IMG/VR virus record: IMGVR_UViG_3300031548_000003
Coordinates: 9,521 to 73,520 of that record
From: a virus
Taxonomy: Duplodnaviria; Caudoviricetes
Reading direction: 5' to 3' (one strand)
Length of the DNA: 64,000 bases
Below the pieces are notes generated by a model. The model made no database searches and was not told the DNA's origin. It saw nothing but the letters and a program-made list of their open reading frames with translations. Positions 1-64,000 of the stretch are shown here, piece after piece; positions within the stretch are counted from its first letter, which is position 1; each line of letters opens with the position of its first letter. The translations under genes were made by a program, and so were the position numbers.

Positions 1-917
1 TCAATTTCTACTTGATTCGTTGCTGGGTCAAGTCTCCACCATTTTACAATCTTATCCTTAATAACTGGGTTTCCATTACTATCAACCCCTGCTTGATATT
101 TTCCGACGGAATCCCCACGTCCATCTTCATTTATTAAGTAAACCTTACCATCAATTACTTTTTTAGTATATGTTCCTGGATTCCAGACGCCCTGAGAAAG
201 GTTGGTATACTTCCGAAGCAACCCTATTTGAAAATCATTTTTACCACTACCTCTACCTGAATCACTAAATGCAGAAGCAGGTGTTGTATAGGCGTTGTTT
301 ACCAGATAGCTTTTTTGAAGATTACCAGCCTCTTTTGAGAGATAGCCTTGTCTTACCTGCTCATCAATTTGTTCCGCTTCTCTCGCGATTACAGCGTTTA
401 TTCTAGCTTGATCTTGCGGTGTATAAGAATTTTCTCTTCCCCTGATGTTCGCCTCTTTTACATTTTCTAGCGGAGCAGTTGAATAATAGTTCTCAGGATT
501 CTGCATATAATTTCCTGAACGATCTACCCCCTGATTAAATCTGATTTTCCCCTCTGCCTCTAAAGGACGAAGTTGTTGTTCTGCTAGATATTCATTCTTT
601 AACGCATTAGTTGCATGTTTTACCGCAGCGTCTAGTTTTAAGTAGGCTAAATGTTCAGGTCCACCGCCTTCCTGAGTAAAGTCAGGCTTGGTCACATCAA
701 TTCCCTTTTTTGCTAACTCCTGCGCATAATTTCTCAGAATACTCATGTTTTCATAAACATCTTGAGTCAATTTACTCCTATTAGCTAGAAGATCATTTTT
801 ATCATATTGTCCTACTTCTGGATCAGAAGTAACAGATTCTTCAGCCATTTGTGAAGGCTGCGGGATTTGATCCCTTCCTATTCTAAAGTTATAACCTAAT
901 GCGTCTCCGTATCCCAT
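1..917 (-). CDS. Partial ORF running off the left edge; putative virion cargo/ejection protein
   Basis: Not in the ORF track. ATG at 917, immediately after the TAA of the 919-1938 ORF, opens a stop-free frame (MGYGDALGYNFRIGRDQ...DPATNQVEI) to the window edge. Function inferred only from position after the muzzle gene. Confidence 0.55.
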   Translation of the reverse strand, partial: MGYGDALGYNFRIGRDQIPQPSQMAEESVTSDPEVGQYDKNDLLANRSKLTQDVYENMSILRNYAQELAKKGIDVTKPDFTQEGGGPEHLAYLKLDAAVKHATNALKNEYLAEQQLRPLEAEGKIRFNQGVDRSGNYMQNPENYYSTAPLENVKEANIRGRENSYTPQDQARINAVIAREAEQIDEQVRQGYLSKEAGNLQKSYLVNNAYTTPASAFSDSGRGSGKNDFQIGLLRKYTNLSQGVWNPGTYTKKVIDGKVYLINEDGRGDSVGKYQAGVDSNGNPVIKDKIVKWWRLDPATNQVEI

Positions 918-918
918 A

Positions 919-1938
919 TTAATATCCCGTGTACATTTCCTCTTCTTGAGGACTTAGTTTATTATCTAAATAATTAATAGCAGGTTCTATTTTACCAGAG
1001 ATACCTGGATGAACATTATCTAATTGATCGAAGAATCTCTTGTATTTATTTCTAGCTTGATACTGCCCTGCTACAGGGGCTATTCTACCAGCTAGATTAT
1101 AGAGAGAGTTATTCAAATTCTGACGACCTACCGATCCGATTTGACCATAAGCTGCTTGCTCATTTTGATACTGATTCAGATCTTGTGGGTAGAAACTTGC
1201 TTGATTTTCAAATATGTTTTGAGTTTCATTCAACCTCTGCCCTAACAGATTATTATAATTTGCTGTTTGTTCTCTGCGGATATCGTTAGCTAATGGTATA
1301 AGTTCCATACCCGCTCTGCGTCTTCTGTTTGCAGCTACTTGCGCATAAGAACCAAAAGCCCCTGCTTGTCCAGTAGAGGCTGTCTTAGCGTTTTGTAAGT
1401 CTGACAGATATTGATCTTGTATCTGAGCTTCTGCCGGAGCTAAAGCCGATGCAGTATCATAAGTTCCTTCAGATGCTGCCCGCAGTGCTTGTTGAAGATA
1501 TAAATCTCGTTGGGGAATAGCAGGTCTTCCAGGTCTGCGGGATTTTGATAATCCTTGTTTAGATTGATTGATCTGAGCAACTGATTGAGCAATATCCGTC
1601 GCCCCAAGTAAAACATTCAGACCTTGAGCAATTTTGTCAGAATTAGCTTTAGCCTCACTTTCTTGAGCTAACTGCAAAGCTTGTTCCCGATAGGAAGGAT
1701 TTTGCAAAGCTTGTTGTCCAGCAAGAAGCGCTGTCTCGGCAGTGAGATTAGGGGGAATAGTTTTATCTTCCTTTGATAATTTTACAATCTGATCATTTAA
1801 TTCTGACAATCTCTTTTTGTCATTTGGATCAGGAGTAAATTCAGCAAAGAATCTAAAATCCTCATTGCTTATACGATCACCTCCACCAGATTGAAGTCTT
1901 TGTAGAATCTGGAGATATCTTTTTAAATCTTCTTTCAT
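919..1938 (-). CDS. Putative virion cargo/ejection protein (339 aa)
   Basis: Gln/Ala-rich and helical-looking; lies downstream of the muzzle gene where crAss-like/T7-like podophages encode internal proteins. Confidence 0.45.
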   Translation of the reverse strand: MKEDLKRYLQILQRLQSGGGDRISNEDFRFFAEFTPDPNDKKRLSELNDQIVKLSKEDKTIPPNLTAETALLAGQQALQNPSYREQALQLAQESEAKANSDKIAQGLNVLLGATDIAQSVAQINQSKQGLSKSRRPGRPAIPQRDLYLQQALRAASEGTYDTASALAPAEAQIQDQYLSDLQNAKTASTGQAGAFGSYAQVAANRRRRAGMELIPLANDIRREQTANYNNLLGQRLNETQNIFENQASFYPQDLNQYQNEQAAYGQIGSVGRQNLNNSLYNLAGRIAPVAGQYQARNKYKRFFDQLDNVHPGISGKIEPAINYLDNKLSPQEEEMYTGY

Positions 1939-2537
1939 TGATATAAGTTTCTTAATCTACGATTAGGATTTATACGCTGGTTATAGTCCTCTATTTGATT
2001 CATTTGATTATGATACGATACATCTGAATCATTGTATTGTTTTTGTGCGGTACTTACCTGATTAAGCGCATTATTCTTTTCACGCGTTTGTCTTCTTTTT
2101 CTGGATCTTCCGCCTATCAAAGAGCCGCCTAATCCAACCGCTGCACCAACAGCAGCCCCTAACGGACCAAATGCAGCCCCTGTTTGAGCACCTTGAATAG
2201 TGCTTGATGCAACTTCTCCAAATGTTGCCCCTTGAGGTTTAGCTGCAAAAGCCTGAGCTTGTAAATCCCCAGCGGTATAAACAGGTCTTCCATATATGTC
2301 AGTCTGAGGATTTATGTTTGTATCAAGATTAAGTCCTTGCTGACTCATACTATAGATATTTGTACCTAATGCTAAAGCACCCAGACCTGTATCCGCATAA
2401 GAAGATATATTGGGGGAAGTTTTAGGCATGGATGGAGGAGTCACTCTCAAATTAGGATTAGGCCCGCCTTGAGGCATTCTTATGGGAGTTGGATTTTTCC
2501 AATTATTGGTACTTATACCGTCAAAAAAAGGATTCAT
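1935..2537 (-). CDS. Putative ejection (pilot-like) protein with Gly-rich hydrophobic segment (200 aa)
   Basis: GAQTGAAFGPLGAAVGAAVGLGGSLIGG followed by a basic stretch (RSRKRR) is typical of podophage membrane-inserting cargo proteins. Confidence 0.5.
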   Translation of the reverse strand: MNPFFDGISTNNWKNPTPIRMPQGGPNPNLRVTPPSMPKTSPNISSYADTGLGALALGTNIYSMSQQGLNLDTNINPQTDIYGRPVYTAGDLQAQAFAAKPQGATFGEVASSTIQGAQTGAAFGPLGAAVGAAVGLGGSLIGGRSRKRRQTREKNNALNQVSTAQKQYNDSDVSYHNQMNQIEDYNQRINPNRRLRNLYQ

Positions 2538-5500
2538 TAAAAAGGCGTTCGTTTAGATGGGTAGTATTTAGTATGTAGACTGGAAAGTGCGGATTGAATG
2601 TTTTTCCACTTAATCGTAAGTAAAGCCCTCATTCCCCTCGCTCTTGCCTTGTTTGAGTCTCTGCCAACCGGCATTTTAAACACGTTTTCTATAGATGGAA
2701 CGTCAAAATTAATGCCACTAATTGTTTGATTTCCCCTGGCTGTATCCTGCTCAATTACCATATCTCCCTCATCCAAAGCCTCGGTTGCGGGTAACATCAA
2801 GACATCAAAAGTCTTAGCAATTTCTCCTTCCGGGTTGATACAGACCTTAACCCTCGGAGTTACCGTGACGCCAAATAATTGGTTAACACTTCCCGTGTAC
2901 ATTGAATAGATTGAAAGGGTTGATCCTACTTTTCCAGTTACGAATAGATTTTTATTAAAGACTCCAGATGAAGGGGTAAATTCATAATCTCCTACCCATC
3001 CTATCTTAGGGTTAAATACTTCTACTCTACCCCCTGCAATCAGTAAATATTCATCTCGAATGAAATCATAGAAGCCTATTACCTCACTTTCATTTAGAGT
3101 ATTAGAGAATAGAGTTCTGAAAAGGGTCTCGTTATCTTTAGTTATTGGTTGTAAATCAGTTCCAGATAAGGCATAGATGCTCTTATTTATATTGTCAGGT
3201 AAGTAGATTACATTACCTGTCTCCACGATGCCTCTGATGTGCTGAGAGCCTCGTTGGGAGTCGACTACCACTGGTCTACCTATTACATCCCCGCTTCTAA
3301 CAGCGAGTGTGTCTGCATTGGTCTGCTCTATCTGGCGCTCCCCCGTAGGAATGTAGGTCACCCCTTTTTCCTGGATAGCGTATAGATTATCTCCTGCAAG
3401 AGCAAGCTTGGTTATTCCGTATCGTTGTTCTTCAAGATCATAAAAATCAGCAGATCTGAATATGTCAAATCCTGCTTGATCTGAGTTGTAGATTTTGATA
3501 TCAGACCATATCATTCTGGCAGGGAACTCATTCTCTACGAATGAATATTGAGGTTTGGTAACATATATCTTATCTGAGTTCTGCTTGGATAGGTTTATGT
3601 TATAACTGTAGCTCAAAGGTGCCCTGATGACCTCATTAGAAGTATTGTTCACTACAGGCATTCCGTTCACTGCTGGCGAACGTTCAACTAAGGTATCAAA
3701 ATCTCTTACTGAACCATTATATTCAGACTCCAGAATGACTGTAATGTACTGCCCTACATTCTCCAAGGCTACAGGAATGCACATCGCTCTCCCGTATGAG
3801 TTTAAATAATATAAACCCCACTTACTAATAAGCTGATCAGCTCCTTGACTGGCAGTGACTTGGTTAGTCACGGAGTAAGCTGAGTCTGCAATCTTGAAAG
3901 TTTGAGATCCAATGAAACAATCTCCTCCCCACACCTCCATATTAACAGAAACAGAACCTCCTGATTCAAGAGTGGCTACTTCTGAAGGAGTAAAAGTATA
4001 CGTTGCTCCCGTTGAGATGTATTCGTGGAAACTTGTAGCATCTCCATATCTGTCATCACCAAGACCTAATGTAACATTAACAATATTACAAGCGTTAACA
4101 ATACTTCTGTTGGAGAAATTAGCGTATGGTAGATAAGTAGTGTCAGTTACATAGTTGTTATTTACAGACGTAAATGATTCATATTTTATACCTGAAGACC
4201 CAATTACGGACCCACCCCCGTTATTATAACTATTTAGAATCCCGTTTGCAAAATTAGTTGTAGTTGAAGTTGTTACTCCTTGGGTTGTAATATCTGGAAA
4301 ACGTAACCCACCAATCTGAATAACAGTTGATTTTTGAATATTAGGTTTATACCCAAGATTAACTCCAGTTGTCTGCATTGCTTCATAATCCATTACAGAT
4401 ACGCCTGACACACTAGCTGTTTCTCCGAAATTAACAAAGTTCTCACTGTCTACTATAGGTACATTTTTCTCAAAAGATGGTATTGATTTTGCAACCCAGT
4501 TTGGATCAAAAAAATAATCTCCGGCATTTAACGCGTAAAAATTACCAGATACGTTTGTATTAATATCATCACCACTAATTACTGCTATAGTTTTACTTGG
4601 ATTACCGGTAAAGAGATCAAGTCGTAATAACGCTTTATCAATAACACTCATTTTCTCAGAACCGATAAAGGTATATGGTTCTGTTGTGTATGGAGAGGAC
4701 CACATCATTAAAAAATTAGAATAACTCTGATTAGTTAGTGAAGCCTCCCCTCTCTTTTTGGTATTAGTACCTGATCCTGTATTATCAGGAAGCGGTACTA
4801 TTCCCTTCATCTGTGGCCAGAATAAATTCTTAGGATGAAGAATCCTTCCGGCTGTCATAGGCTGAGCATCTGCAACAGTCACAGTAGCTCCATTATTATA
4901 AACAGTAGGATAATTACCAAGCGCACCTATCCCATAAATATCTACCATCGGAATGATAGGAGATTGGAAAAGAATGTTTTTCCTTCTTTGTAATCTTACT
5001 ATGTGAATCTTCTTAGCCCATGATGGATGATTGACGATTCCGTTAAGATTCAAGCCTAGTCCTTTAATATAACCAGACGTATTAAACAATGAGTAAGTAT
5101 TAGATACATGACGACCAGGGAACTTCATGTCAGTTCCTGAAGTAATTTGATTACCTGTTATCGCGGACAGATTGAGAGCAACTGCTGGAGATTTATTTCC
5201 ATCCTCATCCTCGTATACCACACCAAATCGGTATACCTCATCTCTAAAGTATCCTAGATATTTGGAGGAAAATTCAGCAGAGGAATAAGCGTCTTGATTA
5301 GAATCAACCCTTGTTGCAATTGATCCACTCGTAATTGAAGGAGTTCCGTTATCAAATTCTAATGGAGTGTACTTTACATTACCCCCCATCAACCTGTTCT
5401 CCTTAATTTTTAAGGATTTAACAGTTTCAATCTGAGCCAGATCAACAACAATATCTGATAAAGGAATTGTCCCTATTCGAGTATTAGCTTTGTAATCGAA

Positions 5501-6379
5501 CGTAAGTGATGTTGAAGGTATTGCTGTAATCTCCAGCAGAGACGCTGTAGGTACAAAGATATTGTCAGCCGTATACCCTGCTGCACTAGCTCCTACATTA
5601 TCAATCACTGCTAGTTGAAGATAATCAAAATTATCAGTCTCAGCAGTTGATGGTGTAATAGAAAGAGTAATCTTACGAGATGTCAACAATCCTATTCCAG
5701 CATGTATAATAGATCCTGAATTAGCTGCATCATATACATGAATAGGATTAGTTAAGCTTGACCATTTAGTGAACCTCTTGTTTGTAGGGTCCGCCATGCG
5801 ATAGGTAAATTGATATGTCCCAGAAAGTAATGAACCTCCTGAAGCAATAGATGATAATGCTATCGAGCCTACTGCCCCTTTACGTTGAAGGGAAATGTCA
5901 AACGAAGTAAGATAATTTGCAGTGTAAGGAGAAGGTAACTCACATTTTATGAACCTTAATCCTTTATAAAAATCTGTAAAGTATACATAATCAACTCCAC
6001 CTTCTGGATAATTAACTGCGTCAATAAGTCTATCCTGAGTTTCAACACCTTCCTCATACAATTCATACAGAGCGTTGCTATCAATATCATAACACCATAT
6101 TTTGAACAGAGTTGAAGTGATTGTAAAATAGAGATTACATCTTTTAGATACCCCTCCGATCAAGAATTTAACAGGAATAGATCCTATCTCCTTTACAGTG
6201 GAATTATTAATGATATTCTTTAGGAGTGTTGTTCCCTGAATATTTCGAAGGGAATTAAATGTACCATCACCTATTAACTCAAGATTATGAGCCTCCAGGT
6301 ATTGATCCTGACTAATGATTGCTTTTGAATCATCGACGTTTCTGCCTCTAAGAAAATTATTGATTGTCCTTCTAATCAA
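2537..6379 (-). CDS. Tail muzzle / stabilization (nozzle) protein (1280 aa)
   Basis: Large beta-rich protein after the ring genes. N-terminal 'QDQYLEAHNLELI...SLRNIQGT' and 'YFRDEVYRFGVVY' segments resemble crAss-like tail stabilization proteins. Confidence 0.7.
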   Translation of the reverse strand: MIRRTINNFLRGRNVDDSKAIISQDQYLEAHNLELIGDGTFNSLRNIQGTTLLKNIINNSTVKEIGSIPVKFLIGGVSKRCNLYFTITSTLFKIWCYDIDSNALYELYEEGVETQDRLIDAVNYPEGGVDYVYFTDFYKGLRFIKCELPSPYTANYLTSFDISLQRKGAVGSIALSSIASGGSLLSGTYQFTYRMADPTNKRFTKWSSLTNPIHVYDAANSGSIIHAGIGLLTSRKITLSITPSTAETDNFDYLQLAVIDNVGASAAGYTADNIFVPTASLLEITAIPSTSLTFDYKANTRIGTIPLSDIVVDLAQIETVKSLKIKENRLMGGNVKYTPLEFDNGTPSITSGSIATRVDSNQDAYSSAEFSSKYLGYFRDEVYRFGVVYEDEDGNKSPAVALNLSAITGNQITSGTDMKFPGRHVSNTYSLFNTSGYIKGLGLNLNGIVNHPSWAKKIHIVRLQRRKNILFQSPIIPMVDIYGIGALGNYPTVYNNGATVTVADAQPMTAGRILHPKNLFWPQMKGIVPLPDNTGSGTNTKKRGEASLTNQSYSNFLMMWSSPYTTEPYTFIGSEKMSVIDKALLRLDLFTGNPSKTIAVISGDDINTNVSGNFYALNAGDYFFDPNWVAKSIPSFEKNVPIVDSENFVNFGETASVSGVSVMDYEAMQTTGVNLGYKPNIQKSTVIQIGGLRFPDITTQGVTTSTTTNFANGILNSYNNGGGSVIGSSGIKYESFTSVNNNYVTDTTYLPYANFSNRSIVNACNIVNVTLGLGDDRYGDATSFHEYISTGATYTFTPSEVATLESGGSVSVNMEVWGGDCFIGSQTFKIADSAYSVTNQVTASQGADQLISKWGLYYLNSYGRAMCIPVALENVGQYITVILESEYNGSVRDFDTLVERSPAVNGMPVVNNTSNEVIRAPLSYSYNINLSKQNSDKIYVTKPQYSFVENEFPARMIWSDIKIYNSDQAGFDIFRSADFYDLEEQRYGITKLALAGDNLYAIQEKGVTYIPTGERQIEQTNADTLAVRSGDVIGRPVVVDSQRGSQHIRGIVETGNVIYLPDNINKSIYALSGTDLQPITKDNETLFRTLFSNTLNESEVIGFYDFIRDEYLLIAGGRVEVFNPKIGWVGDYEFTPSSGVFNKNLFVTGKVGSTLSIYSMYTGSVNQLFGVTVTPRVKVCINPEGEIAKTFDVLMLPATEALDEGDMVIEQDTARGNQTISGINFDVPSIENVFKMPVGRDSNKARARGMRALLTIKWKNIQSALSSLHTKYYPSKRTPF

Positions 6380-7056
6380 AACTTACTGTAATTAAAATTT
6401 GGAAGTAATCTTACCCAACTACGAGATATTGTTTTGGCTTTATCGTTGCTCAGCGACATTGCCTTTTTTCTAGCTACTACTCTATCATTTTGCCATGCCC
6501 ATTGTGTCCAGTTATTTGCAATCTCAGATTGGTTCTCGTTTTTCTTAGCACTCTTAGCCCACCTTATGTAACACATAATTGCGAACTTCTCATCTTGACG
6601 AATCATTGGATATCCGTTATTGTCTAGTGGATAAGCGTAGTATCTTACAGCAGCATAGGCTACATCAGCTCCATTCGTACCTAGATAGAAAGCAGTCTGA
6701 TCTTCACTTACGTCAACTGATACTGTATAGGGGGGATCAGAAGGACTGATTGTTGTTGCTGGAGATATTCTTGTATCTGGATAAATTCTTTTCTTACCCG
6801 CTCTGAATGTATGTGGTACATAAACTCCATTAGCATCATATAAAGCCATCTCTATATAATGCCTCATATCTTTTGGTTTTTTTAAAATGAGATTTTTTGC
6901 TGTAATAGTGCATGCCTGGATTTCGTCCTCACTCGTCCCTAGTTGCTCCAATGCGGTCATTGCCCACTGACGAGCAATAGACCAATCAGCAGCATCCGTA
7001 TCCGGGGTGATAGAGATCGCTTCTGCGATGACTGCATTTAAGGGTAAGTAGTTCAT
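6376..7056 (-). CDS. Tail ring / tubular protein (226 aa)
   Basis: Size, position, and 'YYAYPLDNNGYPMI' segment typical of crAss-like ring proteins. Confidence 0.55.
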   Translation of the reverse strand: MNYLPLNAVIAEAISITPDTDAADWSIARQWAMTALEQLGTSEDEIQACTITAKNLILKKPKDMRHYIEMALYDANGVYVPHTFRAGKKRIYPDTRISPATTISPSDPPYTVSVDVSEDQTAFYLGTNGADVAYAAVRYYAYPLDNNGYPMIRQDEKFAIMCYIRWAKSAKKNENQSEIANNWTQWAWQNDRVVARKKAMSLSNDKAKTISRSWVRLLPNFNYSKF

Positions 7057-7754
7057 TCAGTAAGTTGTTGTTCTCCAGATTTTATTGCAGTATGGTACTG
7101 TAATTTTTTATTATCCTGCCCATCATTCTCTTGATCTTGTTGAGTTCCATATAGTTCTCGTTTAGCTTGATCAACTGTCATGGCTATGAGCTGAGGAGCC
7201 ACCAAATCAGAAACTAGAAATTCATCAGAATCCTCTAGCTCCAATAAGTTCTGTTTAGGTACATAGTCAATATTAAGCTCAGTGAAGGGTAAGTCTACAG
7301 GCTTGAAACCTTCTACAAACAGAAGTTGTCCTTGTCTATAATAAACTAAGTTTTCAAGTGAAGGGCTTGCATAAGGCATATAACGAATCATGTCGATGGT
7401 CTCAACACTCATCTTAGTTACCATGTCCCCTTCATCTGTAGAGACTCTGATGATACCCGCATCTTTATTTAGTGTAAGTACATCTTCGGGGAGAGTTACA
7501 AAAACCCTATCATTACAATCATCAGTGCAGTCTACGTCCTCTTGTTCAGGTACTTTACAGGTAGCTCTTTTTTTATAGATAACAGGAATTTGTTCATCTC
7601 GCGCAATTTTAGAATTACACTCCGTTGCTACGAGCATGTTGAGAAAATATGAACCCCAGAACTTAATCTGACGTTTATCTAATTCAGCGTCATCGGAGAT
7701 TGCCCCCTGATATGCCTGCAATTCAATATCTGAAACAAATTGCTCTACTGTCAT
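7053..7754 (-). CDS. Tail ring / tubular protein (233 aa)
   Basis: Size and synteny between other ring genes; helical N-terminus and beta-rich core. Confidence 0.55.
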   Translation of the reverse strand: MTVEQFVSDIELQAYQGAISDDAELDKRQIKFWGSYFLNMLVATECNSKIARDEQIPVIYKKRATCKVPEQEDVDCTDDCNDRVFVTLPEDVLTLNKDAGIIRVSTDEGDMVTKMSVETIDMIRYMPYASPSLENLVYYRQGQLLFVEGFKPVDLPFTELNIDYVPKQNLLELEDSDEFLVSDLVAPQLIAMTVDQAKRELYGTQQDQENDGQDNKKLQYHTAIKSGEQQLTE

Positions 7755-7762
7755 AATATTTT

Positions 7763-8263
7763 TTAGAGTACACAGACATTAAACTCTACTGAGTTTTCCG
7801 GTAAAGTTTTATCTGGACATATACTTAGAAATTTGAAATAATTTTGAGTATCATTAGCTACATGGCCTTCATAAATTACATCTTCAAAGCGTATAGGTTT
7901 TTTCGTCTTCGGATCTTTGATAGGTTTCTTAGTTCCAGGATATTTAGGTATAAATACTTTCACTTCTCTTCTAAAACTATCAACAAATATTTTCTCTACG
8001 AACGAGACGTTATCAACATCTAAAGCGTGGTTATAAAATACAATCAACCCAAATTGATCAACTTTAGGTATCTTTAGTTTTTTGAAGAGATTCCTAAATT
8101 CTTTTGTAAACTTCTCCTCTAGTTTATGTCTTACAGTCCAGTGCCTTGATTGATATATATCGTTAGTTGACGGTATATTCCCAATAAACATAACAGAGTG
8201 TACTTGTTTAACTATTCCAAATGTTCTGAACAGCCCCAATAGTCTTCTGAATATCTCACTCAT
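7763..8263 (-). CDS. RusA-like Holliday junction resolvase (166 aa)
   Basis: 'IPSTN', 'LDVDNV', 'K-x3-D' and 'ANDT' follow the RusA acidic catalytic motif pattern. Confidence 0.55.
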   Translation of the reverse strand: MSEIFRRLLGLFRTFGIVKQVHSVMFIGNIPSTNDIYQSRHWTVRHKLEEKFTKEFRNLFKKLKIPKVDQFGLIVFYNHALDVDNVSFVEKIFVDSFRREVKVFIPKYPGTKKPIKDPKTKKPIRFEDVIYEGHVANDTQNYFKFLSICPDKTLPENSVEFNVCVL

Positions 8264-8898
8264 TGTGCGGATTGGACTCCCGTATTTCTTAAATTGACAA
8301 TTAATTCTTCATCTCTTATTCCCACTCCAGCAAGCTTCACTGCACCGAAGATTACCTGATTCATGACGTAATCATCCCAATCAGGGCTGTTACCATCTGT
8401 CATTACTTTAGGAGTTTTAATCACTGTAACAGACACTGGCAGTGTCACAGTTGGGTACAATCTATAACCACCTGCTGTTATGGTGAATAACGGATAATCA
8501 GTCTCCGGTGCTTTAAACACATTGTTTTTATAGGCAAAGAGATTATTGTGTTTTACAAATTTGATTAGAATATCACCTTGAGCCAAGGCTAGTATTCTAA
8601 ATACCGAGCACCCACTGTCACCACTAGCTGTTATCAGTGCAGTAGTTAATGCTGAGTTTGTAAGTATACTAGCAGATGGGGCTATGGTAAGGGTATAGAT
8701 TAGGGGTTTTATATTCTCGATAGTATTTGAATCCATCTCTACATTCACTACTCCGCCTAAGCTATCAGGTATGAGTTTGTTTAATACCTCTTCCTGAGCC
8801 ATATTGAGGTGGCCAATCCATTCATCATCCTCTATTGATGGTGATCCCCACTTATCAGCAAGCGTCTTACACCTTTCTATCGCTACAGCAGTAGTCAT
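8260..8898 (-). CDS. Tail ring / adaptor protein (212 aa)
   Basis: 'DDEWIGHLNMAQEEV' N-terminal helix pattern and position in the ring cluster. Confidence 0.55.
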   Translation of the reverse strand: MTTAVAIERCKTLADKWGSPSIEDDEWIGHLNMAQEEVLNKLIPDSLGGVVNVEMDSNTIENIKPLIYTLTIAPSASILTNSALTTALITASGDSGCSVFRILALAQGDILIKFVKHNNLFAYKNNVFKAPETDYPLFTITAGGYRLYPTVTLPVSVTVIKTPKVMTDGNSPDWDDYVMNQVIFGAVKLAGVGIRDEELIVNLRNTGVQSAQ

Positions 8899-8900
8899 AT

Positions 8901-9452
8901 TTAGATGTTATCCTTTCCTACATAGGCTATTAATCCTACAGGTGGCGTAGGAGTTGTTGCATATACTCTTCTTACTGCAATTGATGATTCTTCCCCTTGG
9001 GCGATATAAATTGTAACAGGTGTATCAGCAAGGGCTGTCCCTGAGAGATCACCAGTGGCGTTCGCTATTGCTATAGTGCTATTAACAGCACCAGTGAATA
9101 CTAACTTTGTGCTTGTGCTTCTGACTTTAATATTAAGAGCAGATAATGATGTTGTATGTGTACTTACAAAATTGGTTGCTGTTGTAGTTAATGAAGATGA
9201 AAATGTAACTAGGTATGCTGTACCATTAATTGTAATATTAGCTGTACCTGATGTCCCTGTTAAGGTAAATCCCGCAGGGCTTGATTGAGCTGCTGGCATT
9301 ACTCTTACAGTACCCCCTGCTGCTGGATTGTGTACATAACACATTGTGTATCCGTTTGGATTATTTGGGTCATCCTTTACATCAAGTGTGTCACTACTCG
9401 TTATGGCAAAAGCATCCGAAGATTTAAGAGAGAGGAATTGATTAGCGGACAT
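8901..9452 (-). CDS. Probable virion accessory protein (183 aa, Thr/Ser-rich)
   Basis: Beta-rich, T/S-rich; preceded by a candidate late-promoter motif at 9481-9493. Confidence 0.4.
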   Translation of the reverse strand: MSANQFLSLKSSDAFAITSSDTLDVKDDPNNPNGYTMCYVHNPAAGGTVRVMPAAQSSPAGFTLTGTSGTANITINGTAYLVTFSSSLTTTATNFVSTHTTSLSALNIKVRSTSTKLVFTGAVNSTIAIANATGDLSGTALADTPVTIYIAQGEESSIAVRRVYATTPTPPVGLIAYVGKDNI

Positions 9453-9498
9453 TCTTAGTTATTTTTAGTTATTCTGTAGTCAAAAATTGTACCGTAAA

Positions 9499-9894
9499 TT
9501 AGTTACCAGAGGCGCTCATGTTGATTGATTCTCCAAGTTGATCAAAGAACAACGAGGACAGTTCTTCGAACTTATTAGCCGCTATAAATGCAGCAACAAT
9601 AACCTCTGAACTTACTGGTGCAGCTCCTAAGTCAATCGACATTGATTTAGCCAGTTTACACATCTTCAGCCCTAATTGATGATCAGTTGATATGAAGTCA
9701 TTAAGTAATAAATTTACTGAGTTAATTCTGTCTTTTGCCCACTTAATACGTGCGACCTCATTTGCTAATCCTGCTCCGTCATGTAAAGCCCAGTAAGAGG
9801 CATAGTCTCTTAATGCCCACTGCACCTGTGCTACAAAACCTGAATCATTTTGTAATGATTGTTTTTCTTCTGATGTCAATACTCTGAATGCCAT
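9499..9894 (-). CDS. Hypothetical protein (131 aa) downstream of the tail fibre, possibly a fibre chaperone
   Basis: Clean ORF in the structural operon; function inferred from position only. Confidence 0.4.
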   Translation of the reverse strand: MAFRVLTSEEKQSLQNDSGFVAQVQWALRDYASYWALHDGAGLANEVARIKWAKDRINSVNLLLNDFISTDHQLGLKMCKLAKSMSIDLGAAPVSSEVIVAAFIAANKFEELSSLFFDQLGESINMSASGN

Positions 9895-9992
9895 ATTATT
9901 ATCTATTTTTAATTTTTATCTTATTTTATACTATTTAGTCGATGCCACTTTGAATAAATAATTTGATTGTTTTCATTGTGCTTTATGGTTTT

Positions 9993-12900
9993 TTAATCTA
10001 TTGAAAATCCTAAATTCCTAAGTGCAGTTTCTAATTTCAAAACCTTTTCCGTAAGCCTGTAAAAATTATTCCTTATCGCAGCCGCATCGTTGGCATAAAT
10101 TGTTAAGTCACTGTAGTCGGAGATTGTACTAAGCGATCCTCCGCTAGTCACATTGTTTACTAAAATCGTGTTTACCGATTGTTGACCTACAGGGGGTGCA
10201 TTGAAGAATCCTAATTGTTTTACTCCACCAGATTCAATAGCTTCGATCAGATTCGTTCCTCCGTCTTCTTGAACAACAAACAGATTTTGATTTGCTGATG
10301 TTCCTTTTAAATGAAATTGATATGTAGGCGTAAGAGTACCTAAACCATGCAGTCCAGATGAAGAGATAAAGGCATAATTATTACCAGCAATTGTGCCAAC
10401 AGTAGGATTCCAAACGAAACCTATTGCATTACCAGAAACATATGTAAGGGTTGGGGTGGCTAATACTGCTGTTATGCCACCAGTAGCTGATGAATTTGAA
10501 AAGGAGCCTGTTAGTCTAAGAAGGTTTATACTATAGCTACCTGTAGCAGCACTGAAAGATGGGGCTTCTAAACTAACGACAGTACCAGTTCCGGTAGTAT
10601 TATTATTTGTCGAAGCTGATGTAGTAAGCATTACTGCTGTTTGTGTTCCCGATGTAAGTTCCCCAGCTATTTTTAGGGTAGGCCCTCCTGCTGTTACTGT
10701 ACCGCTACTGTTACTAGGGGCTATCCTTGTATTTGTAGATGTACCAAAAAAAAGAGTCCCATCGTTTCTGAACCGATAAAGGTCTGTTCCACTACTTTGC
10801 AATGACAAAATAGTAGAGAATGTTCCTGTGAATCCGCCTGCTGTAAAAGATGGATTTATGCGGACTGCGGATCCTACTTGGTTATTAGCTCCGTATATAA
10901 TCGAGGGACTAAAATCAAAGCCATAAATATTATCCGAAGTTGTCCCTCTAGCAGTTATAGAAGGATTAAAAATAGTATGGTATTGATTGTTAGCTGTTGC
11001 CGTCCAACTACCTCCCCACGAATTCCCGTTGCCTGCTGATGTTATTGAGACAACACCGTTATCCAATATTTTGAATCTTTCAGTGCCGCCATTATCTTTC
11101 CAAACAGCGTTAATACCAGTTGTCGTTCCTATACCCCATTGCTCGAATCGTGTTGTAGCAGCTCCTAAAGTTGTATTTCCTATAAGAACAGAACCAGAAG
11201 TGCCACGTAATGCAATGTGTGTTAATCCTGTAGTGCTTGTAATTGTTGGATTTATATCTACATCAATTGCAGTTCCTGAATAGGTAGCAGTTGTATTATA
11301 ACTGGGCGTTATTGTCAATGCTCTAAATGTAGCCGATCCAGATGTTGGATTAAATTGCCCAGGCGCAATGCTAAAAGCTGTTCCGGTTGTAGTAGACGCA
11401 GAAGTTGTGAAAGAGGATGCGCCAGTATTATCAATTGTTGATAACTGTATTCCTGCATCATTATGCAAATGAAGAATACTTCCACCGCTTACACCCCATA
11501 TTTCGACCCTTGGCGATCCTGTTACACTCGCACCACTCGGTGCGAATAATGATACGCCTTGAAAGTAAGGATTACCCACCAACGTAGGGGCAGTGATAGT
11601 CGTGCTGCCAGATGTAGCCCAATACGGAGCCGTGCCAGTTATAAGAGAATTAAAATTAGTCCATGATGGAGTAGCTAGCCATGTGTCTATACCTGTACCT
11701 AATGAGGATAAGCCAGTACCTCCATTAGCTGCCGCAAGTATTGAACTCCCCACTGCACCAGAGCTTGCTAAGTCTATTGAACCAAAGTCAATTGATGTAC
11801 CTGATCTGCGTATAATATTACCATCTGAAGCGGCTACTATTTCAGCAAAGTTTCCAGAAGTATTAGGTGATCTTCCTAATACAGATAGACCTGCCGCTGA
11901 GTTTTGAATCTTAGCGAATGTAATAACTGAATTATCAACCGTCCAGGTTGCTCCACCACCGCTTACAGTGATATCTCCGTAATCGCCATCGGATACTCCG
12001 GTAATAGAGGAAGCAGCTCTATATTTAATAAGTCCTGTTACGTCTCTTACTAAGATTTGAGTAAGTGCGTCATCATTTGAGAGAGTGCTGGATATATTTA
12101 AGCTAGCTGCGGTTGTGAGTCCAGTGGAAGTCAGAGTGGTTGCTGTTAGTGCTACGACTCCAGTAACATTATTAGAATCATCAATTATGATTCCGGAATT
12201 TTGAATTGCATTCCCACTTGTTCCATTCCATCTGGCAATGGCGTTATTAGTAGAAGACCCAGGTCCTGATACATCGCCGGGTGTTACAGGCGTAGTCCAA
12301 ACAGGTGAACCCCCTACTATAGTAAGGTGCTGCCCGTTTGTTCCAGCAGATAATTGAGTTGGAGTACCCGATGTGTTACCAACAAAAATAGCATTATAAG
12401 CTAATGAATTGTTTAGCTTATTCTCCAATTGGGTCTGAATAGACGATGTTACCCCATTTACGTAGCCTAGCTCTGTTGAGGTCAAGCCGGTTGCACTTAA
12501 TCCTGTCAGGATGTTTACATCATCTACATCAGCGGTTACATCAGTTACTTTATCAAGCGTTAGTGTTGTCCAATCTACATCGAAGTCAGTTCCGCTTAGT
12601 TTAGCGAGATATTGCCCTGTTGTACCTCCAATAGGTACACCATTGATTGTAGGAGTACTCCATTGAATACTGGAACCGGTAGAGTATAACGCTTGTCCAC
12701 TCGTACCTCTGGGTAAATTAGTCCATGCACTCCCATTGTAATAAATAATATCACCATCCGCTACAGGCCCCAAACTTGTTGATAGCCTGGCGTTTAGTTG
12801 AGTTTGAGCATCAGAAGTTAATGTTGATATATATCCAAGTTGAGTAGTTCCTACTGATGATGACGCAAGTTTACCTGAGCCATTAGTTACGGCTACAATG

Positions 12901-13379
12901 TTTGCACTTAGATTAGAAGAAACTACAGTAGAAGCAGCACCAGTAATCGTTGCTTGCTTTGAATCAATCTGAGTTTGTATTGCTGAGGTTACCCCACTTA
13001 CGTAACCGAGTTCTGTTGAGGTTACGGGTGATACAACTAAAAATCCATTTGAATCGGATACAATAGCTCTCGAAGCAGTAGTAGCTGCAAGTTTGGTTAG
13101 TGCTATTGCAGCAGAAGCGTTCACATCGGCATCAACTATTACACCTGCGGATATTGCCCCTACGCCTGATTGAGAGATAGTAAAATCTCCTGACACAGTC
13201 TGTGCAGCAGGTAAATTTGATCCATCTCCAATAAATATTTTTCCAGTAGCTAGTGTCCCAATATTATTAGCTACGCTACCTACTTCATTTGTAGTAGCAT
13301 CTCTTGTGATTAATGGATCACCAGAACCGTCTGCGAGGGTTCCTCCAAACTTAGAAAGACGATTTATTTTTAAACCCAT
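9993..13379 (-). CDS. Long tail fibre / receptor-binding protein (1128 aa)
   Basis: G/S/T-rich with recurring 'TELGYVSGVTSAIQTQ'-type fibre repeats and 'RFKILDNG' / 'GLGTLTP' fibre motifs. Confidence 0.7.
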   Translation of the reverse strand: MGLKINRLSKFGGTLADGSGDPLITRDATTNEVGSVANNIGTLATGKIFIGDGSNLPAAQTVSGDFTISQSGVGAISAGVIVDADVNASAAIALTKLAATTASRAIVSDSNGFLVVSPVTSTELGYVSGVTSAIQTQIDSKQATITGAASTVVSSNLSANIVAVTNGSGKLASSSVGTTQLGYISTLTSDAQTQLNARLSTSLGPVADGDIIYYNGSAWTNLPRGTSGQALYSTGSSIQWSTPTINGVPIGGTTGQYLAKLSGTDFDVDWTTLTLDKVTDVTADVDDVNILTGLSATGLTSTELGYVNGVTSSIQTQLENKLNNSLAYNAIFVGNTSGTPTQLSAGTNGQHLTIVGGSPVWTTPVTPGDVSGPGSSTNNAIARWNGTSGNAIQNSGIIIDDSNNVTGVVALTATTLTSTGLTTAASLNISSTLSNDDALTQILVRDVTGLIKYRAASSITGVSDGDYGDITVSGGGATWTVDNSVITFAKIQNSAAGLSVLGRSPNTSGNFAEIVAASDGNIIRRSGTSIDFGSIDLASSGAVGSSILAAANGGTGLSSLGTGIDTWLATPSWTNFNSLITGTAPYWATSGSTTITAPTLVGNPYFQGVSLFAPSGASVTGSPRVEIWGVSGGSILHLHNDAGIQLSTIDNTGASSFTTSASTTTGTAFSIAPGQFNPTSGSATFRALTITPSYNTTATYSGTAIDVDINPTITSTTGLTHIALRGTSGSVLIGNTTLGAATTRFEQWGIGTTTGINAVWKDNGGTERFKILDNGVVSITSAGNGNSWGGSWTATANNQYHTIFNPSITARGTTSDNIYGFDFSPSIIYGANNQVGSAVRINPSFTAGGFTGTFSTILSLQSSGTDLYRFRNDGTLFFGTSTNTRIAPSNSSGTVTAGGPTLKIAGELTSGTQTAVMLTTSASTNNNTTGTGTVVSLEAPSFSAATGSYSINLLRLTGSFSNSSATGGITAVLATPTLTYVSGNAIGFVWNPTVGTIAGNNYAFISSSGLHGLGTLTPTYQFHLKGTSANQNLFVVQEDGGTNLIEAIESGGVKQLGFFNAPPVGQQSVNTILVNNVTSGGSLSTISDYSDLTIYANDAAAIRNNFYRLTEKVLKLETALRNLGFSID

Positions 13380-13381
13380 CT

Positions 13382-15085
13382 TTATTCAAGATCAACATAG
13401 GTTACCAATGCTTGAGCACCACTGAAGCTAAGAGTTAACGTAAAAGTCGTTCCAGCTCCCACAGGGTAGAATGGTTGTTCCGTTACTTTTTCCACAGGGA
13501 TACCGGGCATATCAGTTAGGTTTATAAAGTTTTTAAAACCAGTATCTCCGCTGCTAGCTGCTAGCGTAAAAGAACCTGATCCATCAGATATCGAAGCTGT
13601 GGCTTGATTCAGACCCCCTGCGAGCTGTAGCACATAGACTCTTGAGCCTTTTGTACCTGCTGTAAATGATTGGGTGCCTGGTCCTGATGTTGTTATTGTT
13701 TTTAATGTTAATGCCATATCTTGTAAGGGTTTAGAAAAATCTATATCATCACCAACTGATTCATCGTCTCCGATTCCCGGACTTACTTCCCCAGAATCAC
13801 CGTCTACATCAGTGGCTTCGGTTGTACTCACTGCAAATTTTCCAGAGCCATCAACTACCACATATCTGTAAGCAGTGAAGTTGTCTATTGTAGCTGTAGA
13901 GGCAGCTCCGGTAATTGTAGCTTGTTTACCGTCTAATTGTGTTTGAATTGCGGATGTTACTCCGTTTAAATAACCTATCTCTGAAGAAGTAGTTAGAGAA
14001 GTAGTTAACTTACCAGCAGGGTTAGATACTACTACTCTGCTCGGTATTGCGTTAGAAGTTACATAAGGAGTAATAGCTCCCGAGATCGTACCGGGGACTG
14101 CGATGGCATCAATCTGAGCTTGAATGTCAGAAGTTACATTTGCGAGAAAAGCTACTTTAGAAGCCGCTGTAGTTGATGTGGTGAGAAAGCCGTTACTGTC
14201 TGTAATAACCGCTTTACTCGCAGTAAGTGCTGCCAATTTATTCACAGCGATTGCCGCTGATGAATTTATATCAGCGTTCACTATCACGCCTGGGGATATT
14301 GCCCCTACCCCGGTATTACTAATTGTGAAATCTCCTGAAATAGTTTGTGCTTCTGGCTGATTCGAATTGTTACCAACCCATAGCTTACCGCTTGCTAAAG
14401 ATGAGGGTTGAGTTATCCCATTACCTGTGACAGGGATGAGGAGCCTTGTTCCTTTTACTTCCCAAGTACCAGAAGTAACAAGAGCTAATAATTGAACAGT
14501 TGTACCATCAATGTTTACTTGGAAAGTAATACCTGAGGAATCACCTATTGCTGGGTCAAGCGTAATACCCCCATCATCTACGAACTCAGATCCGTCACTT
14601 AACCATGTTCCTGTTAAAATTTCTACTCGTTTATTAGTAGAGTCAGTTACTTCGTATTGCCATTGAGCAGACCCTGATAATGTAATATCGAAAGAATCTA
14701 CTACTGTGTCTACTGCTACTGCTGATGCAGTGAATGCAGTTCCGCCACCTGTAGCCCCTGTTTGCCCTGTATTCCCAGTTCTACCTGGAATACCTGTTAT
14801 AATCGTAGGGGGTTCATTTGTTGTTAGTACCGGTGCGTAGGGAAGATCATTTAGATTCCCAATATCCATCAACGCATACCATATCTTCTCCCTGGTCCCA
14901 CGATCAAGATATTCTGCGTAGTTAAGAGCCTTCAGCCATAAACGAAGTTTAGTAGCTTTCTGAATCTTAGCTTTTATCTCAGGCTTGATTACACTTCTTG
15001 ATTGTGCTATTTCACTAGCAAGTTCTAAGAGCTTTGATTGCCCTTGATAAATGACATACTGTTGCGTTATCTCTATGTTAGGCAT
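13382..15085 (-). CDS. Second fibre / fibre-hub protein (567 aa)
   Basis: Short collagen-like GxxGxxG run and a ~130-aa module shared with the 1128-aa fibre. Confidence 0.6.
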   Translation of the reverse strand: MPNIEITQQYVIYQGQSKLLELASEIAQSRSVIKPEIKAKIQKATKLRLWLKALNYAEYLDRGTREKIWYALMDIGNLNDLPYAPVLTTNEPPTIITGIPGRTGNTGQTGATGGGTAFTASAVAVDTVVDSFDITLSGSAQWQYEVTDSTNKRVEILTGTWLSDGSEFVDDGGITLDPAIGDSSGITFQVNIDGTTVQLLALVTSGTWEVKGTRLLIPVTGNGITQPSSLASGKLWVGNNSNQPEAQTISGDFTISNTGVGAISPGVIVNADINSSAAIAVNKLAALTASKAVITDSNGFLTTSTTAASKVAFLANVTSDIQAQIDAIAVPGTISGAITPYVTSNAIPSRVVVSNPAGKLTTSLTTSSEIGYLNGVTSAIQTQLDGKQATITGAASTATIDNFTAYRYVVVDGSGKFAVSTTEATDVDGDSGEVSPGIGDDESVGDDIDFSKPLQDMALTLKTITTSGPGTQSFTAGTKGSRVYVLQLAGGLNQATASISDGSGSFTLAASSGDTGFKNFINLTDMPGIPVEKVTEQPFYPVGAGTTFTLTLSFSGAQALVTYVDLE

Positions 15086-15753
15086 TAGCAGTCTATGTAG
15101 CGTGATTGAATTTTACGAGCAATTTCTTCTCCTTCTAAAACTTCTTCCCTTGCATCAGCTACTGCCATTGCACTTAACCACATATCAAACAAATCATATT
15201 GTGCAAGTAGAACTGCTTCATCACAATCAGTACAGGTAGAACCATCTGAGATGAGATTACCATAAGTATACTGCCCATTAGCTGCAAACACCCGGTTGTA
15301 AACAAGCGAGTTGATGTTAGCAGACTCGTTTGATTCTCCCTTGTTATTAGCTAGTGAAGCAGGGTCAGAAATTACTTCCCAATAAGTAATATCTGCTGTA
15401 TCTTGTCCGAGATTGCTACCGACTTTAGATCGGTATACAACTGATCCATTGTAGACAGCATCGTATTGGTTATAAGTAGTTCCAGCATTATACTGTTCAA
15501 AAGCAGCGAAGTATACCTTGTACCAACCATCTATGGTATATTCTATTCCCCAGTCTGTTACAGAAGCTGGAGTATAAGACTCAACTGAAAGAGGCGTAGC
15601 TTCATTCCCATAACTCATTTTGTATGCAGAGAGGTACAACTTCAAAGCATTACGTGCTGGGTTGTCTCCCGTACCATATACAGTGTTATCAGTGATTGTG
15701 AAGGAATCTCTTGTTGAGGCTATCGAAACCGACAAATCTATCGTCAAGCTCAT
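15085..15753 (-). CDS. Virion protein with a small carbohydrate-binding-like module (222 aa)
   Basis: 'YNAGTTYNQYDAVYNGSVVYRS...YWEVI' resembles CBM5/12-type chitin-binding modules found in phage structural proteins. Confidence 0.45.
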   Translation of the reverse strand: MSLTIDLSVSIASTRDSFTITDNTVYGTGDNPARNALKLYLSAYKMSYGNEATPLSVESYTPASVTDWGIEYTIDGWYKVYFAAFEQYNAGTTYNQYDAVYNGSVVYRSKVGSNLGQDTADITYWEVISDPASLANNKGESNESANINSLVYNRVFAANGQYTYGNLISDGSTCTDCDEAVLLAQYDLFDMWLSAMAVADAREEVLEGEEIARKIQSRYIDC

Positions 15754-15756
15754 TGT

Positions 15757-16224
15757 TTAATACAGGTCAAAATTTATATATCCTGGTTTCCCAGTTACTT
15801 TGCGGGTCTTCTTCTTACGGTTTTTAGTAAGACTGTGAGATACGTGAAGCCAATCTGGATTTTGTTTGCCCCCGTTTTCCCAAATGATTTGATCAAAGGG
15901 TAATGATTTCACGATGAAATCAAATAGCTCTTTGTTAGAAGGTACCTTCTTTCCTAATCTCTCGAGCGTATCGTAATCAATATCCCCAGCTTCACCAAAA
16001 ATATGTTGAGACGCTTTGCTTGCTCCAGGCAACATTGCATTATATCTCTCACTTCGAAATACACAATGAACGAATGGTGCTATCCCAAAATGGTCAACGA
16101 TAGGATCATAGATGTTAACTGCCCATGCTGTTATGTTTGCTAATTGAATAGCAGATGGTTTATTGATAACACCAGTTGGTGCTTTTGTAGCTTCTTCATA
16201 TGTGAGATATTTGCTTATCTTCAT
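15757..16224 (-). CDS. Peptidase M15A-family endolysin (155 aa)
   Basis: Zn-peptidase motifs R...'SQH'-x-'GEAGD' and 'WLHVS'. Confidence 0.8.
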   Translation of the reverse strand: MKISKYLTYEEATKAPTGVINKPSAIQLANITAWAVNIYDPIVDHFGIAPFVHCVFRSERYNAMLPGASKASQHIFGEAGDIDYDTLERLGKKVPSNKELFDFIVKSLPFDQIIWENGGKQNPDWLHVSHSLTKNRKKKTRKVTGKPGYINFDLY

Positions 16225-16286
16225 AAAAAATAATAGCGCAGAAATGTTACGGCACTTCTTACGCTATAGGGGTTAGGGTTCAAAAA

Positions 16287-17048
16287 TTATTTTGTTTTTT
16301 TAGAAGGTTTTTCCTTTTTCGTTGTAAACCCGATTCGTTCTTCAAGAGCTGCAAGCATATCTTGATCTCCCATCAACTTGGAAACAGCAGAGTCTTCTTC
16401 GTTTCCTATGATAGCTTCTTCCCATTTAATTATAGGACCGTTCTTCTTCAGGATACCAGTGCTAAGTCCGATTCTAATCAAGGCTCTTATTGAGCGATCG
16501 CCTGATTCTAAAACTTCGAAATAATCTTCTGGGCGCTTCTCAGCCCATTCAACTACTCGATGCCTCATTAAATCATTAGACTCTCCGAAGAATCCTATAT
16601 GCGCTGCAAGCTCTTTTAAAGTTGAATCGTCAATTTCAAGAGCACTGGCTGCTGCACGTATCCTCATCTTACCAGATTTCAGCGCTACCTCTGCATCCCT
16701 TGCATCATTCATTTCTCTGAAGCGGGGCTTTGCACCTTGAGGTAGATTAGGTGAACCTTCACATTCTGGAGAGTTTTTCAAAAAGTCATACATGGATATT
16801 CCATTAATATCTTTCTGACCTTCTCTCACTTGGAAGGTTCTTCTGGACTGTGATAATTCAAAGAACTTACCTCTAGGTTCTCCTTTTTTATCTACTCCCT
16901 CTGTATAACGTACACCAGTCCCGTGACCTTTACCCAGTGCGTTAGCGTGATCAGTATAGGTGGAGAAACTTACTAATCCCCCTTTTGCTGCTACATCAGC
17001 GAGTAAGACGAAGTATTTGAAATTGTTTGTGTTAAAATTTTTAGCCAT
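16287..17048 (-). CDS. Conserved protein of the kind found immediately downstream of the capsid gene in crAss-like phages (253 aa)
   Basis: Position after MCP; 'WAEKRPEDYF...IRALIRIGLSTGILKK...IIGNEEDSAVSKL' C-terminal pattern. Confidence 0.5.
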   Translation of the reverse strand: MAKNFNTNNFKYFVLLADVAAKGGLVSFSTYTDHANALGKGHGTGVRYTEGVDKKGEPRGKFFELSQSRRTFQVREGQKDINGISMYDFLKNSPECEGSPNLPQGAKPRFREMNDARDAEVALKSGKMRIRAAASALEIDDSTLKELAAHIGFFGESNDLMRHRVVEWAEKRPEDYFEVLESGDRSIRALIRIGLSTGILKKNGPIIKWEEAIIGNEEDSAVSKLMGDQDMLAALEERIGFTTKKEKPSKKTK

Positions 17049-17066
17049 AAAAAGTTTAGTTAAAAT

Positions 17067-17092
17067 AGTTAGGTGCTTTTACACACCTAACT
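17067..17092 (-). terminator. Stem-loop downstream of the major capsid gene
   Basis: 9-bp perfect inverted repeat agttaggtg / cacctaact with an 8-nt loop; only a weak U-tract on the minus strand. Confidence 0.5.
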
Positions 17093-17110
17093 TTGATTAT
17101 ATTTAGTTAT

Positions 17111-18463
17111 TTAACTGTTGGCATAAATAAGCCCAAGTCGATTTGGAAGTACGACTTTAGGCATCATTTCGCTCAATAATTGGATCTCCAAACCATCATA
17201 AGCATTGCTTACTTCAGAGCCAGGAGAAGCCATACCTGTAATGAACTTCTGTACCATTTTACGAGAGCCGGTCTCACCATCACGGTAACGCAACTGTATA
17301 TTGCGCTCCCCACCGTCGGTCATTCCGAAATCAAGCACAAGTGCTGTGTTGCGGAAATCCTTAGCTGTAGAGCTAGGGGTTACTTGAGGTACTACTGCAC
17401 TGTCGGAGAACAATTCGTAATAACCTAAGTGAACCCTCTTACCTGCAATTTCATATGATTGGAAGTTAAGACCTGCAAGTTCTGCTGGTTTCTCACCAAG
17501 AGGTACTTGACGGTATCTATCCCCAAGAGCATGTTGTATATCAAACAAGAACTGTTCACCGCACAAAGCAATAAGATCGTTGCTTGCATCTTGCACATAC
17601 ATTTGCTTCAAGAAGTTAGAAAGGTCTGCCTCTTGTACACCGATTGCAGAAGAGAAACCTACGTTTACTCCACTGTTTTCCGCGTACTCAATAAGCCCAC
17701 GAGTTGTGTTTGTTCCTGTTAGAGTAGATGAATTGTAGCGCTTACCGAACACGGCAAGAGCCTCCCCGTCTCTCATGAACTCCTTTTGGAACAAAGGCTC
17801 CTGTTTAAAATACCATGATTTATCATCAATCCAGGTCTTCTGATTTAACATGTCAGATGTAACCTTCAGCTTAGAGCGAAGAATCTGCATCACGTTATAA
17901 TCCTCAGTTGGTAAGAATGATCTTACGCCACCTGCATCAGATGAACCTTCAGCAAATGCAGATGCAATGTGTCCGATCTTAGCAGTAGAAGGTAGCAATG
18001 CTGCTGACCAGTTACCACCTCCGAAACGAACAATATCAATTGTTTGAAATGCACCTGAATTTCCTACAGCAGTTACGATACCGTTCTCACCTGAGTCAGC
18101 TACGCGAACTAAATCGCCTACGATGAAGTAACCATAGTTACCATCTGCTGTCACATAAGAGATGTCAGTTGTTACTGTTGCTGTGGCGGTTGTGCCGTTA
18201 GCTACTGCACTGGCAGTTGTGCCTTTACGAGTACGATCAAGTACGTACCATGAGTGCACTTTGGAGCCTTGTGCTACTGATACTCCTGCAATTTTATCTG
18301 CAAGACTTTGCAAATAGTACTGGGGGTACTTAATTGTTAATACGCTAGAAATATCCGGTACTTCTAAGCCTGCATTGAACACATGTCCGCTGAGGATCGA
18401 GCCGTTACGTTGAATTGCCCCTGTTCCAATTATGGATGAGGGCAGTTGAGTGCCTGGAATCAT
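17111..18463 (-). CDS. Major capsid protein (450 aa)
   Basis: Terminase-portal-scaffold-MCP synteny; HK97-like features with an inserted beta domain ('GDLVRVADSGENGIVTAV'); downstream hairpin. Confidence 0.75.
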   Translation of the reverse strand: MIPGTQLPSSIIGTGAIQRNGSILSGHVFNAGLEVPDISSVLTIKYPQYYLQSLADKIAGVSVAQGSKVHSWYVLDRTRKGTTASAVANGTTATATVTTDISYVTADGNYGYFIVGDLVRVADSGENGIVTAVGNSGAFQTIDIVRFGGGNWSAALLPSTAKIGHIASAFAEGSSDAGGVRSFLPTEDYNVMQILRSKLKVTSDMLNQKTWIDDKSWYFKQEPLFQKEFMRDGEALAVFGKRYNSSTLTGTNTTRGLIEYAENSGVNVGFSSAIGVQEADLSNFLKQMYVQDASNDLIALCGEQFLFDIQHALGDRYRQVPLGEKPAELAGLNFQSYEIAGKRVHLGYYELFSDSAVVPQVTPSSTAKDFRNTALVLDFGMTDGGERNIQLRYRDGETGSRKMVQKFITGMASPGSEVSNAYDGLEIQLLSEMMPKVVLPNRLGLIYANS

Positions 18464-18500
18464 TAATTAATTTTAGTTTTTAGGTTGATTACTTTTTCAC

Positions 18501-19643
18501 CTAAAGACCTTTCCGTTGAGACTGACTCAGTAACTGCTGCTTGTACTTATCAACATTAGAAATTACTTTCTCTTTTGTTTCAGGATTAGGAGCAGAACCA
18601 GGTGTAGTGATTTGAGCGTTTTGTACTTTATCGAGAAGTTCTTTTTTTGCCTCTACTTTACTGTTATTTGATTTGAACTTCAACATCTTTTCTCCGTATT
18701 CAGCTAAAGCAATAGTTCTAGTTATAGACTGCATATCTGCACCACTTCTGACGAGATCATTATACCCCATGCCTCCAAGATGTTTCTTGGTTAATTTCGA
18801 GCTAATGATACCTTCATGTAGAGCATTAGATTGTTTAGGTTCAAACTTTATCCCGTAGTTTTCAAATGGCAGAATTTCATTCAATGATTTAGTTGCTTTG
18901 CTTAGGGACTTTTCTGCCTGTTCAACTCTAGCTTGTGCTTGTGCTGCAAGCTGGGCTTTTCTAGCATTTTGTCCTGCGATTAACTGCTGTTGTAATCTAA
19001 TTCCTTCAGCTTTTCGTTGAACTTCAGGAATAGCGTCCACATCAGCGTAGAAAGCATCTTCATTCATTGACCCGTCTGCATTTCGATACTTAGGGTCGTT
19101 CTTGTAAATTTGGTAGAGTTGATTCTCGTAAAGTTCTAGTGGATTTACTTTACTGTAATCAGTAAGGGATTCCGCTAGAAACGCTTTCCAATCACCTGTC
19201 TTTTTGGTGATCTCTAGTACCTCTTTAAACTCGTCTGGAATACCTTGCAATGGTGCTTCCTCAACTTGTTTCAGTTTGGATTTTAACTCTGAGACTTTCG
19301 TTACAAATTCATCTTCACTTTTAATTTCTCCTAGCTCAAGGGCACTGCCCAGCTTGCTAAAATCAAATTTAGGTGACTCTTCTTTTGTAGGTTCTGCCTC
19401 ATCTTCATCCCAAGATTTAGGAACTTGAACTTCTGGTTCTTTTACAACCTCCGTTTTCTCTTCCTTCTTAGGTTCCGCTTGAAACACTTCGGCCTCTGGC
19501 TTGATTGGTTCAATAGTGGGTTCAGGCGCTGCCTTTTGTCCCTCTGCGGATTCAACCTTTTGTCTTTGTGCTTCAGCAAACTTCTTTAAGACGTCATGCT
19601 GATAGTTTAAATCTTGTGCTTTTAAGATTAAATTTTCTTCCAT
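18501..19643 (-). CDS. Probable capsid scaffolding protein (380 aa)
   Basis: Acidic, E/K/P-rich disordered N-terminus and coiled-coil body; directly upstream of MCP. Confidence 0.55.
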   Translation of the reverse strand: MEENLILKAQDLNYQHDVLKKFAEAQRQKVESAEGQKAAPEPTIEPIKPEAEVFQAEPKKEEKTEVVKEPEVQVPKSWDEDEAEPTKEESPKFDFSKLGSALELGEIKSEDEFVTKVSELKSKLKQVEEAPLQGIPDEFKEVLEITKKTGDWKAFLAESLTDYSKVNPLELYENQLYQIYKNDPKYRNADGSMNEDAFYADVDAIPEVQRKAEGIRLQQQLIAGQNARKAQLAAQAQARVEQAEKSLSKATKSLNEILPFENYGIKFEPKQSNALHEGIISSKLTKKHLGGMGYNDLVRSGADMQSITRTIALAEYGEKMLKFKSNNSKVEAKKELLDKVQNAQITTPGSAPNPETKEKVISNVDKYKQQLLSQSQRKGL

Positions 19644-19734
19644 TTTCAGGGTTAAAATACTTAGTATTTAACTAAATTTGTTAGTATCTAACAAAGATTG
19701 TACCAAATTTAGGTGATGTTTAGTTATTTAGAAG

Positions 19735-20307
19735 TTAGACGGGACAAATCTCAAGTTTATCAGATTTACTGATATTGTCATGTTCCCATAGAGGCTGCAT
19801 GTTCTGATAATTAAAACAGGATTTTTGCTGATACTCTTGGGTTAAATCAAATAGGTTACACGGAACTATGTGATCAATATGCCAGCCATTTCTCCCATAG
19901 TTTTCCCAAGTCATTCCATCTTTAAATTGACTTTCTATGTGTTTAATAAAATTCTCTATTGAACAACCGAGTAATTCCTCAGATTTTTTAGACTTATTCC
20001 TACCATCAATAACGTGGTTTATTCTTCGTCTTAGATTACTCAATACTTTATATTGAGGATTTTGTCTTTTCTTAGCTTCATACTCTGCAAATTCTTTTTT
20101 ATAATCAACTTCTTTCTGCCCCACTATAGGTTTAATATCAATAATATTTAGCCTCCTTTTTCTTGACCTTTCTTTAAAGATTTCAGGGTTCTTTAAATAC
20201 CTTTGTCTATCATATTCTTTACGTTTTTCTTTACGACTTTCCCTGTATGCTTTTATAGACTCAGCATTTTTTATTCTCCATTGCTTTCTATATTCTTTTG
20301 CTGTCAT
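19735..20307 (-). CDS. HNH-type homing endonuclease (190 aa)
   Basis: 'GWHIDHIVPC...CFNYQNMQPLWEHDNISK' nuclease motif with a basic N-terminal arm. Confidence 0.7.
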   Translation of the reverse strand: MTAKEYRKQWRIKNAESIKAYRESRKEKRKEYDRQRYLKNPEIFKERSRKRRLNIIDIKPIVGQKEVDYKKEFAEYEAKKRQNPQYKVLSNLRRRINHVIDGRNKSKKSEELLGCSIENFIKHIESQFKDGMTWENYGRNGWHIDHIVPCNLFDLTQEYQQKSCFNYQNMQPLWEHDNISKSDKLEICPV

Positions 20308-22478
20308 TAGTTACTTAAAAGTTGGAGTTTCCTATCATTCAATTTTGTACGAGATGTGATTAGTGTTTTGTCTAAGTTATTTTTAGACTTCTGGTCTTGT
20401 AATTGCATCTGTGCCATTAGTTGTTCTCTTTGCATATTCTGCTGGGCTGTAATTTGATCTTGTTGGTGTTGAGCTTCAGCAGCAGCTTGTTGTTGCTCCT
20501 GGCGTTGCTGGCTTACCCTACGTAGTGTCATTTTTCTTTGGAATTTCCTCACTGCCACTTTAGTATCTTCTTCGAGAAGAATAGCAAGCGCATCTTCCAG
20601 CGTGACTTGCTGTGATTGTAAGGCTACACCTACTAATTGTTCTAGTTTCTGACGATCTAACAGAAGTGGAGGCAACGATTTAACGATCACATCAAACTCA
20701 TCCATTGATATGTCAATGTTGTCTTTTAGAAAGTCTATTCCAGTATCACCTATAATTGTCGCAAACACTTCTTTACCCGCCCAGGCGATCTTTACCATCT
20801 TGGCTTGCTGATTCAGCACTCTTGTGCAGAATCGCTCGAATCCCTTGAAATAAGGGGCTGTAATAAGATTTGATTGGAAAAGAGCTGCTTGGGTTACACC
20901 TACTGCTTGAGAAGACCCCTGCACTACTCCCTGGCGTTCTGCGGAGATACCACTTACACTGTCCATTTTCGAATCAATGTAATTCATGATGTTGATGTAC
21001 TGACTAACAGATTCGGATAGAGTCAGGTCAAACTCTTTAAACATGTTGAGGTTACCCTGTCCCATCTGGTATTCCTTAGAATTAGTGTAGAGGATTCCAG
21101 ATGTTTTCATGTATCCAATGATCTGCTCAGTGGTCATGTTTTCTGGCTTCATAGCCAGATCATAAACAAATCCCTTCGCTCCTGCCCTAGCCATAGCTAG
21201 CTGCATATTATAGACAGTTATGTCTTTTAATAACTGAAGCCCGGCTAATTGTTCGACCATACTTACTGACTTACCAAGTAAGAAATCAGGTACCCAGACT
21301 TTATAGGGAGGCTCTGATTTTTCTATTCTGGATAGGTCTCTTCCTTGATTTGGGCATTCCCCCCACTCTTTAATTATTGTCCCTCCGATAAGCGTGCATT
21401 GTCTCCATGTTTGCATCTTATTGGAGATAATCTTATCCTTATCGCGTTTACGAATTATATCATCGGTTACATCATGAAGGAATTTTCCTTTTTCGTTCTC
21501 TTCATATTTATTAGAAATGATTTTATAGTCATTCCAACAGGCTCGAATAACAAGACATCTGGGGGTACCGTCTACTATTTTGAACCATTTAACAGCCTGA
21601 TTAGGCATCGTAGAGTAAGCTGAATGGTTACTGTGGTTTGGACGAAGCTGTTCACCTAGTCCTAGATACTCAGTGTAAGAGGAATAAGCTTCAGTCACTT
21701 CTTCAGTTGTTAGTCCGTATCTTTCAGCCGCCGCTGCTATAGGTAAATATTCTACTTCACCGAAGTAAGTAGAATCGGATAACATGTCATCTGTTGCATT
21801 AGGGTCAAATATGAAACATAGGGGGTCTACTCTTCTCGCTTGGGGGATGCCTCGCTTAATTTCATTGCATACAATAGCTCTGTGAACAATTAAAACATCA
21901 CGAAAAAGAGCGAGTCTTTTATCATCCCAATGTGTAGTCTGAGCAATGAATTTTAGGGCAGACTCCATAAGAATAACAAACTTATCTTTCCAGGAAAGGT
22001 CCATGTATTCGTCAAGCTCTTGCTCTGTTTGAGGGATGTACTCGTCTGCACCTACATTTAGCCCTACTGCCTGCTGTACAAATTGAGCGGTAGATTGAAG
22101 TCTACGTTCTACTCGTAGCCTCTCTTTCTCCTCTAGTTTTCGGGCAATGGCTTCGCTGTTGATCGCTCTTGCTTTTATCTCATAGCCTCTTTCCTCTAGT
22201 TCTCCAAGCAAAAGTTTTACTTTATTTTTGATTTCGTTGATAGTTAACCATAACGAAGGAAGAACAGATCCATCTTCGGCTGTTTGTAAGTGATCGGCCA
22301 TATCACTTGAAGTACCTTGTTGGAAGAGCTTATATAGCTCTGCCATAATTCGGTAATTCTGAACATATCCATCAGTAAAACTGTTGGATACTATGGCGCG
22401 ACACCAGTCTCTGTGATAATCTTCGTCCTTCTCCTTATTGGATTTATCTATTCTAGGAAATGCGTTGTTATTAACCAT
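20307..22478 (-). CDS. Portal protein (723 aa)
   Basis: Follows terminase; portal-like helical body, 'RRVDPLCFIFD' motif and Gln-rich C-terminal barrel helix. Confidence 0.8.
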   Translation of the reverse strand: MVNNNAFPRIDKSNKEKDEDYHRDWCRAIVSNSFTDGYVQNYRIMAELYKLFQQGTSSDMADHLQTAEDGSVLPSLWLTINEIKNKVKLLLGELEERGYEIKARAINSEAIARKLEEKERLRVERRLQSTAQFVQQAVGLNVGADEYIPQTEQELDEYMDLSWKDKFVILMESALKFIAQTTHWDDKRLALFRDVLIVHRAIVCNEIKRGIPQARRVDPLCFIFDPNATDDMLSDSTYFGEVEYLPIAAAAERYGLTTEEVTEAYSSYTEYLGLGEQLRPNHSNHSAYSTMPNQAVKWFKIVDGTPRCLVIRACWNDYKIISNKYEENEKGKFLHDVTDDIIRKRDKDKIISNKMQTWRQCTLIGGTIIKEWGECPNQGRDLSRIEKSEPPYKVWVPDFLLGKSVSMVEQLAGLQLLKDITVYNMQLAMARAGAKGFVYDLAMKPENMTTEQIIGYMKTSGILYTNSKEYQMGQGNLNMFKEFDLTLSESVSQYINIMNYIDSKMDSVSGISAERQGVVQGSSQAVGVTQAALFQSNLITAPYFKGFERFCTRVLNQQAKMVKIAWAGKEVFATIIGDTGIDFLKDNIDISMDEFDVIVKSLPPLLLDRQKLEQLVGVALQSQQVTLEDALAILLEEDTKVAVRKFQRKMTLRRVSQQRQEQQQAAAEAQHQQDQITAQQNMQREQLMAQMQLQDQKSKNNLDKTLITSRTKLNDRKLQLLSN

Positions 22479-24378
22479 ATTTGAACAGTGGGTGAGATGG
22501 TAATGTTAATCTCTTAATTGGGGCTGCTGAAGAAATGATTTGTATTCTGTTTCCTACTTTTTGATATTGATATCGAGGAGTTGATTGATCTATTTCGGAT
22601 GCTAGTTTTGCTGCTTTACGATCTCCTTGCAAAAGCACAAGAAACCATCCCCATGCAATAGCTAAATCATCCTGAGCATGATCATCTCCAAATACTTTGT
22701 GTTGTTCTAACAGCTTTATCGAAGGAATAAATTCTGAATACTTGTCAATATAATCTTCCATCAACCCCATCATCTGTTGCTTACGTTCTTCAGTCATCTT
22801 TACTGAGTGCTTCATCTCATAGCCAGTTTTAGCTGTACCAATTGATTTAGGAACAAGCGGTAGGAGTTGAGGATAATGTTCTTTGAAGTAGTTGATCATT
22901 CTAGCTCGATTGTCTTCTATAAGAACCTTAGCGTTGTTGTACCACTGAAGGCACATTGCAGATTGCTCAAAGAACTTGTCTAGTTTCTCTGGACGATCAC
23001 AATATTCTAATACAAGTTTTGGTGGTTCTAATCCAAATGGTTTTGCGCCTATTGCTAGAGCTAGTTCGGATACGTCTCTGGATACTTTTAAATTATCATG
23101 ATCCGCTGGATCTGATCCTGCTAAGTAAGCATTCACTCTTGCATTGTCGGGGAGTTCATAAACTATAACCTTACCGTTGTTTGTATCTGGTACGAAGTCA
23201 ACTCCTCCATCTGGTTTTCTTCTCATGAAGCCAACTCTTTTCTCAGGGGCTTCACTCATCACTTTTATGATTTGAGTGTTGATGAGTTGGACGTTACCTA
23301 CACCACCTTCCGTAACTTGATTGAAAGCATCTTTATCACAAAGAGGATATTTTTGAATAAAAGCTTCACGTACTTTTCTTGTAGCTTGTCTGATTCTATA
23401 ACGTTCGTATATGATCCAACGAATAGCTTCCTTAATTAAGTCTTGACCAAATTCACCAACTATTAATCCGTGATAACCATGAACAGCAAAACGATCAAGA
23501 TCATAAGCTTCGTTGTTCATATAAAGCTCCATCAAACCTCTTCCATCGCGAGTTATGTCTCCTACGGTCCCGAGCACAACTGCGGGCGAAACCCTCCGAG
23601 TATTTAATTTCAAACAGTCTTCACTGTATGCCCACAATTCCAAAAGCGGTTCAATTTTTCCAGCTTCATCAATTCTAAGTTTACTTAAAGCTTCACCTTC
23701 AAAATTCTGTGGCACAGGGGCTACAACATTCATCCAACTTTGTAAGCCTTTTTTGATTCGATTACCTGATGGGTCTTTCTCGTACCAAGCAAACTCCATG
23801 TAATCTCTTCTATCGGATGCTGTTGCTCTAGGACGTAACCAATCAGGTACGTTTTGATGAATAAACTTCACATGACGAAACATCTTTCGTGAGTCACTTT
23901 CTGACTTACTACAAGCACCAATCATGTAGAAAGGTTTTGTTGCGCAGTCATGCCAGTCATCCCACGCACCAATGCTCGTAAAGCCCCAGCGTCTGCGCTT
24001 GTATCCGACAATTCCTCTTCCTGGATTTTTTTGTAGGTCTTCTACTTTTCTAAAATATTCTTCTTGTCTTACTCTGAATTGAGGACTTATCTTACCCTTC
24101 TCTGGGTCACGTATTTTTGCGTAATTCAACCAACCATAACCTTTTCCAGTCAAGCCATCGTACCCGTTTATTAATCTATTTATTTCGGTTAGCTGATATT
24201 CCTGTTCCTCACGTTTGTCTTTAAATTTCTCAGGGTATTTATTAGCTGTGTATTTTTTTTTAGGAATGAAGGTGGGTTTGACTGCAATGGAGTAGTAATA
24301 CTCAACATCTTTTTCAAGTTCCGGGATCCACTCGTTTTCAGGAATAATTCCAACAATGTCTTCGTTTTCCTTATTCAT
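22471..24378 (-). CDS. terL: Terminase large subunit (635 aa)
   Basis: Walker A 'KRRRWGFTS', Walker B 'LRIDEAGK', coupling motif 'GTVG', nuclease 'AGSDPAD' and 'DDLAIA'. Confidence 0.85.
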   Translation of the reverse strand: MNKENEDIVGIIPENEWIPELEKDVEYYYSIAVKPTFIPKKKYTANKYPEKFKDKREEQEYQLTEINRLINGYDGLTGKGYGWLNYAKIRDPEKGKISPQFRVRQEEYFRKVEDLQKNPGRGIVGYKRRRWGFTSIGAWDDWHDCATKPFYMIGACSKSESDSRKMFRHVKFIHQNVPDWLRPRATASDRRDYMEFAWYEKDPSGNRIKKGLQSWMNVVAPVPQNFEGEALSKLRIDEAGKIEPLLELWAYSEDCLKLNTRRVSPAVVLGTVGDITRDGRGLMELYMNNEAYDLDRFAVHGYHGLIVGEFGQDLIKEAIRWIIYERYRIRQATRKVREAFIQKYPLCDKDAFNQVTEGGVGNVQLINTQIIKVMSEAPEKRVGFMRRKPDGGVDFVPDTNNGKVIVYELPDNARVNAYLAGSDPADHDNLKVSRDVSELALAIGAKPFGLEPPKLVLEYCDRPEKLDKFFEQSAMCLQWYNNAKVLIEDNRARMINYFKEHYPQLLPLVPKSIGTAKTGYEMKHSVKMTEERKQQMMGLMEDYIDKYSEFIPSIKLLEQHKVFGDDHAQDDLAIAWGWFLVLLQGDRKAAKLASEIDQSTPRYQYQKVGNRIQIISSAAPIKRLTLPSHPLFKYG

Positions 24379-25382
24379 GCAGCGTATTCGAATGTGATCC
24401 CTCTATATTTCCAATCATGCCCAAGAATTCTTTGTCGGCATGTGGCTCTAATACTTCTTCTTAGAGAAGGATCATTAAAAACTTCAGTTGCTGCTTCTCT
24501 GGCGTTCCTATATATAACACCAGTATCAACACAACGTATCTTTTTAAATTGAGACTCCTTGAAAGTACTTTTAATGACATTAGGAATTCCTTCCAACTTT
24601 AACCATCTCCAAGTCCTACCGGTTAGTATACCTTCCACTGCACCTTGTGATGCGCCAACAATTCTAGCTATTTCAGCGAAGGCTATATTGGGTGTCTCAA
24701 ATGCTAACCTCTTTATTTGGATAGCTTGTTCCTTAGTAATAGTCTTGTTCTGTTTTTCTGGGTCAATACCCACAAATATTTTTGAATGATCTGGATTCAC
24801 ACACCATTCGTGTCCACAATCATTTAACACAACTTGCTTCTTCAGCAGCAATTTTACTCCTTTGTAATGTTCGTAGAAGAAGCGTCTCGCTTGGAGTGTT
24901 TTATTATCAATGTTGATTCTAGGGTGTCCCTCAGAGTATGCACCTGTCCATATCCAACAGCCAGTATTAGGCTCAAAGTCTACATATTCTTTGACCTGAT
25001 ATTGGATGCCCTTTCTCTGAATTTTAGAGAGATTCTTACGTTGCTCTTTTGTAAACTTATAATTTTTAGCCCCTTTACCTCCATCACAAAGATTAACTAA
25101 CTCTCCACCATTTTCAATTCTCCCGTAGAGCTCGATAAATTCAATCTCTTTGGCTATCGCTTCATCCAAGGTTAGATTGTCTACTAATATCTCTACCTCA
25201 ATCCCGTACTTAGCTTCTATGCGCTTCCACCATTCAGTTCTTTGTTCCTTATTAAAAGCTCTACCGTACTGTACTTCATGGCTTCCAGCCCCAGCATGAT
25301 GAGTGCCTCGACCAATGTAAACAGGTCTTCCTGTATCCTTTCTTAAGTGTCTATACACGTACTTGTTTCGCTTCTCTTCCAT
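24375..25382 (-). CDS. GIY-YIG homing endonuclease fused to NUMOD3, a degenerate HNH domain, HTH and NUMOD1 (335 aa)
   Basis: 'YVY-x10-YIG' with the later R, E and N catalytic residues; 'GCWIWTG...CVNPDH'; C-terminal 'IRCVDTGVIYRNAREAA'. Confidence 0.75.
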   Translation of the reverse strand: MEEKRNKYVYRHLRKDTGRPVYIGRGTHHAGAGSHEVQYGRAFNKEQRTEWWKRIEAKYGIEVEILVDNLTLDEAIAKEIEFIELYGRIENGGELVNLCDGGKGAKNYKFTKEQRKNLSKIQRKGIQYQVKEYVDFEPNTGCWIWTGAYSEGHPRINIDNKTLQARRFFYEHYKGVKLLLKKQVVLNDCGHEWCVNPDHSKIFVGIDPEKQNKTITKEQAIQIKRLAFETPNIAFAEIARIVGASQGAVEGILTGRTWRWLKLEGIPNVIKSTFKESQFKKIRCVDTGVIYRNAREAATEVFNDPSLRRSIRATCRQRILGHDWKYRGITFEYAA

Positions 25383-25453
25383 CCTTAGTTAAATTTTTAG
25401 TTAATATTTAGTTAAATCATTGACACAGAGACTCTTCTTTTCGTTTCATCTCA

Positions 25454-26284
25454 TCAAGCCCGTACAATCACTCCATTTAATATCTTCACTAACTCAATAA
25501 ATCTTTCAGGCCCTTCTTTCATAGAGATATAATTTGATAACCATTTAGGATATAAGAGTCCGTTGCTAAGAATGATTAAATGAGCAGTATCATATTTTTT
25601 TATAAGCTCAGAGTCATACTCCCCTTCTCCTGAAAATTTCCATTCAGTTGTAGGGTAAGCTGAATGAAGAGATTGCTTAAAATAAGCTTGAGACAATCCG
25701 TGTGGAATAGTATTAGGGGTTATTTTGTTCTTCCAGCACACAAAAGGTAAACTTATTTGATCTCTCCAACTGTTAGTTTCTATTTCATTATACCAATCAT
25801 CGGTGAGCTTTGTGACTAAAAGGTCTTGAGGGTTTCTGATAATTATACCACCTCTCCATAAACCGAACTGAGGAGGAAATCCGTCAAGCTGGTATCGGTT
25901 AATTTGCTGTTCAACTACTTCTTTCTTGTCTAGGTGTTTGGAGATTACTACTTCAGCTTCTTCATAAGCACAATCCCTCATAGGATGTTTATTGAACCAG
26001 ATGCCTCTCGTTTTCTCATTTACAAAATAGTTGAGGTCTCGTTTGATTTGGAAAGTAGCGTCTACATAAACTGATAAATCATATTCTGGAAAATGGTTCT
26101 TAATCTTATAGAACCTGGACAGCTTTTTACTATCCCCAGATTCTACTAATCTTATTTGCCATATATTACTCTTTAGACTAGGATTGTCTGTAATTGCTAC
26201 ATAATCCCAATCAGATGTGACTTTAGTTGGCTCCTTCAAGTCATCATAATCACCCATAATAACTGTATAAATCGCTTTTTTCAT
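25454..26284 (-). CDS. DUF616-family (GT-A fold) glycosyltransferase (276 aa)
   Basis: 'AIYTVIMGDYDDLKEP', 'SRFYKI', 'YVDA', 'HPMRDCAYEEA', 'RDQISLPFV' family pattern. Confidence 0.75.
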   Translation of the reverse strand: MKKAIYTVIMGDYDDLKEPTKVTSDWDYVAITDNPSLKSNIWQIRLVESGDSKKLSRFYKIKNHFPEYDLSVYVDATFQIKRDLNYFVNEKTRGIWFNKHPMRDCAYEEAEVVISKHLDKKEVVEQQINRYQLDGFPPQFGLWRGGIIIRNPQDLLVTKLTDDWYNEIETNSWRDQISLPFVCWKNKITPNTIPHGLSQAYFKQSLHSAYPTTEWKFSGEGEYDSELIKKYDTAHLIILSNGLLYPKWLSNYISMKEGPERFIELVKILNGVIVRA

Positions 26285-26293
26285 AAAGACTAA

Positions 26294-26319
26294 AACCCGC
26301 CACAGAATTGCAGCGGGTT
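26294..26319 (-). terminator. Intrinsic terminator after the 80-aa gene
   Basis: AACCCGC / GCGGGTT stem followed by TTAGTCTTT on the minus strand. Confidence 0.65.
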
Positions 26320-26341
26320 AAAGAAAGGGAGGGAATTAAGA

Positions 26342-26584
26342 CTAGCTTCCGGTTGAATCTGTAGCAGAAATATCTGTGTTCAGATCATCAAACGATACTT
26401 GAGCAGTGATTTGAGTACCATCCGATGTGATGATAATACAATCCTCATCAGAAGCTCCTGTAGGTATTACCTTAGAATCGTTAAGATTCACGGTGATATC
26501 CTTGCCTGAAGAGAATGATACAGAAGATCCATTCGGTCTTACTATTTTGGTCGCTGTTACAGTAACCAAACTTTTTTGTGCCAT
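26342..26584 (-). CDS. Small Ser/Thr-rich protein (80 aa), possible virion decoration protein
   Basis: Own promoter-like motif (26631-26643) and terminator; beta-rich, S/T/D-rich sequence. Confidence 0.55.
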   Translation of the reverse strand: MAQKSLVTVTATKIVRPNGSSVSFSSGKDITVNLNDSKVIPTGASDEDCIIITSDGTQITAQVSFDDLNTDISATDSTGS

Positions 26585-26657
26585 TAGGTTATTTAGTTAG
26601 AAATTAATTAATTGTGTAATTACTAACTATCAATTATTGTGCCTAATTTAGTTATTT

Positions 26658-27191
26658 TTAGATAGGAACACAGACCAGTACTTTATCCGCTACCCTTGGG
26701 TGATTTTCCAGTTGTTCATCCATAAACTCAAATCTATACTCTTTTAGCATCCCCATGAAGATTTTAGCATCTTCCAGTGTTTGATCATCTAGGATGATGA
26801 GATGTTTTAAGGGGTGTGATAGTATTATTTCTAGTTCCCTGGTAAGTATTTTGTTTTGATGGAAATCAGAGGTTTCTCCTTTTTCGATAAGGTCTGAATG
26901 CCCCCCAGTTCCAGGTCCTGCCGGATGTGCATCGAGAAATATCACAGCAGGTTCAGTCAAGTTTAACATTTCAGGTAAACAATCAGCAGATTTTCCTAAG
27001 AATAATTCCACCGGTTTATCTCTAAATCTCAGTACACATCTGTTATAGAACTCTTCAAACACTTCTACACTCTTTATCTGATCGAATCCGGCCTTAAGCG
27101 CCCTATTAATACTTTCTCCCATACAGGAGCCTGTCTCCAGATATGTACTTGAAAAGTATCGAAAATCCTCTATTCTGAATAATTTAGACAT
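26658..27191 (-). CDS. Class I SAM-dependent methyltransferase-like protein (177 aa)
   Basis: 'YLETGS-x-GES', 'IKSVEV', 'FLGKS', 'IFLDAH' Rossmann-type methyltransferase pattern. Confidence 0.55.
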   Translation of the reverse strand: MSKLFRIEDFRYFSSTYLETGSCMGESINRALKAGFDQIKSVEVFEEFYNRCVLRFRDKPVELFLGKSADCLPEMLNLTEPAVIFLDAHPAGPGTGGHSDLIEKGETSDFHQNKILTRELEIILSHPLKHLIILDDQTLEDAKIFMGMLKEYRFEFMDEQLENHPRVADKVLVCVPI

Positions 27192-28182
27192 TATCGTATA
27201 TTTCTTTAATAATTTGTTTGATATTATAGGTGTATTCCCAATTTGAATAGTGAGACCGAAATTTGGTCATATCAGACACATACCATTTATGGTCTCCTAC
27301 TCTTGGGGTATCGTTGAAGGTGACATTCATTTTCCTTCCAGTCAGTTCCTCGCACATATCAATTGCTTCCAGTACGCTACAATTTGAATGAGTTCCTCCA
27401 CCAAGATTATACACTTCCCCCGGTCGAGGGTTCTTCCTGAACTCTTCAAAAGCAGTGATGACATCGTAAGCGTGAATATTATCCCTTACCTGAAGACCAC
27501 CATACCCTATCACACAGTATGGTAAATCATATTTCGCACACTTCACCAAGTAATTAAGAAACCCGTGAAGTTGAGTACCAGCATGGGCTGAACCTGTTAA
27601 ACATCCGCCTCTAAAGACTCCCGTCTTGATTCCAAAGTATCGCCCATATTCTTGGGCGTAGAGGTCTCCGGCAGTTTTGGAAACTCCAAAAAGACTATGA
27701 GTTGTTTGATCAATTGAGGTAGCCTCATCAAATCCGAAGACTAGCTCAGGAGGTGGGATGAATCTATTCTGGAAACGCTTAACTTCAATGTTCAAGTTTC
27801 CGTAAACCTTATTGGTTGAAAGTTGAATGAATACAGCTTCTGGACAATATTGCCTTGTAAGTTCAAGAAGGTTAAGAGTACCGAGTCCATTTACTTCAAA
27901 GTCTTCAATGGGCACTTTGGCAGCAAAATCGTGAGATGGTTGTGCGGCAGTATGGATGATGTAATCAAACTTGTGACTCTGAAACAGTTCTTCTAACTGA
28001 TTGTAATTCCTAATGTCAGCGAAGCTATGAGTGTAATTGAATTGTAGGGGGGCTTCTTGTCGTTCAGTTCCAAACCATTTACTCCTCTGCTGATTATCAA
28101 TACCTACTATCTCATGATCTTTATAAAATTTCACTGCTTCTGAGCCTATCAGGCCCAGAGAACCTGTAATACAAATTTTCAT
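27184..28182 (-). CDS. NAD-dependent nucleotide-sugar epimerase/dehydratase, CDP-paratose 2-epimerase (RfbE)-like (332 aa)
   Basis: 'ITGSLGLIGS' dinucleotide-binding motif, 'HTAAQPSH', 'STNKVYG', catalytic 'FGVSK', and 'FRGGCLTG...LHGFL'. Confidence 0.85.
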   Translation of the reverse strand: MKICITGSLGLIGSEAVKFYKDHEIVGIDNQQRSKWFGTERQEAPLQFNYTHSFADIRNYNQLEELFQSHKFDYIIHTAAQPSHDFAAKVPIEDFEVNGLGTLNLLELTRQYCPEAVFIQLSTNKVYGNLNIEVKRFQNRFIPPPELVFGFDEATSIDQTTHSLFGVSKTAGDLYAQEYGRYFGIKTGVFRGGCLTGSAHAGTQLHGFLNYLVKCAKYDLPYCVIGYGGLQVRDNIHAYDVITAFEEFRKNPRPGEVYNLGGGTHSNCSVLEAIDMCEELTGRKMNVTFNDTPRVGDHKWYVSDMTKFRSHYSNWEYTYNIKQIIKEIYDNV

Positions 28183-30323
28183 CGTTTATTATGGGGTAAA
28201 ATGAAATCTAAATAAGGGTCAAGAGCAGACGAAGATTGAAGTCCTGACTTATTGGTCAGGAACATCACATTGGCTCTATAGTAGTAATCAATAAGTCTAT
28301 TTTCCAAGATGGAGTGGCGAGGTTGTTTGTAATAGAGGTCAAACCCTCTTTTTCTAAACTTCGCTAACCAGTAACTTTGGTACTGTTCGTTGAAATGATT
28401 TTTACCCCCTTGTCCGGGGATAGCAGCTCCGAATAGAATCAAATCAGCAGATTTACTAATGCTCTCTACTAAAGTGTCTGCATACATTTCTTCAAGATGC
28501 TCCGCTACTTCCATGCAAATAGCTAAATTCCATTTTCCACCAATGAATGGTCTTCTGAGGTCGTGGTCAATATAATTTTTAGTGAGTAGGAGATTTCGCG
28601 GAATTTTGAAATCAATAGCTGTATAATTTTCAAGTCCTACCCCCCATTGACCAATACCCGATCCAAAATCAACAACTGAATCTGAATCATTAAAGACATT
28701 CAGTCCTTTGAGAACTTTAAACATCTCCTGAGCCGATCTGGTGCCCCCTTCTGATATTTCAGAGTAATACTCTTCAGTGTAGTCTTTAGTCCAGGTCCAG
28801 TTTTTTACTTCCTGTCTGAGTTGTTCAGTTGTAAGGGTTCTTTGTTTTTCGAGAACTTGTGAATTAGCCTCGTAGAAAGGATTTGCTCTCGAACTATTGG
28901 GTCCGACCCAATGATCAAAATGATACAGATCACCTCTTACTCTTTCTATCTTATAACCTAGTCTTCTGAATCTCTCACACCTTTCAACATCTTCATTTCC
29001 ATAGCTTATATAACTCTCATTCTCCCCACCGCCTTCAAAGAAGCTTGCCTTGTCAAACAACACTGCTCCACCAACACTAGGAGCGGCAATTGTATCTGAC
29101 CCGCTTTTGATGTCTTTAAAGACTTCCAAATCATATTTTGGGAAGATATTATTCCGAACTGATTGAGGAAGTCTTACAAACAGATACCCGTAGGGATAAA
29201 CCATGTCGGCTTTCCTTTCTCGAATAAGTTCCACTGATGATAGAAGTTGCATTGGGGCGAAAGCAACATCACAGTCATAATTAACGATGATGGGCGTTGT
29301 TGCCTCATGGGCCATACGATTTAACATCTTGGTCCTATGGAAGTTATTGAAGAGGAAATTCCGATACTTCACCCACTGAGAGACATACTCAAACTTATTA
29401 CCCCCCTGCTCCCCTACCGTTATATTCGTGTTGAAGTTTTGCTGGAGCAAAGAGATAATGAGTTCTAGGTTATTCTTTCTATCGTCATGGTCATAATATA
29501 CTGGAATCGTAAAGGTCACATCAGTCAGATCAATTTTCTTCCCCTCATGTTCAAATATTTCATACTTCTCATTTCTTAAATAGAAATTAATGTCACCCTC
29601 TTTCGTTATAAGATGATCTGCGAATAGATGGTTAGGCTGAATTACACGTTTGCAATTCGACAAATAAGACGACCACCAATGGAATGTAGAGTTAGCGATT
29701 ATCCATCCTTCAGTTACTAGCGTCCCAAACGCAAACTGATCTATATCTTTGTCAAATTTTGGGAAGAAGGCATTTTCCATACTCCCGAAGTGGAACTTAC
29801 ACCAATCAAGATCATCAGATATGAAAACAATATTACAGTTCTTGTAATCAAATTTTTGGAGGGCAAGAATATAATATAGAGCGGGTAGATTGTAGTATCC
29901 GGGTTTAGTTACATAGTCAGTTCGTCTTACCCCTACTGCAATAGTAGGTTTACTTAGTAGGTGGCTATATTTTTCCTTAATAGACTCTAAGTAGCTTTCT
30001 TTGAGTTTAAAGAGATTTTTTGTTTCGTTAGGGTCAAAGTATTTCTCATTTTGAAAATACCCTAATAGATCAACTGTTTGATTTTTATAATCAAATTGAT
30101 CTAAATAATCCTGAGCATACGCATAATGCGGCTCCTCAACAACAACATCTGCCTTAAAGAAATAACTTGTTTCAGGAAATTTAGTTTCGAAGTATTCAGA
30201 ATAACTCCAGTAGGGAATTTCGTATTCTGTGTTGTGTCGTTTAGAGAGACTATTAAGTATAGCTATTTGAAATAAACAATTACCAAATCTTCCATACTCA
30301 CCTAATCGAGTAAAAGTTATCAT
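28179..30323 (-). CDS. Tri-domain fusion: GT11 alpha-1,2-fucosyltransferase-like + GT-A (GT2/GT7-like) glycosyltransferase + SAM methyltransferase (714 aa)
   Basis: GT11: 'GRFGNCLFQ' and 'VGVRRTDY'. GT-A: 'YDCD' and 'GGGENESYISYGNEDVE'. Methyltransferase: 'VDFGSGIG' and 'CMEVAEHL...PGQGG'. Confidence 0.8.
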   Translation of the reverse strand: MITFTRLGEYGRFGNCLFQIAILNSLSKRHNTEYEIPYWSYSEYFETKFPETSYFFKADVVVEEPHYAYAQDYLDQFDYKNQTVDLLGYFQNEKYFDPNETKNLFKLKESYLESIKEKYSHLLSKPTIAVGVRRTDYVTKPGYYNLPALYYILALQKFDYKNCNIVFISDDLDWCKFHFGSMENAFFPKFDKDIDQFAFGTLVTEGWIIANSTFHWWSSYLSNCKRVIQPNHLFADHLITKEGDINFYLRNEKYEIFEHEGKKIDLTDVTFTIPVYYDHDDRKNNLELIISLLQQNFNTNITVGEQGGNKFEYVSQWVKYRNFLFNNFHRTKMLNRMAHEATTPIIVNYDCDVAFAPMQLLSSVELIRERKADMVYPYGYLFVRLPQSVRNNIFPKYDLEVFKDIKSGSDTIAAPSVGGAVLFDKASFFEGGGENESYISYGNEDVERCERFRRLGYKIERVRGDLYHFDHWVGPNSSRANPFYEANSQVLEKQRTLTTEQLRQEVKNWTWTKDYTEEYYSEISEGGTRSAQEMFKVLKGLNVFNDSDSVVDFGSGIGQWGVGLENYTAIDFKIPRNLLLTKNYIDHDLRRPFIGGKWNLAICMEVAEHLEEMYADTLVESISKSADLILFGAAIPGQGGKNHFNEQYQSYWLAKFRKRGFDLYYKQPRHSILENRLIDYYYRANVMFLTNKSGLQSSSALDPYLDFILPHNKR

Positions 30324-30742
30324 TAGTTGCTTGGGATTAAAAGGACTTTCTTTTTCGTTTGGTTCACGTTTAGTTAGGTTTTAGTTTGTCCACTTCCACA
30401 GCTACATTTTTTTTCATTTGGAACTTCAAGTACTTGCACTCCACAATGGTCTGCGTTATCCCAAAGTGTAGAATCATCACAGTTAAGAATCTCAAGAAGG
30501 TGCTTTGCTTCCTTTGGTGTGGTCTTTTTAGTGTTGTATATGATTAATGTTCTTTTCATATTTAGTTGAATGATCATTTAATATGATACATGAAATATCA
30601 CTACCAATTCCAGCAAAAGTTCCGCCCCAGAGACCGATAGTAAACGGCTCACAATTCAACCCTTTACACACAAGTACTGCTATTAGTCCGGCAAATACGC
30701 CTAATAAAACTCTAATAATAAATTCCATATTTTTAGTTAAAT

Positions 30743-31504
30743 TTAGTTATTTTCTTTAAATCGAAATGTTGTATAAGAGTGACATTTATCACACTGCTTC
30801 TGAATCTTCTTAACTCCTGCTGCTGTGTATCTTATCTTTGATGTTTTAAAACTATCACCCCCGCAGTTAGGGCAAGTTTCATCTTTGTCCCATCCACCTA
30901 TTGCCCCTAGGTGGGGATGATTTTTAATGTAAGGCTTAATCTTCTCATAGAGTTCTTCCAGAAGTTGAACATCACCTTTATTATAAGTAATCATTTCTTT
31001 AACAGCCGATTCGTCCCCTTTTAGTACCCTTAACCATAACCCCTTACTAGTCTCTATTTTACCCTCCCCTAGTAGGTGTTTACCTAAGTAGTCTAGGCGA
31101 TGAGAGGTAAATGTGGCTATCTTCTTAATTTCTTTCAGAGTATCCAGTTGCAGTATACCAGAAGGAAGAGGATCGAGTCCATGAAAAATTAGTCTGGCAT
31201 TAATTTTACGAGTATCAAAATGCTTGGAATTATGTCCTATTATAATATCGGCCTCTTCAAATACTTCCCTAATCTTTTTTAACACCACCAAGTCATTACT
31301 AACATCCTTCTTGAAGGCTTTAAGATCATCCAGAATTGATGAATTATAAATTGGCTTCTTTCCTAGAAACTTCCAAGCTATACAGATAATAGACCAATCT
31401 TGAAGAATATTATCATGTGGAATACTCTCCGGATATAGAGAGAAGGTTGCCGCCACTGCTGGTAAAGTTTCTATATCAAATAGAACAATTTTAGGTTCCA
31501 TCAA
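30743..31504 (-). CDS. RNase H-like / DnaQ-type 3'-5' exonuclease with C-terminal zinc ribbon (253 aa)
   Basis: 'LFDIET', 'GHNSKHFD', 'YNKGDV' Exo I-III motifs; CxxC...CxxC tail. Confidence 0.75.
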   Translation of the reverse strand: MMEPKIVLFDIETLPAVAATFSLYPESIPHDNILQDWSIICIAWKFLGKKPIYNSSILDDLKAFKKDVSNDLVVLKKIREVFEEADIIIGHNSKHFDTRKINARLIFHGLDPLPSGILQLDTLKEIKKIATFTSHRLDYLGKHLLGEGKIETSKGLWLRVLKGDESAVKEMITYNKGDVQLLEELYEKIKPYIKNHPHLGAIGGWDKDETCPNCGGDSFKTSKIRYTAAGVKKIQKQCDKCHSYTTFRFKENN

Positions 31505-31756
31505 TCTTTATTATCGCATTGTTCAAGCACATCTGCCATTGCATCCCTTAATTCTTTAAGATGCGCTATCAATTTATCCACCTTATCTACACCTCTTTGA
31601 TTGGCTAGACTGAGGTACAGATTAATATAATCTCTACCATCTCTGATTGATAAGTTAGCTTGAGGATATTCTCCGTCTTCTACCTTAGAGAGTATAGAAA
31701 AGTCATCAGAATAGTCGTGGACCCAAGTAGATTTATTATGTATTATTTCCATAAGT

Positions 31757-32416
31757 TTATCGGTCTAAATCATTCACAATTCTTCTTTCTGCCTCTCTTA
31801 CTGTTGATACAATTGCTGTCATCAAATCTTCATAATCCTCGGAAGTCCTTCTATCTTCTCCTGAATAATTATCTAAGGCCCGAAACGCTCGACAGATGTT
31901 TACACTAAGCCCTCTATCTCTATCTAGCTCTAACCTGGATACAGTATCATTTACTTGATAAAGATTATTGTCGTACAGTGCCTCTACAACGTCCATTAGC
32001 ACTTCTGCCTGGATTGTATTAATGTTATAGAGTTGTGATACTTTATTGATAAAGTTTTGAAGAAATTGTTTTTCATCAATCTCTTGGCGTTGCATTGCAA
32101 TCACCAGATTATTTATTGGTTGCTCTTGCGGTTCCATCCAATTTATTATTTTGTCTAAATCTTCGTCTTCAATGTTGAAATCAAGGAGGTTTTCTTTCGT
32201 TAGGGTGTGGATCTTAGAACTATAGGAGAAGTCGCTTGAATCAGCATTCAACTCTTGAATCATCACCGCCCTATTCTCAGTTAGACCTATAGTATAGGTA
32301 TTGTCATTCTGATTATAGAATGATTTATAGACTCTGCCTTCTTTAGGATGACCTTCGTAGATTACTGTATGTTCTAGGTTAGTCCATTTAAATTTTTCTA
32401 TGAAGAGGAATGTCAT
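31757..32416 (-). CDS. Hypothetical protein (219 aa)
   Basis: Clean ORF in an overlapping-gene operon; no motif recognised. Confidence 0.5.
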   Translation of the reverse strand: MTFLFIEKFKWTNLEHTVIYEGHPKEGRVYKSFYNQNDNTYTIGLTENRAVMIQELNADSSDFSYSSKIHTLTKENLLDFNIEDEDLDKIINWMEPQEQPINNLVIAMQRQEIDEKQFLQNFINKVSQLYNINTIQAEVLMDVVEALYDNNLYQVNDTVSRLELDRDRGLSVNICRAFRALDNYSGEDRRTSEDYEDLMTAIVSTVREAERRIVNDLDR

Positions 32417-32597
32417 TAGGGGTTCTTTTTCTCGTTTAGGTCTGATATGTGGAACTCTAGAAATAACAAAGCTTTGTAAGAACTCAATCTGTTATTGTAA
32501 CAATTTTTAAAGTACTCTACATGTTCAAACAGAATCTCATCTGAGTATTTAAATTCATGACTTCTAATACCCACATTTATTAGATATTGTTTGAAAG

Positions 32598-33266
32598 TCA
32601 TAACTTTGCTTTGTTCATCATAAAACTATCTAGTGTAGAAAGAGATTCTTCTCCTTCGGTTGGTAAATCAGCAACAGTATAGGTAGGAATCTGAAGAGGT
32701 TTCTCGATGTTCAGAGTAGCCTCTAGTTTCTTGGCTGATTCAAGAAGTCCAGGCAACTTTTCTCCAAGTTCCTGTGCTATCTTTAAAGTCTTAGGATCTG
32801 TAATCTTTACTTCTTTTCCTTTTGAATCAACCACTACCTTACCCTTTACTACCATTGGTATTTTCTTGTCTGTTTTCAGGAAATCTTTTATCTCCTGGAT
32901 TTGAGAATATAATGTTCTAAGTGTATCCTCATCCTCATCAAACTGAATTTCTCTGTATTTTTTGATTGCTGCTTCAATCACCTCAACCTCTCCTCCTACT
33001 ACACTTCTGCCATTTCTATCAAGCCTTTTACCTTCCATTAGGTAACCGGCTAGTTTAGCCGCTTCTTCTCTTCTTTGCTTTTCTGGAAGAGTACGTAAAG
33101 GACTTTTCTTGTCTGAGAAAAGTATAACAAACTTTATCCTCCTATCCCTAACCTCCGGTGTTCTTGCATTAATATCAGGGTCATCCAGCTTTGCGAATTC
33201 AGGTATTGAATGAAGCCCTGGGTTTAGATCAAATACGTTATCAGTTTGATTAATTTTAAACAGCAT
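32598..33266 (-). CDS. Conserved helical protein, possible terminase small subunit (222 aa)
   Basis: Resembles the conserved crAss-like protein found upstream of terL ('FSDKKSPLR...IEAAIKKY'); assignment tentative. Confidence 0.35.
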   Translation of the reverse strand: MLFKINQTDNVFDLNPGLHSIPEFAKLDDPDINARTPEVRDRRIKFVILFSDKKSPLRTLPEKQRREEAAKLAGYLMEGKRLDRNGRSVVGGEVEVIEAAIKKYREIQFDEDEDTLRTLYSQIQEIKDFLKTDKKIPMVVKGKVVVDSKGKEVKITDPKTLKIAQELGEKLPGLLESAKKLEATLNIEKPLQIPTYTVADLPTEGEESLSTLDSFMMNKAKL

Positions 33267-33879
33267 TACTCAGTAGTCTGAGGTTCATTGAACTTCTTAT
33301 ACTTTGCGATTTTGGTATCAAGTTCAGTAACAACCTTATTTAGGTTAGTAAGTTGATCCTCAAGTTGTTTTATTCTTAATGCAGCTTCATCGAACGACTT
33401 CTTGAGTCTTTCTTTCCGTACTACATGATCGTAATGAAGTATTTCTTTAAGTATACCGTCTGCTTGAGCAGATGAATTCTTTTCAATGACTGCTTTAAAT
33501 TCTTGTTCCATGTTTATAATTGTTTAATTATCTTTAAATACTTCTCCAACCTCTCTTCACTCATATCATTGACTTTATCAAATGCTTCTGAGTTGTTAGT
33601 TTTCTTCGTTCTCTTTAGTATCTCTTTAATAAGAGTAGTTTTGTTTTTAGTCATTAGGGGTATTTTTCTCGTTTGGTTGACCGATGGTATGACCCTCAAC
33701 TTTATCATAGCCAGACCAGTATCCTGATCTATGCTTATTTAAAAATCCATGATTAGCTGAATGATTCTTCATTTCGTTAAAATCAAAAAATATTTGATAC
33801 CCCTCAATATCAGTTTCAAACTGAATTACTTCTGCACAACTCCAATACCAAATCCAATAGTTTTTGTTTGGAAAATCCC

Positions 33880-34251
33880 TCATAACAATGCAATTACAAT
33901 TAATACTCCTGTTCCAATAAGTGATAATGTCTTTAACACCCGCTGCTTACGGGCATCTTTCTTAGCTAGCTTCAATTCCCTATTAAGGATATCCATTTCC
34001 TCATCTTTTAGTTTAACTACTTGATTACAGGTAGCTGAGTCCTGCTTGTAGGTTTCTATTATTTTATTCTGGATTAGGAGTTGCTGATTTAAGTTCAAAA
34101 CGATTTCGGTATTAAGGGAATCTTTTCTCGTTAAGACTCGAGCAAGATCATCTCTCTCTAAGAAATACCTGGCAGTCTCTGTAGGTATCGTTACCTGAGC
34201 GGAAGCAAAAAATGGTACACTTCCAAATAGTATAATTAAAAAATACCTCAC
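33880..34251 (-). CDS. Spanin-like membrane protein (123 aa)
   Basis: Signal peptide ending 'ASA-Q', coiled coil, C-terminal hydrophobic helix. Confidence 0.4.
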   Translation of the reverse strand: MRYFLIILFGSVPFFASAQVTIPTETARYFLERDDLARVLTRKDSLNTEIVLNLNQQLLIQNKIIETYKQDSATCNQVVKLKDEEMDILNRELKLAKKDARKQRVLKTLSLIGTGVLIVIALL

Positions 34252-34503
34252 TTCTTTAAGACGTAAGTTGCAATACGCTTACCATCGAGAGCTGCACTCA
34301 GCTCCTTCATTAACTTTTTCAATTCCGCCTTCTTTTCAAGAAGAGCATCTCCGTTTAAACTGTAAGATTGCCCCTCAACCTTTAGGGCAAAGAAAAGACT
34401 ACTTGCTGCTGAATTAATTGATGCACATCCTGCTTCATGAATGTTATCGAATACATCTGGAAAGTCCGACCCTATTGTGTTTCTAAATAATGTGTCCATT
34501 TTG

Positions 34504-34782
34504 TTATTTTTTAAATTCTTCAATTGATATCTTCTTTATAAACTTTACCGTGGACTTTGGTATCCTGGTAATAGCTCCTACTGTTTCACCTTGATTGAAA
34601 AAACTATCCATTAAAATCAAATAGTCGTCGTTGTTCTCTAGCATGAAGCCCACCTGGCTTACTATACCACTTTCGGAATCTACCCAATGAATAGCATCGT
34701 CGATATCTCTCCAACTGGTGTCAGTTGAGATAATGTCTTCCCACTCACAAAAAGTTAATGGATATTTATTAGTATTTGTCAT
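34504..34782 (-). CDS. Conserved phage hypothetical protein (92 aa)
   Basis: 'W-x-D...W...VGF...IP' pattern recurrent in small phage beta-barrel proteins. Confidence 0.4.
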   Translation of the reverse strand: MTNTNKYPLTFCEWEDIISTDTSWRDIDDAIHWVDSESGIVSQVGFMLENNDDYLILMDSFFNQGETVGAITRIPKSTVKFIKKISIEEFKK

Positions 34783-35164
34783 TAGCTCTTCTTATCATTT
34801 CTTGCTCCAGCTCAGCAGCATTTTTTCTTACGTAAGCCCCACGAATCTTCCTGATTTCTTTTAGAAGCTCTTCATTTATTCGAAGAGTGCTTTTATTAAT
34901 CCTATCAATAGAATCAAAACGATTAATAAAATCCAGCCGTTGTCGTTCTGATCTTCTGAAGTTGTATTCGAGTTGTAAGTATTTAGATTCGAAGTCATTT
35001 TTAATTTTGTTTTTATAGAGGTCTTTTTCTCGTTTGAATCTGGCTCCTGTGAATAAGCTAACCCCGAGAAGTACTGTAAGTATTGCAACTGCTATTTTCC
35101 AAATCATATTTTTAAAGATTAGGGGAGGAAAAACCACTAACCTCCCCATGAATCCAAACCACAT
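34769..35164 (-). CDS. Inner-membrane spanin-like protein (real start probably MIWK at 35107)
   Basis: N-terminal transmembrane helix followed by a long coiled coil. Confidence 0.4.
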   Translation of the reverse strand: MWFGFMGRLVVFPPLIFKNMIWKIAVAILTVLLGVSLFTGARFKREKDLYKNKIKNDFESKYLQLEYNFRRSERQRLDFINRFDSIDRINKSTLRINEELLKEIRKIRGAYVRKNAAELEQEMIRRANDKY

Positions 35165-35200
35165 AAACTTGTTTATTACTAAATACGTAAAATAACTAAT

Positions 35201-35671
35201 TTAGTTACATTTAGTTATTTTGGATATGCGTAACAAAATAAAGTACCCCAATAGATCTTGAATACTGTCTTCAGTATCTTCATTTAAGCCTTTATTAGCT
35301 ATTCTTGATAGTTTATCGTTTATCCTGGCTTGAATGGCTGTTACAGGATCAATATTAAATAATATACCGCTCTTTAAAGCTGAATCGCCGTACATAGCAT
35401 TCTTCTTTAGAAGAAGTTCTTTTAGCTCATCACATTCTTTTATTATTAAATCTCTTGAACTAAGGGGCTTGTTCTCGTTTAGGTCTGAATGTGTCTCATC
35501 ATATCCTAATTCTGTAGGCTCCAGATACAAAAAATTATCTCCATTTTGTACCAAATATTCACCCAATATATCATTACAAGTTATAATTTTGACTACTTGT
35601 CCAATATTAAGTCCATGACGAGTTACGTCATTTACAACCCTGACCCTGTCTCCTTCCTTAAATTTTAGCAT
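35201..35671 (-). CDS. SH3/KOW-like N-terminus + DUF1599-like (nucleotide-modification-associated) domain (156 aa)
   Basis: 'LLKKNAMYGDS...RINDKLSRI...EDSIQDLLGY' pattern. Confidence 0.6.
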   Translation of the reverse strand: MLKFKEGDRVRVVNDVTRHGLNIGQVVKIITCNDILGEYLVQNGDNFLYLEPTELGYDETHSDLNENKPLSSRDLIIKECDELKELLLKKNAMYGDSALKSGILFNIDPVTAIQARINDKLSRIANKGLNEDTEDSIQDLLGYFILLRISKITKCN

Positions 35672-36043
35672 GTTCTTTCATTTTAATTAAATAATGCTCG
35701 ATTAGTTCGAGCAATAATCTAGTTTGATCGGATACTTCTTTACCATAAGTAGCTACCAGATTCTTATCAGCCTTTTCAGTGAAATATCTTAAATCACTAA
35801 TGTCTACATACCCATCAATTTCTCTGAAAGAAGTCGTCTCCTCAATCAAATCATAATCTGCTCTTCCAGAGAGACAGGAGGCTACAAAAGCAGTCATCGT
35901 ACGTAGCCTGCGTAAATAATATCCGTATTTAGATAAATCATGATTATAGAACTCAATCTCCTTCTTTATGCTTTCAAGAGTAGTGATTTCAAATAGAAGA
36001 TCAATCAACTCCTCGGCTAGTAATCTTTGTGTGTTGGCTATTT

Positions 36044-36223
36044 TCATGAGGCCCAAGCTAAAGCTATGAGCGTTCCTATCGCTCCCATTGTTATCCCTAA
36101 TCCGATATAGTGACGTATTTTCTTTTTTACACAAAAAGCCAAGTAAAGGGATAGTCCTCTAGCCTCTTCATCTTGCATGTAATCTCTACAACCTTCGTAG
36201 AAATATTGTTCTAGGGGTTTCAT
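36044..36223 (-). CDS. Small membrane protein (59 aa), absent from the ORF track
   Basis: Translated by hand: MKPLEQYF...IGLGITMGAIGTLIALAWAS*. Its stop overlaps the ATG at 36047, the likely true start of the next gene. Confidence 0.5.
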   Translation of the reverse strand: MKPLEQYFYEGCRDYMQDEEARGLSLYLAFCVKKKIRHYIGLGITMGAIGTLIALAWAS

Positions 36224-36225
36224 TT

Positions 36226-36417
36226 TTAGTTTGGTTCTAATGATTCAGATAATGGCATCCAGTGAGTAGGGGTATGATAAACGTACATTGACCCGTCAGG
36301 CGAAAACCAAATATTGCCATGTCTTTCAAGATTTGTAACAACTCGCCTTTTACTCTGTAAAACTTGTACTATAACACCATCATCTGGCAACCTGTCTTTA
36401 ACGCTGATCCAATTCAT
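36226..36417 (-). CDS. DUF551-like phage protein (63 aa)
   Basis: 'WISVKDRLP...THWMPL' signature. Confidence 0.7.
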   Translation of the reverse strand: MNWISVKDRLPDDGVIVQVLQSKRRVVTNLERHGNIWFSPDGSMYVYHTPTHWMPLSESLEPN

Positions 36418-36758
36418 AAACTCTTAATTATTATTGAATACAATTTCCTTCGATATGGTTTAAGCGGGGCTAGGAAGAATGCAAAATTCCCTTTTATATC
36501 TTGAACAAACGTCAAGTAGTAAGCTTGATCTTGATGAAGAATATCAATGAAGACGTCTTGTGCTACAGGAATCAATGCCAATGTGTCTTCCCAGGTAATG
36601 AATCCTAAGTTTCCCTTCTCAAAAACAATCATCACTCGCTCTGTACTGTGCTGGACAGAATCAACTAAATTAGTTGGAATTTTAGTTATTTTAACAGTAA
36701 TAAGTAAAGGCTGCCCTAAGCATAAATTAGAAAGCAATATGAAAGCTAGAATTCTCAA
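36414..36758 (-). CDS. Secreted protein with Sec signal peptide (114 aa)
   Basis: 'MRILAFILLSNLCLG-Q'. Confidence 0.5.
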   Translation of the reverse strand: MRILAFILLSNLCLGQPLLITVKITKIPTNLVDSVQHSTERVMIVFEKGNLGFITWEDTLALIPVAQDVFIDILHQDQAYYLTFVQDIKGNFAFFLAPLKPYRRKLYSIIIKSL

Positions 36759-36835
36759 GCTACCTTATTATAAGTTGGACTCAAAAATATCTGGCTTGCC
36801 CCATTGAAGTATTGGGGCTGGCTTCTTTCTGTATT

Positions 36836-37153
36836 TCATTGCTCGATATAAAGAATAAATTTATAAAGTCCTTTGCTTTCAGGTTCAAAGATTACTACGG
36901 TGTTACCCGCGATTACTTTGGCAGTAATTATATATTTAGCTCCATTTTTATCAGAACATATCCACTTAGATTTAGACTCTTTCTTTATTAAGAAGAGTTC
37001 AAGTGTGTAGTCTTTGGTAGTTAAAGAGACTTTTTTCTCGTTTAGGTCGAAAGATGTTGATTGGACTTTATCTAAAAGATAACCATCCTGATAAATCTCA
37101 ACATCCTGAGCTAAACAGGAAAAAGAAATTAAAAGAAGGATAAAAGTTTTCAT
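36836..37153 (-). CDS. Secreted protein with Sec signal peptide (105 aa)
   Basis: 'MKTFILLLISFSCLA-Q'. Confidence 0.5.
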   Translation of the reverse strand: MKTFILLLISFSCLAQDVEIYQDGYLLDKVQSTSFDLNEKKVSLTTKDYTLELFLIKKESKSKWICSDKNGAKYIITAKVIAGNTVVIFEPESKGLYKFILYIEQ

Positions 37154-37330
37154 CTAACAATTTCAATATCTTCCCATAGAATCTCGCCTGTAGAAGATTC
37201 TATTTTTTGTTGTAACACTTGTGCGAATTTTACTAAACTGGATGGGTCTTCAATCACTTTCCATCTTAAGTGCATTGTCCTTCTCCATATTTCAGACTCA
37301 GTAGTATAGGTTGGTAAAACCGAATCCATC

Positions 37331-37570
37331 TTACTTAGCTTTGCCTGTTTTTCTTATTGTAGTCCCTTTTCCTTTCCGGGTCCCACCATAAGTCATTGCG
37401 GTAGGTTTAGGAGTGTAATTTAGTTTACTTTTCCCTGAACCTAAAGATGATTTGTTCATTCCTGAATCTACATAAGATGCGCCGTTCCAGGATGGAAACG
37501 GTTGATTATGAGCTTTTTTGTATGTCTTAGCTACTTTAGCTAGAGACGGGGATTTTGGTTTCTTTGCCAT
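37331..37570 (-). CDS. Small Lys-rich basic protein (79 aa)
   Basis: Highly basic and disordered-looking; candidate late-promoter motif 14 nt upstream. Confidence 0.5.
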   Translation of the reverse strand: MAKKPKSPSLAKVAKTYKKAHNQPFPSWNGASYVDSGMNKSSLGSGKSKLNYTPKPTAMTYGGTRKGKGTTIRKTGKAK

Positions 37571-37613
37571 GTTTAGTTGTTTACAAATCTTGTACCGTAA
37601 TTTAACGACATAT

Positions 37614-38093
37614 TTAGGTATTTTGTTTCAAAATATCATCAAAACTTATAGGCTTATACCCTATTCTTTTTGCATCTACATTGAAATATCGAGCATCATT
37701 TAGCTCTACTTCATGTATATGGGCATGAATATTCATTTTTACTCTATACTCAAACTCAATAGGGTGCACCGGAATATGAGTTAACCAGTATTCGTTCTTA
37801 TACCGGAACGGACCGCTTACTTTATCAACATATTTTAAAAGAAATGGTACGTGCTGGGGTTGATCATGATTTCCAAGCACAACATGTTTGTACCCGTTAA
37901 GCCTTTCGAAGAAATCATAATTTGACTTCTCCATAGTTATATCTCCAAGTATAAAGACCTTATCTCGTTTGGAAACTGTATTATTCCAGTTTTCAAAGAT
38001 AAGTGAATCATGCTGATAGCTACAGCCAAACCCTCTAGTCTTTGCCATGTTTTCATGACCTATGTGTAAGCAACCTATTATAAATACACTCAT
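37614..38093 (-). CDS. Calcineurin-like metallophosphoesterase (159 aa)
   Basis: 'CLHIGH', 'LGDI', 'LGNHD', 'LTHIP', 'IHAHIH' motifs; the first Asp of the usual DxH appears as Cys. Confidence 0.8.
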   Translation of the reverse strand: MSVFIIGCLHIGHENMAKTRGFGCSYQHDSLIFENWNNTVSKRDKVFILGDITMEKSNYDFFERLNGYKHVVLGNHDQPQHVPFLLKYVDKVSGPFRYKNEYWLTHIPVHPIEFEYRVKMNIHAHIHEVELNDARYFNVDAKRIGYKPISFDDILKQNT

Positions 38094-38769
38094 TTTATTA
38101 AAAATAAACTCAATCCTGTTAGTAACATTTCTGCTGGACTACCTTCATGTATTTGTGTTAGTTCACTATTAGTTCTTCTAAATACTTCTTTTCCATTCTT
38201 CCATACTACAAAGCACCAATCACCTGTTTCTAGTTCTATTTCGTCAGGTCCGTAGTAGGCTTTAAACTTAGGAGTTTCTATTCCTGCTTGATTTTCAGAA
38301 GAGTAAATAAGAGGCACCATAGCTTAATCGTTTCCGTATCTGCTACACACCTCACTTTTCAAATTCTCTATTGTATCTGATACAATCAGATCAGTTACAC
38401 TTCCGTACTGCCATACATTACAGTACCATTTATTATCTTTGAAGAAAACATTACCAAAGAAATTCCATCCAGGATACTCAGCAACTTCTCCTGATGCTTT
38501 TATTCTCTCAACCACATCATAATCTATGACATGGTCTGAATTACTCATTATTGTTTCCATAAATTTTTCTGTAATAAATACACCATCATTTGAATGCCTC
38601 ATATTTAATAGTGTCTAAATTCCACTCCTCAATAAGTCCCCTTATCCCTTCTAGTTTTTCACCATATATAGTTAAATTTTTAGATGCTTTTCAGCTTTTT
38701 CTCTAGTTGAATAAACCGCTACAACTTCTTTCCCCTCATAGTCATGATCACGGAATAAGATGAATAATT

Positions 38770-39165
38770 TCATAATATAAGTTTTAATGCTTCAAGCAAG
38801 CCTTGTTCTAGAGCTTCTTCATAGGTATCAAAGTTCTCCCAGTGAGACGGAGACTCGGCTGAAGTACTGACTAGCATCTTCCAGAATTCAAAACCCCACC
38901 CAGCCTTACCATCGCTACGTCCAAAGTAATCAACTGAGATATGAATCTGATGAACATCTCTTAGCCATTTTTGAAGAAGACTCTGGGTAGGTGCAGCCCA
39001 GATATGATCAGAAGAATAGTCTGAATCACTATTCCATTTAACCTCACTATTATCTAAAACTCCATGACATAGCTCATCATTGTAATAGTAGCTCCAGGTA
39101 TGCTCATCGAACCCTTTCTCCTTAGCTAGGGTAGCTGTTTCTTTAGTTACTAATTGTTCAGTCAT
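38770..39165 (-). CDS. Conserved Bacteroidota-phage hypothetical protein (131 aa)
   Basis: 'AKEKGF...APTQSLLQKWLR...FDTYEEALE-x-GL-x-EALKLI' pattern. Confidence 0.55.
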   Translation of the reverse strand: MTEQLVTKETATLAKEKGFDEHTWSYYYNDELCHGVLDNSEVKWNSDSDYSSDHIWAAPTQSLLQKWLRDVHQIHISVDYFGRSDGKAGWGFEFWKMLVSTSAESPSHWENFDTYEEALEQGLLEALKLIL

Positions 39166-39202
39166 CTTTTAAAGATTATTTTGATACTTTTAATGGGATA
39201 TT

Positions 39203-39613
39203 TCACTCTTCTATAGATAATTCTTCACTTGTTAATACAAAGTATAAGTTTTGAAGTTGGTGGACGTAATTAATCCATTTGAATGTAGCAGCAATATGAT
39301 GACTTGCGTGATCGCAACTATGTGTGAATCCGAATCCACCGAGATAAGTATTTTCAGGTGGCGTTTCTGTATAGAACAGAAGAACGGACTTCTTTGCCCA
39401 ATATGGATTATTAACATTCTCAATCCACCCACGACTCATCTTGAGAAATCCAAACCTCAGCAACCATTCTTCGGTGAGGGGGATAGGCTGGAACATTGGC
39501 TTCATTAGAGTTGAATACTCAAAGTTTGTTATATCGTTTGCGGACAAGGGGTATGCTTCACTGGTCTTCGCTTTAAAAGCAATATTCCCTATCCTTAAAT
39601 CTGATGCTTTCAT
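39203..39613 (-). CDS. Conserved Bacteroidota-phage hypothetical protein, YopX-like (136 aa)
   Basis: 'DLRIGN...PIPLTEEWLLRFGF...YVHQLQNLYF'. Confidence 0.55.
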   Translation of the reverse strand: MKASDLRIGNIAFKAKTSEAYPLSANDITNFEYSTLMKPMFQPIPLTEEWLLRFGFLKMSRGWIENVNNPYWAKKSVLLFYTETPPENTYLGGFGFTHSCDHASHHIAATFKWINYVHQLQNLYFVLTSEELSIEE

Positions 39614-39656
39614 AATTTAGTTAAACGTATTTAGATAAATTAAGTTACAGTTTTTG

Positions 39657-39990
39657 CAGAGACAATGCTTGATTTGTAACTACAAAGAATAAAGTAATTA
39701 CCCCTGCCTGTGATATTTAAGATTTGAGATAAATTGCCTATGATCATGAATCATTACCGGGGAAACCGAATATCTAAGGTAAATGGATCACGGGGTAGGC
39801 CGTACTCATTTGGTAATGGCATTAATTATAGGTCTTTGTAGTGCTCGTTCCAAGCATCGGGGGGATGCAAGTTTAGCTCAGACTGCGTGCTATATAGGTG
39901 ACCCTACTCTAATCATTAAGATAGGTATTTGTCCAGAATACAACGATTAGAAAAGTAGGGTCAATATTTTATTACTCTGGACTAGAGTAA
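39657..39990 (+). ncRNA. Candidate ~330-nt structured RNA, family unknown
   Basis: ORF-free, with many nested helices: 39665-71/39851-57, 39679-88/39833-42, 39707-14/39787-94, 39900-08/39954-62, 39909-14/39945-50, 39972-78/39984-90. Strand inferred from a G-U pair and an upstream promoter-like motif. Confidence 0.5.
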
Positions 39991-40045
39991 CCTCTCAATA
40001 TCTATGCCGAAATTTAGTTAATTTTTAGTAACTTCAGTTCTTAGA

Positions 40046-40134
40046 GTTGGTAGAAACAGTACCAAGAGAATCGCCACTCTTTTATGACACAAAGTCATTT
40101 TGGTTTTACCGATATGCCGAATTACACTACCAAC
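40046..40134 (-). ncRNA. Structured element D (89 nt)
   Basis: 8-bp terminal inverted repeat gttggtag / ctaccaac enclosing hairpins ATGAC/GTCAT and AAGAG/CTCTT. Confidence 0.45.
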
Positions 40135-40147
40135 CTAAAAACTTTCA

Positions 40148-40318
40148 ATTATTCTACCTAGTTTCGCCCCCTGTATCCCCAGCTATCCACTTTATCAGTG
40201 TGGTGCTAAGAAGATGTTTAAGGTACGCCTTAACGACACTTGCTGATGTGGAGGTGTACCTAAGACCGTTTTAGCCTTCATCCAACAAGTTTGAGGGAGC
40301 CATCCCTATAAGAATAAT
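40148..40318 (-). ncRNA. Structured element C (171 nt)
   Basis: 8-bp terminal inverted repeat attattct / agaataat; internal GGGA/TCCC, AGGTAC/GTACCT and CCAC/GTGG helices; begins 3 nt after tRNA-Thr. Confidence 0.5.
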
Positions 40319-40321
40319 CTG

Positions 40322-40394
40322 AGCACCATCGTGGATTCGAACCACGTTCTTCCCGTCTACAAGACAGGGCTTCACCATTCAAAGCTTATGGTAC
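40322..40394 (-). tRNA. trnT: tRNA-Thr(UGU), slightly atypical
   Basis: Acceptor GTACCAT/ATGGTGC; anticodon arm CCTGT-CTTGTAG-ACGGG; T arm CGTGG-TTCGAAT-CCACG. D-arm junction non-canonical; no encoded CCA. Confidence 0.7.
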
Positions 40395-40399
40395 TTTTG

Positions 40400-40577
40400 C
40401 GAACGAGACAGGATTCGAACCTGTAAACCACACATGCTATTCAGGTTTTTATGCCTGAATAATATCAGTTATTACAATCCAGTACCTTATAGGCATATGA
40501 TACTACTTAGCTGGTATCGATCTGCGGTTACAACTGTTTGCTTTTAAAATAGCGTCTACCAATTCCGCCACTCGTCC
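40400..40577 (-). tRNA. tRNA-Leu-like gene interrupted by a 90-nt insert (40458-40547)
   Basis: Acceptor GGACGAG/CTCGTTC, Leu-type D arm TGGCGGAATTGGTAGACGC, T arm ACAGG-TTCGAAT-CCTGT; 178 nt in total. Confidence 0.7.
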
Positions 40578-40581
40578 ATAA

Positions 40582-40816
40582 AAAACTAACTTGTCCATTT
40601 CCAAGTGGAATACCTGCTTTTACAACTTGCTAGTTTGGCTAACACCATAATCTGTTGATGATCATGAGGTATCTTACAATAAACATCATCCTCTTGGCAG
40701 GAATGTAACATTGGAAGCTATTTTGACACCATTAAATAGAGTTTAACTCCATATAACCGCTTCTCGGGACTAACCAATCAGTCAATGCTACTGTTTATCT
40801 TCAGCAAGTTAGTTTT
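40582..40816 (-). ncRNA. Structured element B (235 nt)
   Basis: 12-bp terminal inverted repeat aaaactaacttg / caagttagtttt; internal hairpins GACTGA/TTAGTC, GTTAG/CTAGC and a CCTGC/GCAGG helix; G-U pairs favour the minus strand. Confidence 0.55.
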
Positions 40817-40823
40817 ATGTTTT

Positions 40824-40962
40824 AAAACATTAGAACAGTAGTTTTGAGTATCCTATCCTACTTAGCTCAGAGACCTTCCAAGATACCATCAACGTTCTCG
40901 TTACCTCACGATAACTGGTTACTGTTGGATTTGAACACAACTCGCCAAGCATCTAATGTTTT
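40824..40962 (-). ncRNA. Structured element A (139 nt)
   Basis: 11-bp terminal inverted repeat aaaacattaga / tctaatgtttt; GTTATC-GTGA-GGTAAC GNRA hairpin, ACAGTA/TACTGT helix, T-loop-like TTCAAAT hairpin. Confidence 0.55.
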
Positions 40963-40963
40963 G

Positions 40964-41036
40964 TGGAACCCTGAGGAATCGAACCTCATTAGCTGAATTT
41001 TCAGTCCAGTGCATACACCACGTCTGCCAGAGTTCC
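40964..41036 (-). tRNA. trnF: tRNA-Phe(GAA)
   Basis: 73-nt cloverleaf: GGAACTC/GGGTTCC, CTGGA-CTGAAAA-TTCAG, TGAGG-TTCGATT-CCTCA. Confidence 0.9.
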
Positions 41037-41528
41037 AGAATTAAACGAGTTTAGGTATTTAAACGTTATATTTAGTTAAAAAGTTTCAGGATCAAACGAG
41101 AAAATAACCCCTTATGTTCCTCACAGTAAGCTTCATTAATATCTTTTAGTATTATTCTACAACTATTACAAATAGCTACAGGACTACCTGAGTTATATTT
41201 TATTAGGGGCTTTATTTTTCGTTTAAATTTCATCATCAAATAGTCTCATATTCCAAATCAAACGAAAAGAAATTCCTCTAAACCAATAATAACCGTCTAC
41301 TTAATTCCCTTTCAAACATCCAGTCAACACAATAACTTCCTCCCTTTTCTGCCCATATCATCTGATCCTCTCCATTTAAATAAACCCTATAAGATATATG
41401 AGGCTCATCTTCGCTATAATTTCCATGTCTACTAGAAGGTATATAAATAGTCTTCTTTTCTACTTCATATCCTAACCTATTAAGGTAGGCTACTTTTTCT
41501 TCAAACGTATAGAATAATGTAATGTGCT

Positions 41529-43304
41529 TCATATTCTTGAATGTCTAATTGGGTCTAATCCATTACAGGTGTACCCACAGTAGTCTTTATTAATTTTTAA
41601 GATTACAGGGCTATCTTTCTCCGTTTGAAATCCACCAGTCTCAACTTCCTTTATCTTGGCTACATGTACCTGTAGATTCTCCCGTTCAAAAGGATGATTA
41701 GTTAATCTGTGAAGAATTAAAAAATCATCTACCTTATTGCTTTTCATTACACCCATTTCAGTATCTCCTTTAATTGGTACTAGGATGTAACCGTCTTTAT
41801 CCTTCTTCCTGGCGGCTTCAGAGTTGATATGATCACACACCCACACTGATGAATAGTTCTCCTTGAATACTCTGAGGATGTTTAGAGAATGAATTAAATT
41901 CGAGTATCTGTCTACGTTCTTAGGGGGATCAAAACTATTCCAGGGTTCGGCTACTAACACTTCATATTGAAACCCTTCATCATGAATGATTTCTGCTTTT
42001 AACAGAAAATCCTCTAGGGTATGAAATTGTTTTGAACTTATAATCCTGAAATGTTTTTTTACGAATTCGTGAGACTTAGTTAATTCTTCGCCATCCATTA
42101 ATTTTAATGGTTTTCCGATATAAAATTCCTTCAGCTTCTTTCTTACCATTCCATCCCCGTTTTCAGCAGAATGAATTAGAATCTTCCACCCATGAAGTCT
42201 AGCAGCAAGAACAGCCAAATACCATACTAAATAGCTTTTGCCTACATTATCCAGTGCAACACACCAAACAATATGATGTTTCTTAAACATCCAATAAGGG
42301 TTTAAACCGTTCAATCCGGTGGGCAGCCCCATTTCAAGAGTTCCATTTATAACAGCTAATTCATATTCCAGCATCTCACTTTCATCAGCTAGAAAGTCAT
42401 AACTGCCATCTTCTCTTCGTAAGAATTGCTGTGACTTCTCAATCTTCTTGCTTTCTACAAGAGGTTGTGCTTTTCCATACCCTATTCCATCTAGAATAGT
42501 CTGGTGCGCTCCATCAAAATCTTTTGGCCCCTTGGCCTTTATCTCCTCATCTAGGATTTTAATAGCCTCTTCCTCATTTACTCGTCCGGTAGCTATGTAC
42601 CCACCTAAGAGTTTTGCAGCTTTTAAAAGAGTCTCATGTTTATTCCCATCATAACTAGATCTCACCATTCCTACAGCAGTAGAGATGACCTGATGAGTTC
42701 TGCGATTAGCTACTTTCTCTTTGTTCTTCTTCCTATCCTCTTCCTTCATCCGCTTGTCCCATACCAAGGCATTAGGATAGATGTAGATATTTGGGTCATA
42801 ACTTTCGTAGGTTCCTCTGGAGATGTTTCTCGAAGTGGAGTCTAACTCTGGATATCGGTCAAGGAATGCGGTATAGTAGAGGTTATGATTCTCGATGGAA
42901 GCCGGACATTTAACGAGAGCCTTTACTCCCAATCCACTAGGACCAATCCAGGCGGCATAGATATAAGGGTCATTCTTTAACTGCTCTATTTTCTGAATTA
43001 CATCACATTTGTCCCAATCAAGAACAAAGACCCCTGAATGTTCAGTTACGCAGTCATCTAACCGACAGGTATTGTAGGTTCTACCCTTCTTGGTTACTTC
43101 TTTAGGTTCTACTTTTGCAGCACTAAATACAACGAATGGTAACTCCTCTTTATCTTCATCATAATTCTCCTCTGCCCCCGCCTTTCTTCTTATTTCATTT
43201 ATCTTATCTTTTGATTTACCCTCTCTTATTCTTTCTAAAGCCCTCTCCACTGAGATATAAAGAGGATTGTTAATGTCTCCGTAATTCTTAAAAATGGTTA
43301 TCAT
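41529..43304 (-). CDS. Primase-helicase: BT4734/VirE-N-like primase domain + DnaB-like (SF4) helicase (591 aa)
   Basis: 'HSGVFVLDWD...GPSGLGVK' N-terminal domain; Walker A 'ALDNVGKS' and Walker B 'LVAEPWN'. Confidence 0.8.
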   Translation of the reverse strand: MITIFKNYGDINNPLYISVERALERIREGKSKDKINEIRRKAGAEENYDEDKEELPFVVFSAAKVEPKEVTKKGRTYNTCRLDDCVTEHSGVFVLDWDKCDVIQKIEQLKNDPYIYAAWIGPSGLGVKALVKCPASIENHNLYYTAFLDRYPELDSTSRNISRGTYESYDPNIYIYPNALVWDKRMKEEDRKKNKEKVANRRTHQVISTAVGMVRSSYDGNKHETLLKAAKLLGGYIATGRVNEEEAIKILDEEIKAKGPKDFDGAHQTILDGIGYGKAQPLVESKKIEKSQQFLRREDGSYDFLADESEMLEYELAVINGTLEMGLPTGLNGLNPYWMFKKHHIVWCVALDNVGKSYLVWYLAVLAARLHGWKILIHSAENGDGMVRKKLKEFYIGKPLKLMDGEELTKSHEFVKKHFRIISSKQFHTLEDFLLKAEIIHDEGFQYEVLVAEPWNSFDPPKNVDRYSNLIHSLNILRVFKENYSSVWVCDHINSEAARKKDKDGYILVPIKGDTEMGVMKSNKVDDFLILHRLTNHPFERENLQVHVAKIKEVETGGFQTEKDSPVILKINKDYCGYTCNGLDPIRHSRI

Positions 43305-43498
43305 TTAAACAGAGTGGTTAAATTGTACTGTTCAATCTTCCTATCAAGGGTCTTTCTTACTATGCCTAATTTCTTAGCCATTAAATTTCTGTCACTTTTA
43401 GCTGACAGAAATGCCAATTTTATCAGCCTTATTTCTAAGGATTTAATGGTTAAATCCTCTTTGTCATGTTTTACTGACAACTTTTTGTCACCTGACAT
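43301..43498 (-). CDS. Stand-alone Fis-family helix-turn-helix protein (65 aa)
   Basis: 'RNLMAKKLGIVRKTLDRKIEQY' matches the Fis-type HTH pattern. Confidence 0.6.
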   Translation of the reverse strand: MSGDKKLSVKHDKEDLTIKSLEIRLIKLAFLSAKSDRNLMAKKLGIVRKTLDRKIEQYNLTTLFK

Positions 43499-43500
43499 AT

Positions 43501-44163
43501 TTAGTTAAATTTTAGTTGTTTTGAGCCCCATTGATTAGCCATTGCTTTGGCTATTCCGGGATATGTTTTACTTCTTAGTTTAGCTCTATCCCCACTCGGG
43601 GGTAATTTCCAAATTCTCTGTTCCCTGCCTTCCACTATTTCAGTAGGTTCAAGTTCCGGTAAGCCTATAAGCCATAAGCATGTTGCTTTTGTTTCACCAT
43701 GACCAAACATCCAAGGTTGAATTATTTGAGTAGGTCTAATACCTATTATCTCCATAGCATACTTGTGCATAATGGGGTTTTCTAAAAACCCCATCCCGAC
43801 CCGCTCCACATTCGCATATAGACTTCGGAAGAATACTGCCGCATCAACCATTTTTTCAAACCTTGCGGGGTTGATATAGATTTGATATTTATCAGACCAT
43901 TCATAACCCACCTTCAAAGTTCTGCTTGCAAGCCATCTTACACCAGCATTTGTTAAATATGTACACTCAGGATGACAGCCTAGAAAATCCAAACCTATTG
44001 TGAACCGAGAGGCTGATAATACGTGAAAGCAGTCATCCTTTATATGCCATTCTTTATGGTCTCCAGAACAATCTTGAATATCATTTGAATAGAACTCATG
44101 GCCTTGTTCTCTAAATGCTTTTGTTACTTCCTGACTTTCTTCACATACGATGAGTCCTTTCAT
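43501..44163 (-). CDS. Phage DNA cytosine-C5 methyltransferase-like protein (220 aa)
   Basis: 'LIVCEESQEVTKAF', 'HPECTYL', 'LENP', 'QPWMFGHGETKATCLW', 'RSKTYPGIAKAMANQWG' family pattern. Confidence 0.65.
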   Translation of the reverse strand: MKGLIVCEESQEVTKAFREQGHEFYSNDIQDCSGDHKEWHIKDDCFHVLSASRFTIGLDFLGCHPECTYLTNAGVRWLASRTLKVGYEWSDKYQIYINPARFEKMVDAAVFFRSLYANVERVGMGFLENPIMHKYAMEIIGIRPTQIIQPWMFGHGETKATCLWLIGLPELEPTEIVEGREQRIWKLPPSGDRAKLRSKTYPGIAKAMANQWGSKQLKFN

Positions 44164-44186
44164 TATTAGTTATTTTTAGTTAAATT

Positions 44187-44235
44187 GTCAGGCGATAACC
44201 TGACTTTATTTTGTATTTATCAGGGTATAACCTGA
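44187..44235. promoter_or_regulatory. Two tandem 16-bp palindromic operator-like sites
   Basis: TCAGG-CGATAA-CCTGA (44188-44203) and TCAGG-GTATAA-CCTGA (44220-44235), upstream of the methyltransferase gene. Confidence 0.5.
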
Positions 44236-44522
44236 AAATCAAAATGACCGTCTAACTATTGATTGTATAAATACCTTCAAGACCAGTAATCATGCCTACT
44301 CTAAATAAGTTTCGTAATTGTTTCCAGGTATACGAACCTCCGTATAGACTTTTAGCATAATCCCTTACAAAGGATTTACCGACCATCAGGATAGAATTCT
44401 GTTTGTCCCCGTTTTTTGGAAGCAAATCATTCACCAGCTTTTGTAGATCCTCATAAGTTATTTTAGTGTAATCTTCAGTTGAGTCGTTCATAGTTTTGAA
44501 ATTTAAACGAGAAACAAATCTC

Positions 44523-44873
44523 CTAACCAATCATTTTCTCATAACGCTGAGGATCTAACATCTTAGTTACTTTGAGTATTTGCTCGTAGTTCAGGAGGTT
44601 CTTTATTTCGTTTGAGGCCACATTTTCCGCTAATAGGTTACAAGAAAAACAAGATCTGAACCAGTTAATAGGGTTCCAGATATACTCTGTTTTACCTGAA
44701 GACTTACAAAGTGCTTTAGGATAAATATGAGCTGTACAGGTCGCAGGTTGCCCACATCCTTCACAGCTTCCTACAGGGTCAAATAGATAGAATTCCTTAT
44801 ATGCAGCACTTAATTTTGATTTAATAACACCTTCCGAAACTTTGGTCCCATCTGAGCATTTGTAATAGTTCAT
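44523..44873 (-). CDS. Small Zn-binding HNH/NinG-like nuclease (116 aa)
   Basis: 'CEGC...TAHIYPK...N...CFSCN'. Confidence 0.4.
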   Translation of the reverse strand: MNYYKCSDGTKVSEGVIKSKLSAAYKEFYLFDPVGSCEGCGQPATCTAHIYPKALCKSSGKTEYIWNPINWFRSCFSCNLLAENVASNEIKNLLNYEQILKVTKMLDPQRYEKMIG

Positions 44874-45159
44874 CTAGGCGAGTACCAATGCCAATGTCGA
44901 GAAGATGATAGAAACAATTATAATTAAGGCATAATCGTCAATTTCAAAGTTTTTTCCGATTTTCATTTTTAGTTATTTTTAGTTATTTCCGAATTAAACG
45001 AGGAAACCTCTATGTACCAATCACAACCATTGTTATAAACAAATTGACCATATGCTTGCCAGTAATCATTAGGTATAGCTACGTATCTATAGCAGGTCTT
45101 TTTAAGAGGACATTCCTCATTTTTACACATTGATATATCAGACATAATTACCTCCTTAA

Positions 45160-45855
45160 TTAAAAGTATTCATTATAAGTAGAATCCAAGGCTCTCTTCA
45201 AAAAGAGTAATTGAAGATTAGTATCGTACCTCACGTACCAATCGTCACCGTACTGAAGTTTGTACATATTCTGTACCACTTCCCTCATCTCTTCTTTAGA
45301 TTTACCTTCCAGAACCTCAGCGGCAGTTGCTTCTGAGAAATTAGGCGGACTAGTCCAATGTGACTTATACGGGTTCTTGATTCCAGGTATATTATCAACT
45401 TTATCCCCAGTCAGGCATTGGCGGTAGAAAAAGAACTCAGGATTATTAATCACGTGAACTTGATCTTTAAATGGGTCATAGATAGTAGCCGGTAACTGGA
45501 AGAAATCTTTATCGACGGAGCAGATAATACAATCCTCATCGTGATTCATAGCAATGAGGTCATCCGCTTCTAAACCAAACGAAAAAATAGCCCCCCAATA
45601 CTTTATAAAGTACTCTCTGGCATCATGCAGATATTGAGGTTTTGATGCTGAGACTCGATTAGCTTTATAGGAAGGATCAATCTTTTTACGAAAGTTCTCT
45701 GGACCTGACAGAAAAAGAGAAATCTCCCTGGTATCCCACCTATCCATTATTCTTTCTAAGATATTCTCGCAAGCTTTTACTCCTCTATAGTACCCTTCTA
45801 CTGCAAACAGTCCTTTATACAGTACCCCGTCTAAATCAACTAGGAGTCTTACCAT
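45160..45855 (-). CDS. 5'-3' exonuclease (T7 gp6 / flap-endonuclease family) (231 aa)
   Basis: 'LVDLDG', 'YKANR', 'EADD', 'SVDKD', 'GDKVDNIPG'. Confidence 0.85.
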   Translation of the reverse strand: MVRLLVDLDGVLYKGLFAVEGYYRGVKACENILERIMDRWDTREISLFLSGPENFRKKIDPSYKANRVSASKPQYLHDAREYFIKYWGAIFSFGLEADDLIAMNHDEDCIICSVDKDFFQLPATIYDPFKDQVHVINNPEFFFYRQCLTGDKVDNIPGIKNPYKSHWTSPPNFSEATAAEVLEGKSKEEMREVVQNMYKLQYGDDWYVRYDTNLQLLFLKRALDSTYNEYF

Positions 45856-46958
45856 GATGAGACATCATCATTAGCCTCTATGCGCATGAATAATCCAGCA
45901 ACTATAAGCGTAGGACCGATTAGAATAAATGGTAAGTGAAAATTTCTAGCCTCAACAGTCCACATGGTGTCTCTTCTATACGCCGCTCTAACTAAAAAAT
46001 AGCCCCCTACTCCCATAGAAAGCCATACTAAAGCAATCAGTATAATTATCATTTTACTTTCTTTAATTCTTGAAATATGTCATAAATAGTCTCTCTATCT
46101 CCTTTTTGATATGCTACTGCTTCTCCTCCATAGATTATCCAGTTCTTAGTATGAAGAGCTACTAAGAATATCTGAGAGATAAGTAATAAGGCTAGATAGA
46201 AAGGCAGCCCCAGTATTCTTTTGATATATTTCATTGTCTTTCAATTAAATAATCTCCATTCCAACTAACTCTTTGCCCATTTCTTAAATCGACAGTAACA
46301 CATCCTATCTCTTTAGATATACTAACTACATCAGTATAAACACCTATCTTATCTCCATCATGATACATAGTGACCTGAATACAGGGAGACTTATCCCTTG
46401 AGCAGGATAATAATACCAGTAACGTTAATCGAATCATATTTAGTTAATTTTAGTTAAATCCAAACGAGAAAAGAACTCCCTATAACTCCCCATTCACCGC
46501 CGCACATATAAGGATAATGTTCTGACGAAATTCATTGAATTTACCGTAATATTCACGGGATAATGGATGCCCTAATTCATATTCACCCCAGTACCCTCTA
46601 CGAAAACCATCTTCAACATGAGACTCAAGCTCTTCTCTAGAAGGGCAGATTAGCGACCATGCTTCAGAGCTTAGCATTTCATCAGATAGATGATTACAAA
46701 GTCCATAGACATTTTTCTCTGAACCTATCCATTTGTAATAAAAATCAAGAAATGGTGTATTTTTCATATATCGAATCCTTTAAAACACCTACAATACCTT
46801 GCTTCCTCTATAAGGATATCAAATAACTCGTTATCCTTTTTAGGAAGTCCTAACCAACCAGCAGCATACTTCTCCGAATGACTACCCCATAACCAGGCGC
46901 AAGTCTCAAGATCAGTATCCACCCCACCAGAGGTCATGACTTCGTAAATCCTTTCCAC
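45849..46958 (-). other. Run of five small overlapping ORFs, including two membrane proteins and a probable lipoprotein (46231-46437)
   Basis: ATGA-type overlaps; hydrophobic segments; 'MIRLTLLVLLS-C' lipobox. Confidence 0.5.
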
Positions 46959-47019
46959 ATCAGAAAGGTACTCATGAGTAAACGGTTCTGCTTTTTGTAA
47001 GTAAACTTCATACCGCTCC

Positions 47020-47950
47020 TAACGAACACTTATCTAATTTAGTTACATCATTTTCTAAATTAGTTACAACTCAATCCTAAGCCCTAGGAGACTCTATAAT
47101 TACTGGGATGATTACAGATAGGTCTAAAATAATCTCTTCCTATAAGTCAATTCTGAGGGTATAGGAGAAAATCCTCTGTTTCTGTATAGAATTCAAGGAT
47201 TTATATAATTTTTTGTATGTGGAGTATGGTTAATCCCCTACCCACCCCCGTCTTTTTACCCTAAAGTTTGACATACCCCCTGGGATGATCAATTCCCCCT
47301 GAAAAAGCATTCTTTATTTCCATAAAACTATTGAAGTAAAGGGCTGGGATGATTACAATACCTCACCTGACACCTCACCTGATTAGGGTAATACCTCATT
47401 TTTGATATTGAAAAGGCTGTTTTTATTAGTCCTGTCAGGACTGCGATAACATTCAGTAGTCAAGTACGAAAGTATTCGTAGATAATAGATTATTACTCTA
47501 CTCTTTGGATTAATAGAGGCTATTAAACAATTAAACTAATTATTGATGAAACTTTATTGATCAAGCAAACTAATCACTAATAAACTATTAATTATTCAGT
47601 AGATTATTTGGATAGTTCCCGATAAAACACAAAGAATATTCTGAATTAATGTAATTAGGCATTATACTAACTCAAACAAGAGCTTTTTAAGCTTAAATTG
47701 GAATATTTACCCCACACTACAACGCGCCCGCAAACCTTTCTCTTCTCTCTTAGTGTAATTGCTTTTATAGGTAATTTGATATATGGGTTTAGGGGGTTTG
47801 TTTCTCGTTTGATTTTGAAAATAGTCTTTTTTATTATTTAAGGGGATTCTTTTCTCGTTTGATTCCCAAATTGAGACTAACTAAATATTTAAATTATTTT
47901 TAGGTAATCCCTTGACTTTTAACCTAAATTAGGTATCTTTATATCATAAT
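47020..47950. other. Non-coding divergence region between the leftward and rightward gene blocks
   Basis: No substantial ORFs; direct repeats ctgggatgattaca (47103, 47344) and acctcacctga (47360, 47372); two copies of the dispersed motif. Confidence 0.6.
47912..47941 (+). promoter_or_regulatory. Host-type (Bacteroidota sigma-A) early promoter
   Basis: TTGACT-N16-TATCTTTA resembles the -33 TTG / -7 TAnnTTTG consensus; 10 nt upstream of the first rightward ORF. Confidence 0.55.
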
Positions 47951-47951
47951 A

Positions 47952-48125
47952 ATGAATACGAATATGACAACATACAAAAACATTCTAATTGGGCTGTTAG
48001 TTTTAGCGATTGGTTTAAGTATCATAGCCGGAGGCGATATTGTAGCAACAATTCTAGTTGGGCTAGTATTAACCATAGCAATGATTGCTAGGTTTACAAT
48101 GTACAATAATATTAAAAACGACTAA
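47952..48125 (+). CDS. First early gene: small two-helix membrane protein (57 aa), absent from the ORF track
   Basis: Translated by hand: MNTNMTTYKNILIGLLVLAIGLSIIAGGDIVATILVGLVLTIAMIARFTMYNNIKND*. Confidence 0.55.
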   Translation: MNTNMTTYKNILIGLLVLAIGLSIIAGGDIVATILVGLVLTIAMIARFTMYNNIKND

Positions 48126-48136
48126 ATACAATAATT

Positions 48137-51100
48137 ATGAAAACACAACATACACCAGGGCCTTGGAATGTTGTAAAAAAGCCTTCTATGTTTATTGATG
48201 ATTTAGAAATATCAATAGATATGATAGATACTAAATTTGGGCCAATTTGCAAGGTAATTGGGTCACGACATAATGCTAGCTTAATTGCGGAAGCACCCGG
48301 AATGCTTGAAGAGCTTGAGAAGGCGCACGAGATTATCCTCGTAATGCTCAACGCTTTGCCAGACCGTTTAAAACCATCTGTTGCAAAAAAACTTTACGAA
48401 CGAGGTATTGCAGACGATGGAATGACGCGTTCGCATGAGCGCGAATCAGTGATTAGAAAAGCAAAAGGACTATGAAACTTTAAACACAATAATTATGAAA
48501 ACCACATCAATTCAAGTAATTCTAGCTTTTGTACCTAAAAAGCAGGGCAAAAAATAATTAACTTTCAGCCTTTAAAACAAACGACTTATGAAGCCTAAAT
48601 TTGAAACGGGTGCAACCACTCATGAGGTGAATGATCTTATTTTATTCGCTGAGAATACAAGAAAATTAACAGAATTAAGAGATACAATCTATATGCAGGC
48701 TGTTAAGCCTTCAGATAATGATATTTTAAAATCTCATCTATCTGGATTTTTTGGTAATGGTGAATGCGAAGGATATGCAGGGACAATACAAGACCGCGTA
48801 AAAACAATTTTGCATAAAAGATTTAATCGGCTTTTTTACGAAACTGTAGAGGCTTACAAAAAGGAATTTCCCGATAATCATTATAAAACAAATGGAGACG
48901 TTGGTAAAAACGTTATTTCGTATCCTCAACAAGAGGAGTTTTGTAAACTCTACGCAGAGGACTTCGAAAACTGGAAGAAAGAACACGGTTAAAATAATTA
49001 ACTTTCAATCTTTAAAACAAACGACAAATGAAAAACGAAACTTACATACGTGTAATACCACGCGATTTATTTAACGAGGCAAAGCTTCTTAAATGCGTTG
49101 GCAAGTTGTGTCTACTCATTCATGATAATTCAAATCTACCCGCAAAAATTGAATTTGAACACGATGGAAATCCTTTCAATATCGAATTATTAGAGGAAGG
49201 CAGTTTAACGGTAACAAATATTCGATTTAAAATTGAGGGTAAGGAATACTTATTTAAAACTACATATAACAGCAAGGCAAATTATCCATTCTATTTGCAA
49301 ACGGAGGAGTTTGAAGATCGTGAGGTATTTGATGAATTTGGAAGTTTTAGCCCTGATTTTATAACGTTTTGCAATGGACTTCCTGAGTAATTCAGGATTC
49401 AGCCCGGGCCGGTTATAGTCGTTTGTTTCCGTGCCCTGGGCTTACTTAAAAACGACTTTACATCATCAATTAAAACATACAGATATGAACACAATCAAAA
49501 AACTTATTATTGAAAACAGTTATAACGAGGAAAATTTAGACATCATCATTGACGCTCTAAAATACAGAGCTACAGAAGCCGGTTGTACAGTAGACGTTCA
49601 GGGAAATGATATTCAGTTTTATTGGGACCAGGATATTATAGATATGTCAAATGGTGCGCATGACCTAGACGTATACCAAAACGCCATTATCGAAAATACT
49701 ATCGAAGATTTAAGATTAGAGCACTCAGAATTATTTTAAACCCATTTATCTAAACATACAGATATGAAAACAGCACAGAGCGATTTAGTATACAGCATCA
49801 AAAACAATAATCTTTCGATTAAAATTGATATGCTCTTAACACAAGAAGACTATGATGCAAATTGGAAGGGTGAAAACGGTTCTGACGGATATTGGACTGA
49901 TAACGTTACTAAGATATATGATACAGTAAGTTCATTCGCGAATGATGAGTTTGGGCTTGATTTACAAATATGGGAAGAGGGGAATGCGTTTGTTCAGAAT
50001 CTGAATCCTAAAAAGCTCAACGAAATTGTTGAAGCTCTTGAAAAAGCTTTCGATGAAAAATTTGATATAAGAGAAAGATAAAATCATTTAACAATACAGA
50101 TATGAAAACTTACTTAGCATTTTCAACAGAAAACAAAGCATACATTTGCGAAGCAAAGAGTAAAAAACAAATGAAAGAAAAAGGAATGAACATGAAATTG
50201 GACTGGCAGGAAAGAGAGAATTTTGAAAAAGCAAAAAATGAAATTCTTTCTTCAGGATACGAACTAACAAATGCTACTAGATTACAGACACTTTAATTTT
50301 AGATACTGATTAAAAAACTAACTAATCGCACCAAAGCCTCTTAACGGAGGCTAAGGAACCGGCACCAAAAAACCATAACAGAATGAGAAAATCACAATTC
50401 AAATCACAAGCTGAAAAAAGGGCTATAAACGAAATTAGTGTATTGTGCTTTTACATGGCGTACCAATACCGCTGGGATGATTCACAGACAGTAGATCCGC
50501 AATATGGTTATGTTACATACCATTTAACTGAGGCAACGGCAATTAAAGCAGCGAATGCAATCAAATTAGATTTAGGGTTTGAGGCAATTGTTGAAAGGCT
50601 TTCTATTGAATATTCAGATTTTAATGAAGGCATTGAATTTGGGGAAGAATTTGAACTTGAAAATTTGGATGATTACAAAAAATTCATCTCTCTAGAAAGA
50701 GACCGGATTTACACAGGTGCATTCAATAATGGTGGAGACCTACCTGAAGATGGGTTCATAGTATATTATCGTCATCACCGGTATTTGAACTATGCCTATA
50801 ATATTGAATCAATCGAGCCAGTTGCTTATTCACGCCATAAAACATTTAGTGATTTAAGAAATGATTCAGACTCCACTATGACCAGCTACGCATATGTTGC
50901 AACTGATATTGATGAGCTGGCGGAAAATTTTGAAAGAGGCAGCGTAAAGCCTTTTGACAAAATAAATTCAGGAAGCAGAATTATACGTGAGTTTTTGGCC
51001 GAACAAGGTCATCCTAATTACACTATTCCCAAACCCTTTTAACTAACCAATACAAACATGGAAAGAATAACAAAAAACAGTACCACCACCGAAAAAGCAT

Positions 51101-52355
51101 TTGCCCTATCGGCTGTTCAAGCTACTATCTTGAACTTAAAGTATATTGAAAAACTAGGACTTGCAACCGCGAACACAATCGCTTCTGTAGAAGATTTGAA
51201 AGTATACGAAAAGCAGTTGAGTGATTACATCAGGTCTGAAAGAGAAGAGAGTAGGATATCTCTAAATGAACTTCTAAATAAGCTTTTAGGAAGATGAGAG
51301 TGTTTAACTATAACCACAATCAATGTTTACCTTTTTAACCTAAAATTAACTAAATATGAAAAAAGACATTAATCAGGTATTAGCTGCTTATTATGCTAAT
51401 CAAAACTCAGTTACCCAATCTTGTATTAAGGGGGCTGTTTCTCGTTTGATTTTGAAAAGTAAATAACTAAACATTCAGAGAACTAGCCGCTAAATTCTCC
51501 ACAAGTATTTCAAATATAGTAACAGTGTGTAAACATAAAACTTGGACTGATTAAACATTAAAATTTTATGGAGTCTAAAATAAAACTTCCACTTTTCATA
51601 GTTGAAAAATCAAACAGCTATTGGATAATATGGGATACTACTACTCATGAAATAGTAGGTACATTTGAAACAAAAGAAAATGCAGAAGCTAAATTAAAAA
51701 CCCTTTAAATTTAAAAATTATGACTAGAGATGAAATAGCATTAAGAATTCTTACTTCTGATTTAATCGAAAGATTAATAACTGAAAAGCAGCAATCTGAT
51801 TTACGCGCCCATCATGTCATGGATACTCCGTTGCTAGCATCAGAAAGACTAAGAATTAGCTTTGAACTAGCTGATGAATTTATATCTCAATCTGAAATGA
51901 GAATAAAAACTGAAGGAAATAAAACCTTCCAATTCATCTTAAAAATAGAAGCAGATACCCTAGATGATGCGATTTTAAAAAATAATCTAAAAGGTAAAGT
52001 TATTATGTGGCAAGAGATAGACAAAAAATCGAATCTTGGATCTCAATTGTATAGTCAAATATTACCCAGTCATTTGACCTAAACCAAACGATTTGAAAAT
52101 ATGAAAATATCAATCACACTTAGAGAATTCGAAAATGCCGGCGGCAATCCTACCAAAATGAATATAGAAAAGACATTTGTTACCTATGGTGATAAACACA
52201 AAAACAAACCTATTAAGAGTATAACCTTTGATTCTAATAATAGCTCAGGTGGTAAACTTTGGAATGTCTTTTTTAAAGATGGGAGTACTCATCGGTATTC
52301 AGAAATGTGGATAACAACCGAAGTAGAATTTGTACTATCAAAAGAATACGTTTAA
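48137..52355 (+). other. Cluster of about 12 short early (host-takeover-type) ORFs of unknown function
   Basis: Co-oriented 60-220 aa ORFs with shared leader sequences, downstream of the early promoter. Confidence 0.6.
48551..49030 (+). repeat. 40-bp direct repeat (48551-48590 and 48991-49030), each copy ending in a start codon
   Basis: aaaataattaactttcagcctttaaaacaaacgacttATG vs aaaataattaactttcaatctttaaaacaaacgacaaATG; 36/40 identical. Confidence 0.85.
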
Positions 52356-52413
52356 CTCCAAAATCAAACGAGAAAAGAATCCCCTATATTAGTAGTAAAC
52401 TAATACAAAAACT

Positions 52414-52836
52414 ATGAAGTATATCACTATCATTCTTGTTGCTTTAATCGCTTGCTCACCTGATGACCCTAAACCTATTACTGACATTACTGGTAATTGG
52501 ACTTTCTCAGTTCCTAACCTATCAGCCAACTTCACAATATTTAAATCTGGGAATGATTTCTATGTAAAGAAAGGATCTAAGTTTTCTATTGATGGCAAAA
52601 ATTACACCACGGGACAGGATGATATTATCCAGGGGGTGGGGTTATTTTTTAGAACTGATGTTTCACAGGCTATTGCTACTGGATACAACAATGTCTCATA
52701 TATACAATTTCCTGCAATCCCTTCCTCAGATTTTAAAACTATGGACGGCAGTAATGTTTCCATAAGAATATGGGACTCTCCTACTGACATCCAAGAAAAG
52801 ACATACACTGAGCATTTTATAATTAGTAGAAGATAG
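52414..52836 (+). CDS. Lipoprotein (140 aa), possible superinfection-exclusion protein
   Basis: 'MKYITIILVALIA-C-SPDDPKP' signal peptide II followed by a beta-rich domain. Confidence 0.6.
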   Translation: MKYITIILVALIACSPDDPKPITDITGNWTFSVPNLSANFTIFKSGNDFYVKKGSKFSIDGKNYTTGQDDIIQGVGLFFRTDVSQAIATGYNNVSYIQFPAIPSSDFKTMDGSNVSIRIWDSPTDIQEKTYTEHFIISRR

Positions 52837-53120
52837 AAATAAGGGATAAATTACCCCTTATGAAAAATATTAAACAATGGGCAGCAATTCTGTTTGTTAT
52901 TGGAGCAATAGAAATAATATTTTATGCAGTATGTGATTACTTTCTAGTTCATAAACCTCACTGGTCTCGCAGACAACGTATAGGCGGAGAATTAGGTGAT
53001 CAATTTTGGAGTCCTGGTGGGTTTAACGCGGAATTGTTTCAATCATTGAATGTTATCCTTTCAGGATTGATTTTAGGATTGATAGGAGCATTGATTTTTA
53101 AAAATATTAAACAAAAATAA

Positions 53121-53150
53121 TTGACAATTATAAAATTATTCCTACATTCG
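53121..53150 (+). promoter_or_regulatory. Host-type promoter
   Basis: TTGACA-N16-TACATTCG, with the same spacing as the promoter at 47912. Confidence 0.6.
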
Positions 53151-53154
53151 TATC

Positions 53155-53278
53155 GTCAAGTAAACGTTACAGATCGGATGAATATTGTCAAAGAAACGCG
53201 GAGCGAACCCCTGCGCCTGGGTTATAATGATTCAGGCAGTATCTGTAACAAGTGCTTGACAGCAGGAAAGTCGCTCCG
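53155..53278 (+). promoter_or_regulatory. Structured 5' leader or small RNA
   Basis: Helices 53155-74/53241-60, 53199-214/53262-78 and 53215-20/53232-37. Confidence 0.5.
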
Positions 53279-53310
53279 TTATTTATTCACTCTTTAAAAC
53301 GTTAAGTACT

Positions 53311-53529
53311 ATGTCAAGCACTTCACAAACAATCTTCATTCCTATTACCGTTGAGGTAACCAATTCTCATCAAAATGCTGGTAGACTAAGAAGCACCAGA
53401 GCAGATCTACGCCATTATCTTGAATTGATAATGGTCAGTAATGAATTGGCTTTTGATGATGAGTACCTCAAATCACTTACAGCTCAGTTGTGGCCTATTT
53501 TAAAGGCATCTATTAAATCCAGAATGTAA
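53311..53529 (+). CDS. Small protein (72 aa) in its own transcription unit
   Basis: Flanked by a promoter, structured leader and strong terminator. Confidence 0.55.
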   Translation: MSSTSQTIFIPITVEVTNSHQNAGRLRSTRADLRHYLELIMVSNELAFDDEYLKSLTAQLWPILKASIKSRM

Positions 53530-53540
53530 GGGATGTCCTA

Positions 53541-53575
53541 AAGATAGAATCCGTAAGGGGTTCTATCTTTTTTTT
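53541..53575 (+). terminator. Intrinsic terminator
   Basis: AAGATAGAATCC / GGGTTCTATCTT stem followed by a T-run. Confidence 0.8.
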
Positions 53576-54887
53576 GTTAAATTTTGAAACAACTAAATAT
53601 AAATTAACGTTTAACTAAATATGGAACACAATGGACTAGAACCAAAAGGCATCAAACCAACTAATTATGAAAGGGTTCTTCTTCAGCATTTTTTTGGGCA
53701 TATTCCTGCCATTATTACCTGGAACACTCTCATCCCCATGCTTGAAAGCATAAATCACTATGATTGCCTGTTTAATATTTATACTTCACGTACAAATGGG
53801 CATATCTACTATTCAGTAGTTATATGGGAAGGTGAAATGGACCAGCCAATTAGCGGATATGATCAATGGGAGGCTGATCTTATCCAAAGAACTTATAAAT
53901 CAATTATTGAATATATTAATTGGTCACAAAAACATTAAATTATATTAAACAATAATGACTATAGAGCGTTTTATAAAAAAATTTAACCATATGCAATGGT
54001 CAATCATAACATTAATAGTGGGTTGTGTCTTGGCAGGGGTTGTGATTTATTTTTTTAATTGTATGCTATTAACGATAATGAAGTAAATCTAAAACAACCC
54101 TTTTTATGCCAAACAAACCCACAAACACGACCCAGATCATTCACACATTCGCAAATCGTCTTGGTGCTTTAGTTATTAAATCCCAGGATCAGTACTCAAT
54201 CACTCTCATGGCTAATGATGATTATTATCCCCAGGCCAGTTGGGAAACTGATTCTGAAGAAGAAATGATGTCTATTTTGGAGGATATAAAAATTTTTCCT
54301 ACAGACTAGCTATTACAGTAAATAACACCTAATTTTGTTAAAACCACAAACTTTTATGAAACAATCGATCATAACTTACCGATCGGGCGAAGTTGAATTG
54401 GATGTAAATGACCAGAAAGAGGCTACTTATTATGCGGCTTTAAAGGACAAAACACGTTTTTTACAAGACATAACTCTTTACCTGAAGGAAAAGGAAGATC
54501 TTGATGTAACTAAGATTTCGAGAATAGACTCTCCCGATGGATTAATTGTTAAAGCTGAAATAAAATCCAAATCAGTAAGTAAGGAGATTATGAAAGCTTT
54601 GTATTCGCCTGATAAAATTAAAAAATCGGGTAGTGCAAATACGAAGGGGGCAACGAAACCTAATGTAGGCTTTATATCTAATCTAATTCACTTTTTAGAA
54701 GACGAAGCTAAAAAAGGAAGAAAGGAAATCAGCTTTGATGAAGCTTACGAAACCATGCTATTTTTATTCCCTAAATTAACCAGGAATCAGATGCTGGCTT
54801 ACGTAGGTGATGTAAGATTGCAGAATAGTTGGGGATTTAAGTATCGCAGCGAAGGTAAGAACAAGGCCAAATGGATCTCTTTAAGAT

Positions 54888-54913
54888 AAAAGGGGAAACC
54901 CTTTTATTTTTTA
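54888..54913 (+). terminator. Intrinsic terminator
   Basis: AAAAGGG-GAAA-CCCTTTT followed by ATTTTTT, directly after the 54335-54889 ORF. Confidence 0.7.
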
Positions 54914-55373
54914 GATAAAAATAACTAAAAATTACCTAAACTTTATCTAAGCATGTTACGTATAAAGATTATCTTAATCGCTGTTTCAAAGCCAACTGTA
55001 AAAACTGATTAAGATAAATACCAGTGTCTATTAGAATAAGAATAGACACTGGTAGGGGTAGAAGGAAGAGAATAAGTCTATCCTAACAATATTGGTAGTG
55101 TATGTATGATGAGCATCCATCTAGTACCAGTCCTGAGCTAGCTACCAATTTTAAAAATATGATATTGATTAAAGAAGGAAACTAAACAAAAAATAAACCC
55201 ACTATGGCACGAATAGTAATCACAAAAGCAGGCAACGAAATAACATCAGTGTATGTTAGTCCTGAAGTAGTAGGAGATCTGTCTATTGACACTATTGATT
55301 ATGATCATACTCTTCTTCCTAATGATATAATCATTGAAAATATGATTGATGATAATAAATTAACTAAAATCGC

Positions 55374-55970
55374 ATGACAGCACTACAGACAATTCAACAG
55401 AAACTTAAAGCTCCGAAATCACAATACAATCTTTTCGGAAAATATCATTTCAGAAATGCAGAGGATATTCAAGAAGCGCTCAAGCCCCTACTTGCTGAAA
55501 CGAACTCAGAATTAATAATCCCTGATAAGTTAATAGAGATTGGTGGTCATCTATTCATAGAATCAACTGCTACATTGACTGAATACACTAAAGATGGAAT
55601 GATTAAACAACAATGGGCAGTTCCGGGTTACGCAAAACATTCAGTGGAACTAAAAGGTATGCAGGATAGCCAGATTACTGGCGCAACTTCCTCTTATGCT
55701 CGTAAGTATGCGTTAAATGGTCTCTTTCTTTTGGATGATTCTAAAGATGCAGATGCAACTAATGATCACAAAACAGAATCTAAAGCGAGCACTGCTCTGA
55801 ATCAAACAGAAATAAAACCCCCTAAGACTCAGGACAACCCCTGGCTAAATGAAGGAACTAAAGAATTTGATACTGTAAAAGCAAATGTACTGGCAGGTAC
55901 AACATCTTTAGAAAAAATTAAGCAATCATTTAGAGTATCTAAAGCTATACAAGCTAAATTAGGTTTATGA
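55374..55970 (+). CDS. ERF-family single-strand annealing protein (198 aa)
   Basis: 'KAPKSQYN-x-FGKYHFRNAEDI' and 'QITGATSSYARKYALNGLFLLDD-x-KDAD'. Confidence 0.85.
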   Translation: MTALQTIQQKLKAPKSQYNLFGKYHFRNAEDIQEALKPLLAETNSELIIPDKLIEIGGHLFIESTATLTEYTKDGMIKQQWAVPGYAKHSVELKGMQDSQITGATSSYARKYALNGLFLLDDSKDADATNDHKTESKASTALNQTEIKPPKTQDNPWLNEGTKEFDTVKANVLAGTTSLEKIKQSFRVSKAIQAKLGL

Positions 55971-56037
55971 GTACAAAATACCTTATCAGGCTGATAATCG
56001 GTGTGTTACATATTATCCCATACATCATGATTGTAAT

Positions 56038-57699
56038 TTGTCTAATCCTGTTATTTACACTATGAAAACCATAAAAGATTTTACTCCAGAAATTCAGGCT
56101 AAAATACCTCAGTATCAAGTCAAGGCTTTAGAAGGTGTTTTCGATGGAGGTCGATACAATCGCTTTAACTATGGGCATGCCTATGAAGCAGTGTGCCTTC
56201 AATATGAGAAATGTGGTTATAAAAAACCTTTAATGGTCGTAGCTGAAAATCCTTATGAAGCACAGCTACTGTATAATTTTATAAAACATTTATTTACTCC
56301 AGAGATACACGCAATCCAGTTGTACTCGCAATTGGACTCGCAGTTGGGCTCGCAGTTGAACTCGCAGTTGCGCTCGCAGTTGGGCTCGCAGTTGGACTCG
56401 CAGTTGTACTCGCAGTTGAACTCGCAGTTGCGCTCGCAGTTGGGCTCGCAGTTGGACTCGCAGTTGGACTCGCAGTTGCGCTCGCAGTTGGGCTCGCAGT
56501 TGGACTCGCAGTTGTACTCGCAGTTGGACTCGCAGTTGAACTGGCAGTTGAACTCGCAGTTGGGCTCGCAGTTGAACTCGCAGTTGCGCTCGCAGTTGGA
56601 CTCGCAGTTGCGCTCGCAGTTGGGCTCGCAGTTGGACTCGCAGTTGTACTCGCAGTTGGACTCGCAGTTGGACTCGCAGTTGCGCTCGCAGTTGGACTCG
56701 CAGTTGGACTCGCAGTTGCGCTCGCAGTTGGGCTCGCAGTTGGGCTCGCAGTTGTACTCGCAGTTGGACTCGCAGTTGAACTGGCAGTTGAACTCGCAGT
56801 TGCGCTCGCAGTTGGACTCGCAGTTGCGCTCGCAGTTGGGCTCGCAGTTGGACTCGCAGTTGAACTGGCAGTTGAACTCGCAGTTGCGCTCGCAGTTGTA
56901 CTCGCAGTTGCGCTCGCAGTTGTACTCGCAATTGGACTCGCAGTTGTACTCGCAGAGAATCCAATATGTTAATGATTACTTATTTACATTAAACATTTAT
57001 TCATCATGCTTATTTACATGGTGGAATTTTATTGCAAACGAGTTAAATATCAAGGCTCCAATAAAAAAAGAGTTAGAGATGTTTAGTTCAGCATATGAAA
57101 AATCAAATATTTATTCAGCTATATTTACCGAAGCAGTATGTATAGTAAGTAAGTTCCCTAAAGCAATACATAGAAACTCCAATAATGATCTTCATAGTAC
57201 TAATGAATCTGCTGTAGAATGGGCATCGTTCTCCGATCTTACAAAGTGGGAATGTTTTTATGTAAATGGACGATTGATTGATAAACAAATTTTCTCTAAA
57301 GTAGTTGAGAATAAAATGACCTTTGAGGAATTTGTTAAGATTCAGAATGAGGATGAAAAAGGTATAATCATTAGCATGATCAAAGAGAATAAAGGCAATG
57401 AGGGACTATTAAATTTTCTTCAAGCTGTTGAAGTAGATTCTAAAACTATCAGGCATACAAAAGATTATTCCGAAACTATAAAGTTGTTTAAGACAAAACA
57501 ATCCTATTCTTTTTTACAAAATTCAAAAGGTGAGCTAAATCAACCGTACGCATGGATACACATGGTATGCCCATCTACTCGTACGGAGTATTTGATAGAT
57601 ACCTGTCCCACATTTACAGATGCAATTGAATGTGCTAAATGGCACAGGCCAAAACAAGTTCCTAAAGAACTAAAATACGAATGGATCAGTGCGAATTAG
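56038..57699 (+). CDS. DUF6745-like protein with a 52-unit SQLx repeat (553 aa)
   Basis: C-terminal 'AVEW...NG...IQNEDEK...CPSTRTEY...AIECAKW' family pattern; central tetrapeptide repeat. Confidence 0.65.
   Translation: MSNPVIYTMKTIKDFTPEIQAKIPQYQVKALEGVFDGGRYNRFNYGHAYEAVCLQYEKCGYKKPLMVVAENPYEAQLLYNFIKHLFTPEIHAIQLYSQLDSQLGSQLNSQLRSQLGSQLDSQLYSQLNSQLRSQLGSQLDSQLDSQLRSQLGSQLDSQLYSQLDSQLNWQLNSQLGSQLNSQLRSQLDSQLRSQLGSQLDSQLYSQLDSQLDSQLRSQLDSQLDSQLRSQLGSQLGSQLYSQLDSQLNWQLNSQLRSQLDSQLRSQLGSQLDSQLNWQLNSQLRSQLYSQLRSQLYSQLDSQLYSQRIQYVNDYLFTLNIYSSCLFTWWNFIANELNIKAPIKKELEMFSSAYEKSNIYSAIFTEAVCIVSKFPKAIHRNSNNDLHSTNESAVEWASFSDLTKWECFYVNGRLIDKQIFSKVVENKMTFEEFVKIQNEDEKGIIISMIKENKGNEGLLNFLQAVEVDSKTIRHTKDYSETIKLFKTKQSYSFLQNSKGELNQPYAWIHMVCPSTRTEYLIDTCPTFTDAIECAKWHRPKQVPKELKYEWISAN
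56326..56955 (+). repeat. Coding 12-bp tandem repeat, 52 full units of TCG CAG TTG NNC
   Basis: The variable codon takes only GAC, GGC, AAC, CGC or TAC; three units have TGG in place of TCG. Confidence 0.95.
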
Positions 57700-57728
57700 T
57701 ATTAATAAAAATTTAAACAATTAAAAAT

Positions 57729-58103
57729 ATGAATTATACAGGAAAAGCACAAATGCAAGGTGACACACAATGGTTTGAGATCAAATCAATCCCAGTAACA
57801 GCAAAATTAATCAACAAGCAATTTATAGCAGCCTCTGAACGTAGCGGTAGCTTTCACGCTTTGTTTGGTGATTATGACATGTATGAATTGGAGGATGGGT
57901 TTATTATTGATGCAAAGAAAGAGTGTATTATTAATCACTCTTTACAAGAAATCCTTAAAGGGACTGGAGTATCACTTAATAAAGCGAAAGTTCTTGAAAA
58001 GAAAGATCATCGCCACTCGGTATTGGCTAAAGGAATTTATTTTGTTGGAATACAGCAAAGATTCGATCCTTTAGAAGGACTTAAAAAAAGAGTAATTGAT
58101 TAA
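57729..58103 (+). CDS. Small partner protein typically adjacent to DUF6745-like genes (124 aa)
   Basis: 'QGD'...'SE-x-SG-x2-H'...'DH...GIY-x-VGIQQRFDP' pattern. Confidence 0.5.
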   Translation: MNYTGKAQMQGDTQWFEIKSIPVTAKLINKQFIAASERSGSFHALFGDYDMYELEDGFIIDAKKECIINHSLQEILKGTGVSLNKAKVLEKKDHRHSVLAKGIYFVGIQQRFDPLEGLKKRVID

Positions 58104-58679
58104 TGAAACTTACTTATAGTGAGAAAGTCATCCTCAGTATGAATGAGGATGACTTAATACGAGAGTTCGAGTTAATAGAACAAAAGAAATCAAAATTATC
58201 AGCTAAAGCAGAGATTACGCGTTCAAGCTCGAATATGGTATTTGATAACCATTAAACAACTAAACATAACTAACAATAAATTAACTAAAAATGGCAAAGA
58301 AAGAAACAATGGAACTTCCCCAGGAAGTGAACAAGGAATCAAAAACAATCAAGATGAAGGCAATCACTCAGGAACTGAGTAACGCTCTTGTCGAATATCT
58401 AAATACGAAACCTCATGGAGAGGTACGTGGGTTGATCGATACACTATCATCAACGCAGACTAGCCCTATCATTGATGTAACATTTACCAATGGAGCTGCC
58501 TAATGTAGTTGGAGATTTACCAAATTCCATCATTGATGGGTATTTAGTAAAACATCTTGATCAAGATGGAGTGCTTAGACTTAAAGCTGTTGAAGAGGCT
58601 ATTAAGTTCTCTAAGACTAAGAACACAACTGCCAAAGATTTGGACGAAATAATAACTAAACTTTATAAATTTTATAAAA

Positions 58680-59021
58680 GTGAACAAAGTAATTCTTTTA
58701 GGGAGGTTAGGTAAAGACCCAGAAGTACGTAACTTAGAAAATGGCAATCAAGTAGCTAATTTTTCTATAGCTACATCAGAGTATTCAAAAGATAAATCTG
58801 GTAACAAAAAGGAATCAACAGAATGGCACAACATTGTGCTGTGGGGTAAGGTTGCGGAGATTGCTTCTAAATATCTAAAGAAGGGCAACCAAGTACTTGT
58901 CGAAGGGAAGATTAAAACTAGATCTTGGGAAAAAGACGGCGTTACTCGCTATGTCACCGAAATAATGGGTGATAACATTACTCTTTTAGGGGGCAAAGGA
59001 GATTCGGAATTACCCTTCTAG
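58680..59021 (+). CDS. ssb: Single-stranded DNA-binding protein
   Basis: '[15 protein letters not shown]...TEWHNIV...[17 protein letters not shown]...LPF'. Confidence 0.95.
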
Positions 59022-59022
59022 T

Positions 59023-59517
59023 ATGACTAACTATTACACATGTTGTGGTTATGCCTTCTCTTTGAACAGAGTCATATTTAAAGACTTAGTGCATGATGCT
59101 TGGCTATACCACTTCATGCGTACTGGAGAAGACTTATTCTCACTGTCAAAATATCAGGCAGCACGACAAATAAAATATGCCTATTTCAGGTACGGTAATT
59201 TGACATATAAAGAATCTATACAAGAGGTTCGAGGCGATGATCTATTTCATTGGGAGGCACCTGATCATTTAATGATCCTCTCTGAGGATGAGGCAAATGA
59301 GAATAGGTTCTTTAATCAGTTATATCGAAAGATTTGGCGTAAGTCATCGAAATTAAAAGGGGGTGTGAAGCTGATTGAGTTGTATAAACTCATGAAAAAG
59401 GGCTATAACCAAAAGGAAATTTCAGAAATACTAGGTATCTCTCGATCCCTCGTAAATTTTTATGTGAAGAAGGTAAAAGAACTGGCAATTACTATTCCAA
59501 TTAATGTTTCAGAATGA
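59023..59517 (+). CDS. ECF sigma-factor-like protein (164 aa)
   Basis: 'KDLVHDAWL' resembles ECF region 2; 'GYNQKEISEILGISRSLV' is a region 4-type HTH. Confidence 0.5.
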   Translation: MTNYYTCCGYAFSLNRVIFKDLVHDAWLYHFMRTGEDLFSLSKYQAARQIKYAYFRYGNLTYKESIQEVRGDDLFHWEAPDHLMILSEDEANENRFFNQLYRKIWRKSSKLKGGVKLIELYKLMKKGYNQKEISEILGISRSLVNFYVKKVKELAITIPINVSE

Positions 59518-61400
59518 TTCAGCAAACAGTAATAGAGGTACATCCTCAATATGTACTCAACCCATATCTTGATGATATAGTTTTACCAGAGTATGGTCAA
59601 CCTCTTCCTCTCGACTTGGAAACTAATGGAGCAATTTGTTGGAAGCATAAAATAAGAATTATTGCCCTACATATTGCCGGGCAAGAGCTCTTGATCATTC
59701 CAGAATACTACACTAAGGACGAATTAATCACTTTCTTTAAGAGCATTCAAGCAAATAATAATCTGATTATTTGCCATAAGACCAAATTTGATACTGGGTT
59801 TATCTATACGAACTACGGAGTGCTTCTAGAAAATACTTGGTGTACTATGCTTGGCTCTCAGATACTTCATGGTGGGTCAAGAAAATACACACATGACTTA
59901 GGCAGTGTACTTCAGCGTGAACTAAACATTGATTTAGGTGAGGATAAAAAGGAATTACAGAAATCATTTCTAAACGATAAACCCCTAACTCCAGAACAAT
60001 TAGCTTATGCTGCCAGGGATACAAAATACCTTATTCCCTTAAAAGAGGTGCTGGAACAGAAGTTGATTGAATTAGAAATGCAAAAGGTTGTTAAACTTGA
60101 AAACAGATTAACTCCGGTTCTGGTTAAAATGGAATCTCATGGTTGTCTGATAGACGTTGACAGGTGGAAACATAAACTGAAGGAGTGGGATATTACTCGT
60201 AAGGATTATATCCGTCAGTTGGATGACGAGCTGATGAAGATATTTCCGATGAGACTCTTCATGAATATCAACTACAAATCTTCTAAGCAGATGATAAACC
60301 TGTTTAAGGAGATGAAGCTACCTGTGCCCATCAAGGAGGAGAATAAGGTAAAGAAGCAAAGCGTTGATGAGGCTACGTTAGATAACTATGTCAACCAATA
60401 CCCGGATACCCCTCTAAAAGATTTTATCCGAATCTTTAAATCATATAAAGAATATGACAAACTGCTTTCAACTTATGGAGATTCTTTTCTGGAGAGGCTT
60501 GACAGCAATAATTGTATACATACCGAATATGGTCAATGTATTACGACAACTGCTCGTTTAAATTCATCTAATCCTAATCTTCAGAACATTCCATCTGATA
60601 AATCAGGCGCAGGGTCTGCATTAAGGGAGTTTTTTATTGCGCCTCCATTGCATAGCGTGATTACTTCTGATATGAGTGGCGCTGAAATTGCTTTAGCTGC
60701 TGACTTCTCCAAGGATGATCTTCTTATGAAGAGCTTGAAAGAAGGAACTGATATGCACTCTGAATTGGCCACGATTAGTGCAACTATCATTTACGATCAG
60801 GCGATTAAGATTAGTAAAAGTAAAGATTCTATTACAGTAGGCAAAGTCACCATCATACCTCAAGAATTTAGAGACATTCATAAATCTGTTACTTTCTCCA
60901 AGTTCTACAAAGGTGGTCCTAAAAGAGTATATGAAATTCTGGCCAGGTATATCAATCCAGTTACTCCTGAGAGGAAGCGAATGACAGTAGCTAAAAGAAT
61001 TTCAGAAGCAATAGATAAAGCACTTCCTAAATTATCTAAATACTTACAAAGTAAAATTGACGAAGCTAACAGTAAAGGATATCTGGTAACAACTAAGATT
61101 GGAAGAAGAAGATATTTTGATGGTGAGGTTTATGGAGAGGCGGCAAATGCGCCTATTCAGGGAAGTAACGGAGACGCTATTAAGATAGCAATGATTAAGG
61201 TAGATGAATATCTCTCAAAAAATAACATTGGTAGATTGGTATTATCCATTCATGATGAATTGGTATGTACGGTTTTAGACGAATATGCAGAACAAACTGC
61301 TCAATTAGTTAAAAAAGAAATGTCAAACGCTCTATCCTACTTCTTGGAGGATTTAGAAGGTGGAGCATCAGTATCAATAAATAAACACTGGCAAAAATGA
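59514..61400 (+). CDS. polA: Family A DNA polymerase with 3'-5' exonuclease (628 aa)
   Basis: Exo motifs 'DLET', 'KFD', 'YAARD'; 'TARLNSSNPNLQNIP'; motif A 'SDMSGAE', motif B 'RDIHKSVTF', motif C 'IHDE'. Confidence 0.9.
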   Translation: MIQQTVIEVHPQYVLNPYLDDIVLPEYGQPLPLDLETNGAICWKHKIRIIALHIAGQELLIIPEYYTKDELITFFKSIQANNNLIICHKTKFDTGFIYTNYGVLLENTWCTMLGSQILHGGSRKYTHDLGSVLQRELNIDLGEDKKELQKSFLNDKPLTPEQLAYAARDTKYLIPLKEVLEQKLIELEMQKVVKLENRLTPVLVKMESHGCLIDVDRWKHKLKEWDITRKDYIRQLDDELMKIFPMRLFMNINYKSSKQMINLFKEMKLPVPIKEENKVKKQSVDEATLDNYVNQYPDTPLKDFIRIFKSYKEYDKLLSTYGDSFLERLDSNNCIHTEYGQCITTTARLNSSNPNLQNIPSDKSGAGSALREFFIAPPLHSVITSDMSGAEIALAADFSKDDLLMKSLKEGTDMHSELATISATIIYDQAIKISKSKDSITVGKVTIIPQEFRDIHKSVTFSKFYKGGPKRVYEILARYINPVTPERKRMTVAKRISEAIDKALPKLSKYLQSKIDEANSKGYLVTTKIGRRRYFDGEVYGEAANAPIQGSNGDAIKIAMIKVDEYLSKNNIGRLVLSIHDELVCTVLDEYAEQTAQLVKKEMSNALSYFLEDLEGGASVSINKHWQK

Positions 61401-61632
61401 AATACAAACAATCAATTAAAGACCCTAGAATTATTGAGGATCAAATGGGAGAACCTACATTCAAACATATTGGGCTTCATACTTCAGATGTAACTGATTT
61501 ACTAGCTGATTTAGATCAGATGGAAACTAAGATTTATGAATTGGAGAAGCAATCTGAAAAAAAGACTGATGAGATTGAGGAATTGAAGGAGAGAATTGAA
61601 GAGTTAGAGCAAGAGATAACCCTGATGAAAGA

Positions 61633-62088
61633 ATGAGTACGAATTTTCAAACACCAATACAGGTTTGTGAATACATGGTATCATTATTAAATCAAACCTA
61701 TTACGAATCAATACTTGAGCCCACACCTGGGCTGGGTAACTTATCAAATGCAGCAAAGTCTCGTGGAGTTGTCAGCTCCCCAGGAGATTTCTTTCAAATG
61801 GGGCAAGAGAGATTCGATGCTATTGTTATGAATCCACCATTTACTCCAATGGAATTAGGTTATAAGATACTATTCTCTTGCATGGAGATGTCAGATGAAA
61901 TTGTTGCTTTAATGCCTTGGTTGACTTTAATCAACTCTCAAAAAAGAACCAATACCCTGATGACTTTTGGTATGCAATCAGTGACGCACTTACCTCGTAC
62001 TATATTTAAAGGTTCGAGAGTTCAGTGTTGTGTTATTCATTTAGTAAAAAACTATTCAGGGAAAACAATATTCAATAATTACAAATGA
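61633..62088 (+). CDS. N6-adenine/N4-cytosine DNA methyltransferase-like protein (151 aa)
   Basis: 'ILEPTPGLG' SAM-binding motif and 'MNPPF' catalytic motif. Confidence 0.7.
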   Translation: MSTNFQTPIQVCEYMVSLLNQTYYESILEPTPGLGNLSNAAKSRGVVSSPGDFFQMGQERFDAIVMNPPFTPMELGYKILFSCMEMSDEIVALMPWLTLINSQKRTNTLMTFGMQSVTHLPRTIFKGSRVQCCVIHLVKNYSGKTIFNNYK

Positions 62089-62477
62089 GTAGCATTGATC
62101 AAGTTCAGGATTGTATTTCATGGCTAAACGAGAATAAAACCTCCTCTAACCTTGTACAAATATCTACGTTAATAAATAGATTAGCGGTACTGAGTGTCAA
62201 TATAGGGCATGACGTATCTGAAGCTTATGCAATAACTAATGAACTAGAAGACACATATAAGATAGCATTTGCTAAGAAGGTTTCTTCTTCGTTAGACTCC
62301 GCCGCTAAAGCAGAGAAAAGGGCCGAGTCCGAACTTGAACAAGAAAAGAAAGACTGGACCCAAGCTAAAAATGCTTATAAGAGGTTGAGTATCTATCTTG
62401 AAAGAATTGATAAGGTCATTGAGAGTTACCGTCAATCAGTGTCAGTACAGAAAATGGTGGATTTAAAGCATAGTTAA
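62085..62477 (+). CDS. Coiled-coil protein, possibly a UvsY-like recombination mediator (130 aa)
   Basis: All-helical with suitable size and replication context; tentative. Confidence 0.3.
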   Translation: MSSIDQVQDCISWLNENKTSSNLVQISTLINRLAVLSVNIGHDVSEAYAITNELEDTYKIAFAKKVSSSLDSAAKAEKRAESELEQEKKDWTQAKNAYKRLSIYLERIDKVIESYRQSVSVQKMVDLKHS

Positions 62478-62546
62478 ATGGAAGATCATAAAGTTGAAAT
62501 AGGGTCAGGTGACAGGGTTACAATTGATGAATAAGACCGTTAAATC

Positions 62547-62792
62547 TTAACGACCGCCTTCACCCCTACGCCCCCGGTTAGTCTTTACAGACACAAAGCG
62601 TTTAACTGCATGATCCCAGTCTCTTCCTTTGGTGTTAATACCTTTGGCTTTAGCTTCTCGTTGTTTAGCATTAGATTCTACTCGCTTCTTGACTTGCTCA
62701 GGACGAGCATTCAGCTTCTTATCGTAGGCTTGTTTCTTCTCTCGGGAAGCTTTGTTTTCCCGATAGAACTTAGCTGACTTGGAAAGACTCAT
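62547..62792 (-). CDS. Small basic protein with an HNH-remnant-like motif (81 aa)
   Basis: 'DWDH...S-x3-NRGR' in a Lys/Arg-rich protein. Confidence 0.4.
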   Translation of the reverse strand: MSLSKSAKFYRENKASREKKQAYDKKLNARPEQVKKRVESNAKQREAKAKGINTKGRDWDHAVKRFVSVKTNRGRRGEGGR

Positions 62793-62983
62793 TTCTCAGA
62801 TGTAAAATTTGTAATTATCTTACCTATCACTGTACACACAAGTGAGATAATTGCAAAAGTCTTATCTCCCTCCAGGATAGCATAAGTAGTAATCGTTGAC
62901 CCTATTAAAAGCAAAGAATCCCCTATCTTTCTAAAAAGAATAGGGGTTGTTCCTGCATATTTGTCGTGCAGATTCTTAATCAC
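62789..62983 (-). CDS. Holin-like two-TM protein (64 aa)
   Basis: Two hydrophobic helices with charged ends. Confidence 0.5.
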   Translation of the reverse strand: MIKNLHDKYAGTTPILFRKIGDSLLLIGSTITTYAILEGDKTFAIISLVCTVIGKIITNFTSEK

Positions 62984-63121
62984 TTCTTAACATTCTCAAG
63001 TTTGAATGCACTAGCCCTGCGTTCGCCAGGAGCTACTTTTGAAAGTACTTTCTTTGAAGAAAAATTAGTCTCTCTTTCAGATTGCTTAATTGACTTGTTA
63101 CAAAGATCGAATTTGGTAAGG

Positions 63122-63352
63122 TTAGGGTTCATGAGGTTTGTTTAATTTATTACGTATTAGTTTGAATAAGTGTGCTCCAAAAGCACCAAGGAAGCCTGTA
63201 CAAACAGCTACCGCTAATGTCAGTAATATCTCCCCTGCGTTCTTATGGATGATTACACCTGTTATAGAGCCTGAACTGGCCCCCATAAATTCTTCAAGAT
63301 GAGTATATAAAAATGATCGGGTAGGGTTTAGGGTCATAAGTTCAATTCTCAA
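63122..63352 (-). CDS. Holin-like membrane protein (true start may be ATG at 63287)
   Basis: Hydrophobic helix with a basic C-terminus. Confidence 0.45.
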   Translation of the reverse strand: MRIELMTLNPTRSFLYTHLEEFMGASSGSITGVIIHKNAGEILLTLAVAVCTGFLGAFGAHLFKLIRNKLNKPHEP

Positions 63353-63402
63353 AACTAGAGAATGATCAAAAACCGTACCATTATGTAGTCAAATAGCTAC
63401 GC

Positions 63403-63975
63403 TTACCCCCATGCTTGTCTAACTGCCTCTTCTGCTGATTTCTGGGAAATATTGAGGTAATTACTGTAAATTATACGTTCGGTTTTTCCTACCACTTTCG
63501 CAATAGAAGGTATTGGTACCCCTTTTTCGGCACTTATTGTAATAAAGGTCCTTACTGCATCATGCGAAGATATTTCCTGCCATTTGGGGACTGATATAAA
63601 CCCATTCTTGGTTCTCATTTCAATCACTTCATCCGGCCATAAAGTCTTGTAGATGTACTTGATTGCTATTCGATAGTCCGATATCTGCATATTAGGGACT
63701 TCCCAATTACAAAGATCTAATGCCTGTCTAGCAGGTTTAGTAAGATACATCTCTACAAAAGTTCCTTTTATCTTTTGTGTCTCCATTCTGAATTTCTCTT
63801 GCCCATTTTTTAATGAATCCTTAAGGCGATAAAGATCACTCACTCTCACGCCTGTAGCACATTGAAGTACCCATAGGATTTTGGCTTCATTAAGATCAAT
63901 TCTTCTTATCCGTCCGTCCTTTCGTTTCACTTCAATAACATCAAAAGTGTGAGAGAGTGTCGTGTTAAGCTGCAT
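63403..63975 (-). CDS. Tyrosine recombinase catalytic-domain protein with substituted active-site residues (190 aa)
   Basis: 'ATGVRVSDL', 'TQK', 'ISSHDAVRTF', 'GVPI...VGK...NY'; an in-frame TAA sits immediately upstream of the ATG. Confidence 0.75.
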   Translation of the reverse strand: MQLNTTLSHTFDVIEVKRKDGRIRRIDLNEAKILWVLQCATGVRVSDLYRLKDSLKNGQEKFRMETQKIKGTFVEMYLTKPARQALDLCNWEVPNMQISDYRIAIKYIYKTLWPDEVIEMRTKNGFISVPKWQEISSHDAVRTFITISAEKGVPIPSIAKVVGKTERIIYSNYLNISQKSAEEAVRQAWG

Positions 63976-64000
63976 TTAAGTTAGAGAAATATTTAGTCCT

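Follow-up and report, generated by a model that had tools for sequence, protein, structure and literature searches.

The window, a stretch of 64,000 nucleotides, belongs to an uncultured phage of Bacteroidota. The original prediction called it crAss-like, which is true only distantly: the portal protein finds its best solved match in crAss001 gp20 (E 3.5e-12) and is 24-29% identical to its counterparts in cr-phages and Flavobacterium phage FpV4, but the capsid protein matches no solved structure. (A technical note: the record from which the window is taken comes to 73.5 kb and is estimated to be only 60% complete, so genes absent from the record may lie outside it.) Five minus-strand open reading frames occupy positions 25454-30323 exactly (Table 1) and form an operon-like string, in which P0001 and P0005 overlap by 4 nt, and P0005 and P0002 by 8 nt. 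Comparison with other genomes indicates that these are real genes and not chance reading frames, since P0001 has 544 homologues, P0005 has thousands, and P0003 and P0004 are syntenic in L003, a close relative. The predicted gene set (a fusion protein, an RfbE-like SDR, a second methyltransferase, an S/T-rich protein and a DUF616 protein, all co-oriented on the minus strand) is borne out.

The string had been placed directly upstream of the terminase, and that is off by one gene: an HNH endonuclease gene intervenes. It is context, outside the glycan machinery; it is also present in L002, the other of the two closest relatives, and is not found at the equivalent place in L003. The portal gene comes after TerL, and the locus itself comes after a DNA-polymerase exonuclease gene, at the junction of the replication block and the packaging block.

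Table 1. Genes and sequence elements at the locus and beside it (positions in the window)
Feature	Position	Strand	Basis
P0001, 714 aa: GT11-like domain (~1-241), GT-A domain with DxD (~263-516), class I SAM methyltransferase (~525-700)	28179..30323	-	Pfam, PHROG, AF2, Foldseek
P0005, 332 aa: extended SDR, RfbE (CDP-tyvelose 2-epimerase)-like clade	27184..28182	-	profile searches; alignment to 9rl0, 1orr
P0002, 177 aa: stand-alone class I O-methyltransferase-fold protein (COMT/TylF-like)	26658..27191	-	AF2, Foldseek, profile vs PDB, Atlas
P0003, 80 aa: S/T-rich small protein, conserved C-terminal LSAT..STGS tail	26342..26584	-	30% S+T
P0004, 276 aa: DUF616 / TOD1_MUCI70 glycosyltransferase-like	25454..26284	-	PF04765, phrog_26101
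HNH/homing endonuclease, 335 aa, between P0004 and TerL	24375..25382	-	PHROGs 1872, 314, 3593
Terminase large subunit TerL, context	22471..24378	-	phrog_6681, E 4e-41
Sense-oriented copy of TAACTAAAnnTAACTAAA upstream motif, before P0003	26647..26664	-	motif count
Terminator-like GC hairpin, 11 pairs, directly 3' of P0003	26294..26319	-	sequence
Degenerate copy of dispersed TCAAACGAGAAA...CCCCTAA motif, 15-40 nt 5' of the P0001 start codon	30338..30362	-	sequence reading

The Pfam assignments that had been called for place P0001 and P0004 above their cut-offs and leave P0002 without a match. Residues 11-228 of P0001 are Glyco_transf_11 (E 3.4e-12, 46.7 bits, cut-off 23.9) and residues 417-471 are Glyco_transf_7C (E 3.9e-7); the methyltransferase domain gives only a sub-threshold Methyltransf_23 match of its own (13.6 bits), while homologues have PF13489/PF08241. 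An AF2 model (pLDDT 90) divides the protein into three domains, the middle one matching the GT-A enzymes K4CP, beta4GalT1, ppGalNAcT and WrtF in Foldseek, and the C-terminal one matching the class I methyltransferase 3dtn. Columns invariant among 31 homologues fall in all three: R133/D136; N348-D350-D352, E434-N435-E436 and E444-D445; D552/G554/G558. Judged by its homologues, this tri-domain enzyme represents a large unnamed metagenomic family, which is a new finding. The closest cellular relatives of its GT11 domain (33-37% identity) are encoded on large contigs of chromosomal origin from Flavobacterium and further Flavobacteriaceae genomes.

P0004 is recognised as TOD1_MUCI70, formerly DUF616 (E 2.6e-10, 40.5 bits, cut-off 21.4), and its homologue in L003 is 35% identical. 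The COMT-like fold of P0002 comes from an AF2 model (pLDDT 80; Foldseek TM 0.6-0.68, E ~3e-7), and the profile matches to COMT in the PDB (E 0.03) and the Atlas result agree with a COMT-like O-methyltransferase. P0005 is a different matter. Its best solved relatives, matched over the full length, are the CDP-tyvelose 2-epimerases 9rl0 (E 1e-41) and 1orr (E 3e-36), RfbE/TyvE enzymes whose NAD-binding motif (GxxGxxG), Ser/Thr and Lys it keeps, but the catalytic Tyr of YxxxK is replaced by Phe165, as it is by Phe in 120 of the 120 nearest homologues. "RfbE-like SDR" can stand, "epimerase" is therefore unproven, and the argument that the phage makes its own sugar is correspondingly weak.

P0003 matches no family in Pfam, PHROG or other profile and family scans. 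Its homologue at the corresponding position in L003 is 41% identical, L002 has a weakly similar one, and such small ORFs stay just upstream of TerL regardless of the surrounding glycosyltransferase genes. An upstream motif of its own and a conserved terminator hairpin make P0003 look like a unit apart: L003 and L002 have an equivalent hairpin after the small ORF, with differing (covarying) stem sequences. The TAACTAAAnnTAACTAAA motif occurs in 24 copies against 2.8 expected, every one on the coding strand of its arm, and some copies lie immediately 5' of gene starts, the capsid gene included (18462-18479). P0003 is a candidate for the acceptor or for a small protein of the virion, but it may equally be a backbone gene with no part in the glycan machinery. 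Ahead of the whole locus the only recognisable signal is the degenerate TCAAACGAGAAA...CCCCTAA copy; good copies of that motif are confined to 33.6 to 52.4 kb, the replication/early region.

How do related phages use this site? L002, whose TerL is 65% identical, carries another set there, with a GT4-like + Methyltransf_23 fusion; L003 has the tri-domain gene and DUF616 without the SDR. The two closest relatives thus differ in their glycosyltransferase-methyltransferase sets at one site, and variation of a cassette at a constant site is what diversifying selection on a surface structure would be expected to produce. Farther afield, fused GT11-GT-A genes recur in several unrelated lineages as neighbours of TerS, TerL or portal genes: ahead of TerL or portal in the window, L003 and L013, with the fusion ending 5 nt before TerS-TerL in L005, and 0.45-1.1 kb ahead of the portal gene in L009, L011, L010 and L087. 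In L014 the fusion lies within a head module (portal, methyltransferase, methyltransferase, GT11-GT-A, GT2, protease, head decoration protein, major head protein). The fused gene closes replication or recombination blocks on three long contigs, L004, L007 and L016. Methyltransferase-type partners comparable to P0002 accompany the fusion in at least 9 loci besides the window; cluster 2 (phrog_21658) accounts for 7 of these and P0002-like proteins for L008 and L016 (P0002 homologues adjoin glycosyltransferase fusions in L008, L016 and L072). The tally of head proximity is biased, since many of the contigs in it are short pieces from IMG/VR, and head genes are part of what marks these as viral. 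The presence of such genes beside or inside the head genes of related phages suggests, short of proof, that these phages sugar-coat their own particles.

The explanation that we prefer, tentatively and at a little less than an even chance, is that the soluble enzymes attach sugars, in the cytoplasm, to an acceptor which the phage itself makes, most likely a virion protein. The predicted multi-sugar, methylated glycan is well supported by three glycosyltransferase and two methyltransferase domains with all motifs intact. P0001 would add two sugars, one through the GT11-type domain (family precedent points to an inverting alpha-1,2 fucosyl-type transfer with a GDP-sugar as donor) and one through the metal-dependent GT-A domain, and its SAM-dependent C-terminal domain would then O-methylate the product; P0004 would add a further sugar or start the chain, and P0002 a second methyl group; P0005 may supply or bind an unusual, probably CDP-linked sugar. 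The module would in this way build and cap a short sugar chain in the cytoplasm. The five proteins are soluble, having no transmembrane-like segment (maximum KD19 1.21), and no initiating phosphoglycosyl transferase, flippase, polymerase or ABC exporter was found (Pfam, PHROG and NCBIfam on the five genes, PHROG on the window's other large ORFs), so the acceptor is probably cytoplasmic. Candidates are the S/T-rich fibres, a 183-aa S/T-rich protein, or P0003. The S/T-rich fibres of the original prediction are real (proteins of 1128 aa and 183 aa have 27% S+T, one of 567 aa has 22%); such fibres are common among phages and do not by themselves argue for virion glycosylation. That proposal has gained comparative support from the head modules of L014 and of Cellulophaga phage phi18:1, which between them contain both glycosyltransferase families of the locus, from the solubility of the enzymes, and from the failure to find genes for glycan export or for hydroxylating DNA bases, but it stays something that we infer. 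The lateness ascribed to the locus is a weak point: it lies at the replication/packaging junction, with a degenerate copy of an early-region motif upstream, and elsewhere the fusion ends a replication block. Position is accordingly ambiguous for the virion reading, which is also weakened by the missing canonical Tyr of P0005.

Might the same enzymes instead work on the host envelope? They would modify undecaprenyl-linked O-antigen, capsule or O-glycan precursors at the cytoplasmic face, adding and methyl-capping sugars; host machinery would export the altered glycan, and masked receptors would exclude superinfecting phages or spare progeny from loss on cell debris. We consider this rather unlikely. 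Soluble glycosyltransferases can use lipid-linked acceptors, the cellular proteins closest to the GT11 domain are flavobacterial, and bacteria are known to end polysaccharide chains with glycosyltransferase-methyltransferase fusions such as WsaE of Geobacillus and WbdD of E. coli O9a. Yet the locus scans disclosed no Gtr-type or other membrane component, acetyltransferase, flippase or polymerase; a search of the phage recognised no tyrosine integrase or other lysogeny gene, which speaks against lysogenic conversion, and the known seroconverting phages are temperate. The genes of L014 and phi18:1 lie within head modules, and a multi-step, doubly methylated product would exceed known phage serotype conversions in complexity. 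On the other side again, the cyanomyovirus homologues, which share their host-metabolism islands with dideoxyhexose-pathway enzymes and are taken to be host-surface modifiers (PMC12801897), weaken the virion reading, and the authors of phi18:1 offer LPS modification as one option (PMC11946311).

DNA hypermodification, with a hydroxylated base glycosylated just before packaging and its sugars then methylated, would shield the genome against restriction and other defences that target DNA; we think it very unlikely. The place between replication genes and terminase suits it, as does a DNA methyltransferase gene at 43501-44163. DNA-modifying glycosyltransferases are reported to adjoin polymerases, helicases, methyltransferases, epimerases, second glycosyltransferases and terminases, and GT-A is the commoner class acting on DNA; GT11 and DUF616, however, are not among the DNA glycosyltransferases described there ("fucos" occurs 0 times; bioRxiv 10.1101/2023.12.21.572611). 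Group transfers do happen late, up to packaging (PMC13326640). The Foldseek matches listed include GT-A glycan/protein transferases and methyltransferases but no DNA glucosyltransferase, and in L014 and phi18:1 the genes sit away from nucleotide metabolism. Every known route to DNA glycosylation depends on a thymidylate-synthase homologue or a 5mYOX/Tet-JBP dioxygenase, usually in one gene cluster with the glycosyltransferase; the 73.5-kb record has neither, nor ThyX, which speaks against a DNA target. The glycan might also be built in the cytoplasm on something else, whether a host protein, a phage protein outside the virion, a lipid or a small molecule (say, a secreted product or a decoy), though that is distinctly improbable. 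On that view P0003 is a backbone gene unconnected with the glycan, perhaps one for a small protein of packaging or regulation, and its separate signals and constancy of place fit that role; but nothing speaks positively for such an acceptor, and the recurrence of glycosyltransferase/methyltransferase sets at head modules of unrelated phages would go unexplained.

Several known systems resemble the locus in part. T4-like cyanophages (among them S-SM2, P-TIM68, S-H68 and S-SCSM1) carry GT11 and GT-A pairs homologous to the first two domains of P0001 (24-31% identity over query residues 1-519, two aligned pieces summed), often with nucleotide-sugar epimerases, GT25 enzymes and CDP-dideoxyhexose enzymes. 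Unlike P0001 they are mostly annotated as separate genes, without a fused methyltransferase, and they lie in host-metabolism islands (pstS, hli, transaldolase), away from head genes; they are interpreted as host cell-wall modifiers (PMC12801897). The cultured phage phi18:1 (Helsingorvirus), whose host belongs to the Flavobacteriaceae, has a true P0004 homologue, gp41 (37% identity over 188 residues, E 6e-37), with a class I methyltransferase, gp40 (PF13578 annotation), directly upstream, the two standing between portal/head-morphogenesis and protease/capsid genes. It is, however, an unrelated 39-kb siphovirus without the GT11-GT-A fusion or the SDR, and its gp41 is longer (407 aa); its authors suggest LPS or DNA modification (PMC11946311). 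In mycobacteriophages (Che8 gp110, Corndog gp38, Myrna) soluble glycosyltransferases of the phage's own are proposed to act on virion proteins, and in Che8-type phages their genes lie at the genome end, adjoining packaging genes (Freeman et al. 2023, cited in PMC12363180 and PMC11256854). Their hosts are Actinobacteria and not Bacteroidota, and there is no relationship between the enzymes: a tblastn search of 50,697 phage records with P0001, P0002 and P0004 returned no actinophage, hence no detectable homology to the proven mycobacteriophage enzymes. The locus in the window has three glycosyltransferase domains, two methyltransferases and one SDR. A parallel in architecture is A064R of chlorovirus PBCV-1, which joins two glycosyltransferase domains to a C-terminal class I SAM methyltransferase in one polypeptide, beside a separate methyltransferase, A061L, as P0002 stands beside P0001; these soluble enzymes work in the cytoplasm, where they build the capsid glycan's terminal disaccharide and doubly O-methylate it (PMC9614988). 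A064R has no detectable sequence similarity to P0001 (phmmer of P0001 against all PDB chains gave nothing significant, the best being an acylhydrolase at E 0.35, which leaves the deposited domain 1 of A064R unmatched), its domain order is GT-A, novel glycosyltransferase, methyltransferase in place of GT11, GT-A, methyltransferase, and PBCV-1 is a giant virus of a eukaryotic alga, while activity in the window is predicted from sequence and model. If the virion reading is right, the particle would wear a methyl-capped glycan coat, in parallel to the capsid and tail-tube glycosylation of mycobacteriophages and to the work of A064R and A061L.

Five open reading frames, all of the same minus-strand direction, exactly fill the locus: P0001, a fusion of GT11, GT-A and methyltransferase domains; P0005, an RfbE-like SDR; P0002, a small protein of O-methyltransferase fold; P0003, a small Ser/Thr-rich protein; and P0004, a DUF616 glycosyltransferase. 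P0001 overlaps P0005 by 4 nt, and P0005 overlaps P0002 by 8 nt. Open reading frame, Pfam, PHROG and structure searches bear out the gene list of the original prediction. Its placement of the locus directly upstream of the terminase needs correcting: a gene for a 335-aa HNH endonuclease intervenes, and the order beyond the locus is HNH endonuclease, TerL, portal. The polymerase exonuclease gene precedes the locus in the window; the locus lies at the junction of the replication block with the packaging and head genes. (The window covers bases 9521-73520 of the source IMG/VR record, which is linear, 73.5 kb long and 60% complete by CheckV estimate; genes absent from the record may lie outside. 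Just upstream of the locus is a 66-aa open reading frame with a strong transmembrane-like segment, KD19 2.73.)

Coordinates of the locus, the domains of P0001 and other features (nucleotide positions in the window unless a residue range or another genome is named)
Feature	Position	Strand	Remarks
Glycan-synthesis locus	25454-30323	-	five genes
P0001, GT11 domain	residues 11-228		Pfam PF01531 (alpha-1,2-fucosyltransferase family), 46.7 bits (cut-off 23.9)
P0001, GT11 part	residues 1-241		phrog_2644, E 1.6e-37
P0001, second PHROG family	residues 263-516		
P0001, Glyco_transf_7C	residues 417-471		Pfam, 30.1 bits (cut-off 23)
P0005	27184-28182	-	332 aa
HNH endonuclease gene	24375-25382		between locus and TerL
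Hairpin 3' of P0003	26294-26319		GC-rich, 11 pairs
Hairpin in L003	about 13147-13176		behind equivalent small ORF
Hairpin in L002	about 8873-8901		behind equivalent small ORF
Motif TAACTAAAnnTAACTAAA, example sites	9454-9471, 17092-17109, 18462-18479, 26647-26664, 30732-30749, 35200-35217, 44968-44985, 54912-54929		18462-18479 upstream of capsid gene (17111-18463); 26647-26664 upstream of P0003
66-aa ORF	30528-30728	-	
12-nt tandem array	56185-56900		
ORF holding the array	56038-57699	+	553 aa
GIY-YIG/NUMOD3 endonuclease, L003	16071-16889		between TerL and portal
Long fused ORF, L016	8024-12304		1426 aa
phi18:1 (L247, NC_021790) gp40	8543-9010		
S-H68 (L248, MK016663) island	318-10909		

P0001 is 714 aa long, and an AlphaFold2 model built from 31 homologues (mean pLDDT 90) resolves it into three domains joined by short linkers. 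GT11 enzymes carry a motif I of the form HxRRxD; in the corresponding VRR(G/T)DY of the P0001 family, R133 and D136 are invariant in the 31 homologues and the His position varies. Going by the family, the donor would be GDP-fucose and the linkage alpha-1,2. The middle domain is predicted to be a glycosyltransferase of GT-A fold with a DxD and a C-terminal acidic motif: N348-D350-D352 and E444-D445 are invariant in the same set, and Foldseek matches the model to the GT-A enzymes K4CP (a chondroitin polymerase), beta4GalT1, ppGalNAcT-2, TarP and WrtF, with E values of 1e-9 to 1e-6. The C-terminal part, with its invariant DxGxGxG (D552, G554, G558) and a Foldseek match to the class I methyltransferase 3dtn, is predicted to be a class I SAM-dependent methyltransferase fold with motif I; PF13489 and PF08241 are recorded on homologues, P0001's own Pfam match being sub-threshold (13.6 bits vs 27). 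The WrtF match, at one point counted as "fucosyltransferase" support for the GT11 domain, was reassigned: WrtF is itself of GT-A fold (PMC12595478) and so belongs to the middle domain, leaving the GT11 domain with its Pfam and PHROG profiles only.

Among solved structures, P0005, an extended SDR, comes closest to CDP-tyvelose 2-epimerases (E 1e-41 and 3e-36). It can be placed in an RfbE-like SDR clade, but its catalytic triad is not that of the epimerase: GxxGxxG, T123 and K169 are kept, and when P0005 is aligned with either of the two solved tyvelose epimerases, Phe165 stands where they have the catalytic Tyr of YxxxK. The clade comprises thousands of database matches; among the nearest 120, to which the residue check was applied, Phe occupies the Tyr position in every one, with Ser/Thr and Lys kept. 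Phe165 is a conserved feature of the clade and not a mark of decay, but it means that RfbE is no guide to the activity of P0005. Some SDRs do function without this Tyr, an example being CapE with its Ser-Met-Lys triad. No NCBIfam equivalog reaches its cut-off on P0005, which is probably a nucleotide-sugar enzyme. Many of these homologues carry the automatic name "CDP-paratose 2-epimerase", which probably mis-states the reaction of these Phe-bearing SDRs; some of the homologues lie on megabase-size cellular contigs. Genes for P0005-type SDRs and for the tri-domain enzyme appear to share contigs, judged from matching sizes only (24191, 4353, 4534 and 76377 bp).

Pfam, PHROG and NCBIfam have no model that fits P0002 (177 aa). 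As predicted by AlphaFold2 (pLDDT 80), the protein has the catechol-O-methyltransferase fold, with COMT-type matches at TM 0.6-0.68; COMT also ranks first when a four-sequence profile is run against the PDB (E 0.03), an ETGSxxGxG motif is kept in four homologues, and the ESM Atlas places the protein among phage class I methyltransferases. All of this points to a class I SAM-dependent O-methyltransferase fold with a SAM-binding motif. P0004 (276 aa) is matched by TOD1_MUCI70 (PF04765, the former DUF616; 40.5 bits vs 21.4, profile positions 146-290 of 314) and by phrog_26101 (E 4e-33). Its counterpart in the cultured Cellulophaga phage phi18:1 is gp41, 37% identical (E 6e-37), which together with the adjoining gp40 has the portal and head-morphogenesis genes on one side and the protease and capsid genes on the other; the study of that phage remarks on this location within the structural module and commits to no function (PMC11946311). 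Profile comparison detects no homology between P0002 and gp40, and the two are best regarded as analogous methyltransferases, with no relatedness implied. Gp40 is annotated "DNA methyltransferase" on account of PF13578 (Methyltransf_24), a class I family of generic kind; it is more likely to be an O-methyltransferase that acts on sugar or protein, and such labels on small class I methyltransferases that adjoin phage glycosyltransferases are probably wrong.

How widely is such an enzyme set distributed? A search with the P0001 sequence returns 544 matches, a large unnamed family: the best 120 of these are nearly all full-length (about 700-750 aa, coverage above 93%, 39-80% identity), several lie on contigs of 50-79 kb (those of 58-80% identity on contigs of 52-76 kb), and their source names are only "hypothetical" or "SAM-dependent methyltransferase". 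The GT11-GT-A(-methyltransferase) family spans at least eight phage lineages. The tri-domain form was not found in any cultured phage; in T4-like cyanophages the first two domains have homologues, for the most part annotated as a gene each. (A technical note: the DNA of the locus matches none of 50,697 phage records at the DNA level, and an IMG/VR scan with P0001 as a single protein returned nothing; the IMG/VR relatives of the gene came from an alignment-based scan, and the metagenome scan yielded mostly distant, short contigs.) Elsewhere the fused GT11-GT-A gene is accompanied by Stealth-like proteins, GT25 and GT2, and in seven loci a methyltransferase family of roughly 205 aa stands directly upstream of it; these companions make "several sugars plus two methylations" a recurring composition. 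The 82-kb viral contig L016 has an open reading frame in which the GT11-GT-A unit is joined to a second GT-A-like copy.

The neighbourhood of the fused gene varies. The clearest head-module case is a 46-kb contig (L014) with the order portal, methyltransferase, methyltransferase, GT11-GT-A, GT2, head protease, head decoration protein, major head protein. In L005 the fused gene stops 5 nt ahead of TerS-TerL; in L009/L011, L010 and L087 the portal gene follows it after 0.45-1.1 kb, and in L013 a portal is 5.6 kb downstream; in all of these it shares the strand of the head/packaging genes. A statistic of closeness to head genes was nevertheless abandoned as proof: several of these contigs are short IMG/VR fragments, a kind biased toward hallmark head genes, and in the long contigs L004, L007 and L016 it is replication or recombination blocks that the fused gene closes. 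In the cyanomyovirus S-H68, a Synechococcus phage, the glycosyltransferase homologues share an island of host metabolism with pstS, hli and transaldolase. The glycan genes of that island comprise two GT11, one GT25, two epimerases and a CDP-4-dehydro-6-deoxyglucose 3-dehydratase, a combination suggesting that phage glycan clusters make use of CDP-linked dideoxyhexoses.

Closer relatives, found by a TerL-profile scan, number two (L002 and L003, the latter the same as L083), making a lineage sample of three genomes, and in both the same site is occupied by a glycosylation cassette. In L003, whose TerL is 42% identical, the cassette consists of the tri-domain gene, a homologue of P0003 (41% identity) and, immediately ahead of TerL, a DUF616 gene, without the SDR and without P0002. 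In L002, whose TerL is 65% identical, the site holds a different gene, for a 535-aa protein that resembles GT4 weakly (below threshold) at its N-terminus and has a Methyltransf_23 C-terminus, followed by an 85-aa open reading frame with a similar C-terminal tail, HNH and TerL. The more distant Flavobacterium phage FpV4 has no glycosyltransferase ahead of TerL. Taken together, these comparisons argue for a constant site at which one set of enzymes is exchanged for another, and for a cassette that the wider group treats as accessory. (The homing-type endonucleases flanking the terminase differ as well: the window and L002 have an HNH enzyme ahead of TerL, L003 a GIY-YIG/NUMOD3 enzyme after it.)

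P0003 (80 aa, 30% Ser+Thr) looks like a separate expression unit, because a copy of motif TAACTAAAnnTAACTAAA lies upstream of it and a terminator-like GC hairpin directly downstream. The hairpin stems behind the equivalent small open reading frames of L003 and L002 differ from that of the window and from each other, yet stay self-complementary; a C-rich TCCCTCC tract precedes each of the three. TAACTAAAnnTAACTAAA, which is distinct from motif TCAAACGAGAAA, occurs 24 times in the window against 2.8 expected, each time on the strand that codes in the arm concerned. Some copies directly precede the start of a gene, as with the capsid gene and P0003, and the motif may be a promoter or an element of translation initiation. 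P0003 belongs to no family, its Atlas neighbours are unconvincing (scores of at most 0.84), and no P0003-like small open reading frame was found adjoining glycosyltransferase fusions in other lineages. To see in it a Soc-like decoration protein, a glycan acceptor or a small terminase is speculation.

The locus had also been called late, and its phage crAss-like. Late expression is no more than a possibility, since the long contigs place the fused gene last in replication or recombination blocks, the cyanomyovirus in an island of host metabolism and the window at a junction, and since the sole recognisable element upstream of the locus is a degenerate copy of a replication-region motif, the good copies of which are confined to 33.6-52.4 kb. 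(A sigma-70 scan, with 30 sites against 40 in shuffled sequence, is uninformative for a Bacteroidota-type phage.) The label crAss-like survives as a distant affinity of the portal, whose best solved match is crAss001 gp20 (E 3.5e-12) and whose best phage-database matches by tblastn are cr-phages, FpV4 and Cellulophaga phages at 24-29% identity; the capsid protein has no match among solved structures. TerL gave a single weak match in the crAss-like hallmark comparison, and the gene order TerL-portal-x-capsid is that of FpV4. A Bacteroidota host is likely, given these phage relatives, the Flavobacterium affinity of the GT11 domain, and the absence of Shine-Dalgarno-like sequence upstream of the three start codons inspected. 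(Elsewhere in the window a long tandem array of 12-nt period, about 50 registered copies, lies inside an open reading frame, where it would encode a four-residue repeat.)

The chemistry predicted from these sequences and models is well supported: two to three glycosyl transfers, two O-methylations and one sugar-nucleotide enzyme. To what is the glycan attached? The original prediction favoured virion proteins, and we lean the same way, tentatively and at somewhat less than even confidence: soluble enzymes of the locus would glycosylate an acceptor that is phage-made and cytoplasmic. What favours this reading is that the five proteins have no transmembrane-like segment, that no initiating phosphoglycosyl transferase, flippase, polymerase or exporter is named among the scanned open reading frames, that integrase and base-hydroxylating enzymes are absent from the record, and that head-module cases exist. 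The same solubility, and the same lack of a PF00589 integrase, count against Gtr-type seroconversion, which relies on the membrane proteins GtrA, GtrB and GtrC and on a temperate lifestyle, and we consider remodelling of a host lipid-linked glycan unlikely. DNA as the acceptor is the most improbable choice: the 73.5-kb record, 60% of a genome by estimate, has no thymidylate-synthase homologue (PF00303), ThyX (PF02511) or Tet/JBP dioxygenase (PF12851) to create glycosylatable bases, and known pathways of DNA glycosylation usually cluster base-creating enzymes with the glycosyltransferase (bioRxiv 10.1101/2023.12.21.572611; PMC13326640). For some other acceptor the chance seems small.

If virion proteins are modified, the S/T-rich fibres (9993-15085), a 183-aa protein (8901-9452) and P0003 are candidate acceptors only. 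A wider proposition is possible, on balance doubtful: that methyl-capped virion glycan coats are widespread outside the actinophages, and that GT11-GT-A(-methyltransferase) and DUF616 enzymes make up a modular, fast-swapped kit for capsid/fibre glycosylation, used by phages of Bacteroidota and of other aquatic and soil bacteria, with P0003 as a conceivable dedicated decoration protein that carries glycan. Should this be true of Bacteroidota phages, distant crAss-like relatives included, it would affect recognition by immune systems and grazers, and capped particle glycans would influence both phage adhesion to mucus and particles and the engineering of phages for therapy. Whatever its fate, the analysis defines a large unannotated family of putatively trifunctional enzymes (two sugar transfers and one methylation per chain), reveals an SDR clade, routinely labelled "CDP-paratose 2-epimerase", whose nearest 120 members do without the canonical catalytic Tyr, and identifies cultured Cellulophaga phages in which the acceptor question can be settled.

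To our knowledge, virion glycosylation is established only in some mycobacteriophages and giant algal viruses; in the former, where the glycan is attached to capsid or tail-tube subunits, it protects particles from antibodies. Phage glycosyltransferase clusters, mycobacteriophage virion glycosylation and a giant-virus enzyme of GT-GT-methyltransferase type are already known. In the literature searched we found no account of the tri-domain family, of its recurrent pairing with extra methyltransferases, of its place beside or inside head modules in several lineages, of the cassette swap at one site in close relatives, or of the link to cultured Cellulophaga phages. An indirect comparison gave no sign of kinship to the mycobacteriophage glycosyltransferases Che8 gp110 and Corndog gp38: tblastn of P0001, P0002 and P0004 against the 50,697 phage records returned no actinophage. 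The nearest functional parallel of P0001 is chlorovirus A064R, alike in architecture and without homology: its two glycosyltransferase domains and methyltransferase make and methylate the terminal disaccharide of the capsid glycan, and a separate methyltransferase, A061L, supplies that glycan's second methyl group (PMC9614988).

Follow-up and report, generated by a model that had tools for sequence, protein, structure and literature searches.

An asymmetric, zone-ordered DNA element of a soil phage and its candidate sigma-like reader

How should one read an asymmetric signal of about 30 bases that stands in more than 20 copies in the genome of a soil phage, on both strands and inside genes as well as between them? 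The window analysed here is a 64-kb part of the 73.5-kb contig of a rhizosphere phage, for which megablast against cultured phages gave no match and whose nearest cultured relatives have hosts in the Bacteroidota. An earlier, sequence-only reading had described a bipartite motif of ~26 bp with 18 strong copies. We found every one of the 18 at the place and on the strand it had been given, and the copies it called weak (25427, 44592, and 59968) are weak indeed. The bipartite form stands, but the length does not: the element is ~31 bp long, with 8 nt more on the 5′ side, and extends to 31–36 bp with a weak AA-n-CC tail. Its layout is T[C/G]A[A/G]AA[T/C][C/T]-AAACGAGAAAA-(A-rich)-N-CCCCT-AA, in which the core of box 1 is AAACGAGAAA and box 2 is CCCCTA; the boxes are separated by a spacer of 3–5 nt, the distance from AAC in box 1 to CTA is 13–14 nt (AAC-N13-14-CTA), and dyad symmetry is absent. 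The list of copies was also incomplete, and those marked in Table 1 as added, together with two at contig positions 4376 and 7515, upstream of the window, now join it.

The over-representation of the motif is real and very strong. The pattern AAACGAGAAA-N4-5-CCCCTA (AAACGAGAAAANNNNCCCCTA, at most three mismatches) has 18 matches against 0.26 expected, a count equalled by none of 100 shuffles, and a weight-matrix scan of the whole contig gave 27 matches of at least 16 bits as compared to 0.13 per Markov-2 random genome; the matrix was derived in part from the same copies, which inflates their scores but leaves the random-genome control unaffected. The virion module is almost free of copies, and the statement that the first 25 kb hold no strong one is correct, apart from the moderate copy at 8701..8730.

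Conservation in relatives bears out the view that the constraint is on the DNA rather than on the protein. The element is kept at orthologous gene junctions in two relatives: L036, whose primase is 85% identical, carries the same motif sequence in orthologous places, while in the variant relative L037/L044 (75% identical) TGACGAAAA replaces AAACGAGAAA in ~25 copies genome-wide, orthologous junctions included, with the geometry GAC-N15-19-C(T)A in L037. The coding copies had been said to lie in different frames, and this is true of FKREKDL and of the antisense WGAIFSFGL; five of the six sense coding copies, however, share one frame (..LNEKK..). Because copies nonetheless occur in two coding frames, antisense, and between genes, and persist at orthologous junctions, where box 1 is specific to the genome, we place the constraint on the DNA, and recognition of a bipartite site by a protein is supported. 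The copy inside the exonuclease gene falls on a conserved stretch of protein, and its likeness to the motif may be partly a coincidence; we rejected it as proof of co-variation, since the stretch is itself a conserved protein motif, and its L037 version matches the L037 box 1 poorly.

Table 1. Copies of the element and genes of candidate binding proteins, in window coordinates.
Feature	Position	Strand	Orientation	Context
Moderate copy	8701..8730	-	sense	24.6 bits; within virion-module gene 8260-8898; added
Motif copy	30339..30368	-	sense	50-nt gap upstream of 714-aa glycosyltransferase gene; box 2 weaker
Motif copy	32417..32445	-	sense	encodes C-terminus DLNEKKNP and stop of ORF 32416-32601; adjoins ATG of 31757-32416 (CCCCTAATG); L036 has an orthologous copy
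Motif copy	33655..33682	-	sense	adjoins ATG of small conserved ORF; ortholog L036 15624
Motif copy	34113..34141	-	sense	added
Motif copy	35016..35043	-	sense	within ORF 34769-35164, read as FKREKDL
Motif copy	35462..35488	-	sense	within ORF 35201-35671, read as DLNENKPL
Motif copy	36212..36240	-	sense	spacer contains next gene's ATG; box 1 degenerate because upstream gene's stop codon falls there; ortholog L036 12220; added
Motif copy	37024..37051	-	sense	within ORF 36836-37153
Motif copy	41086..41113	+	antisense class	between tRNA-Phe and gene 41278-41532
Motif copy	41204..41232	-	sense	~165 nt upstream of tRNA/ncRNA array 41036-40046
Motif copy	41252..41280	+	antisense class	CTA is TAG stop of gene 41278-41532; L036 and L037 also have a copy at this junction
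Motif copy	44497..44525	+	antisense class	CTA is TAG stop of gene 44523-44873; next gene's ATG 13 nt past reverse-complement motif
Weak copy	44988..45012	+	antisense class	short spacer; 3′ end of ORF 44969-45145
Motif-like copy	45569..45597	+	antisense	within 5′-3′ exonuclease gene (WGAIFSFGL)
Motif copy	46454..46482	+	antisense class	CTA is TAG stop of gene 46480-46767; L037 ortholog carries L037's own box 1
Motif copy, top score	47790..47818	-		1-kb non-coding switch region, points left
Motif copy	47840..47868	-		switch region; tandem partner of 47790..47818, 50 nt apart
Motif copy	51428..51455	-	antisense class	3′ end of 36-aa plus-strand ORF 51356-51466
Perfect copy	52358..52386	+	sense	intergenic; 27 nt upstream of ATG at 52414; first sense copy in rightward unit
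Degenerate copy	55176..55204	+	sense	adjoins ATG of 55204-55377; L044 ortholog (13117) fits L044 consensus; added
Moderate copy	55796..55824	+	sense	3′ part of ERF gene; added
Motif copy	62118..62146	+	sense	41 nt inside ORF 62085-62477 (WLNENKTSS)
Candidate reader, 164-aa ECF-sigma-like protein	59023..59517	+		directly upstream of DNA polymerase gene
Alternative candidate, Fis-type HTH protein of 65 aa	43301..43498	-		directly upstream of primase-helicase gene

The orientation of the copies is not random but ordered by zone. Up to a distance of about 5 kb from the divergent early-gene switch, copies run antisense to the genes, and distal copies are sense: the early zone holds seven antisense copies and one sense, whereas outside it there are 15 sense copies and no antisense one (Fisher p = 3e-5). 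By class, 15 copies are sense, many of them 0–30 nt ahead of a start codon, 7–8 are antisense, and two lie in the divergent gap. Sense copies occupy the junctions before the tRNA array and before the glycan genes, and those of the antisense class mostly begin at the upstream gene's stop codon and take up the spacer as far as the next start codon. The same two-zone pattern recurs in L037/L044. The mixture of orientations had been taken to argue against a simple promoter; an antisense early zone with sense copies elsewhere, in this phage and in its relative, instead agrees with a directional signal for transcription. The recombination site that had also been suggested finds no support: dyad symmetry is lacking, the copies are retained at orthologous junctions, and no integrase was found in the contig.

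The reader of such a signal is likely encoded by the phage, because the motif is absent from more distant relatives and from bacterial genomes. No comparable motif was found in L038, L040–L042 (66–68% primase identity), or L046, which has the closest sigma homolog. Exact-pattern scans of IMG/VR and of one genome per GTDB species (185,000 bacterial genomes) returned single matches at chance level, none multi-copy, as did a scan of JGI metagenomes among the matches listed; at the loci matched in these three collections (for JGI, those listed) no extra fuzzy copies were found. A small protein with the look of an ECF sigma factor is the leading candidate, and the earlier suggestion that it binds the motif is credible, as its predicted fold matches that of ECF sigma factors. 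Its AlphaFold model (pLDDT 86) has one sigma2-like and one sigma4-like helical domain, with a disordered linker between them. In Foldseek, full-length matches to ECF sigma factors ranked at the top (160–178 columns, probability 0.9–0.97), with E values of only 0.02–0.05 and none at or below 0.001; in VIA-align each of the 50 best rows was a sigma factor at Z 7.4–9.8, a range that the tool calls common for helical folds. Pfam gave a weak region-4/GerE-type HTH and did not detect region 2, although the segment DLVHDAWL resembles region 2.2. At the level of fold, the likeness to an ECF sigma factor is thus credible on the predicted structure. In L044 the ortholog, found at the same position, is only 27% identical, as compared to 75% for the primase, which fits a changed specificity; a weak homolog is also present in L040, a relative with no conspicuous motif. 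In our phage, 11 kb separate the gene from the switch, with a strong terminator (53540-53577) in between. Queries with the sigma-like protein and with the portal found no close relative in IMG/VR. The Fis-type HTH protein is 57% identical in L036 and was not detected in L037. Screening genes of this phage for presence in motif-bearing and absence in motif-less relatives yielded no lineage-specific reader candidate, because the early genes have no shared homologs. We also considered a hidden RNA polymerase among the large virion proteins and rejected it, since two of these (1128 aa and 1280 aa) had no PDB sequence match and are structural proteins according to PHROGs.

We tentatively favor, at a level somewhat short of probable, the reading that the element represents promoters, or at minimum recognition sites, of the phage sigma-like factor, sense for the middle and late units and antisense for the early ones. 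The element is promoter-like because of its ~31-bp size, its asymmetry, its make-up of several blocks, and a spacer that varies by 1–2 nt. Under this reading, a specificity factor, most probably the 59023-59517 protein, would work with the host RNA polymerase core, with CCCCTA serving as a −10-like element and box 1 plus the 5′ extension (TCAAAATC-AAACGAGAAA) as an upstream specificity element. Distal copies, pointing with the genes, would drive middle and late transcription of a leftward unit at 30–41 kb (the tRNA/ncRNA array, small genes, and glycan genes, then the virion genes) and of a rightward unit from 52 kb (ERF, SSB, the sigma gene, and the DNA polymerase gene). The copies in the early arms (41–47 kb and 47.8–51.5 kb), which point against the genes and mostly start at stop codons, would yield OOP-like antisense transcripts or head-on collisions, and early genes would be silenced once the factor appears. 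In lambda, the OOP promoter lies just past a gene's stop codon and fires back into the 3′ end, lowering expression. The position beyond a stop codon is the same as that proposed here; unlike in lambda, the arrangement would apply to nearly every cistron of two early operons and would use an element that drives sense transcription elsewhere. A further step, that this single ~31-bp element and one factor run the entire early-to-middle/late switch through two orientations, with silencing by convergent transcription or polar blockage and with a conserved architecture in which element and factor co-evolve, strikes us as doubtful.

Several observations count against promoters. Roughly one copy in three runs antisense to a real gene, and leftward transcripts from the tandem pair at 47790..47818 and 47840..47868 would become sense in the 41–47 kb arm, leaving the shut-off logic unclean. 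Copies at 32417..32445, 33655..33682, 36212..36240, and 55176..55204 adjoin or overlap a start codon, so a start site 6–9 nt past CCCCTA would miss that gene. The two elements recognized by ECF sigma factors usually lie 16–17 nt apart. The AAC–CTA distance here is shorter, and the most conserved block would fall in the normal spacer; ECF-type −35/−10 geometry fits only if the 5′ extension acts as the −35 element. Also on this side are the weak Pfam signal, the L040 homolog in a relative that lacks a conspicuous motif, the scarcity of copies in the virion module, and the position of the sigma-like gene beyond the terminator, which makes its first expression hard to account for. On the favorable side, host-type promoter patterns show no enrichment. 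Sigma-70-type sites, Bacteroidota −33/−7 patterns, and intrinsic terminators occur at chance level and are unassociated with the motif. The Bacteroidota housekeeping promoter TTTG-N19-21-TAnnTTTG was rejected because TAnnTTTG is on neither strand of the consensus and the L037 variant lacks any TTTG; the three matches to TTG-N17-22-TAnnTTTG all lie on the strand opposite to the local genes.

The closest precedent for a promoter role is found in phiEco32-like phages, whose divergent ECF-like sigma factors recognize promoters with a consensus that differs between relatives, such as tAATGTAtA for phiEco32 gp36 and GTAAtg-N16-aCTA for phage 7-11 gp47 (PMC8948821). Like these podoviruses, our phage combines a genome of podovirus size (~75 kb) with a small and very divergent sigma (here by predicted fold) and a phage-specific cis-element that changes among relatives as the sigma diverges; sites lie upstream of genes of the middle and late classes, and the downstream element ends in CTA as in phage 7-11. 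The differences are equally plain: there are 20–27 copies rather than 6–8, the conserved stretch is far longer (~31 bp) and the box spacing shorter, one third of the copies are systematically antisense in the early region, the host is probably in the Bacteroidota, and the promoters are predicted from sequence.

Alternatively, one could envision polar operators resembling the stoperators of cluster A mycobacteriophages (L5 gp71, TipsytheTRex repressor), at which a two-domain phage protein would bind the asymmetric site in monomeric form and, depending on orientation, stop elongating RNA polymerase in the early arms. The binder could be the sigma-like protein in the absence of polymerase, the HTH protein of Fis type, or some early protein that went unrecognised, and the distal copies, which have the opposite orientation, would be permissive or would serve as operators or activator sites. 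Hallmarks of the cluster A system recur here: more than 20 asymmetric sites at short junctions, orientation that follows transcription on both arms of the switch, and co-variation of site and genome, where in cluster A site and reader co-evolve and the reader is proposed to be a two-domain monomer (PMC9283540). Copies of the antisense class that run from a stop codon through the spacer agree with this, a variable box spacing would suit two domains on a flexible linker, and the stoperator repressor 7r6r was matched by the sigma-like family, in the HTH only (E = 1e-5). However, stoperators keep one orientation with respect to transcription, and a pure roadblock does not explain 15 conserved copies in reverse; the bipartite site is 21–31 bp rather than 13 bp; the candidate reader has a sigma-like fold rather than an HTH plus Stoperator domain, no homolog of the latter domain having been found; and the possibly incomplete 73.5-kb contig showed neither an integrase (PF00589), an immunity region, nor another sign of lysogeny. 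Such operators are the leading alternative, though we regard them as rather unlikely.

The remaining possibilities carry less weight. In the Tus-Ter system of E. coli, asymmetric sites of ~23 bp form two opposed groups that flank the terminus, and our ~25 bp asymmetric sites likewise form two opposed groups around a central zone; fork barriers, priming or helicase-loading sites, or other signals of fork direction are therefore conceivable, with the divergence points at 41.2 kb and ~52 kb, or the iteron-bearing stretch at 47.0–47.8 kb, as origin or terminus. The central non-coding region does contain three CTGGGATGAT(T/C)A repeats, a tandem 11-mer, and palindromes, and the T-rich strand of the early-arm motif would be the lagging-strand template for forks leaving the switch. 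Yet GC and AT skews flip only at 47–48 kb, along with gene direction and independently of site orientation, and no change was found at the orientation boundaries of 41.2 and 52 kb; Pfam scans of 60 ORFs found no Tus-like or RTP-like protein; the primase-helicase, 75–85% identical across genomes with differing box 1, is not a co-varying reader; and, unlike Ter, the sites are tied tightly to individual genes and their boundaries, and elsewhere in the genome there is a second set with the opposite arrangement. We consider a replication role improbable. A signal for RNA processing, stability, or translation, present as a U/G-rich complement in early mRNAs and as an A/C-rich form in middle mRNAs that perhaps pair with each other, would suit an element that in both orientations fills the 20–30 nt before a start codon or after a stop codon, and the three alternating copies ahead of the tRNA array could fold long hairpins within one transcript. 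But the spacer varies in length and sequence, limiting pairing to 10 + 5 nt, copies also lie within genes and in DNA that does not look transcribed, no Rfam family matched, and we know of no protein that reads both a sequence and its complement, so this is more improbable still. By eye, the flanks of the antisense copies 41252..41280 and 46454..46482 held no upstream partner that could form a hairpin with GGGG, and pairing with the 16S 3′ tail in a TURBS-like role was rejected for poor complementarity and because it leaves the antisense copies unexplained. Finally, the copies could be cassette borders, with or without a promoter role, that let co-infecting relatives shuffle small early genes, a role also proposed for PeSL cassettes in T4-type phages. 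Variability is high among the genes between copies: those at 48–52 kb have no homologs in L044, and between this phage and L036 the upstream neighbors differ, but the site is retained together with the gene that flanks it on the CCCCTA side. Such borders would not explain the strict two-zone orientation rule, nor the genome-wide change in box 1, which would abolish exchange between lineages, and we hold this to be very unlikely.

To our knowledge, almost nothing is known of transcription control in phages of the Bacteroidota, hosts with unusual promoters and no reliance on Shine-Dalgarno pairing. What this genome and its relatives offer is an information-rich cis-element, a small candidate sigma-like reader, and a swap in specificity among relatives (AAACGAG versus TGACGAA), a ready system in which a new promoter/sigma pair could be defined. 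Should the antisense copies prove functional, they would amount to a genome-wide, hard-wired shut-off of early genes by the very signal that activates later ones. The motif also allows expression units to be annotated across a whole uncultured phage lineage.

We found that the dispersed bipartite motif of this phage, an asymmetric signal made of box 1 (AAACGAG), an A-rich spacer and box 2 (CCCCTA), is real, highly significant and conserved. A copy was present, on the strand first proposed, at every strong position listed in the sequence-only reading, and the count lies far above background in both pattern and weight-matrix scans: a pattern of 17 specified bases matched 18 times with at most 3 mismatches, against 0.26 expected, and a weight matrix allowing a spacer of 3–6 nt, trained in part on the same copies that it scored, gave 27 contig matches scoring 16 bits or more, compared with 0.13 for each Markov-2 random genome. 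With 30 copies aligned, drawn from the phage and its nearest relative, the consensus extends to T[C/G]A[A/G]AA[T/C][C/T]-AAACGAGAAAA-(A-rich)-N-CCCCT-AA-n-CC, with conservation starting 8 nt 5' of the consensus originally described and ending in a weak tail. Of these copies, 17 have 5 nt between the boxes, 11 have 4 nt and 2 have 3 nt, and the top strand is almost free of G except within CGAG.

Relatives were fetched as 15–22-kb pieces of contigs found through primase-helicase homologs. One piece (L036; primase identity 85%) carries the same motif, AAACGAGAA occurring 12 times against 0.6 expected and for the most part at junctions that have an orthologous counterpart in the window. A second contig, represented by two pieces (L037 and L044; 75%), has about 25 copies of the variant aaaatc-TGACGAAAA-(A-rich)-CCCC(T)A, in which the distance between the boxes is about 3 nt longer than in the window, and four other pieces (L038, L040, L041 and L042; 66–68%) are without a comparable over-represented word. 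At orthologous junctions the site is kept, each genome having its own box 1; past the ortholog of 46480-46767, for example, the gene strand reads TAGGGAGTTCTTTTCTCGTTTGGATT in the window versus TAGGGGGTTATTTCTTTTCGTCAGATT in L037. The earlier view that the constraint acts on the DNA is thus borne out. In L036 the neighboring gene on the A-rich side of a site often differs from that in the window, while the CCCCTA-side gene is retained along with the site. Several relatives also have HNH/NUMOD homing-endonuclease genes inserted beside the primase gene.

Almost all copies lie at gene boundaries. Sense copies, which point with the local genes, often coincide with the 3' end of the preceding gene and run right up to the start codon that follows, and where box 2 of an antisense copy supplies a stop codon, the remainder of the element fills the spacer to the next start codon (see the table). 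Orientation is not randomly mixed. Between 41.0 and 51.5 kb, around the switch (the divergent early-gene start region at about 47–48 kb), 7 copies run antisense to the genes around them, against 1 sense copy; a further two, both pointing left, are arranged in tandem within the non-coding 1-kb switch region. Outside this interval all 15 copies are sense (Fisher p = 3e-5). The copies consequently point away from each other at about 41.2 kb and at about 52 kb, and towards each other at 46.5–47.8 kb. The contig of L037 and L044 repeats this two-zone rule, with 11 antisense copies flanking its switch and 8 distal sense copies, with one exception. Because the two zones are ordered, the initial argument that mixed orientation speaks against a directional transcription signal was mistaken.

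Positions of motif copies and other features (window coordinates unless a relative is named)
Position	Strand	Feature	Remarks
24375-25382	-	HNH/homing-endonuclease-like gene	directly upstream of the large terminase gene
25427-25457		weak motif copy	in the 70-nt gap before the HNH/homing-endonuclease-like gene
32437, 33674		sense motif copies	CCCCTAATG, abutting the start codon
36232		motif copy	sense copy with the start codon inside the spacer (one case)
41224		sense motif copy	the one within 41.0–51.5 kb; upstream of the tRNA array
41260, 44505, 46462		antisense motif copies	opposite-strand gene takes its TAG stop from the CTA of box 2
25403, 30739, 43507, 46446, 51347, 53612, 58282		TAACTAAA	example positions
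43301-43498		Fis-type HTH protein gene	65 aa
44877-44966	-	small hydrophobic ORF	30 aa, good start context
46958-47790		ORF-free stretch at the transcription switch	830 nt
47103, 47280, 47344		CTGGGATGAT(T/C)A repeats	3 copies in the ORF-free stretch
47360-47382		tandem 11-mer ACCTCACCTGA	2 copies in the ORF-free stretch
		palindrome AGTCCTGTCAGGACT	within the ORF-free stretch
47952-48125	+	small hydrophobic ORF	57 aa, good start context
53540-53577	+	strong intrinsic-terminator-like hairpin	13-bp stem then T8 run, after gene 53311-53529; divides the rightward gene block, with no recognisable promoter after it
56317-56955	+	53 tandem copies of 12-nt unit CAGTTGGACTCG	88% matches; in 553-aa ORF 56038-57699; codes for a tetrapeptide repeat; local GC up to 49%
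59023-59517	+	sigma-like protein gene	164 aa
L036:1328-3277		class-I aminoacyl-tRNA-synthetase-like gene	649 aa; absent from the window
L036:14287-15003		ClpP-like protease gene	absent from the window

The window corresponds to bases 9521-73520 of an IMG/VR virus contig of 73,520 bases. The only public runs with this DNA are two rhizosphere metagenomes, both DNA. CheckV puts the completeness of the contig at 60%, but many relatives have contigs of 72–77 kb, and the 73,520-base contig is therefore probably close to complete. Leftward from about 47 kb run the replication genes, a tRNA/ncRNA array, small genes, a glycan locus, and then terminase, portal and virion genes; the rightward genes of 47.9–62.5 kb include ERF, the protein with the 12-nt repeats, SSB, a small HTH protein and DNA polymerase. 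The ORF-free stretch at the switch may be a replication origin or an att-like element, and the two small hydrophobic ORFs, judged from their sequences, probably encode membrane peptides missed because they fall below length cut-offs. As the nearest cultured phages infect Maribacter, Cellulophaga and Flavobacterium (primase identity at most 32%), the host is probably a member of the Bacteroidota.

One could envision the motif as a promoter recognised by the sigma-like factor that the phage itself encodes, a reading that we favor tentatively and place slightly short of an even chance. Sense copies would then be promoters of the middle and late units, and antisense copies promoters of the same factor running across the early units. 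No RNA polymerase gene was found in this phage. For the sense copies, the nearest functional parallel comes from the phiEco32-like podoviruses, which encode divergent ECF-like sigma factors and whose promoters vary among related phages (tAATGTAtA versus GTAAtg-N16-aCTA), with start sites 6–9 bp downstream (PMC8948821). However, the abutment on start codons, the short spacing of the boxes and the question of how the sigma gene would first be expressed all weigh against a sigma-factor promoter. The main rival, a polar roadblock read by the sigma-like or another phage protein, seems to us unlikely. Its closest model, for the early-zone copies, is the stoperators of cluster A mycobacteriophages, asymmetric 13-mers that occupy short gaps between genes in more than 20 copies, whose orientation follows transcription and is needed for blocking and whose reader is a monomeric two-domain repressor (PMC9283540); stoperators, however, have one orientation class, whereas the motif has two. 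By the tests run, the motif is not a member of either system, and it resembles both in its possible mode of action. Readings based on replication, on action at the RNA level or on recombination cassettes are less likely still. GC and AT skew change sign only at 47–48 kb, coinciding with the change in gene direction, and no integrase gene was found in the 73.5-kb contig.

As to the reader, the sigma-like protein has only weak region-4/GerE-type matches in Pfam, and an all-against-all HMMER search gave about 100 distant relatives of 150–230 aa, a few of which touch Sigma70_ECF or region-2 models. Its AlphaFold model (pLDDT 86) shows a pair of helical domains connected by a disordered linker. Foldseek ranked ECF sigma factors first, over the full length, with probability 0.9–0.97 but E values no better than 0.02–0.05, and the best 50 rows of VIA-align were all sigma factors, at Z 7.4–9.8, a range that the tool calls unremarkable for helical folds. 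The L044 ortholog (L044:14912-15442), only 27% identical and 12 residues longer, occupies the corresponding position immediately ahead of the DNA polymerase gene. Box 2 is identical in the two genomes, and box 1 (AAACGAG versus TGACGAA) and the distance between the boxes differ, as would be expected had the sigma4 domain and linker changed. The Fis-type HTH protein, 57% identical in L036 and not detected in L037, is a possible alternative reader.

A further word, TAACTAAA, is over-represented across the whole window (41 copies versus 11 expected) and is also present in L036 and L037. Almost every copy points the same way as the genes, mostly lying 0–3 nt ahead of ATG and often duplicated; judging from this placement, it looks like a lineage-specific translation-initiation signal, separate from the motif, for a host without Shine-Dalgarno pairing. 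Maribacter phage Panino (PP540027.1, 1-40000), which among cultured phages is the nearest relative, carries a dispersed word of its own, CACTATCA, in 21 copies (about 0.5 expected for a related 9-mer), 18 of them on the + strand and several directly before ATG, which may be an analogous lineage-specific signal.

Among the matches listed, the motif was found in multiple copies in no bacterial genome, IMG/VR contig or JGI metagenome contig. We judge the original proposal of a protein-recognition site to be right. The absence of multi-copy matches elsewhere, the retention of the site at orthologous junctions with each genome's own box 1, its persistence together with the gene on its CCCCTA side and the recurrence of the orientation rule together suggest that a phage-encoded factor, co-evolving with the motif, reads it as a cis-element.

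Follow-up and report, generated by a model that had tools for sequence, protein, structure and literature searches.

Two tRNA genes and five stem-closed modules tile a 1-kb insert in the genome of an uncultured Bacteroidota-type phage

The window analysed here, a 64,000-nt stretch of DNA from an uncultured Bacteroidota-type phage, contains two tRNA genes within about 1 kb that is otherwise filled by modules whose ends pair, and this raises the question of whether those modules encode RNAs of their own and, if so, of what kind. The preliminary description placed tRNA-Phe, element A, element B, a tRNA-Leu-like gene, tRNA-Thr, element C and element D in this order on the minus strand over 40046-41036, separated by gaps of 1, 7, 4, 5, 3 and 13 nt. 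Order and gaps were both confirmed, and five modules are tiled with the two tRNAs as follows.

40964-41036, minus strand: tRNA-Phe (GAA), no encoded CCA; ARAGORN and Rfam tRNA model, 49.3 bits
40824-40962, minus strand: element A, 139 nt, orphan; inverted repeat forming an 11-bp closing stem (40824-40834 with 40952-40962)
40582-40816, minus strand: element B, 235 nt, member of a phage kissing-loop RNA family (L053 homologue, covariation in alignment A4, nhmmer); 12-bp closing stem P1 (40805-40816 with 40582-40593)
40400-40577, minus strand: tRNA-Leu-like shell with cargo; Rfam tRNA model, 28.9 bits, and cargo homologues
40322-40394, minus strand: tRNA-Thr (UGU), no encoded CCA; ARAGORN and Rfam tRNA model, 32 bits
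40148-40318, minus strand: element C, 171 nt, orphan; inverted repeat forming an 8-bp closing stem (40148-40155 with 40311-40318)
40046-40134, minus strand: element D, 89 nt, orphan; inverted repeat forming an 8-bp closing stem (40046-40053 with 40127-40134)

Both tRNA genes were found by ARAGORN as well as Rfam, and the closing stems of A, B, C and D are perfect inverted repeats of 11, 12, 8 and 8 bp, as had been described. The tiling of the island by stem-closed modules is far beyond chance. Stem-closed tiling of the 386-nt spacer between tRNA-Phe and the Leu-like shell was obtained in none of 1000 dinucleotide shuffles, of which only 15 contained even one module with a closing stem of at least 11 bp; the 276-nt stretch past tRNA-Thr was tiled in 2 of 1000. 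No sequence similarity was found between the island modules. Searches with Rfam 15 of the window, of the region at E ≤ 10 and of 13 other loci returned tRNAs and noise only, none of the modules matching a catalogued family, GOLLD and ROOL included; the models of these two gave no match on the window (gathering mode) or on 39500-41500 (E ≤ 10). No tmRNA was detected in the window by ARAGORN or Rfam.

The array was recognized as an insert by comparison with L048, the nearest relative found (primase 85% identical), because the entire array is absent from L048, in which the 'up' and 'down' flanks are joined directly, and because a border repeat present there as a single copy occurs in two copies around the island in the window.

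41091-41102, minus strand: promoter-like motif TTCTCGTTTGAT, 54 nt upstream of tRNA-Phe (motif count, L048)
41070-41089, minus strand: upstream copy of the imperfect direct repeat (CTGAAAC..TTAACTAAAT; comparison with L048)
40012-40037, minus strand: downstream copy of the border repeat (CTGAAGTTACTAAAAATTAACTAAAT; comparison with L048)

The window has 13 copies of the motif TTYTCGTTTGAT, where 1.15 would be expected, and none of 100 shuffles had as many; the copy upstream of tRNA-Phe is kept in L048. Motifs of this type may be promoters. Among relatives anchored on the primase (29 loci from IMG/VR and 80 from metagenomes, plus Logan/ENA/JGI), a homologue of B was found only in L053, and A, C and D were found in none. 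The anticodon/T-arm pattern of the cassette tRNA-Phe had 0 matches in IMG/VR.

Element B could be assigned to a family, and its predicted parts in the window are listed below.

40798-40804, minus strand: CUGAAGA
40792-40799 with 40678-40685, minus strand: P2
40689-40703, minus strand: hairpin P2b, with loop GCCAAG at 40693-40698
40668-40677, minus strand: GUAAG junction and 5′ strand of P3, the 3′ strand of which lies at 40610-40615
40594-40609, minus strand: P4, UCCA-CUUGGAAA-UGGA

The family was defined by a closing stem, CUGAAGA, P2 and a hairpin with loop GCYAAG, then GUAAG, P3 and the hairpin UCCA-CUURGAAA-UGGA, the two loops being complementary. Of the 34 matches to the pattern in IMG/VR, 24 show CUGAAGA after a closing stem, and these are the 24 IMG/VR members; a profile HMM search with nhmmer brought the family to 31 members. 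Window B matches at 94.7 bits (E 5.5e-27) a profile that includes window B itself. Among 185,579 genomes of prokaryote species only three members turned up, each on a short MAG contig, and blastn found none among the cultured phages in INPHARED. The L053 homologue differs by three compensatory pairs within the closing stem. In alignment A4 of the family, 96.8% of cells pair, against 34-42% when the partners are slid, and both sides have changed in 23 of the 37 pairs; the observed values were reached in none of 500 shuffles. The kissing pair is kept without exception, as U-A in 19 sequences and as C-G in five; one of its columns had been left free in the search pattern and the other lay outside the pattern, and the window carries the GCCAAG/CUUGG variant. 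That the P4 hairpin is invariant is due in part to the search pattern itself. CUGAAGA is kept in 20 of 24 aligned members, with CUGAAU or CUAAAG in its place in L242, L264, L267 and the MAG member L277. As judged from this covariation, B is a genuine structured RNA of a phage family absent from Rfam, and its predicted fold is a four-way junction with a loop-loop kiss that copies the layout of tRNA, the arms being, in order, the closing stem, a long arm, a variable arm and a short hairpin stacked on the closing stem.

The strand of the B family is set by its G-U pairs, and the folding z-score of B is -3.23 on the minus strand against -0.91 on the plus strand (-3.2 to -3.5 for the whole module; -1.54 for the interior without the closing stem). 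The preference for the minus strand noted previously is clear by folding energy for B only; A (and D) folds no better on that strand. In L241, L258 and L271, B members sit 1 nt behind and 4-8 nt ahead of tRNAs, and B directly precedes the tRNA-Leu shell in the window, L053 and L265. Such distances of 1-8 nt from flanking tRNAs in other phages fit release by tRNA processing. About two thirds of the members do not adjoin a canonical tRNA, and tRNA processing is therefore not required for B in general; moreover, the closing stem measures between 7 and 13 bp, which speaks against a fixed RNase P 'ruler'. The neighbouring proteins were not conserved in a way that would point to a partner, the best cluster occurring in only five of about 27 loci and belonging to no Pfam family.

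The module annotated previously as a tRNA-Leu-like gene was resolved into a tRNA-like frame and a cargo.

40571-40577 with 40401-40407, minus strand: acceptor stem of the shell
40552-40568, minus strand: D arm of the shell
40408-40424, minus strand: T arm of the shell
40530-40536 with 40466-40472, minus strand: cargo P1
40523-40529 with 40426-40432, minus strand: cargo helix X, crossing P1
40477-40518, minus strand: cargo P3 core
40439-40460, minus strand: terminal hairpin of the cargo

In the Rfam alignment the acceptor stem, D arm and T arm are all present, an insert of 108 nt separating the D arm from the T arm, and the score against the tRNA model (RF00005) is 28.9 bits, under the 29-bit threshold; ARAGORN, which finds only the Phe and Thr genes, did not call it. 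There is no anticodon arm with a 7-nt loop: the window hairpin has an 8-nt loop, CAUAAAAA, at a position where homologous shells have a GAAA tetraloop or other loops. The same shell recurs elsewhere in the contig with 100% identity and a different insert. Homologues of the cargo occur in several types of tRNA shell; in a Proteus phage and in prophage-type viral contigs from isolate genomes, a plain helix closes the cargo instead. Helix X keeps its register with a different sequence in each lineage, and P3 occurs as CCAG/CUGG, CCGA/UCGG, CCGG/CCGG and CCAC/GUGG. By these comparisons the gene is neither a decoder nor an intron-bearing tRNA, and is best described as a tRNA shell around a conserved pseudoknotted cargo. 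The earlier reading of the locus as a series of separate non-coding RNAs stood, the region being no single large RNA, while the tRNA-Leu-like gene did not stand as a tRNA, its anticodon region being replaced by the conserved cargo.

Two other explanations bear on these modules. The Leu-like module might be a true tRNA-Leu from which an intron or insert is removed, leaving a decoding tRNA; its acceptor, D and T arms are tRNA-Leu-like, and removal of about 90 nt would leave a stem with loop CAUAAAAA. We regard this as hardly credible, given that the matching hairpin has a GAAA tetraloop or other non-anticodon-like loops in homologous shells, that insert and hairpin form one conserved pseudoknotted unit with covarying helices, and that this unit is found without a tRNA shell in the Proteus phage and isolate-genome viral contigs. 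The insert also sits right behind the D arm instead of at position 37/38, measures only about 108 nt and has no group I intron (Intron_gpI) match at E ≤ 10, and the gene is rejected by ARAGORN. Small ribozymes are common in phages, and B, with or without other modules, could be a self-cleaving ribozyme that cuts the precursor, since its junction CUGAAGA ... GUAAG superficially recalls the CUGANGA box of the hammerhead. The box is present in B, but the hammerhead GAAA strand (B reads GUAAG) and the cleavage-site layout are not, four helices replace the three of the hammerhead junction, and no Rfam ribozyme or hammerhead match was obtained in the window or in seven other B-bearing loci; a ribozyme is very unlikely.

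Elements A, C and D remained orphans, with the following internal features.

40900-40915, minus strand: GUGA hairpin of A, the GNRA hairpin noted previously
40924-40941, minus strand: T-loop-like GUUCAAAUC of A
40845-40869, minus strand: TGAG-CTAAGTAG-9 nt-CTCA of A
40259-40264 and 40205-40210, minus strand: CUUAGG and CUUAGC of C, respectively

Searches by blastn and nhmmer for A, C and D found no homologue in phage loci, related or RNA-bearing, that total about 2.5 Mb, nor in five B-bearing contigs taken over their full records, in T4 or in the initial 12 kb of Cellulophaga phage phi14:2. This part of phi14:2, which covers the g004-g005 gap, also contains no member of the B or cargo families. 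A spurious 75-aa ORF over C and D gave no match as a protein query. The covariation proposed as a check on the modules was found in other phages for B and the Leu-like module, and A, C and D had no homologue in which to look for it. Whole-module fold z-scores are modest (about -1.0 for A, -3.0 to -3.1 for C, -2.3 to -2.5 for D) and become +0.58, -1.87 and -0.39, respectively, without the closing stem; folding beyond shuffled controls, which the preliminary description had expected, was not seen in the interiors of A and D. The predicted fold of D is cloverleaf-like, with a hairpin AUGAC-UUUGUGU-GUCAU, and D had no tRNA-model match at E ≤ 10. Within the 64-kb window the 10-mer AGCTAAGTAG has just two copies, both on the same strand, one in A and the other in the Leu-shell cargo. 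Membership of A in the cargo family was rejected, there being no profile match beyond this shared 10-mer. A hairpin pattern guessed from C was likewise discarded, its single match lying inside a coding region, as by chance. A, C and D are probably further modules of the same kind as B and the shell.

On balance we consider it fairly probable that the locus is an accessory RNA island of a Bacteroidota-type phage, in which one precursor carries two tRNAs and five non-coding RNA modules, at least two of them real structured RNA genes. The island would extend from about 40037 to 41064, just downstream of the repeated promoter-like motif, and would be transcribed as one minus-strand precursor. Host tRNA-processing enzymes would cut it where tRNAs and shell begin and end: RNase Z or exonucleases would act behind the discriminator base, and RNase P in front of the following acceptor stem. 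Once freed, the pieces would be protected by their closing stems and tRNA-like shape. As no tRNA stands at the A/B and C/D borders, A would stay joined to B and C to D if cutting took place at tRNA borders alone, and the expected products would be A+B, the shell RNA and C+D; separation of A from B and of C from D would call for another nuclease, or for RNase P acting on the tRNA-like B. The products could act in trans as stable RNAs whose conserved loops are offered to a protein of the host or the phage; they might, for instance, be decoys or sponges that occupy tRNA-directed enzymes or defence nucleases. Counting against the island reading are the orphan status of A, C and D across those phage loci and interiors that are not stabler than shuffles.

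These same points favour a more restricted explanation, in which B, the shell and the two tRNAs alone are functional and A, C and D are decaying tRNA-like remnants or DNA-level inverted repeats, arisen by recombination or from miniature mobile elements and carried within the cassette. A, C and D lack a homologue in every search, the interior fold z-scores of A and D are near 0, the closing stems are perfectly complementary and hence do not discriminate between strands, A and D fold no better on the minus strand, and the island is itself an indel with border repeats. Tiling with gaps of 1-13 nt is nevertheless very unlikely by chance, the 73.5-kb contig has none of the further copies of A, C and D that mobile repeats would give, AGCUAAGUAG is common to A and the conserved cargo in equal stem context, C has several minus-strand G-U pairs and a z-score of about -3, and B looked equally orphan before one diverged relative turned up; we take the remnant explanation to be possible and somewhat doubtful. 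It is more improbable that the modules, instead of being free RNAs, act in cis as a structured leader (processing, stability, antitermination) of a downstream operon of small genes. The island does have the promoter-like motif on one side and, on the other, a conserved non-coding 'down' region with same-strand ORFs behind it. As for the cargo, in Proteus phage Brookers its position is immediately downstream of a repressor-like gene, and in L018, an isolate-genome viral contig, a weak match to the lambda cIII thermoregulator (29.5 bits, below the gathering score of 50) follows about 2.6 kb downstream of it. Against a leader, the sister phage L048 has the same flanks without the island, B members occur inside pure tRNA arrays of large phages, and packaging in a tRNA shell implies excision from the transcript.

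A bolder extension of the island reading is that its RNAs are tRNA mimics acting jointly, which dock on one another through loop-loop kisses like that within B to form a multi-RNA particle or decoy platform. Complementary exposed pentamers are contained in GCUAAG of A and the shell cargo and in CUUAGC and CUUAGG of C, and CCAAG/CUUGG pair within B. We hold this to be a long shot; if true, the particle or platform would disable a host tRNA-directed defence or processing enzyme, and the cargo would be a movable unit that Bacteroidota phages, carrying it in tRNA shells, exchange with the Proteus phage and the viral contigs of isolate genomes, in which a plain helix closes it.

Small stable RNAs in phage tRNA clusters have been known since species 1 and 2 of phage T4, rnaC (139 nt) and rnaD (119 nt), and these are the closest precedent of the island; to our knowledge their function has never been explained. 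In the T4 tRNA cluster, tRNA-Arg is followed after 1 nt by rnaD and after a further 6 nt by rnaC, head to tail on the tRNA strand, and rnaC ends in a tRNA-type T arm and acceptor-like closure, a tRNA-like shell. The T4 RNAs are similar in size to the island modules. T4 has two such RNAs whereas the island has five modules, at least two of them of other families, and no sequence similarity was found: nhmmer with A, C, D, the shell and the B and cargo profiles gave nothing below E 0.5 in T4 68000-75000. With class II tRNA-Leu (RF00005), the shell shares a 7-bp acceptor stem, a Leu-type D arm and a T arm with GGUUCGAAUCC, lacking the anticodon arm with its 7-nt loop; B has the four-helix order and an elbow-like loop-loop contact of tRNA, but no tRNA sequence signature. 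Ponchon and Dardel reportedly engineered a 'tRNA scaffold' in which a cargo RNA replaces the anticodon region for tRNA-like processing and stability. The shell cargo replaces the same region, but the shell is natural and Leu-type, and its cargo pseudoknot partly uses sequence beside the D and T arms. GOLLD (RF02032) and ROOL (RF03087) are likewise phage-borne, near tRNAs and ornately folded; each is one RNA of 600-800 nt, in contrast to the several small independent modules here, and their cryo-EM structures are multimers (PMC12286853). The bacterial Y RNA YrlA (RF02553) also joins a tRNA-like domain to another module in one non-coding RNA, but its ends form the Ro-binding stem with the tRNA-like part distal (PMC4201824), whereas in the island shell the ends form the tRNA-like part and no Rfam match was obtained; no Ro60 gene was seen near the island.

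The island shows the small stable RNAs of phage tRNA clusters to be modular, and it adds two well-defined families with testable folds, both absent from Rfam 15. The first is a four-way junction that reproduces the topology of tRNA and whose kissing loop covaries, and the second a pseudoknotted cargo mounted in a tRNA shell or a plain helix in phages of two phyla. Both offer mutable constructs for asking about binding partners and a possible anti-defence decoy role. For annotation, the shell is a warning that many phage 'oversized tRNA-Leu' genes do not decode. Shells are common, more than half of 103 IMG/VR matches to the Leu D-arm pattern spanning 92-221 nt.

The array lies on the minus strand near a BT4734-like primase gene, and its modules are as follows.

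40964-41036, minus strand, tRNA-Phe (GAA), ARAGORN and Rfam
40824-40962, minus strand, element A, stem-closed non-tRNA module
40582-40816, minus strand, element B, stem-closed non-tRNA module
40400-40577, minus strand, tRNA-Leu-like gene
40322-40394, minus strand, tRNA-Thr (UGU), ARAGORN and Rfam
40148-40318, minus strand, element C, stem-closed non-tRNA module
40046-40134, minus strand, element D, stem-closed non-tRNA module
41529-43304, BT4734-like primase gene, near the island

The closing stems of A, B, C and D were perfect inverted repeats of 11, 12, 8 and 8 bp where the preliminary description had placed them, and its inter-module gaps of 1, 7, 4, 5, 3 and 13 nt were correct. When the two spacers were dinucleotide-shuffled (1000 shuffles) and searched for stem-closed modules with gaps of at most 13 nt, tiling arose in 0/1000 shuffles of the Phe-to-Leu spacer and 2/1000 of the stretch after tRNA-Thr, so the head-to-tail layout is real. 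Folding energy supports the modules less than the layout does: B, C and D as whole modules fell below shuffled sequences, but the interiors of A and D did not. Only B was clearly better folded on the minus strand. The observation was confirmed, and its interpretation, a precursor cut at tRNA boundaries into discrete RNAs, is partly supported.

Fold z-scores of the modules against shuffled sequences
Element A: whole module about -1.0, interior only +0.58
Element B: whole module -3.2 to -3.5, interior only -1.54
Element C: whole module -3.0 to -3.1, interior only -1.87
Element D: whole module -2.3 to -2.5, interior only -0.39

The window derives from a 73.5-kb IMG/VR viral contig (estimated to be ~60% complete) and has a GC content of 35-40%. 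Almost all genes in the half with the island run on the minus strand, and the island occupies an ORF-poor gap of 1.6 kb with small minus-strand ORFs on either side. In the nearest relative found, the Logan contig L048 (primase 85% identical), the equivalents of window 41114-41065 and 40036-39697 are joined directly and the array is absent; the latter segment is 75% identical over 352 nt (L048 6748-7093). A short motif (CTGAA...TTAACTAAAT) is present in two copies around the array in the window versus one in L048. Given the directly joined flanks and the doubled motif, the ~1.03-kb array is, by sequence comparison, a discrete accessory cassette.

The first homologue of B was found via a weak blastn match in L053, whose primase is 67% identical. 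Downstream of the primase and beyond several small ORFs, L053 has an ORF-free gap containing a tRNA-Leu-like shell (acceptor, D and T arms), an unrelated stretch, the B homologue and a second shell. The closing stem is kept through three compensatory pairs; in both sequences the 5' arm is followed by CUGAAGA and the 3' arm is preceded by GUAUUCCACUURGAAAUGGAC. Scanning IMG/VR with TATTCCACTTNGAAATGG yielded 34 matches, in 24 of which the closing arm comes next and its partner lies 144-260 nt upstream, directly followed by CUGAAGA; the remainder equals the number expected by chance. Alignment of the members gave a consensus fold with a perfect four-way junction, composed of the following helices.

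P1, closing stem of 7-13 bp
P2, GAUAAAC with GUUUAUU, reached via a two-pair helix (CU/AG) and a GAA/GUA internal loop
P2b, hairpin with loop GCYAAG, following P2 along with a variable insert
P3, variable interior
P4, UCCA-CUURGAAA-UGGA, its 3' strand continuous with P1

The P4 loop is complementary to the P2b loop, which makes a predicted loop-loop kiss: GCCAAG in loop 1 accompanies CUUGG in loop 2 in five sequences including the window, and GCUAAG accompanies CUUAG in the others. Ascertainment does not explain this correlation, as the search pattern had N at one of these columns and did not extend to the other. Across the alignment, 96.8% of cells were paired, versus 34-42% with partners slid, both-sided changes occurred in 23 of 37 pairs, and 0/500 shuffles matched any observed measure; a G-U pair that 22 sequences retain fixes the strand. 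The helix order and loop-loop contact of the modelled fold may mirror the acceptor, D, anticodon and T arms and the D-loop/T-loop elbow of tRNA.

A profile HMM for B detected 31 members among the loci collected and none in T4 or ~1.9 Mb of other phage loci, and Rfam gave no match to B over seven other B-bearing loci. Because 185,579 prokaryote species (one genome each) contained only three true members, all on 2.7-3-kb MAG contigs (Roizmanbacteria, Flavobacteriales and Sediminibacterium), the family looks phage-borne. Several members reside in tRNA arrays of 100-370-kb contigs; in L241, L258 and L271, B begins 1 nt past a tRNA and ends 4-8 nt short of the following one. The sole tRNA beside the L245 member lies 8 nt downstream, and in the window, L053 and L265 B directly precedes a tRNA-Leu shell. 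About two-thirds of the members have no canonical tRNA nearby, and no conserved protein was found among the neighbours across B-bearing loci. In the full record of L262 (G004), the 5' part of B is matched twice ~200 nt apart (47984-48019 and 48183-48385), which suggests tandem copies. In L265, a sub-threshold tmRNA-model match (963-1194, 32.4 bits, E 2e-9), beside which lie a B member and two shells, may mark a further large tRNA-shell RNA.

At a relaxed threshold, the tRNA model matched 40400-40577 with 28.9 bits (threshold, 29), aligning the acceptor, D and T arms and leaving an insert of 108 nt; the conserved module that includes it is here termed the cargo. Matches to the insert occur in Flavobacterium phage FL-1 and, at 84.6% over 87 nt, in a Proteus P22-like phage, and two IMG/VR scans gave 25 cargo loci. 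The cargo lies inside tRNA-Leu-like shells of several subtypes in FL-1, L007, L016, L292, L293, L295 and L299, and is also shell-borne in the L008/L013/L015/L294 group. The core stands without tRNA parts in the Proteus phage and in viral contigs, mostly from isolate genomes; these shell-less contigs are of two sequence types, with the core closed by a 10-11-bp helix. The conserved core reads GAUACCAG-CUAAGUAGUGUCAUAUG-CC(loop)GG-UA-CUGG-AUC-GUAAUAA. Its P3 covaries (CCAG/CUGG, CCGA/UCGG, CCGG/CCGG, CCAC/GUGG) and its P1 changes in concert (CAGUU/AACUG, CGGUU/AACCG, CUGU/ACAG, CAUUAU/AUAAUG). Helix X is long-range, in all cases stops 4 nt short of GAU, differs in sequence in every lineage (AACCGCA/UGUGGUU in the window; GUUACA/UGUAAC, GCAAGC/GCUUGC, GCGAAC/GUUCGC, AGAGUAA/UUACUCU, GAGCAA/UUGCUC, GAUAGAA/UUCUAUC and GUUCGG/CCGAAC elsewhere) and crosses P1, and the cargo is therefore pseudoknotted.

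A rival account takes the Leu-like gene for a spliced tRNA-Leu. The candidate anticodon-arm hairpin (40439-40460, loop CAUAAAAA) belongs to the cargo and in the L007 type ends in a GAAA tetraloop, and a decoding tRNA was rejected on this ground; an intron-bearing tRNA was rejected as the insert is covarying cargo that also occurs without a shell. Having a conserved, covarying cargo and no anticodon arm, the gene is neither. A second tRNA-Leu-like shell on the same contig outside the window (G000:C1 ~1874-1985, minus strand; L002 1420-1530) shares identical 26-nt ends with the window shell but encloses 54 nt of unrelated insert; genes that by eye resemble integrase and excisionase lie upstream of it. 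Among 103 IMG/VR matches to a Leu D-arm pattern, ~40% were normal tRNAs of 79-85 nt and more than half were shells of 92-221 nt. L016 (1-4000, minus strand) has an array of 10 tRNAs together with three or more oversized tRNA-like shells, of which two have the acceptor AGTCAGG/CCTGACT in common. Two of its shells enclose a stem-closed module, so the mixed architecture is not unique to the window.

For A, C and D, blastn and nhmmer found no homologue among all loci collected, nor was one present in five B-bearing contigs searched over their entire records; a guessed-motif scan for C and a spurious-ORF protein query were also negative. The 10-mer AGCUAAGUAG occurs in the 64-kb window only in A and the cargo, and has the same placement in both, at the 3' terminus of a strand in a 4-bp helix; A was rejected as a cargo relative beyond AGCUAAGUAG. 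D is predicted to form a cloverleaf-like four-way junction with a 7-nt loop containing UGU, lacks a T loop and did not match the tRNA model. A, C and D are unproven as structured RNA genes, and may instead be remnants or repeats; the array modules showed no similarity when compared with each other, and B looked equally orphan until one diverged relative surfaced.

The closest precedent is T4, in whose record tRNA-Arg, rnaD and rnaC are separated by 1 and 6 nt and rnaC has a T arm at its end; rnaC and rnaD have no sequence relationship to the array modules. Neither B nor the cargo turned up in the first 12 kb of Cellulophaga phage phi14:2. GOLLD, ROOL and YrlA were considered and rejected on the tests applied, as were tmRNA, the hammerhead and group I introns, in agreement with the earlier remark that GOLLD and ROOL signatures were absent. 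B and the cargo are well supported as two RNA families in a T4-like arrangement, new relative to Rfam; a large IMG/VR-derived catalogue of candidate structured RNAs also exists (PMC10690425).

A copy of TTYTCGTTTGAT lies just upstream of the array at 41091-41102, 54 nt before tRNA-Phe. The motif has 13 copies in the window versus 1.15 expected (~11-fold over-representation) and recurs in intergenic parts of L048; five of the 13 sites are as follows.

41257-41268, minus strand, TTYTCGTTTGAT
47802-47813, plus strand, TTYTCGTTTGAT
47852-47863, plus strand, TTYTCGTTTGAT
51439-51450, plus strand, TTYTCGTTTGAT
52363-52374, minus strand, TTYTCGTTTGAT

The motif probably serves as a promoter or regulatory box of the phage, and a promoter role for the copy before tRNA-Phe is plausible. 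As read from these comparisons, the cassette is tiled and strand-consistent and includes two modules with strongly supported folds, of which B is phage-restricted and recurs beside tRNAs or shells. In the proposed model, the upstream motif would drive a single precursor of the whole cassette, from which host tRNA-processing enzymes would free the modules at tRNA and shell borders, RNase P cutting before each acceptor stem. As none of the three tRNA-type genes (Phe, Leu-like and Thr) encodes CCA, 3' ends would form after the discriminator base. Since no tRNA lies at the A/B and C/D borders, A would be released joined to B and C joined to D, unless RNase P, by recognising tRNA-like B, or a different nuclease splits them; closing stems and tRNA-like shape would give stability. 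Self-cleaving ribozymes would be a rival account of the modules, of which the hammerhead was rejected as noted, and the island might also be a cis-acting leader, against which speaks its absence between the joined flanks of L048. For the processed products, our best guess, with low confidence, is a trans-acting RNA whose conserved loops are displayed to a protein of the host or the phage, for example as a decoy for tRNA-directed enzymes.

Several minor observations concern the surroundings. The non-coding stretch immediately 3' of the island (39697-40036, minus strand) contains long-range stems, for example TGACCCTACT with AGTAGGGTCA (39899-39908 and 39954-39963), and is a candidate for another conserved RNA or leader, independent of the cassette. 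Two other primase relatives, L158 (~6040-6110) and L238 (~8010-8060), have in common a short conserved non-coding element (AGCTTAGGA...ACGTACGG.CA.CAG) in an ORF-free gap downstream of the primase region, which appears to be a hot spot for varied RNA cargoes. L050, a relative with a 75%-identical primase, carries IS605-type TnpB (OrfB) genes at 697-1884 and 8880-9779, positions at which its near-identical sibling contig L049 has none. In the window, GC content peaks locally at 56001-57000 (0.49 vs ~0.35 in the surroundings), inside an ORF at 56038-57699.

Follow-up and report, generated by a model that had tools for sequence, protein, structure and literature searches.

A pseudoknotted RNA domain conserved among phages and prophages takes the place of the anticodon arm in tRNA-like genes

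Background

What is a gene that has the acceptor stem, the D arm and the T arm of a leucine tRNA, that lies between a tRNA-Phe and a tRNA-Thr gene, and that is 178 nt long, with something other than an anticodon arm at its centre? The gene in question is encoded on the minus strand of a 64,000-nt stretch of viral DNA (termed here the window), which belongs to a 73.5-kb viral contig. Inspection of the sequence had led to an earlier view (termed here the original prediction) that this is a tRNA-Leu-like gene split by a 90-nt structured insert flanked by TATT direct repeats, for which three origins were offered: a tRNA intron of a new, small kind, a mimic or decoy of a tRNA to which a domain has been added, or a small element inserted with a 4-bp target duplication. 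A decaying pseudogene was considered as well.

Phages have long been a source of puzzling RNAs of this general kind: the stable tRNA-like RNAs of phages T4 and T5 have been known for decades and their function is unexplained. Here it is argued, from patterns of conservation and covariation among related loci, that the locus is almost certainly a real gene, that it has no anticodon and carries instead a conserved, pseudoknotted domain (termed here the cargo) within a tRNA-like frame, and that it is not interrupted by an intron.

Results

A leucine-type frame without an anticodon arm

Both the sequence itself and its alignment to the Rfam tRNA model (RF00005) bear out the 178-nt gene with an intact acceptor stem, leucine-type D arm and T arm that had been proposed (Table 1). 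The model spans 40400-40577 with a score of 28.9 bits, which is below the gathering score of 29, and places a 108-nt insertion where the anticodon arm would be; ARAGORN does not call the 178-nt element as a tRNA. Hence, of the features that define a canonical tRNA or a class II tRNA-Leu, the acceptor stem, D arm, T arm and the conserved core nucleotides on which the L-shape depends are present, and the 5-bp anticodon stem, the 7-nt loop, U33 and the anticodon are absent. The U at 40425 occupies the place of U48, and a U precedes the T stem in all of the leucine-type relatives described below. The discriminator base (at 40400) is a G, and CCA is not encoded in the element, as is likewise the case for both of the flanking (genuine) tRNA genes.

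About 385 nt without ORFs lie between tRNA-Phe and the element. Same-strand neighbours of the array include genes for a BT4734-like primase-type protein and a 5'-3' exonuclease, which places the array within an early or replication block; the phage itself probably infects Bacteroidota. Scans for promoters and terminators around the array yielded nothing above chance. The tRNA-Thr(UGU) gene scores 32 bits against the Rfam tRNA model over 40322-40394 (minus strand; gathering score 29), which is low for a genuine tRNA.

The array also contains further ORF-free units on the minus strand. One of these (40962-40824) is closed by a stem, is bordered by tRNA-Phe on one side and by the element on the other, and has a T-arm-like hairpin near its 5' end; it shares the 10-mer AGCUAAGUAG with strand L3 of the cargo, where this likewise comes right after a helix strand, and it is not matched by the covariance model of the cargo core (R1, described below). 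The others are at 40816-40582, 40318-40148 and 40134-40046, and have no match among cultured phages.

Table 1. Features of the RNA gene and of the neighbouring tRNA genes (window coordinates)
Feature	Position	Strand	Basis or remark
Whole RNA gene (leucine-type tRNA frame and cargo domain)	40400..40577	-	Rfam tRNA model; homologues in about 50 loci
Acceptor stem, 5' strand	40571..40577	-	pairs with 40401-40407, 7 of 7 pairs
Leucine-type D arm, with G18 G19 and A14 A15	40552..40568	-	sequence; same D arm in the leucine-type frames of relatives
J1, U- and A-rich single strand between D stem and P1	40537..40551	-	conserved alignment columns; within model R1
P1, 5' strand	40532..40536	-	pairs with 40466-40470; crosses P2
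P2, 5' strand (long-range)	40523..40529	-	pairs with 40426-40432, 7 of 7 paired in the window
P3, 5' strand, with one bulged A	40511..40518	-	pairs with 40476-40482
L3, near-invariant 15-nt single strand, starting CUAAGUA	40496..40510	-	invariant columns (see text)
P4 hairpin, variable loop	40483..40495	-	98.5% paired
J3/1 (GUAAU), P1 3' strand and conserved AUAUU	40461..40475	-	conserved columns
P5, variable peripheral hairpin	40439..40460	-	sequence, length and loop differ in every lineage
J5/2 (AGCAUG), conserved, ending in AUG right before the P2 3' strand	40433..40438	-	alignment
T arm, canonical UUCGAAU loop	40408..40424	-	Rfam alignment and frame comparison
tRNA-Thr(UGU)	40321..40394	-	downstream of the element, 5-nt spacer
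tRNA-Phe(GAA)	40963..41036	-	head of the co-oriented array

The middle of the gene is a single covarying domain

The region between the D arm and the T arm (about 125-127 nt) forms one conserved domain, which consists of five helices (P1-P5) and of near-invariant single strands, and which shows strong covariation. From 5' to 3' its parts are J1, the 5' strand of P1, the 5' strand of P2, P3 (which encloses L3 and P4), GUAAU, the 3' strand of P1, AUAUU, P5, a strand ending in AUG, the 3' strand of P2 and a single U, after which the T stem begins. P2 forms the base of the domain, in the position of an anticodon stem; P3 and P4 are stacked upon each other; and P5 is peripheral. Because P1 crosses P2, the domain is a pseudoknot. 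Searching the window with a covariance model of the core (R1) gives a match of 101 bits (E of about 5e-23) at 40461-40554 and no second copy. The window copy has each of the features that characterize the family as described by R1 together with P2 and P5, namely, the pseudoknot, the bulged P3, P4, an L3 that starts with CUAAGUA and a J5/2 that ends in AUG.

The covariation that the original prediction had suggested looking for is found in P1, P3 and P4. Over 17 distinct sequences, 97.4% of the cells in these three helices are paired and six pairs show changes on both sides; none of 500 shuffled controls is as good, and when the partners are slid by 1-3 columns the strands pair at 21-39%. P3 is 100% paired, with both-side changes in five of its seven pairs, and the second pair of P1 occurs among relatives as AU, UA, CG and GC. 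The P2 strands of 17 relatives comprise 16 different sequences, which pair with their own partners at 6.3 of 7 positions versus 2.9 of 7 when cross-paired between relatives, where the strands were located by fixed anchors and the statistics (like those for P5) come from a custom script rather than from a full structural alignment. The minimum free energy of the single sequence is unremarkable (z = -1.7) and the corresponding structure misses the pseudoknot; hence the support for this fold is comparative rather than thermodynamic.

This structure retains part of the one proposed earlier. Of three helices predicted for the insert, two persist, namely, the first five pairs of the long stem (here P1) and UGCCU/AGGUA (here P4). 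The third, a GAUAC/GUAUC hairpin, falls away: it shows no covariation, is 82% paired, is equalled by 467 of 500 shuffles and competes with the covarying P3. P2, and hence the pseudoknot, was missing from the earlier structure.

Among the single strands, the invariance of L3, and that of the 5' strand of P4, is due partly to selection, because the first search pattern fixed parts of both; the six homologues that were found using a pattern outside L3 still keep both of its ends. An AUG stands directly 5' of the 3' strand of P2 in 22 of 27 relatives. The loop of P5 is often GAAA in relatives, and P5 is absent from loci L010 and L052. These two loci represent a cargo subtype in which AUAUU, P5 and the GGCAUG strand give way to a conserved strand of 11 nt. 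Long invariant single strands within a pseudoknotted fold, as seen in these alignments, are typical of RNAs that build a specific pocket or surface.

Several possible partners of the conserved single strands were considered and rejected. Pairing with, or mimicry of, the 16S, 23S and 5S rRNAs of E. coli is no better than for shuffled sequences. A supposed resemblance to the L11-binding region of 23S rRNA yields no blastn match there at a word size of 7. A supposed resemblance to the tag region of tmRNA did not hold up either; the pairing with the tag would probably not be kept in Pseudomonas, given the tag sequence there.

Homologues in phages and prophages of different hosts

When cultured phages are searched with blastn, the 'insert' of the original prediction matches Proteus phage Brookers (84.6% identity over 88 nt), and the 5' part of the frame together with the insert matches Flavobacterium phage FL-1. 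The matching regions in these two genomes are either unannotated or overlaid by ORFs labelled 'hypothetical protein'. In Brookers (locus L001), the RNA gene is overlapped in its 3' half by gp41 (1546-1698) and at its 5' end by gp42 (1366-1479), both of which probably stem from spurious gene calling.

An exact-pattern scan of viral contigs, for which a 19-nt motif from the most conserved strand served as the pattern, returned 61 loci, about 45 of them true homologues (34 distinct sequences). A second scan, which used a pattern outside L3 and was screened with the covariance model, added six more, and one further copy of the cargo occurs in a human-gut phage record (MT836137). In total, the family in viral contigs amounts to about 50 loci and about 40 distinct sequences. 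A pattern scan of bacterial genomes was swamped by chance matches and gave one true copy, in Pseudomonas defluvii; model R1 detects the cargo in one of the 151 Pseudomonas species genomes searched, and blastn finds no copy in complete E. coli genomes. The host spread is named here from Brookers, FL-1 and the Pseudomonas and Bacteroidota-type phages. The cargo domain is a family of its own, present in phages and prophages of very different hosts.

This family is absent from Rfam 15: at gathering scores none of its models matches the element or its cargo in a search of the whole window, and at relaxed thresholds (E up to 10 for 40000-41400, and E up to 1 for five related loci) the only model to respond is that of tRNA. 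No description of the RNA was found in the literature; it may be among the entries of a catalogue of candidate structured RNAs from viruses (PMC10690425).

One cargo in several frames, and several cargos in one frame

At least three kinds of frame enclose the cargo. One is the leucine-type tRNA frame, another a tRNA-like frame, seen in prophages, whose closing stem is long, and a third a plain stem. Leucine-type frames are seen in the window, in FL-1 and at loci L012, L017, L022, L027, L029, L042 and L052; the discriminator is an A in 8 of 10 such frames and a G in the window and L052. The prophage-type frame is found in Brookers, in proviral contigs that match it fully or nearly so, and in a group of GC-rich copies, that of Pseudomonas defluvii among them, with L244 representing a third group. 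This frame has a covarying closing stem of 20-24 bp and a D loop that is complementary over six bases to its 9-nt T loop. (The complementarity was seen at L001 1447-1650, at L013 5540-5760 on the minus strand, at L193 about 1213-1345 and at L194 about 1098-1243.) Such complementarity would form a loop-loop 'kissing' elbow that replaces the usual corner of a tRNA. In the Proteus-type frame an A and CCA are encoded directly after an 8-bp acceptor stem. Other class II-like frames exist as well (e.g., the L016 group), and at L050 (about 10184-10330, minus strand) the cargo is closed by a plain 7-bp stem plus a mini-hairpin with GAAA; this copy lacks a T arm and lies 22 nt upstream of tRNA-Gln. In a Pseudomonas-type provirus, a weak match to the mascRNA-menRNA model (L013 12103-12155, minus strand; 30 bits versus a gathering score of 42.5) may mark a further element of tRNA-like shape.

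The same frames also carry other cargo. In the same viral genome, 48 kb away and outside the window, lies a sister shell (G000:C1:1878-1983, minus strand; also at L004 1501-1606) whose first 26 and last 26 nt are identical to those of the element and whose middle, of 54 nt, differs; this middle contains CUAAGAA but no anticodon arm, and ARAGORN makes no call. Loci L017 and L022 each have a second leucine-type shell with an unrelated cargo (the two shells of L022 share their acceptor stem), and neither of these second shells is called as a tRNA. Likewise, the prophage-type frame encloses an unrelated cargo in Pseudomonas phages phi2 and PAJU2, and in different Pseudomonas phages this frame carries three unrelated middles. 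Neither the window genome nor any of the roughly 50 related loci contains an uninterrupted or decodable allele. Because the same cargo is found in several frames and the same frames are found with other cargo, frames and cargos recombine; the unit under selection is the cargo.

Genomic context differs with the kind of carrier. In large phages the RNA lies within tRNA arrays. At all five of the prophage loci examined it lies downstream of, at a distance of 0.7-3 kb from, and on the same strand as a gene for a cI/LexA-type repressor, a position that corresponds to the immunity or early-left region. Copies with the long closing stem belong to lambdoid prophages of Proteus and Pseudomonas. Pfam analysis of the neighbours at the five prophage loci and in the window reveals no constant companion gene, the upstream cI-type repressor being the only gene common to the prophage loci; an NYN-domain gene that adjoins the Brookers copy is absent from the Pfam-scanned neighbours of the other prophage loci.

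Discussion

The proposed nature of the RNA

The reading preferred here, to which we give a probability of roughly 0.55, is that the gene specifies a non-decoding, stable RNA that is processed like a tRNA, with the frame serving as a carrier and the cargo as the working part, which acts in trans early in infection. The RNA would be co-transcribed with tRNA-Phe and tRNA-Thr as part of the early or replication block. It would then be excised by RNase P and RNase Z and given its CCA by a host enzyme, as its tRNA shape and the T4 and T5 precedents suggest; the spacers of a few nucleotides within tRNA arrays, together with the complete tRNA frame, point to excision as a separate molecule. In the prophage version the 20-24-bp closing stem may serve as a double-strand cleavage site, possibly the one that is cut first. 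The frame would thus provide processing, stability and perhaps tRNA-like interactions, and the cargo would act in trans by binding a conserved host or phage factor, that is, a protein, an RNA or a small ligand.

It is very improbable that the locus is instead an interrupted tRNA-Leu gene, whether the interruption is a small intron or a mobile element that duplicated 4 bp of its target, or whether the gene is a decaying pseudogene. The arithmetic behind this idea is real: removing 40547-40458 does leave 88 nt, UAUU does occur at both 40551-40548 and 40461-40458, and the loop of P5 contains UAA. However, both copies of the repeat are conserved core sequence, most relatives lack the repeat, and the boundaries that it seemed to give the insert are arbitrary. 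The 7-bp stem and 8-nt loop that had been taken for an anticodon arm are P5, which varies freely, is sometimes absent and has an A where U33 belongs; moreover, the long-range helix P2, which covaries, reaches across the splice junction that was proposed. No segment can be removed from any homologue so as to leave a 5-bp stem with a 7-nt anticodon loop, and the same domain recurs in frames that are not tRNA-Leu-like and in one plain stem. The uninterrupted allele that the original prediction proposed to look for among relatives is absent, as noted above, and so is any empty site, the sister shell being occupied by its own 54-nt cargo. The judgment that the insert is not a group I intron stands: no group I or group II intron model matches 40000-41400 at E up to 10. 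Decay is excluded by conservation at 101 bits across phages of unrelated hosts. What survives of the three origins offered is the tRNA mimic or decoy with an added domain, inasmuch as the frame is intact and its middle is a conserved, covarying domain lacking an anticodon arm.

Two other proposals concern the mode of action. One, which we regard as rather doubtful, is that leucyl-tRNA synthetase aminoacylates the RNA and that the aminoacyl end is what acts, with the cargo providing the targeting; the RNA might then work on the ribosome in the manner of tmRNA, as a donor or decoy for an enzyme that uses aminoacyl-tRNA, or as a trap for enzymes directed against charged tRNA. For E. coli tRNA-Leu the synthetase uses the discriminator A73 and the tertiary core, not the anticodon, and the leucine-type frames keep the A in most cases, the U in the place of U48 in all, a D loop with G18 G19 and a canonical T loop. 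That most of the tRNA-type frames are of the leucine type, which mere processing would not need, hints at such charging, as do the A and CCA encoded by the Proteus-type frame and the precedent of tmRNA, a tRNA-like RNA with an anticodon-blind synthetase. Against this, the window copy itself, like L052, has a discriminator G, the prophage-type frames are not leucine-like, and the L050 copy keeps the cargo without having a T arm; no tag reading frame is present, with neither an ARAGORN tmRNA call nor an Rfam tmRNA match, and the leucine-type features could be an inheritance from a founding tRNA-Leu gene. The other proposal, which is improbable, is an element that acts in cis within an early transcript, on the polymerase or on processing of the operon, as the put RNAs of phage HK022 do. 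This would suit the prophage forms, which are located downstream of the repressor gene in the early-left or immunity region, and PAJU2, in which a promoter-like site about 330 nt after cI precedes a frame of this type. It does not suit the window copy and its many relatives within tRNA arrays, which have spacers of a few nucleotides and a complete tRNA frame, nor does an element serving a single operon in cis need frames that exchange cargo.

Implications

The preferred reading, of a carrier frame and a cargo acting in trans, can be extended to a broader proposal that we offer only tentatively: phages may keep a pool of folded RNA modules that are moved between interchangeable tRNA-like carriers. 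The present domain would be among the most widespread of these and would represent a new class of functional RNA, either a ribozyme or, in the manner of an aptamer, a sponge for a protein or for a molecule of host defence or signalling. It would be supplied at an early stage of infection or, by prophages, from their immunity region.

What the present comparisons add is that a particular cargo makes up a defined family with covariation, which is not confined to one host phylum or one type of frame and which extends to cultured temperate phages: phages of Bacteroidota-type, Flavobacterium, Proteus and Pseudomonas hosts share a single pseudoknotted domain, with hardly a letter changed, within three kinds of carrier. 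The old question posed by the T4 and T5 RNAs thereby becomes testable, since here it is the middle, rather than the tRNA frame, that is the conserved unit; and because Brookers, FL-1 and Pseudomonas prophages carry the RNA, its function can be tested directly in cultured systems. A general design is suggested as well, in that tRNA-like carriers may let phages express exchangeable RNA modules. For genome annotation, the lesson is that tRNA finders skip such genes and that gene callers overlay them with spurious ORFs, as in all likelihood in the Brookers record.

Comparison with known RNAs

Several known systems resemble this RNA in part. The tRNA-Leu(UAA) genes of cyanobacteria and plastids that contain a group I intron are likewise leucine tRNA genes interrupted in mid-gene. 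Their introns are longer than 200 nt, lie within the anticodon loop, have a group I core and leave a normal tRNA after splicing, whereas none of these properties (neither the size nor the anticodon-loop site, the group I core or the spliced tRNA) holds here. In particular, the insert is too short for the P3-P8 core with its guanosine site and its helices are of a different kind, and neither decodable joined exons nor intron-less alleles are found. Nor does the locus resemble an insertion element, for which one expects empty sites and repeats that lie outside conserved sequence. YrlA and other bacterial Y-like RNAs are, like the present RNA, non-coding RNAs with a tRNA-like module, some of them in phages. 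In YrlA, the two termini pair as the Ro-binding stem and the tRNA-like part lies at the far end, whereas the termini of the present RNA form an acceptor stem; the Rfam models for Y-like RNAs do not match it.

The likeness to tmRNA (SsrA) goes further: there, too, a tRNA-like acceptor stem and T arm are combined with a long helix, leading into pseudoknots, that replaces the anticodon arm. The cognate synthetase of tmRNA ignores the anticodon and charges the RNA with alanine. Unlike tmRNA, the present RNA has a full D arm, is about half the size and has leucine-type rather than alanine-type features, and the set of parts that defines a tmRNA (a tag reading frame, resume codon and stop, along with several pseudoknots) is not found in it. 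An engineered counterpart also exists in the 'tRNA scaffold' of Ponchon and Dardel, in which a cargo RNA reportedly replaces the anticodon arm and is processed and stabilised by the cell like a tRNA; here, by contrast, the RNA is natural and its cargo a conserved family.

On present comparisons, the closest known RNAs are T5 RNA1 and T4 species 1 RNA. Like them, the element is encoded within a cluster of phage tRNA genes and has a tRNA-like frame that lacks the anticodon arm. The T4 species 1 and 2 RNAs (rnaC and rnaD) and T5 RNA1 all come from tRNA-cluster genes and have a tRNA-like acceptor stem and T arm, with a structured middle replacing the anticodon arm; T5 RNA1 (AY543070 30501-30644, described as 'tRNA-like stable RNA with unknown functions') has the same build, including a leucine-type D arm. 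The middles of these RNAs are unrelated to the cargo, model R1 finding nothing in the T4 and T5 tRNA regions with its filters off. Unlike them, the cargo described here is a separate and widely spread family, which is carried by prophage frames as well.
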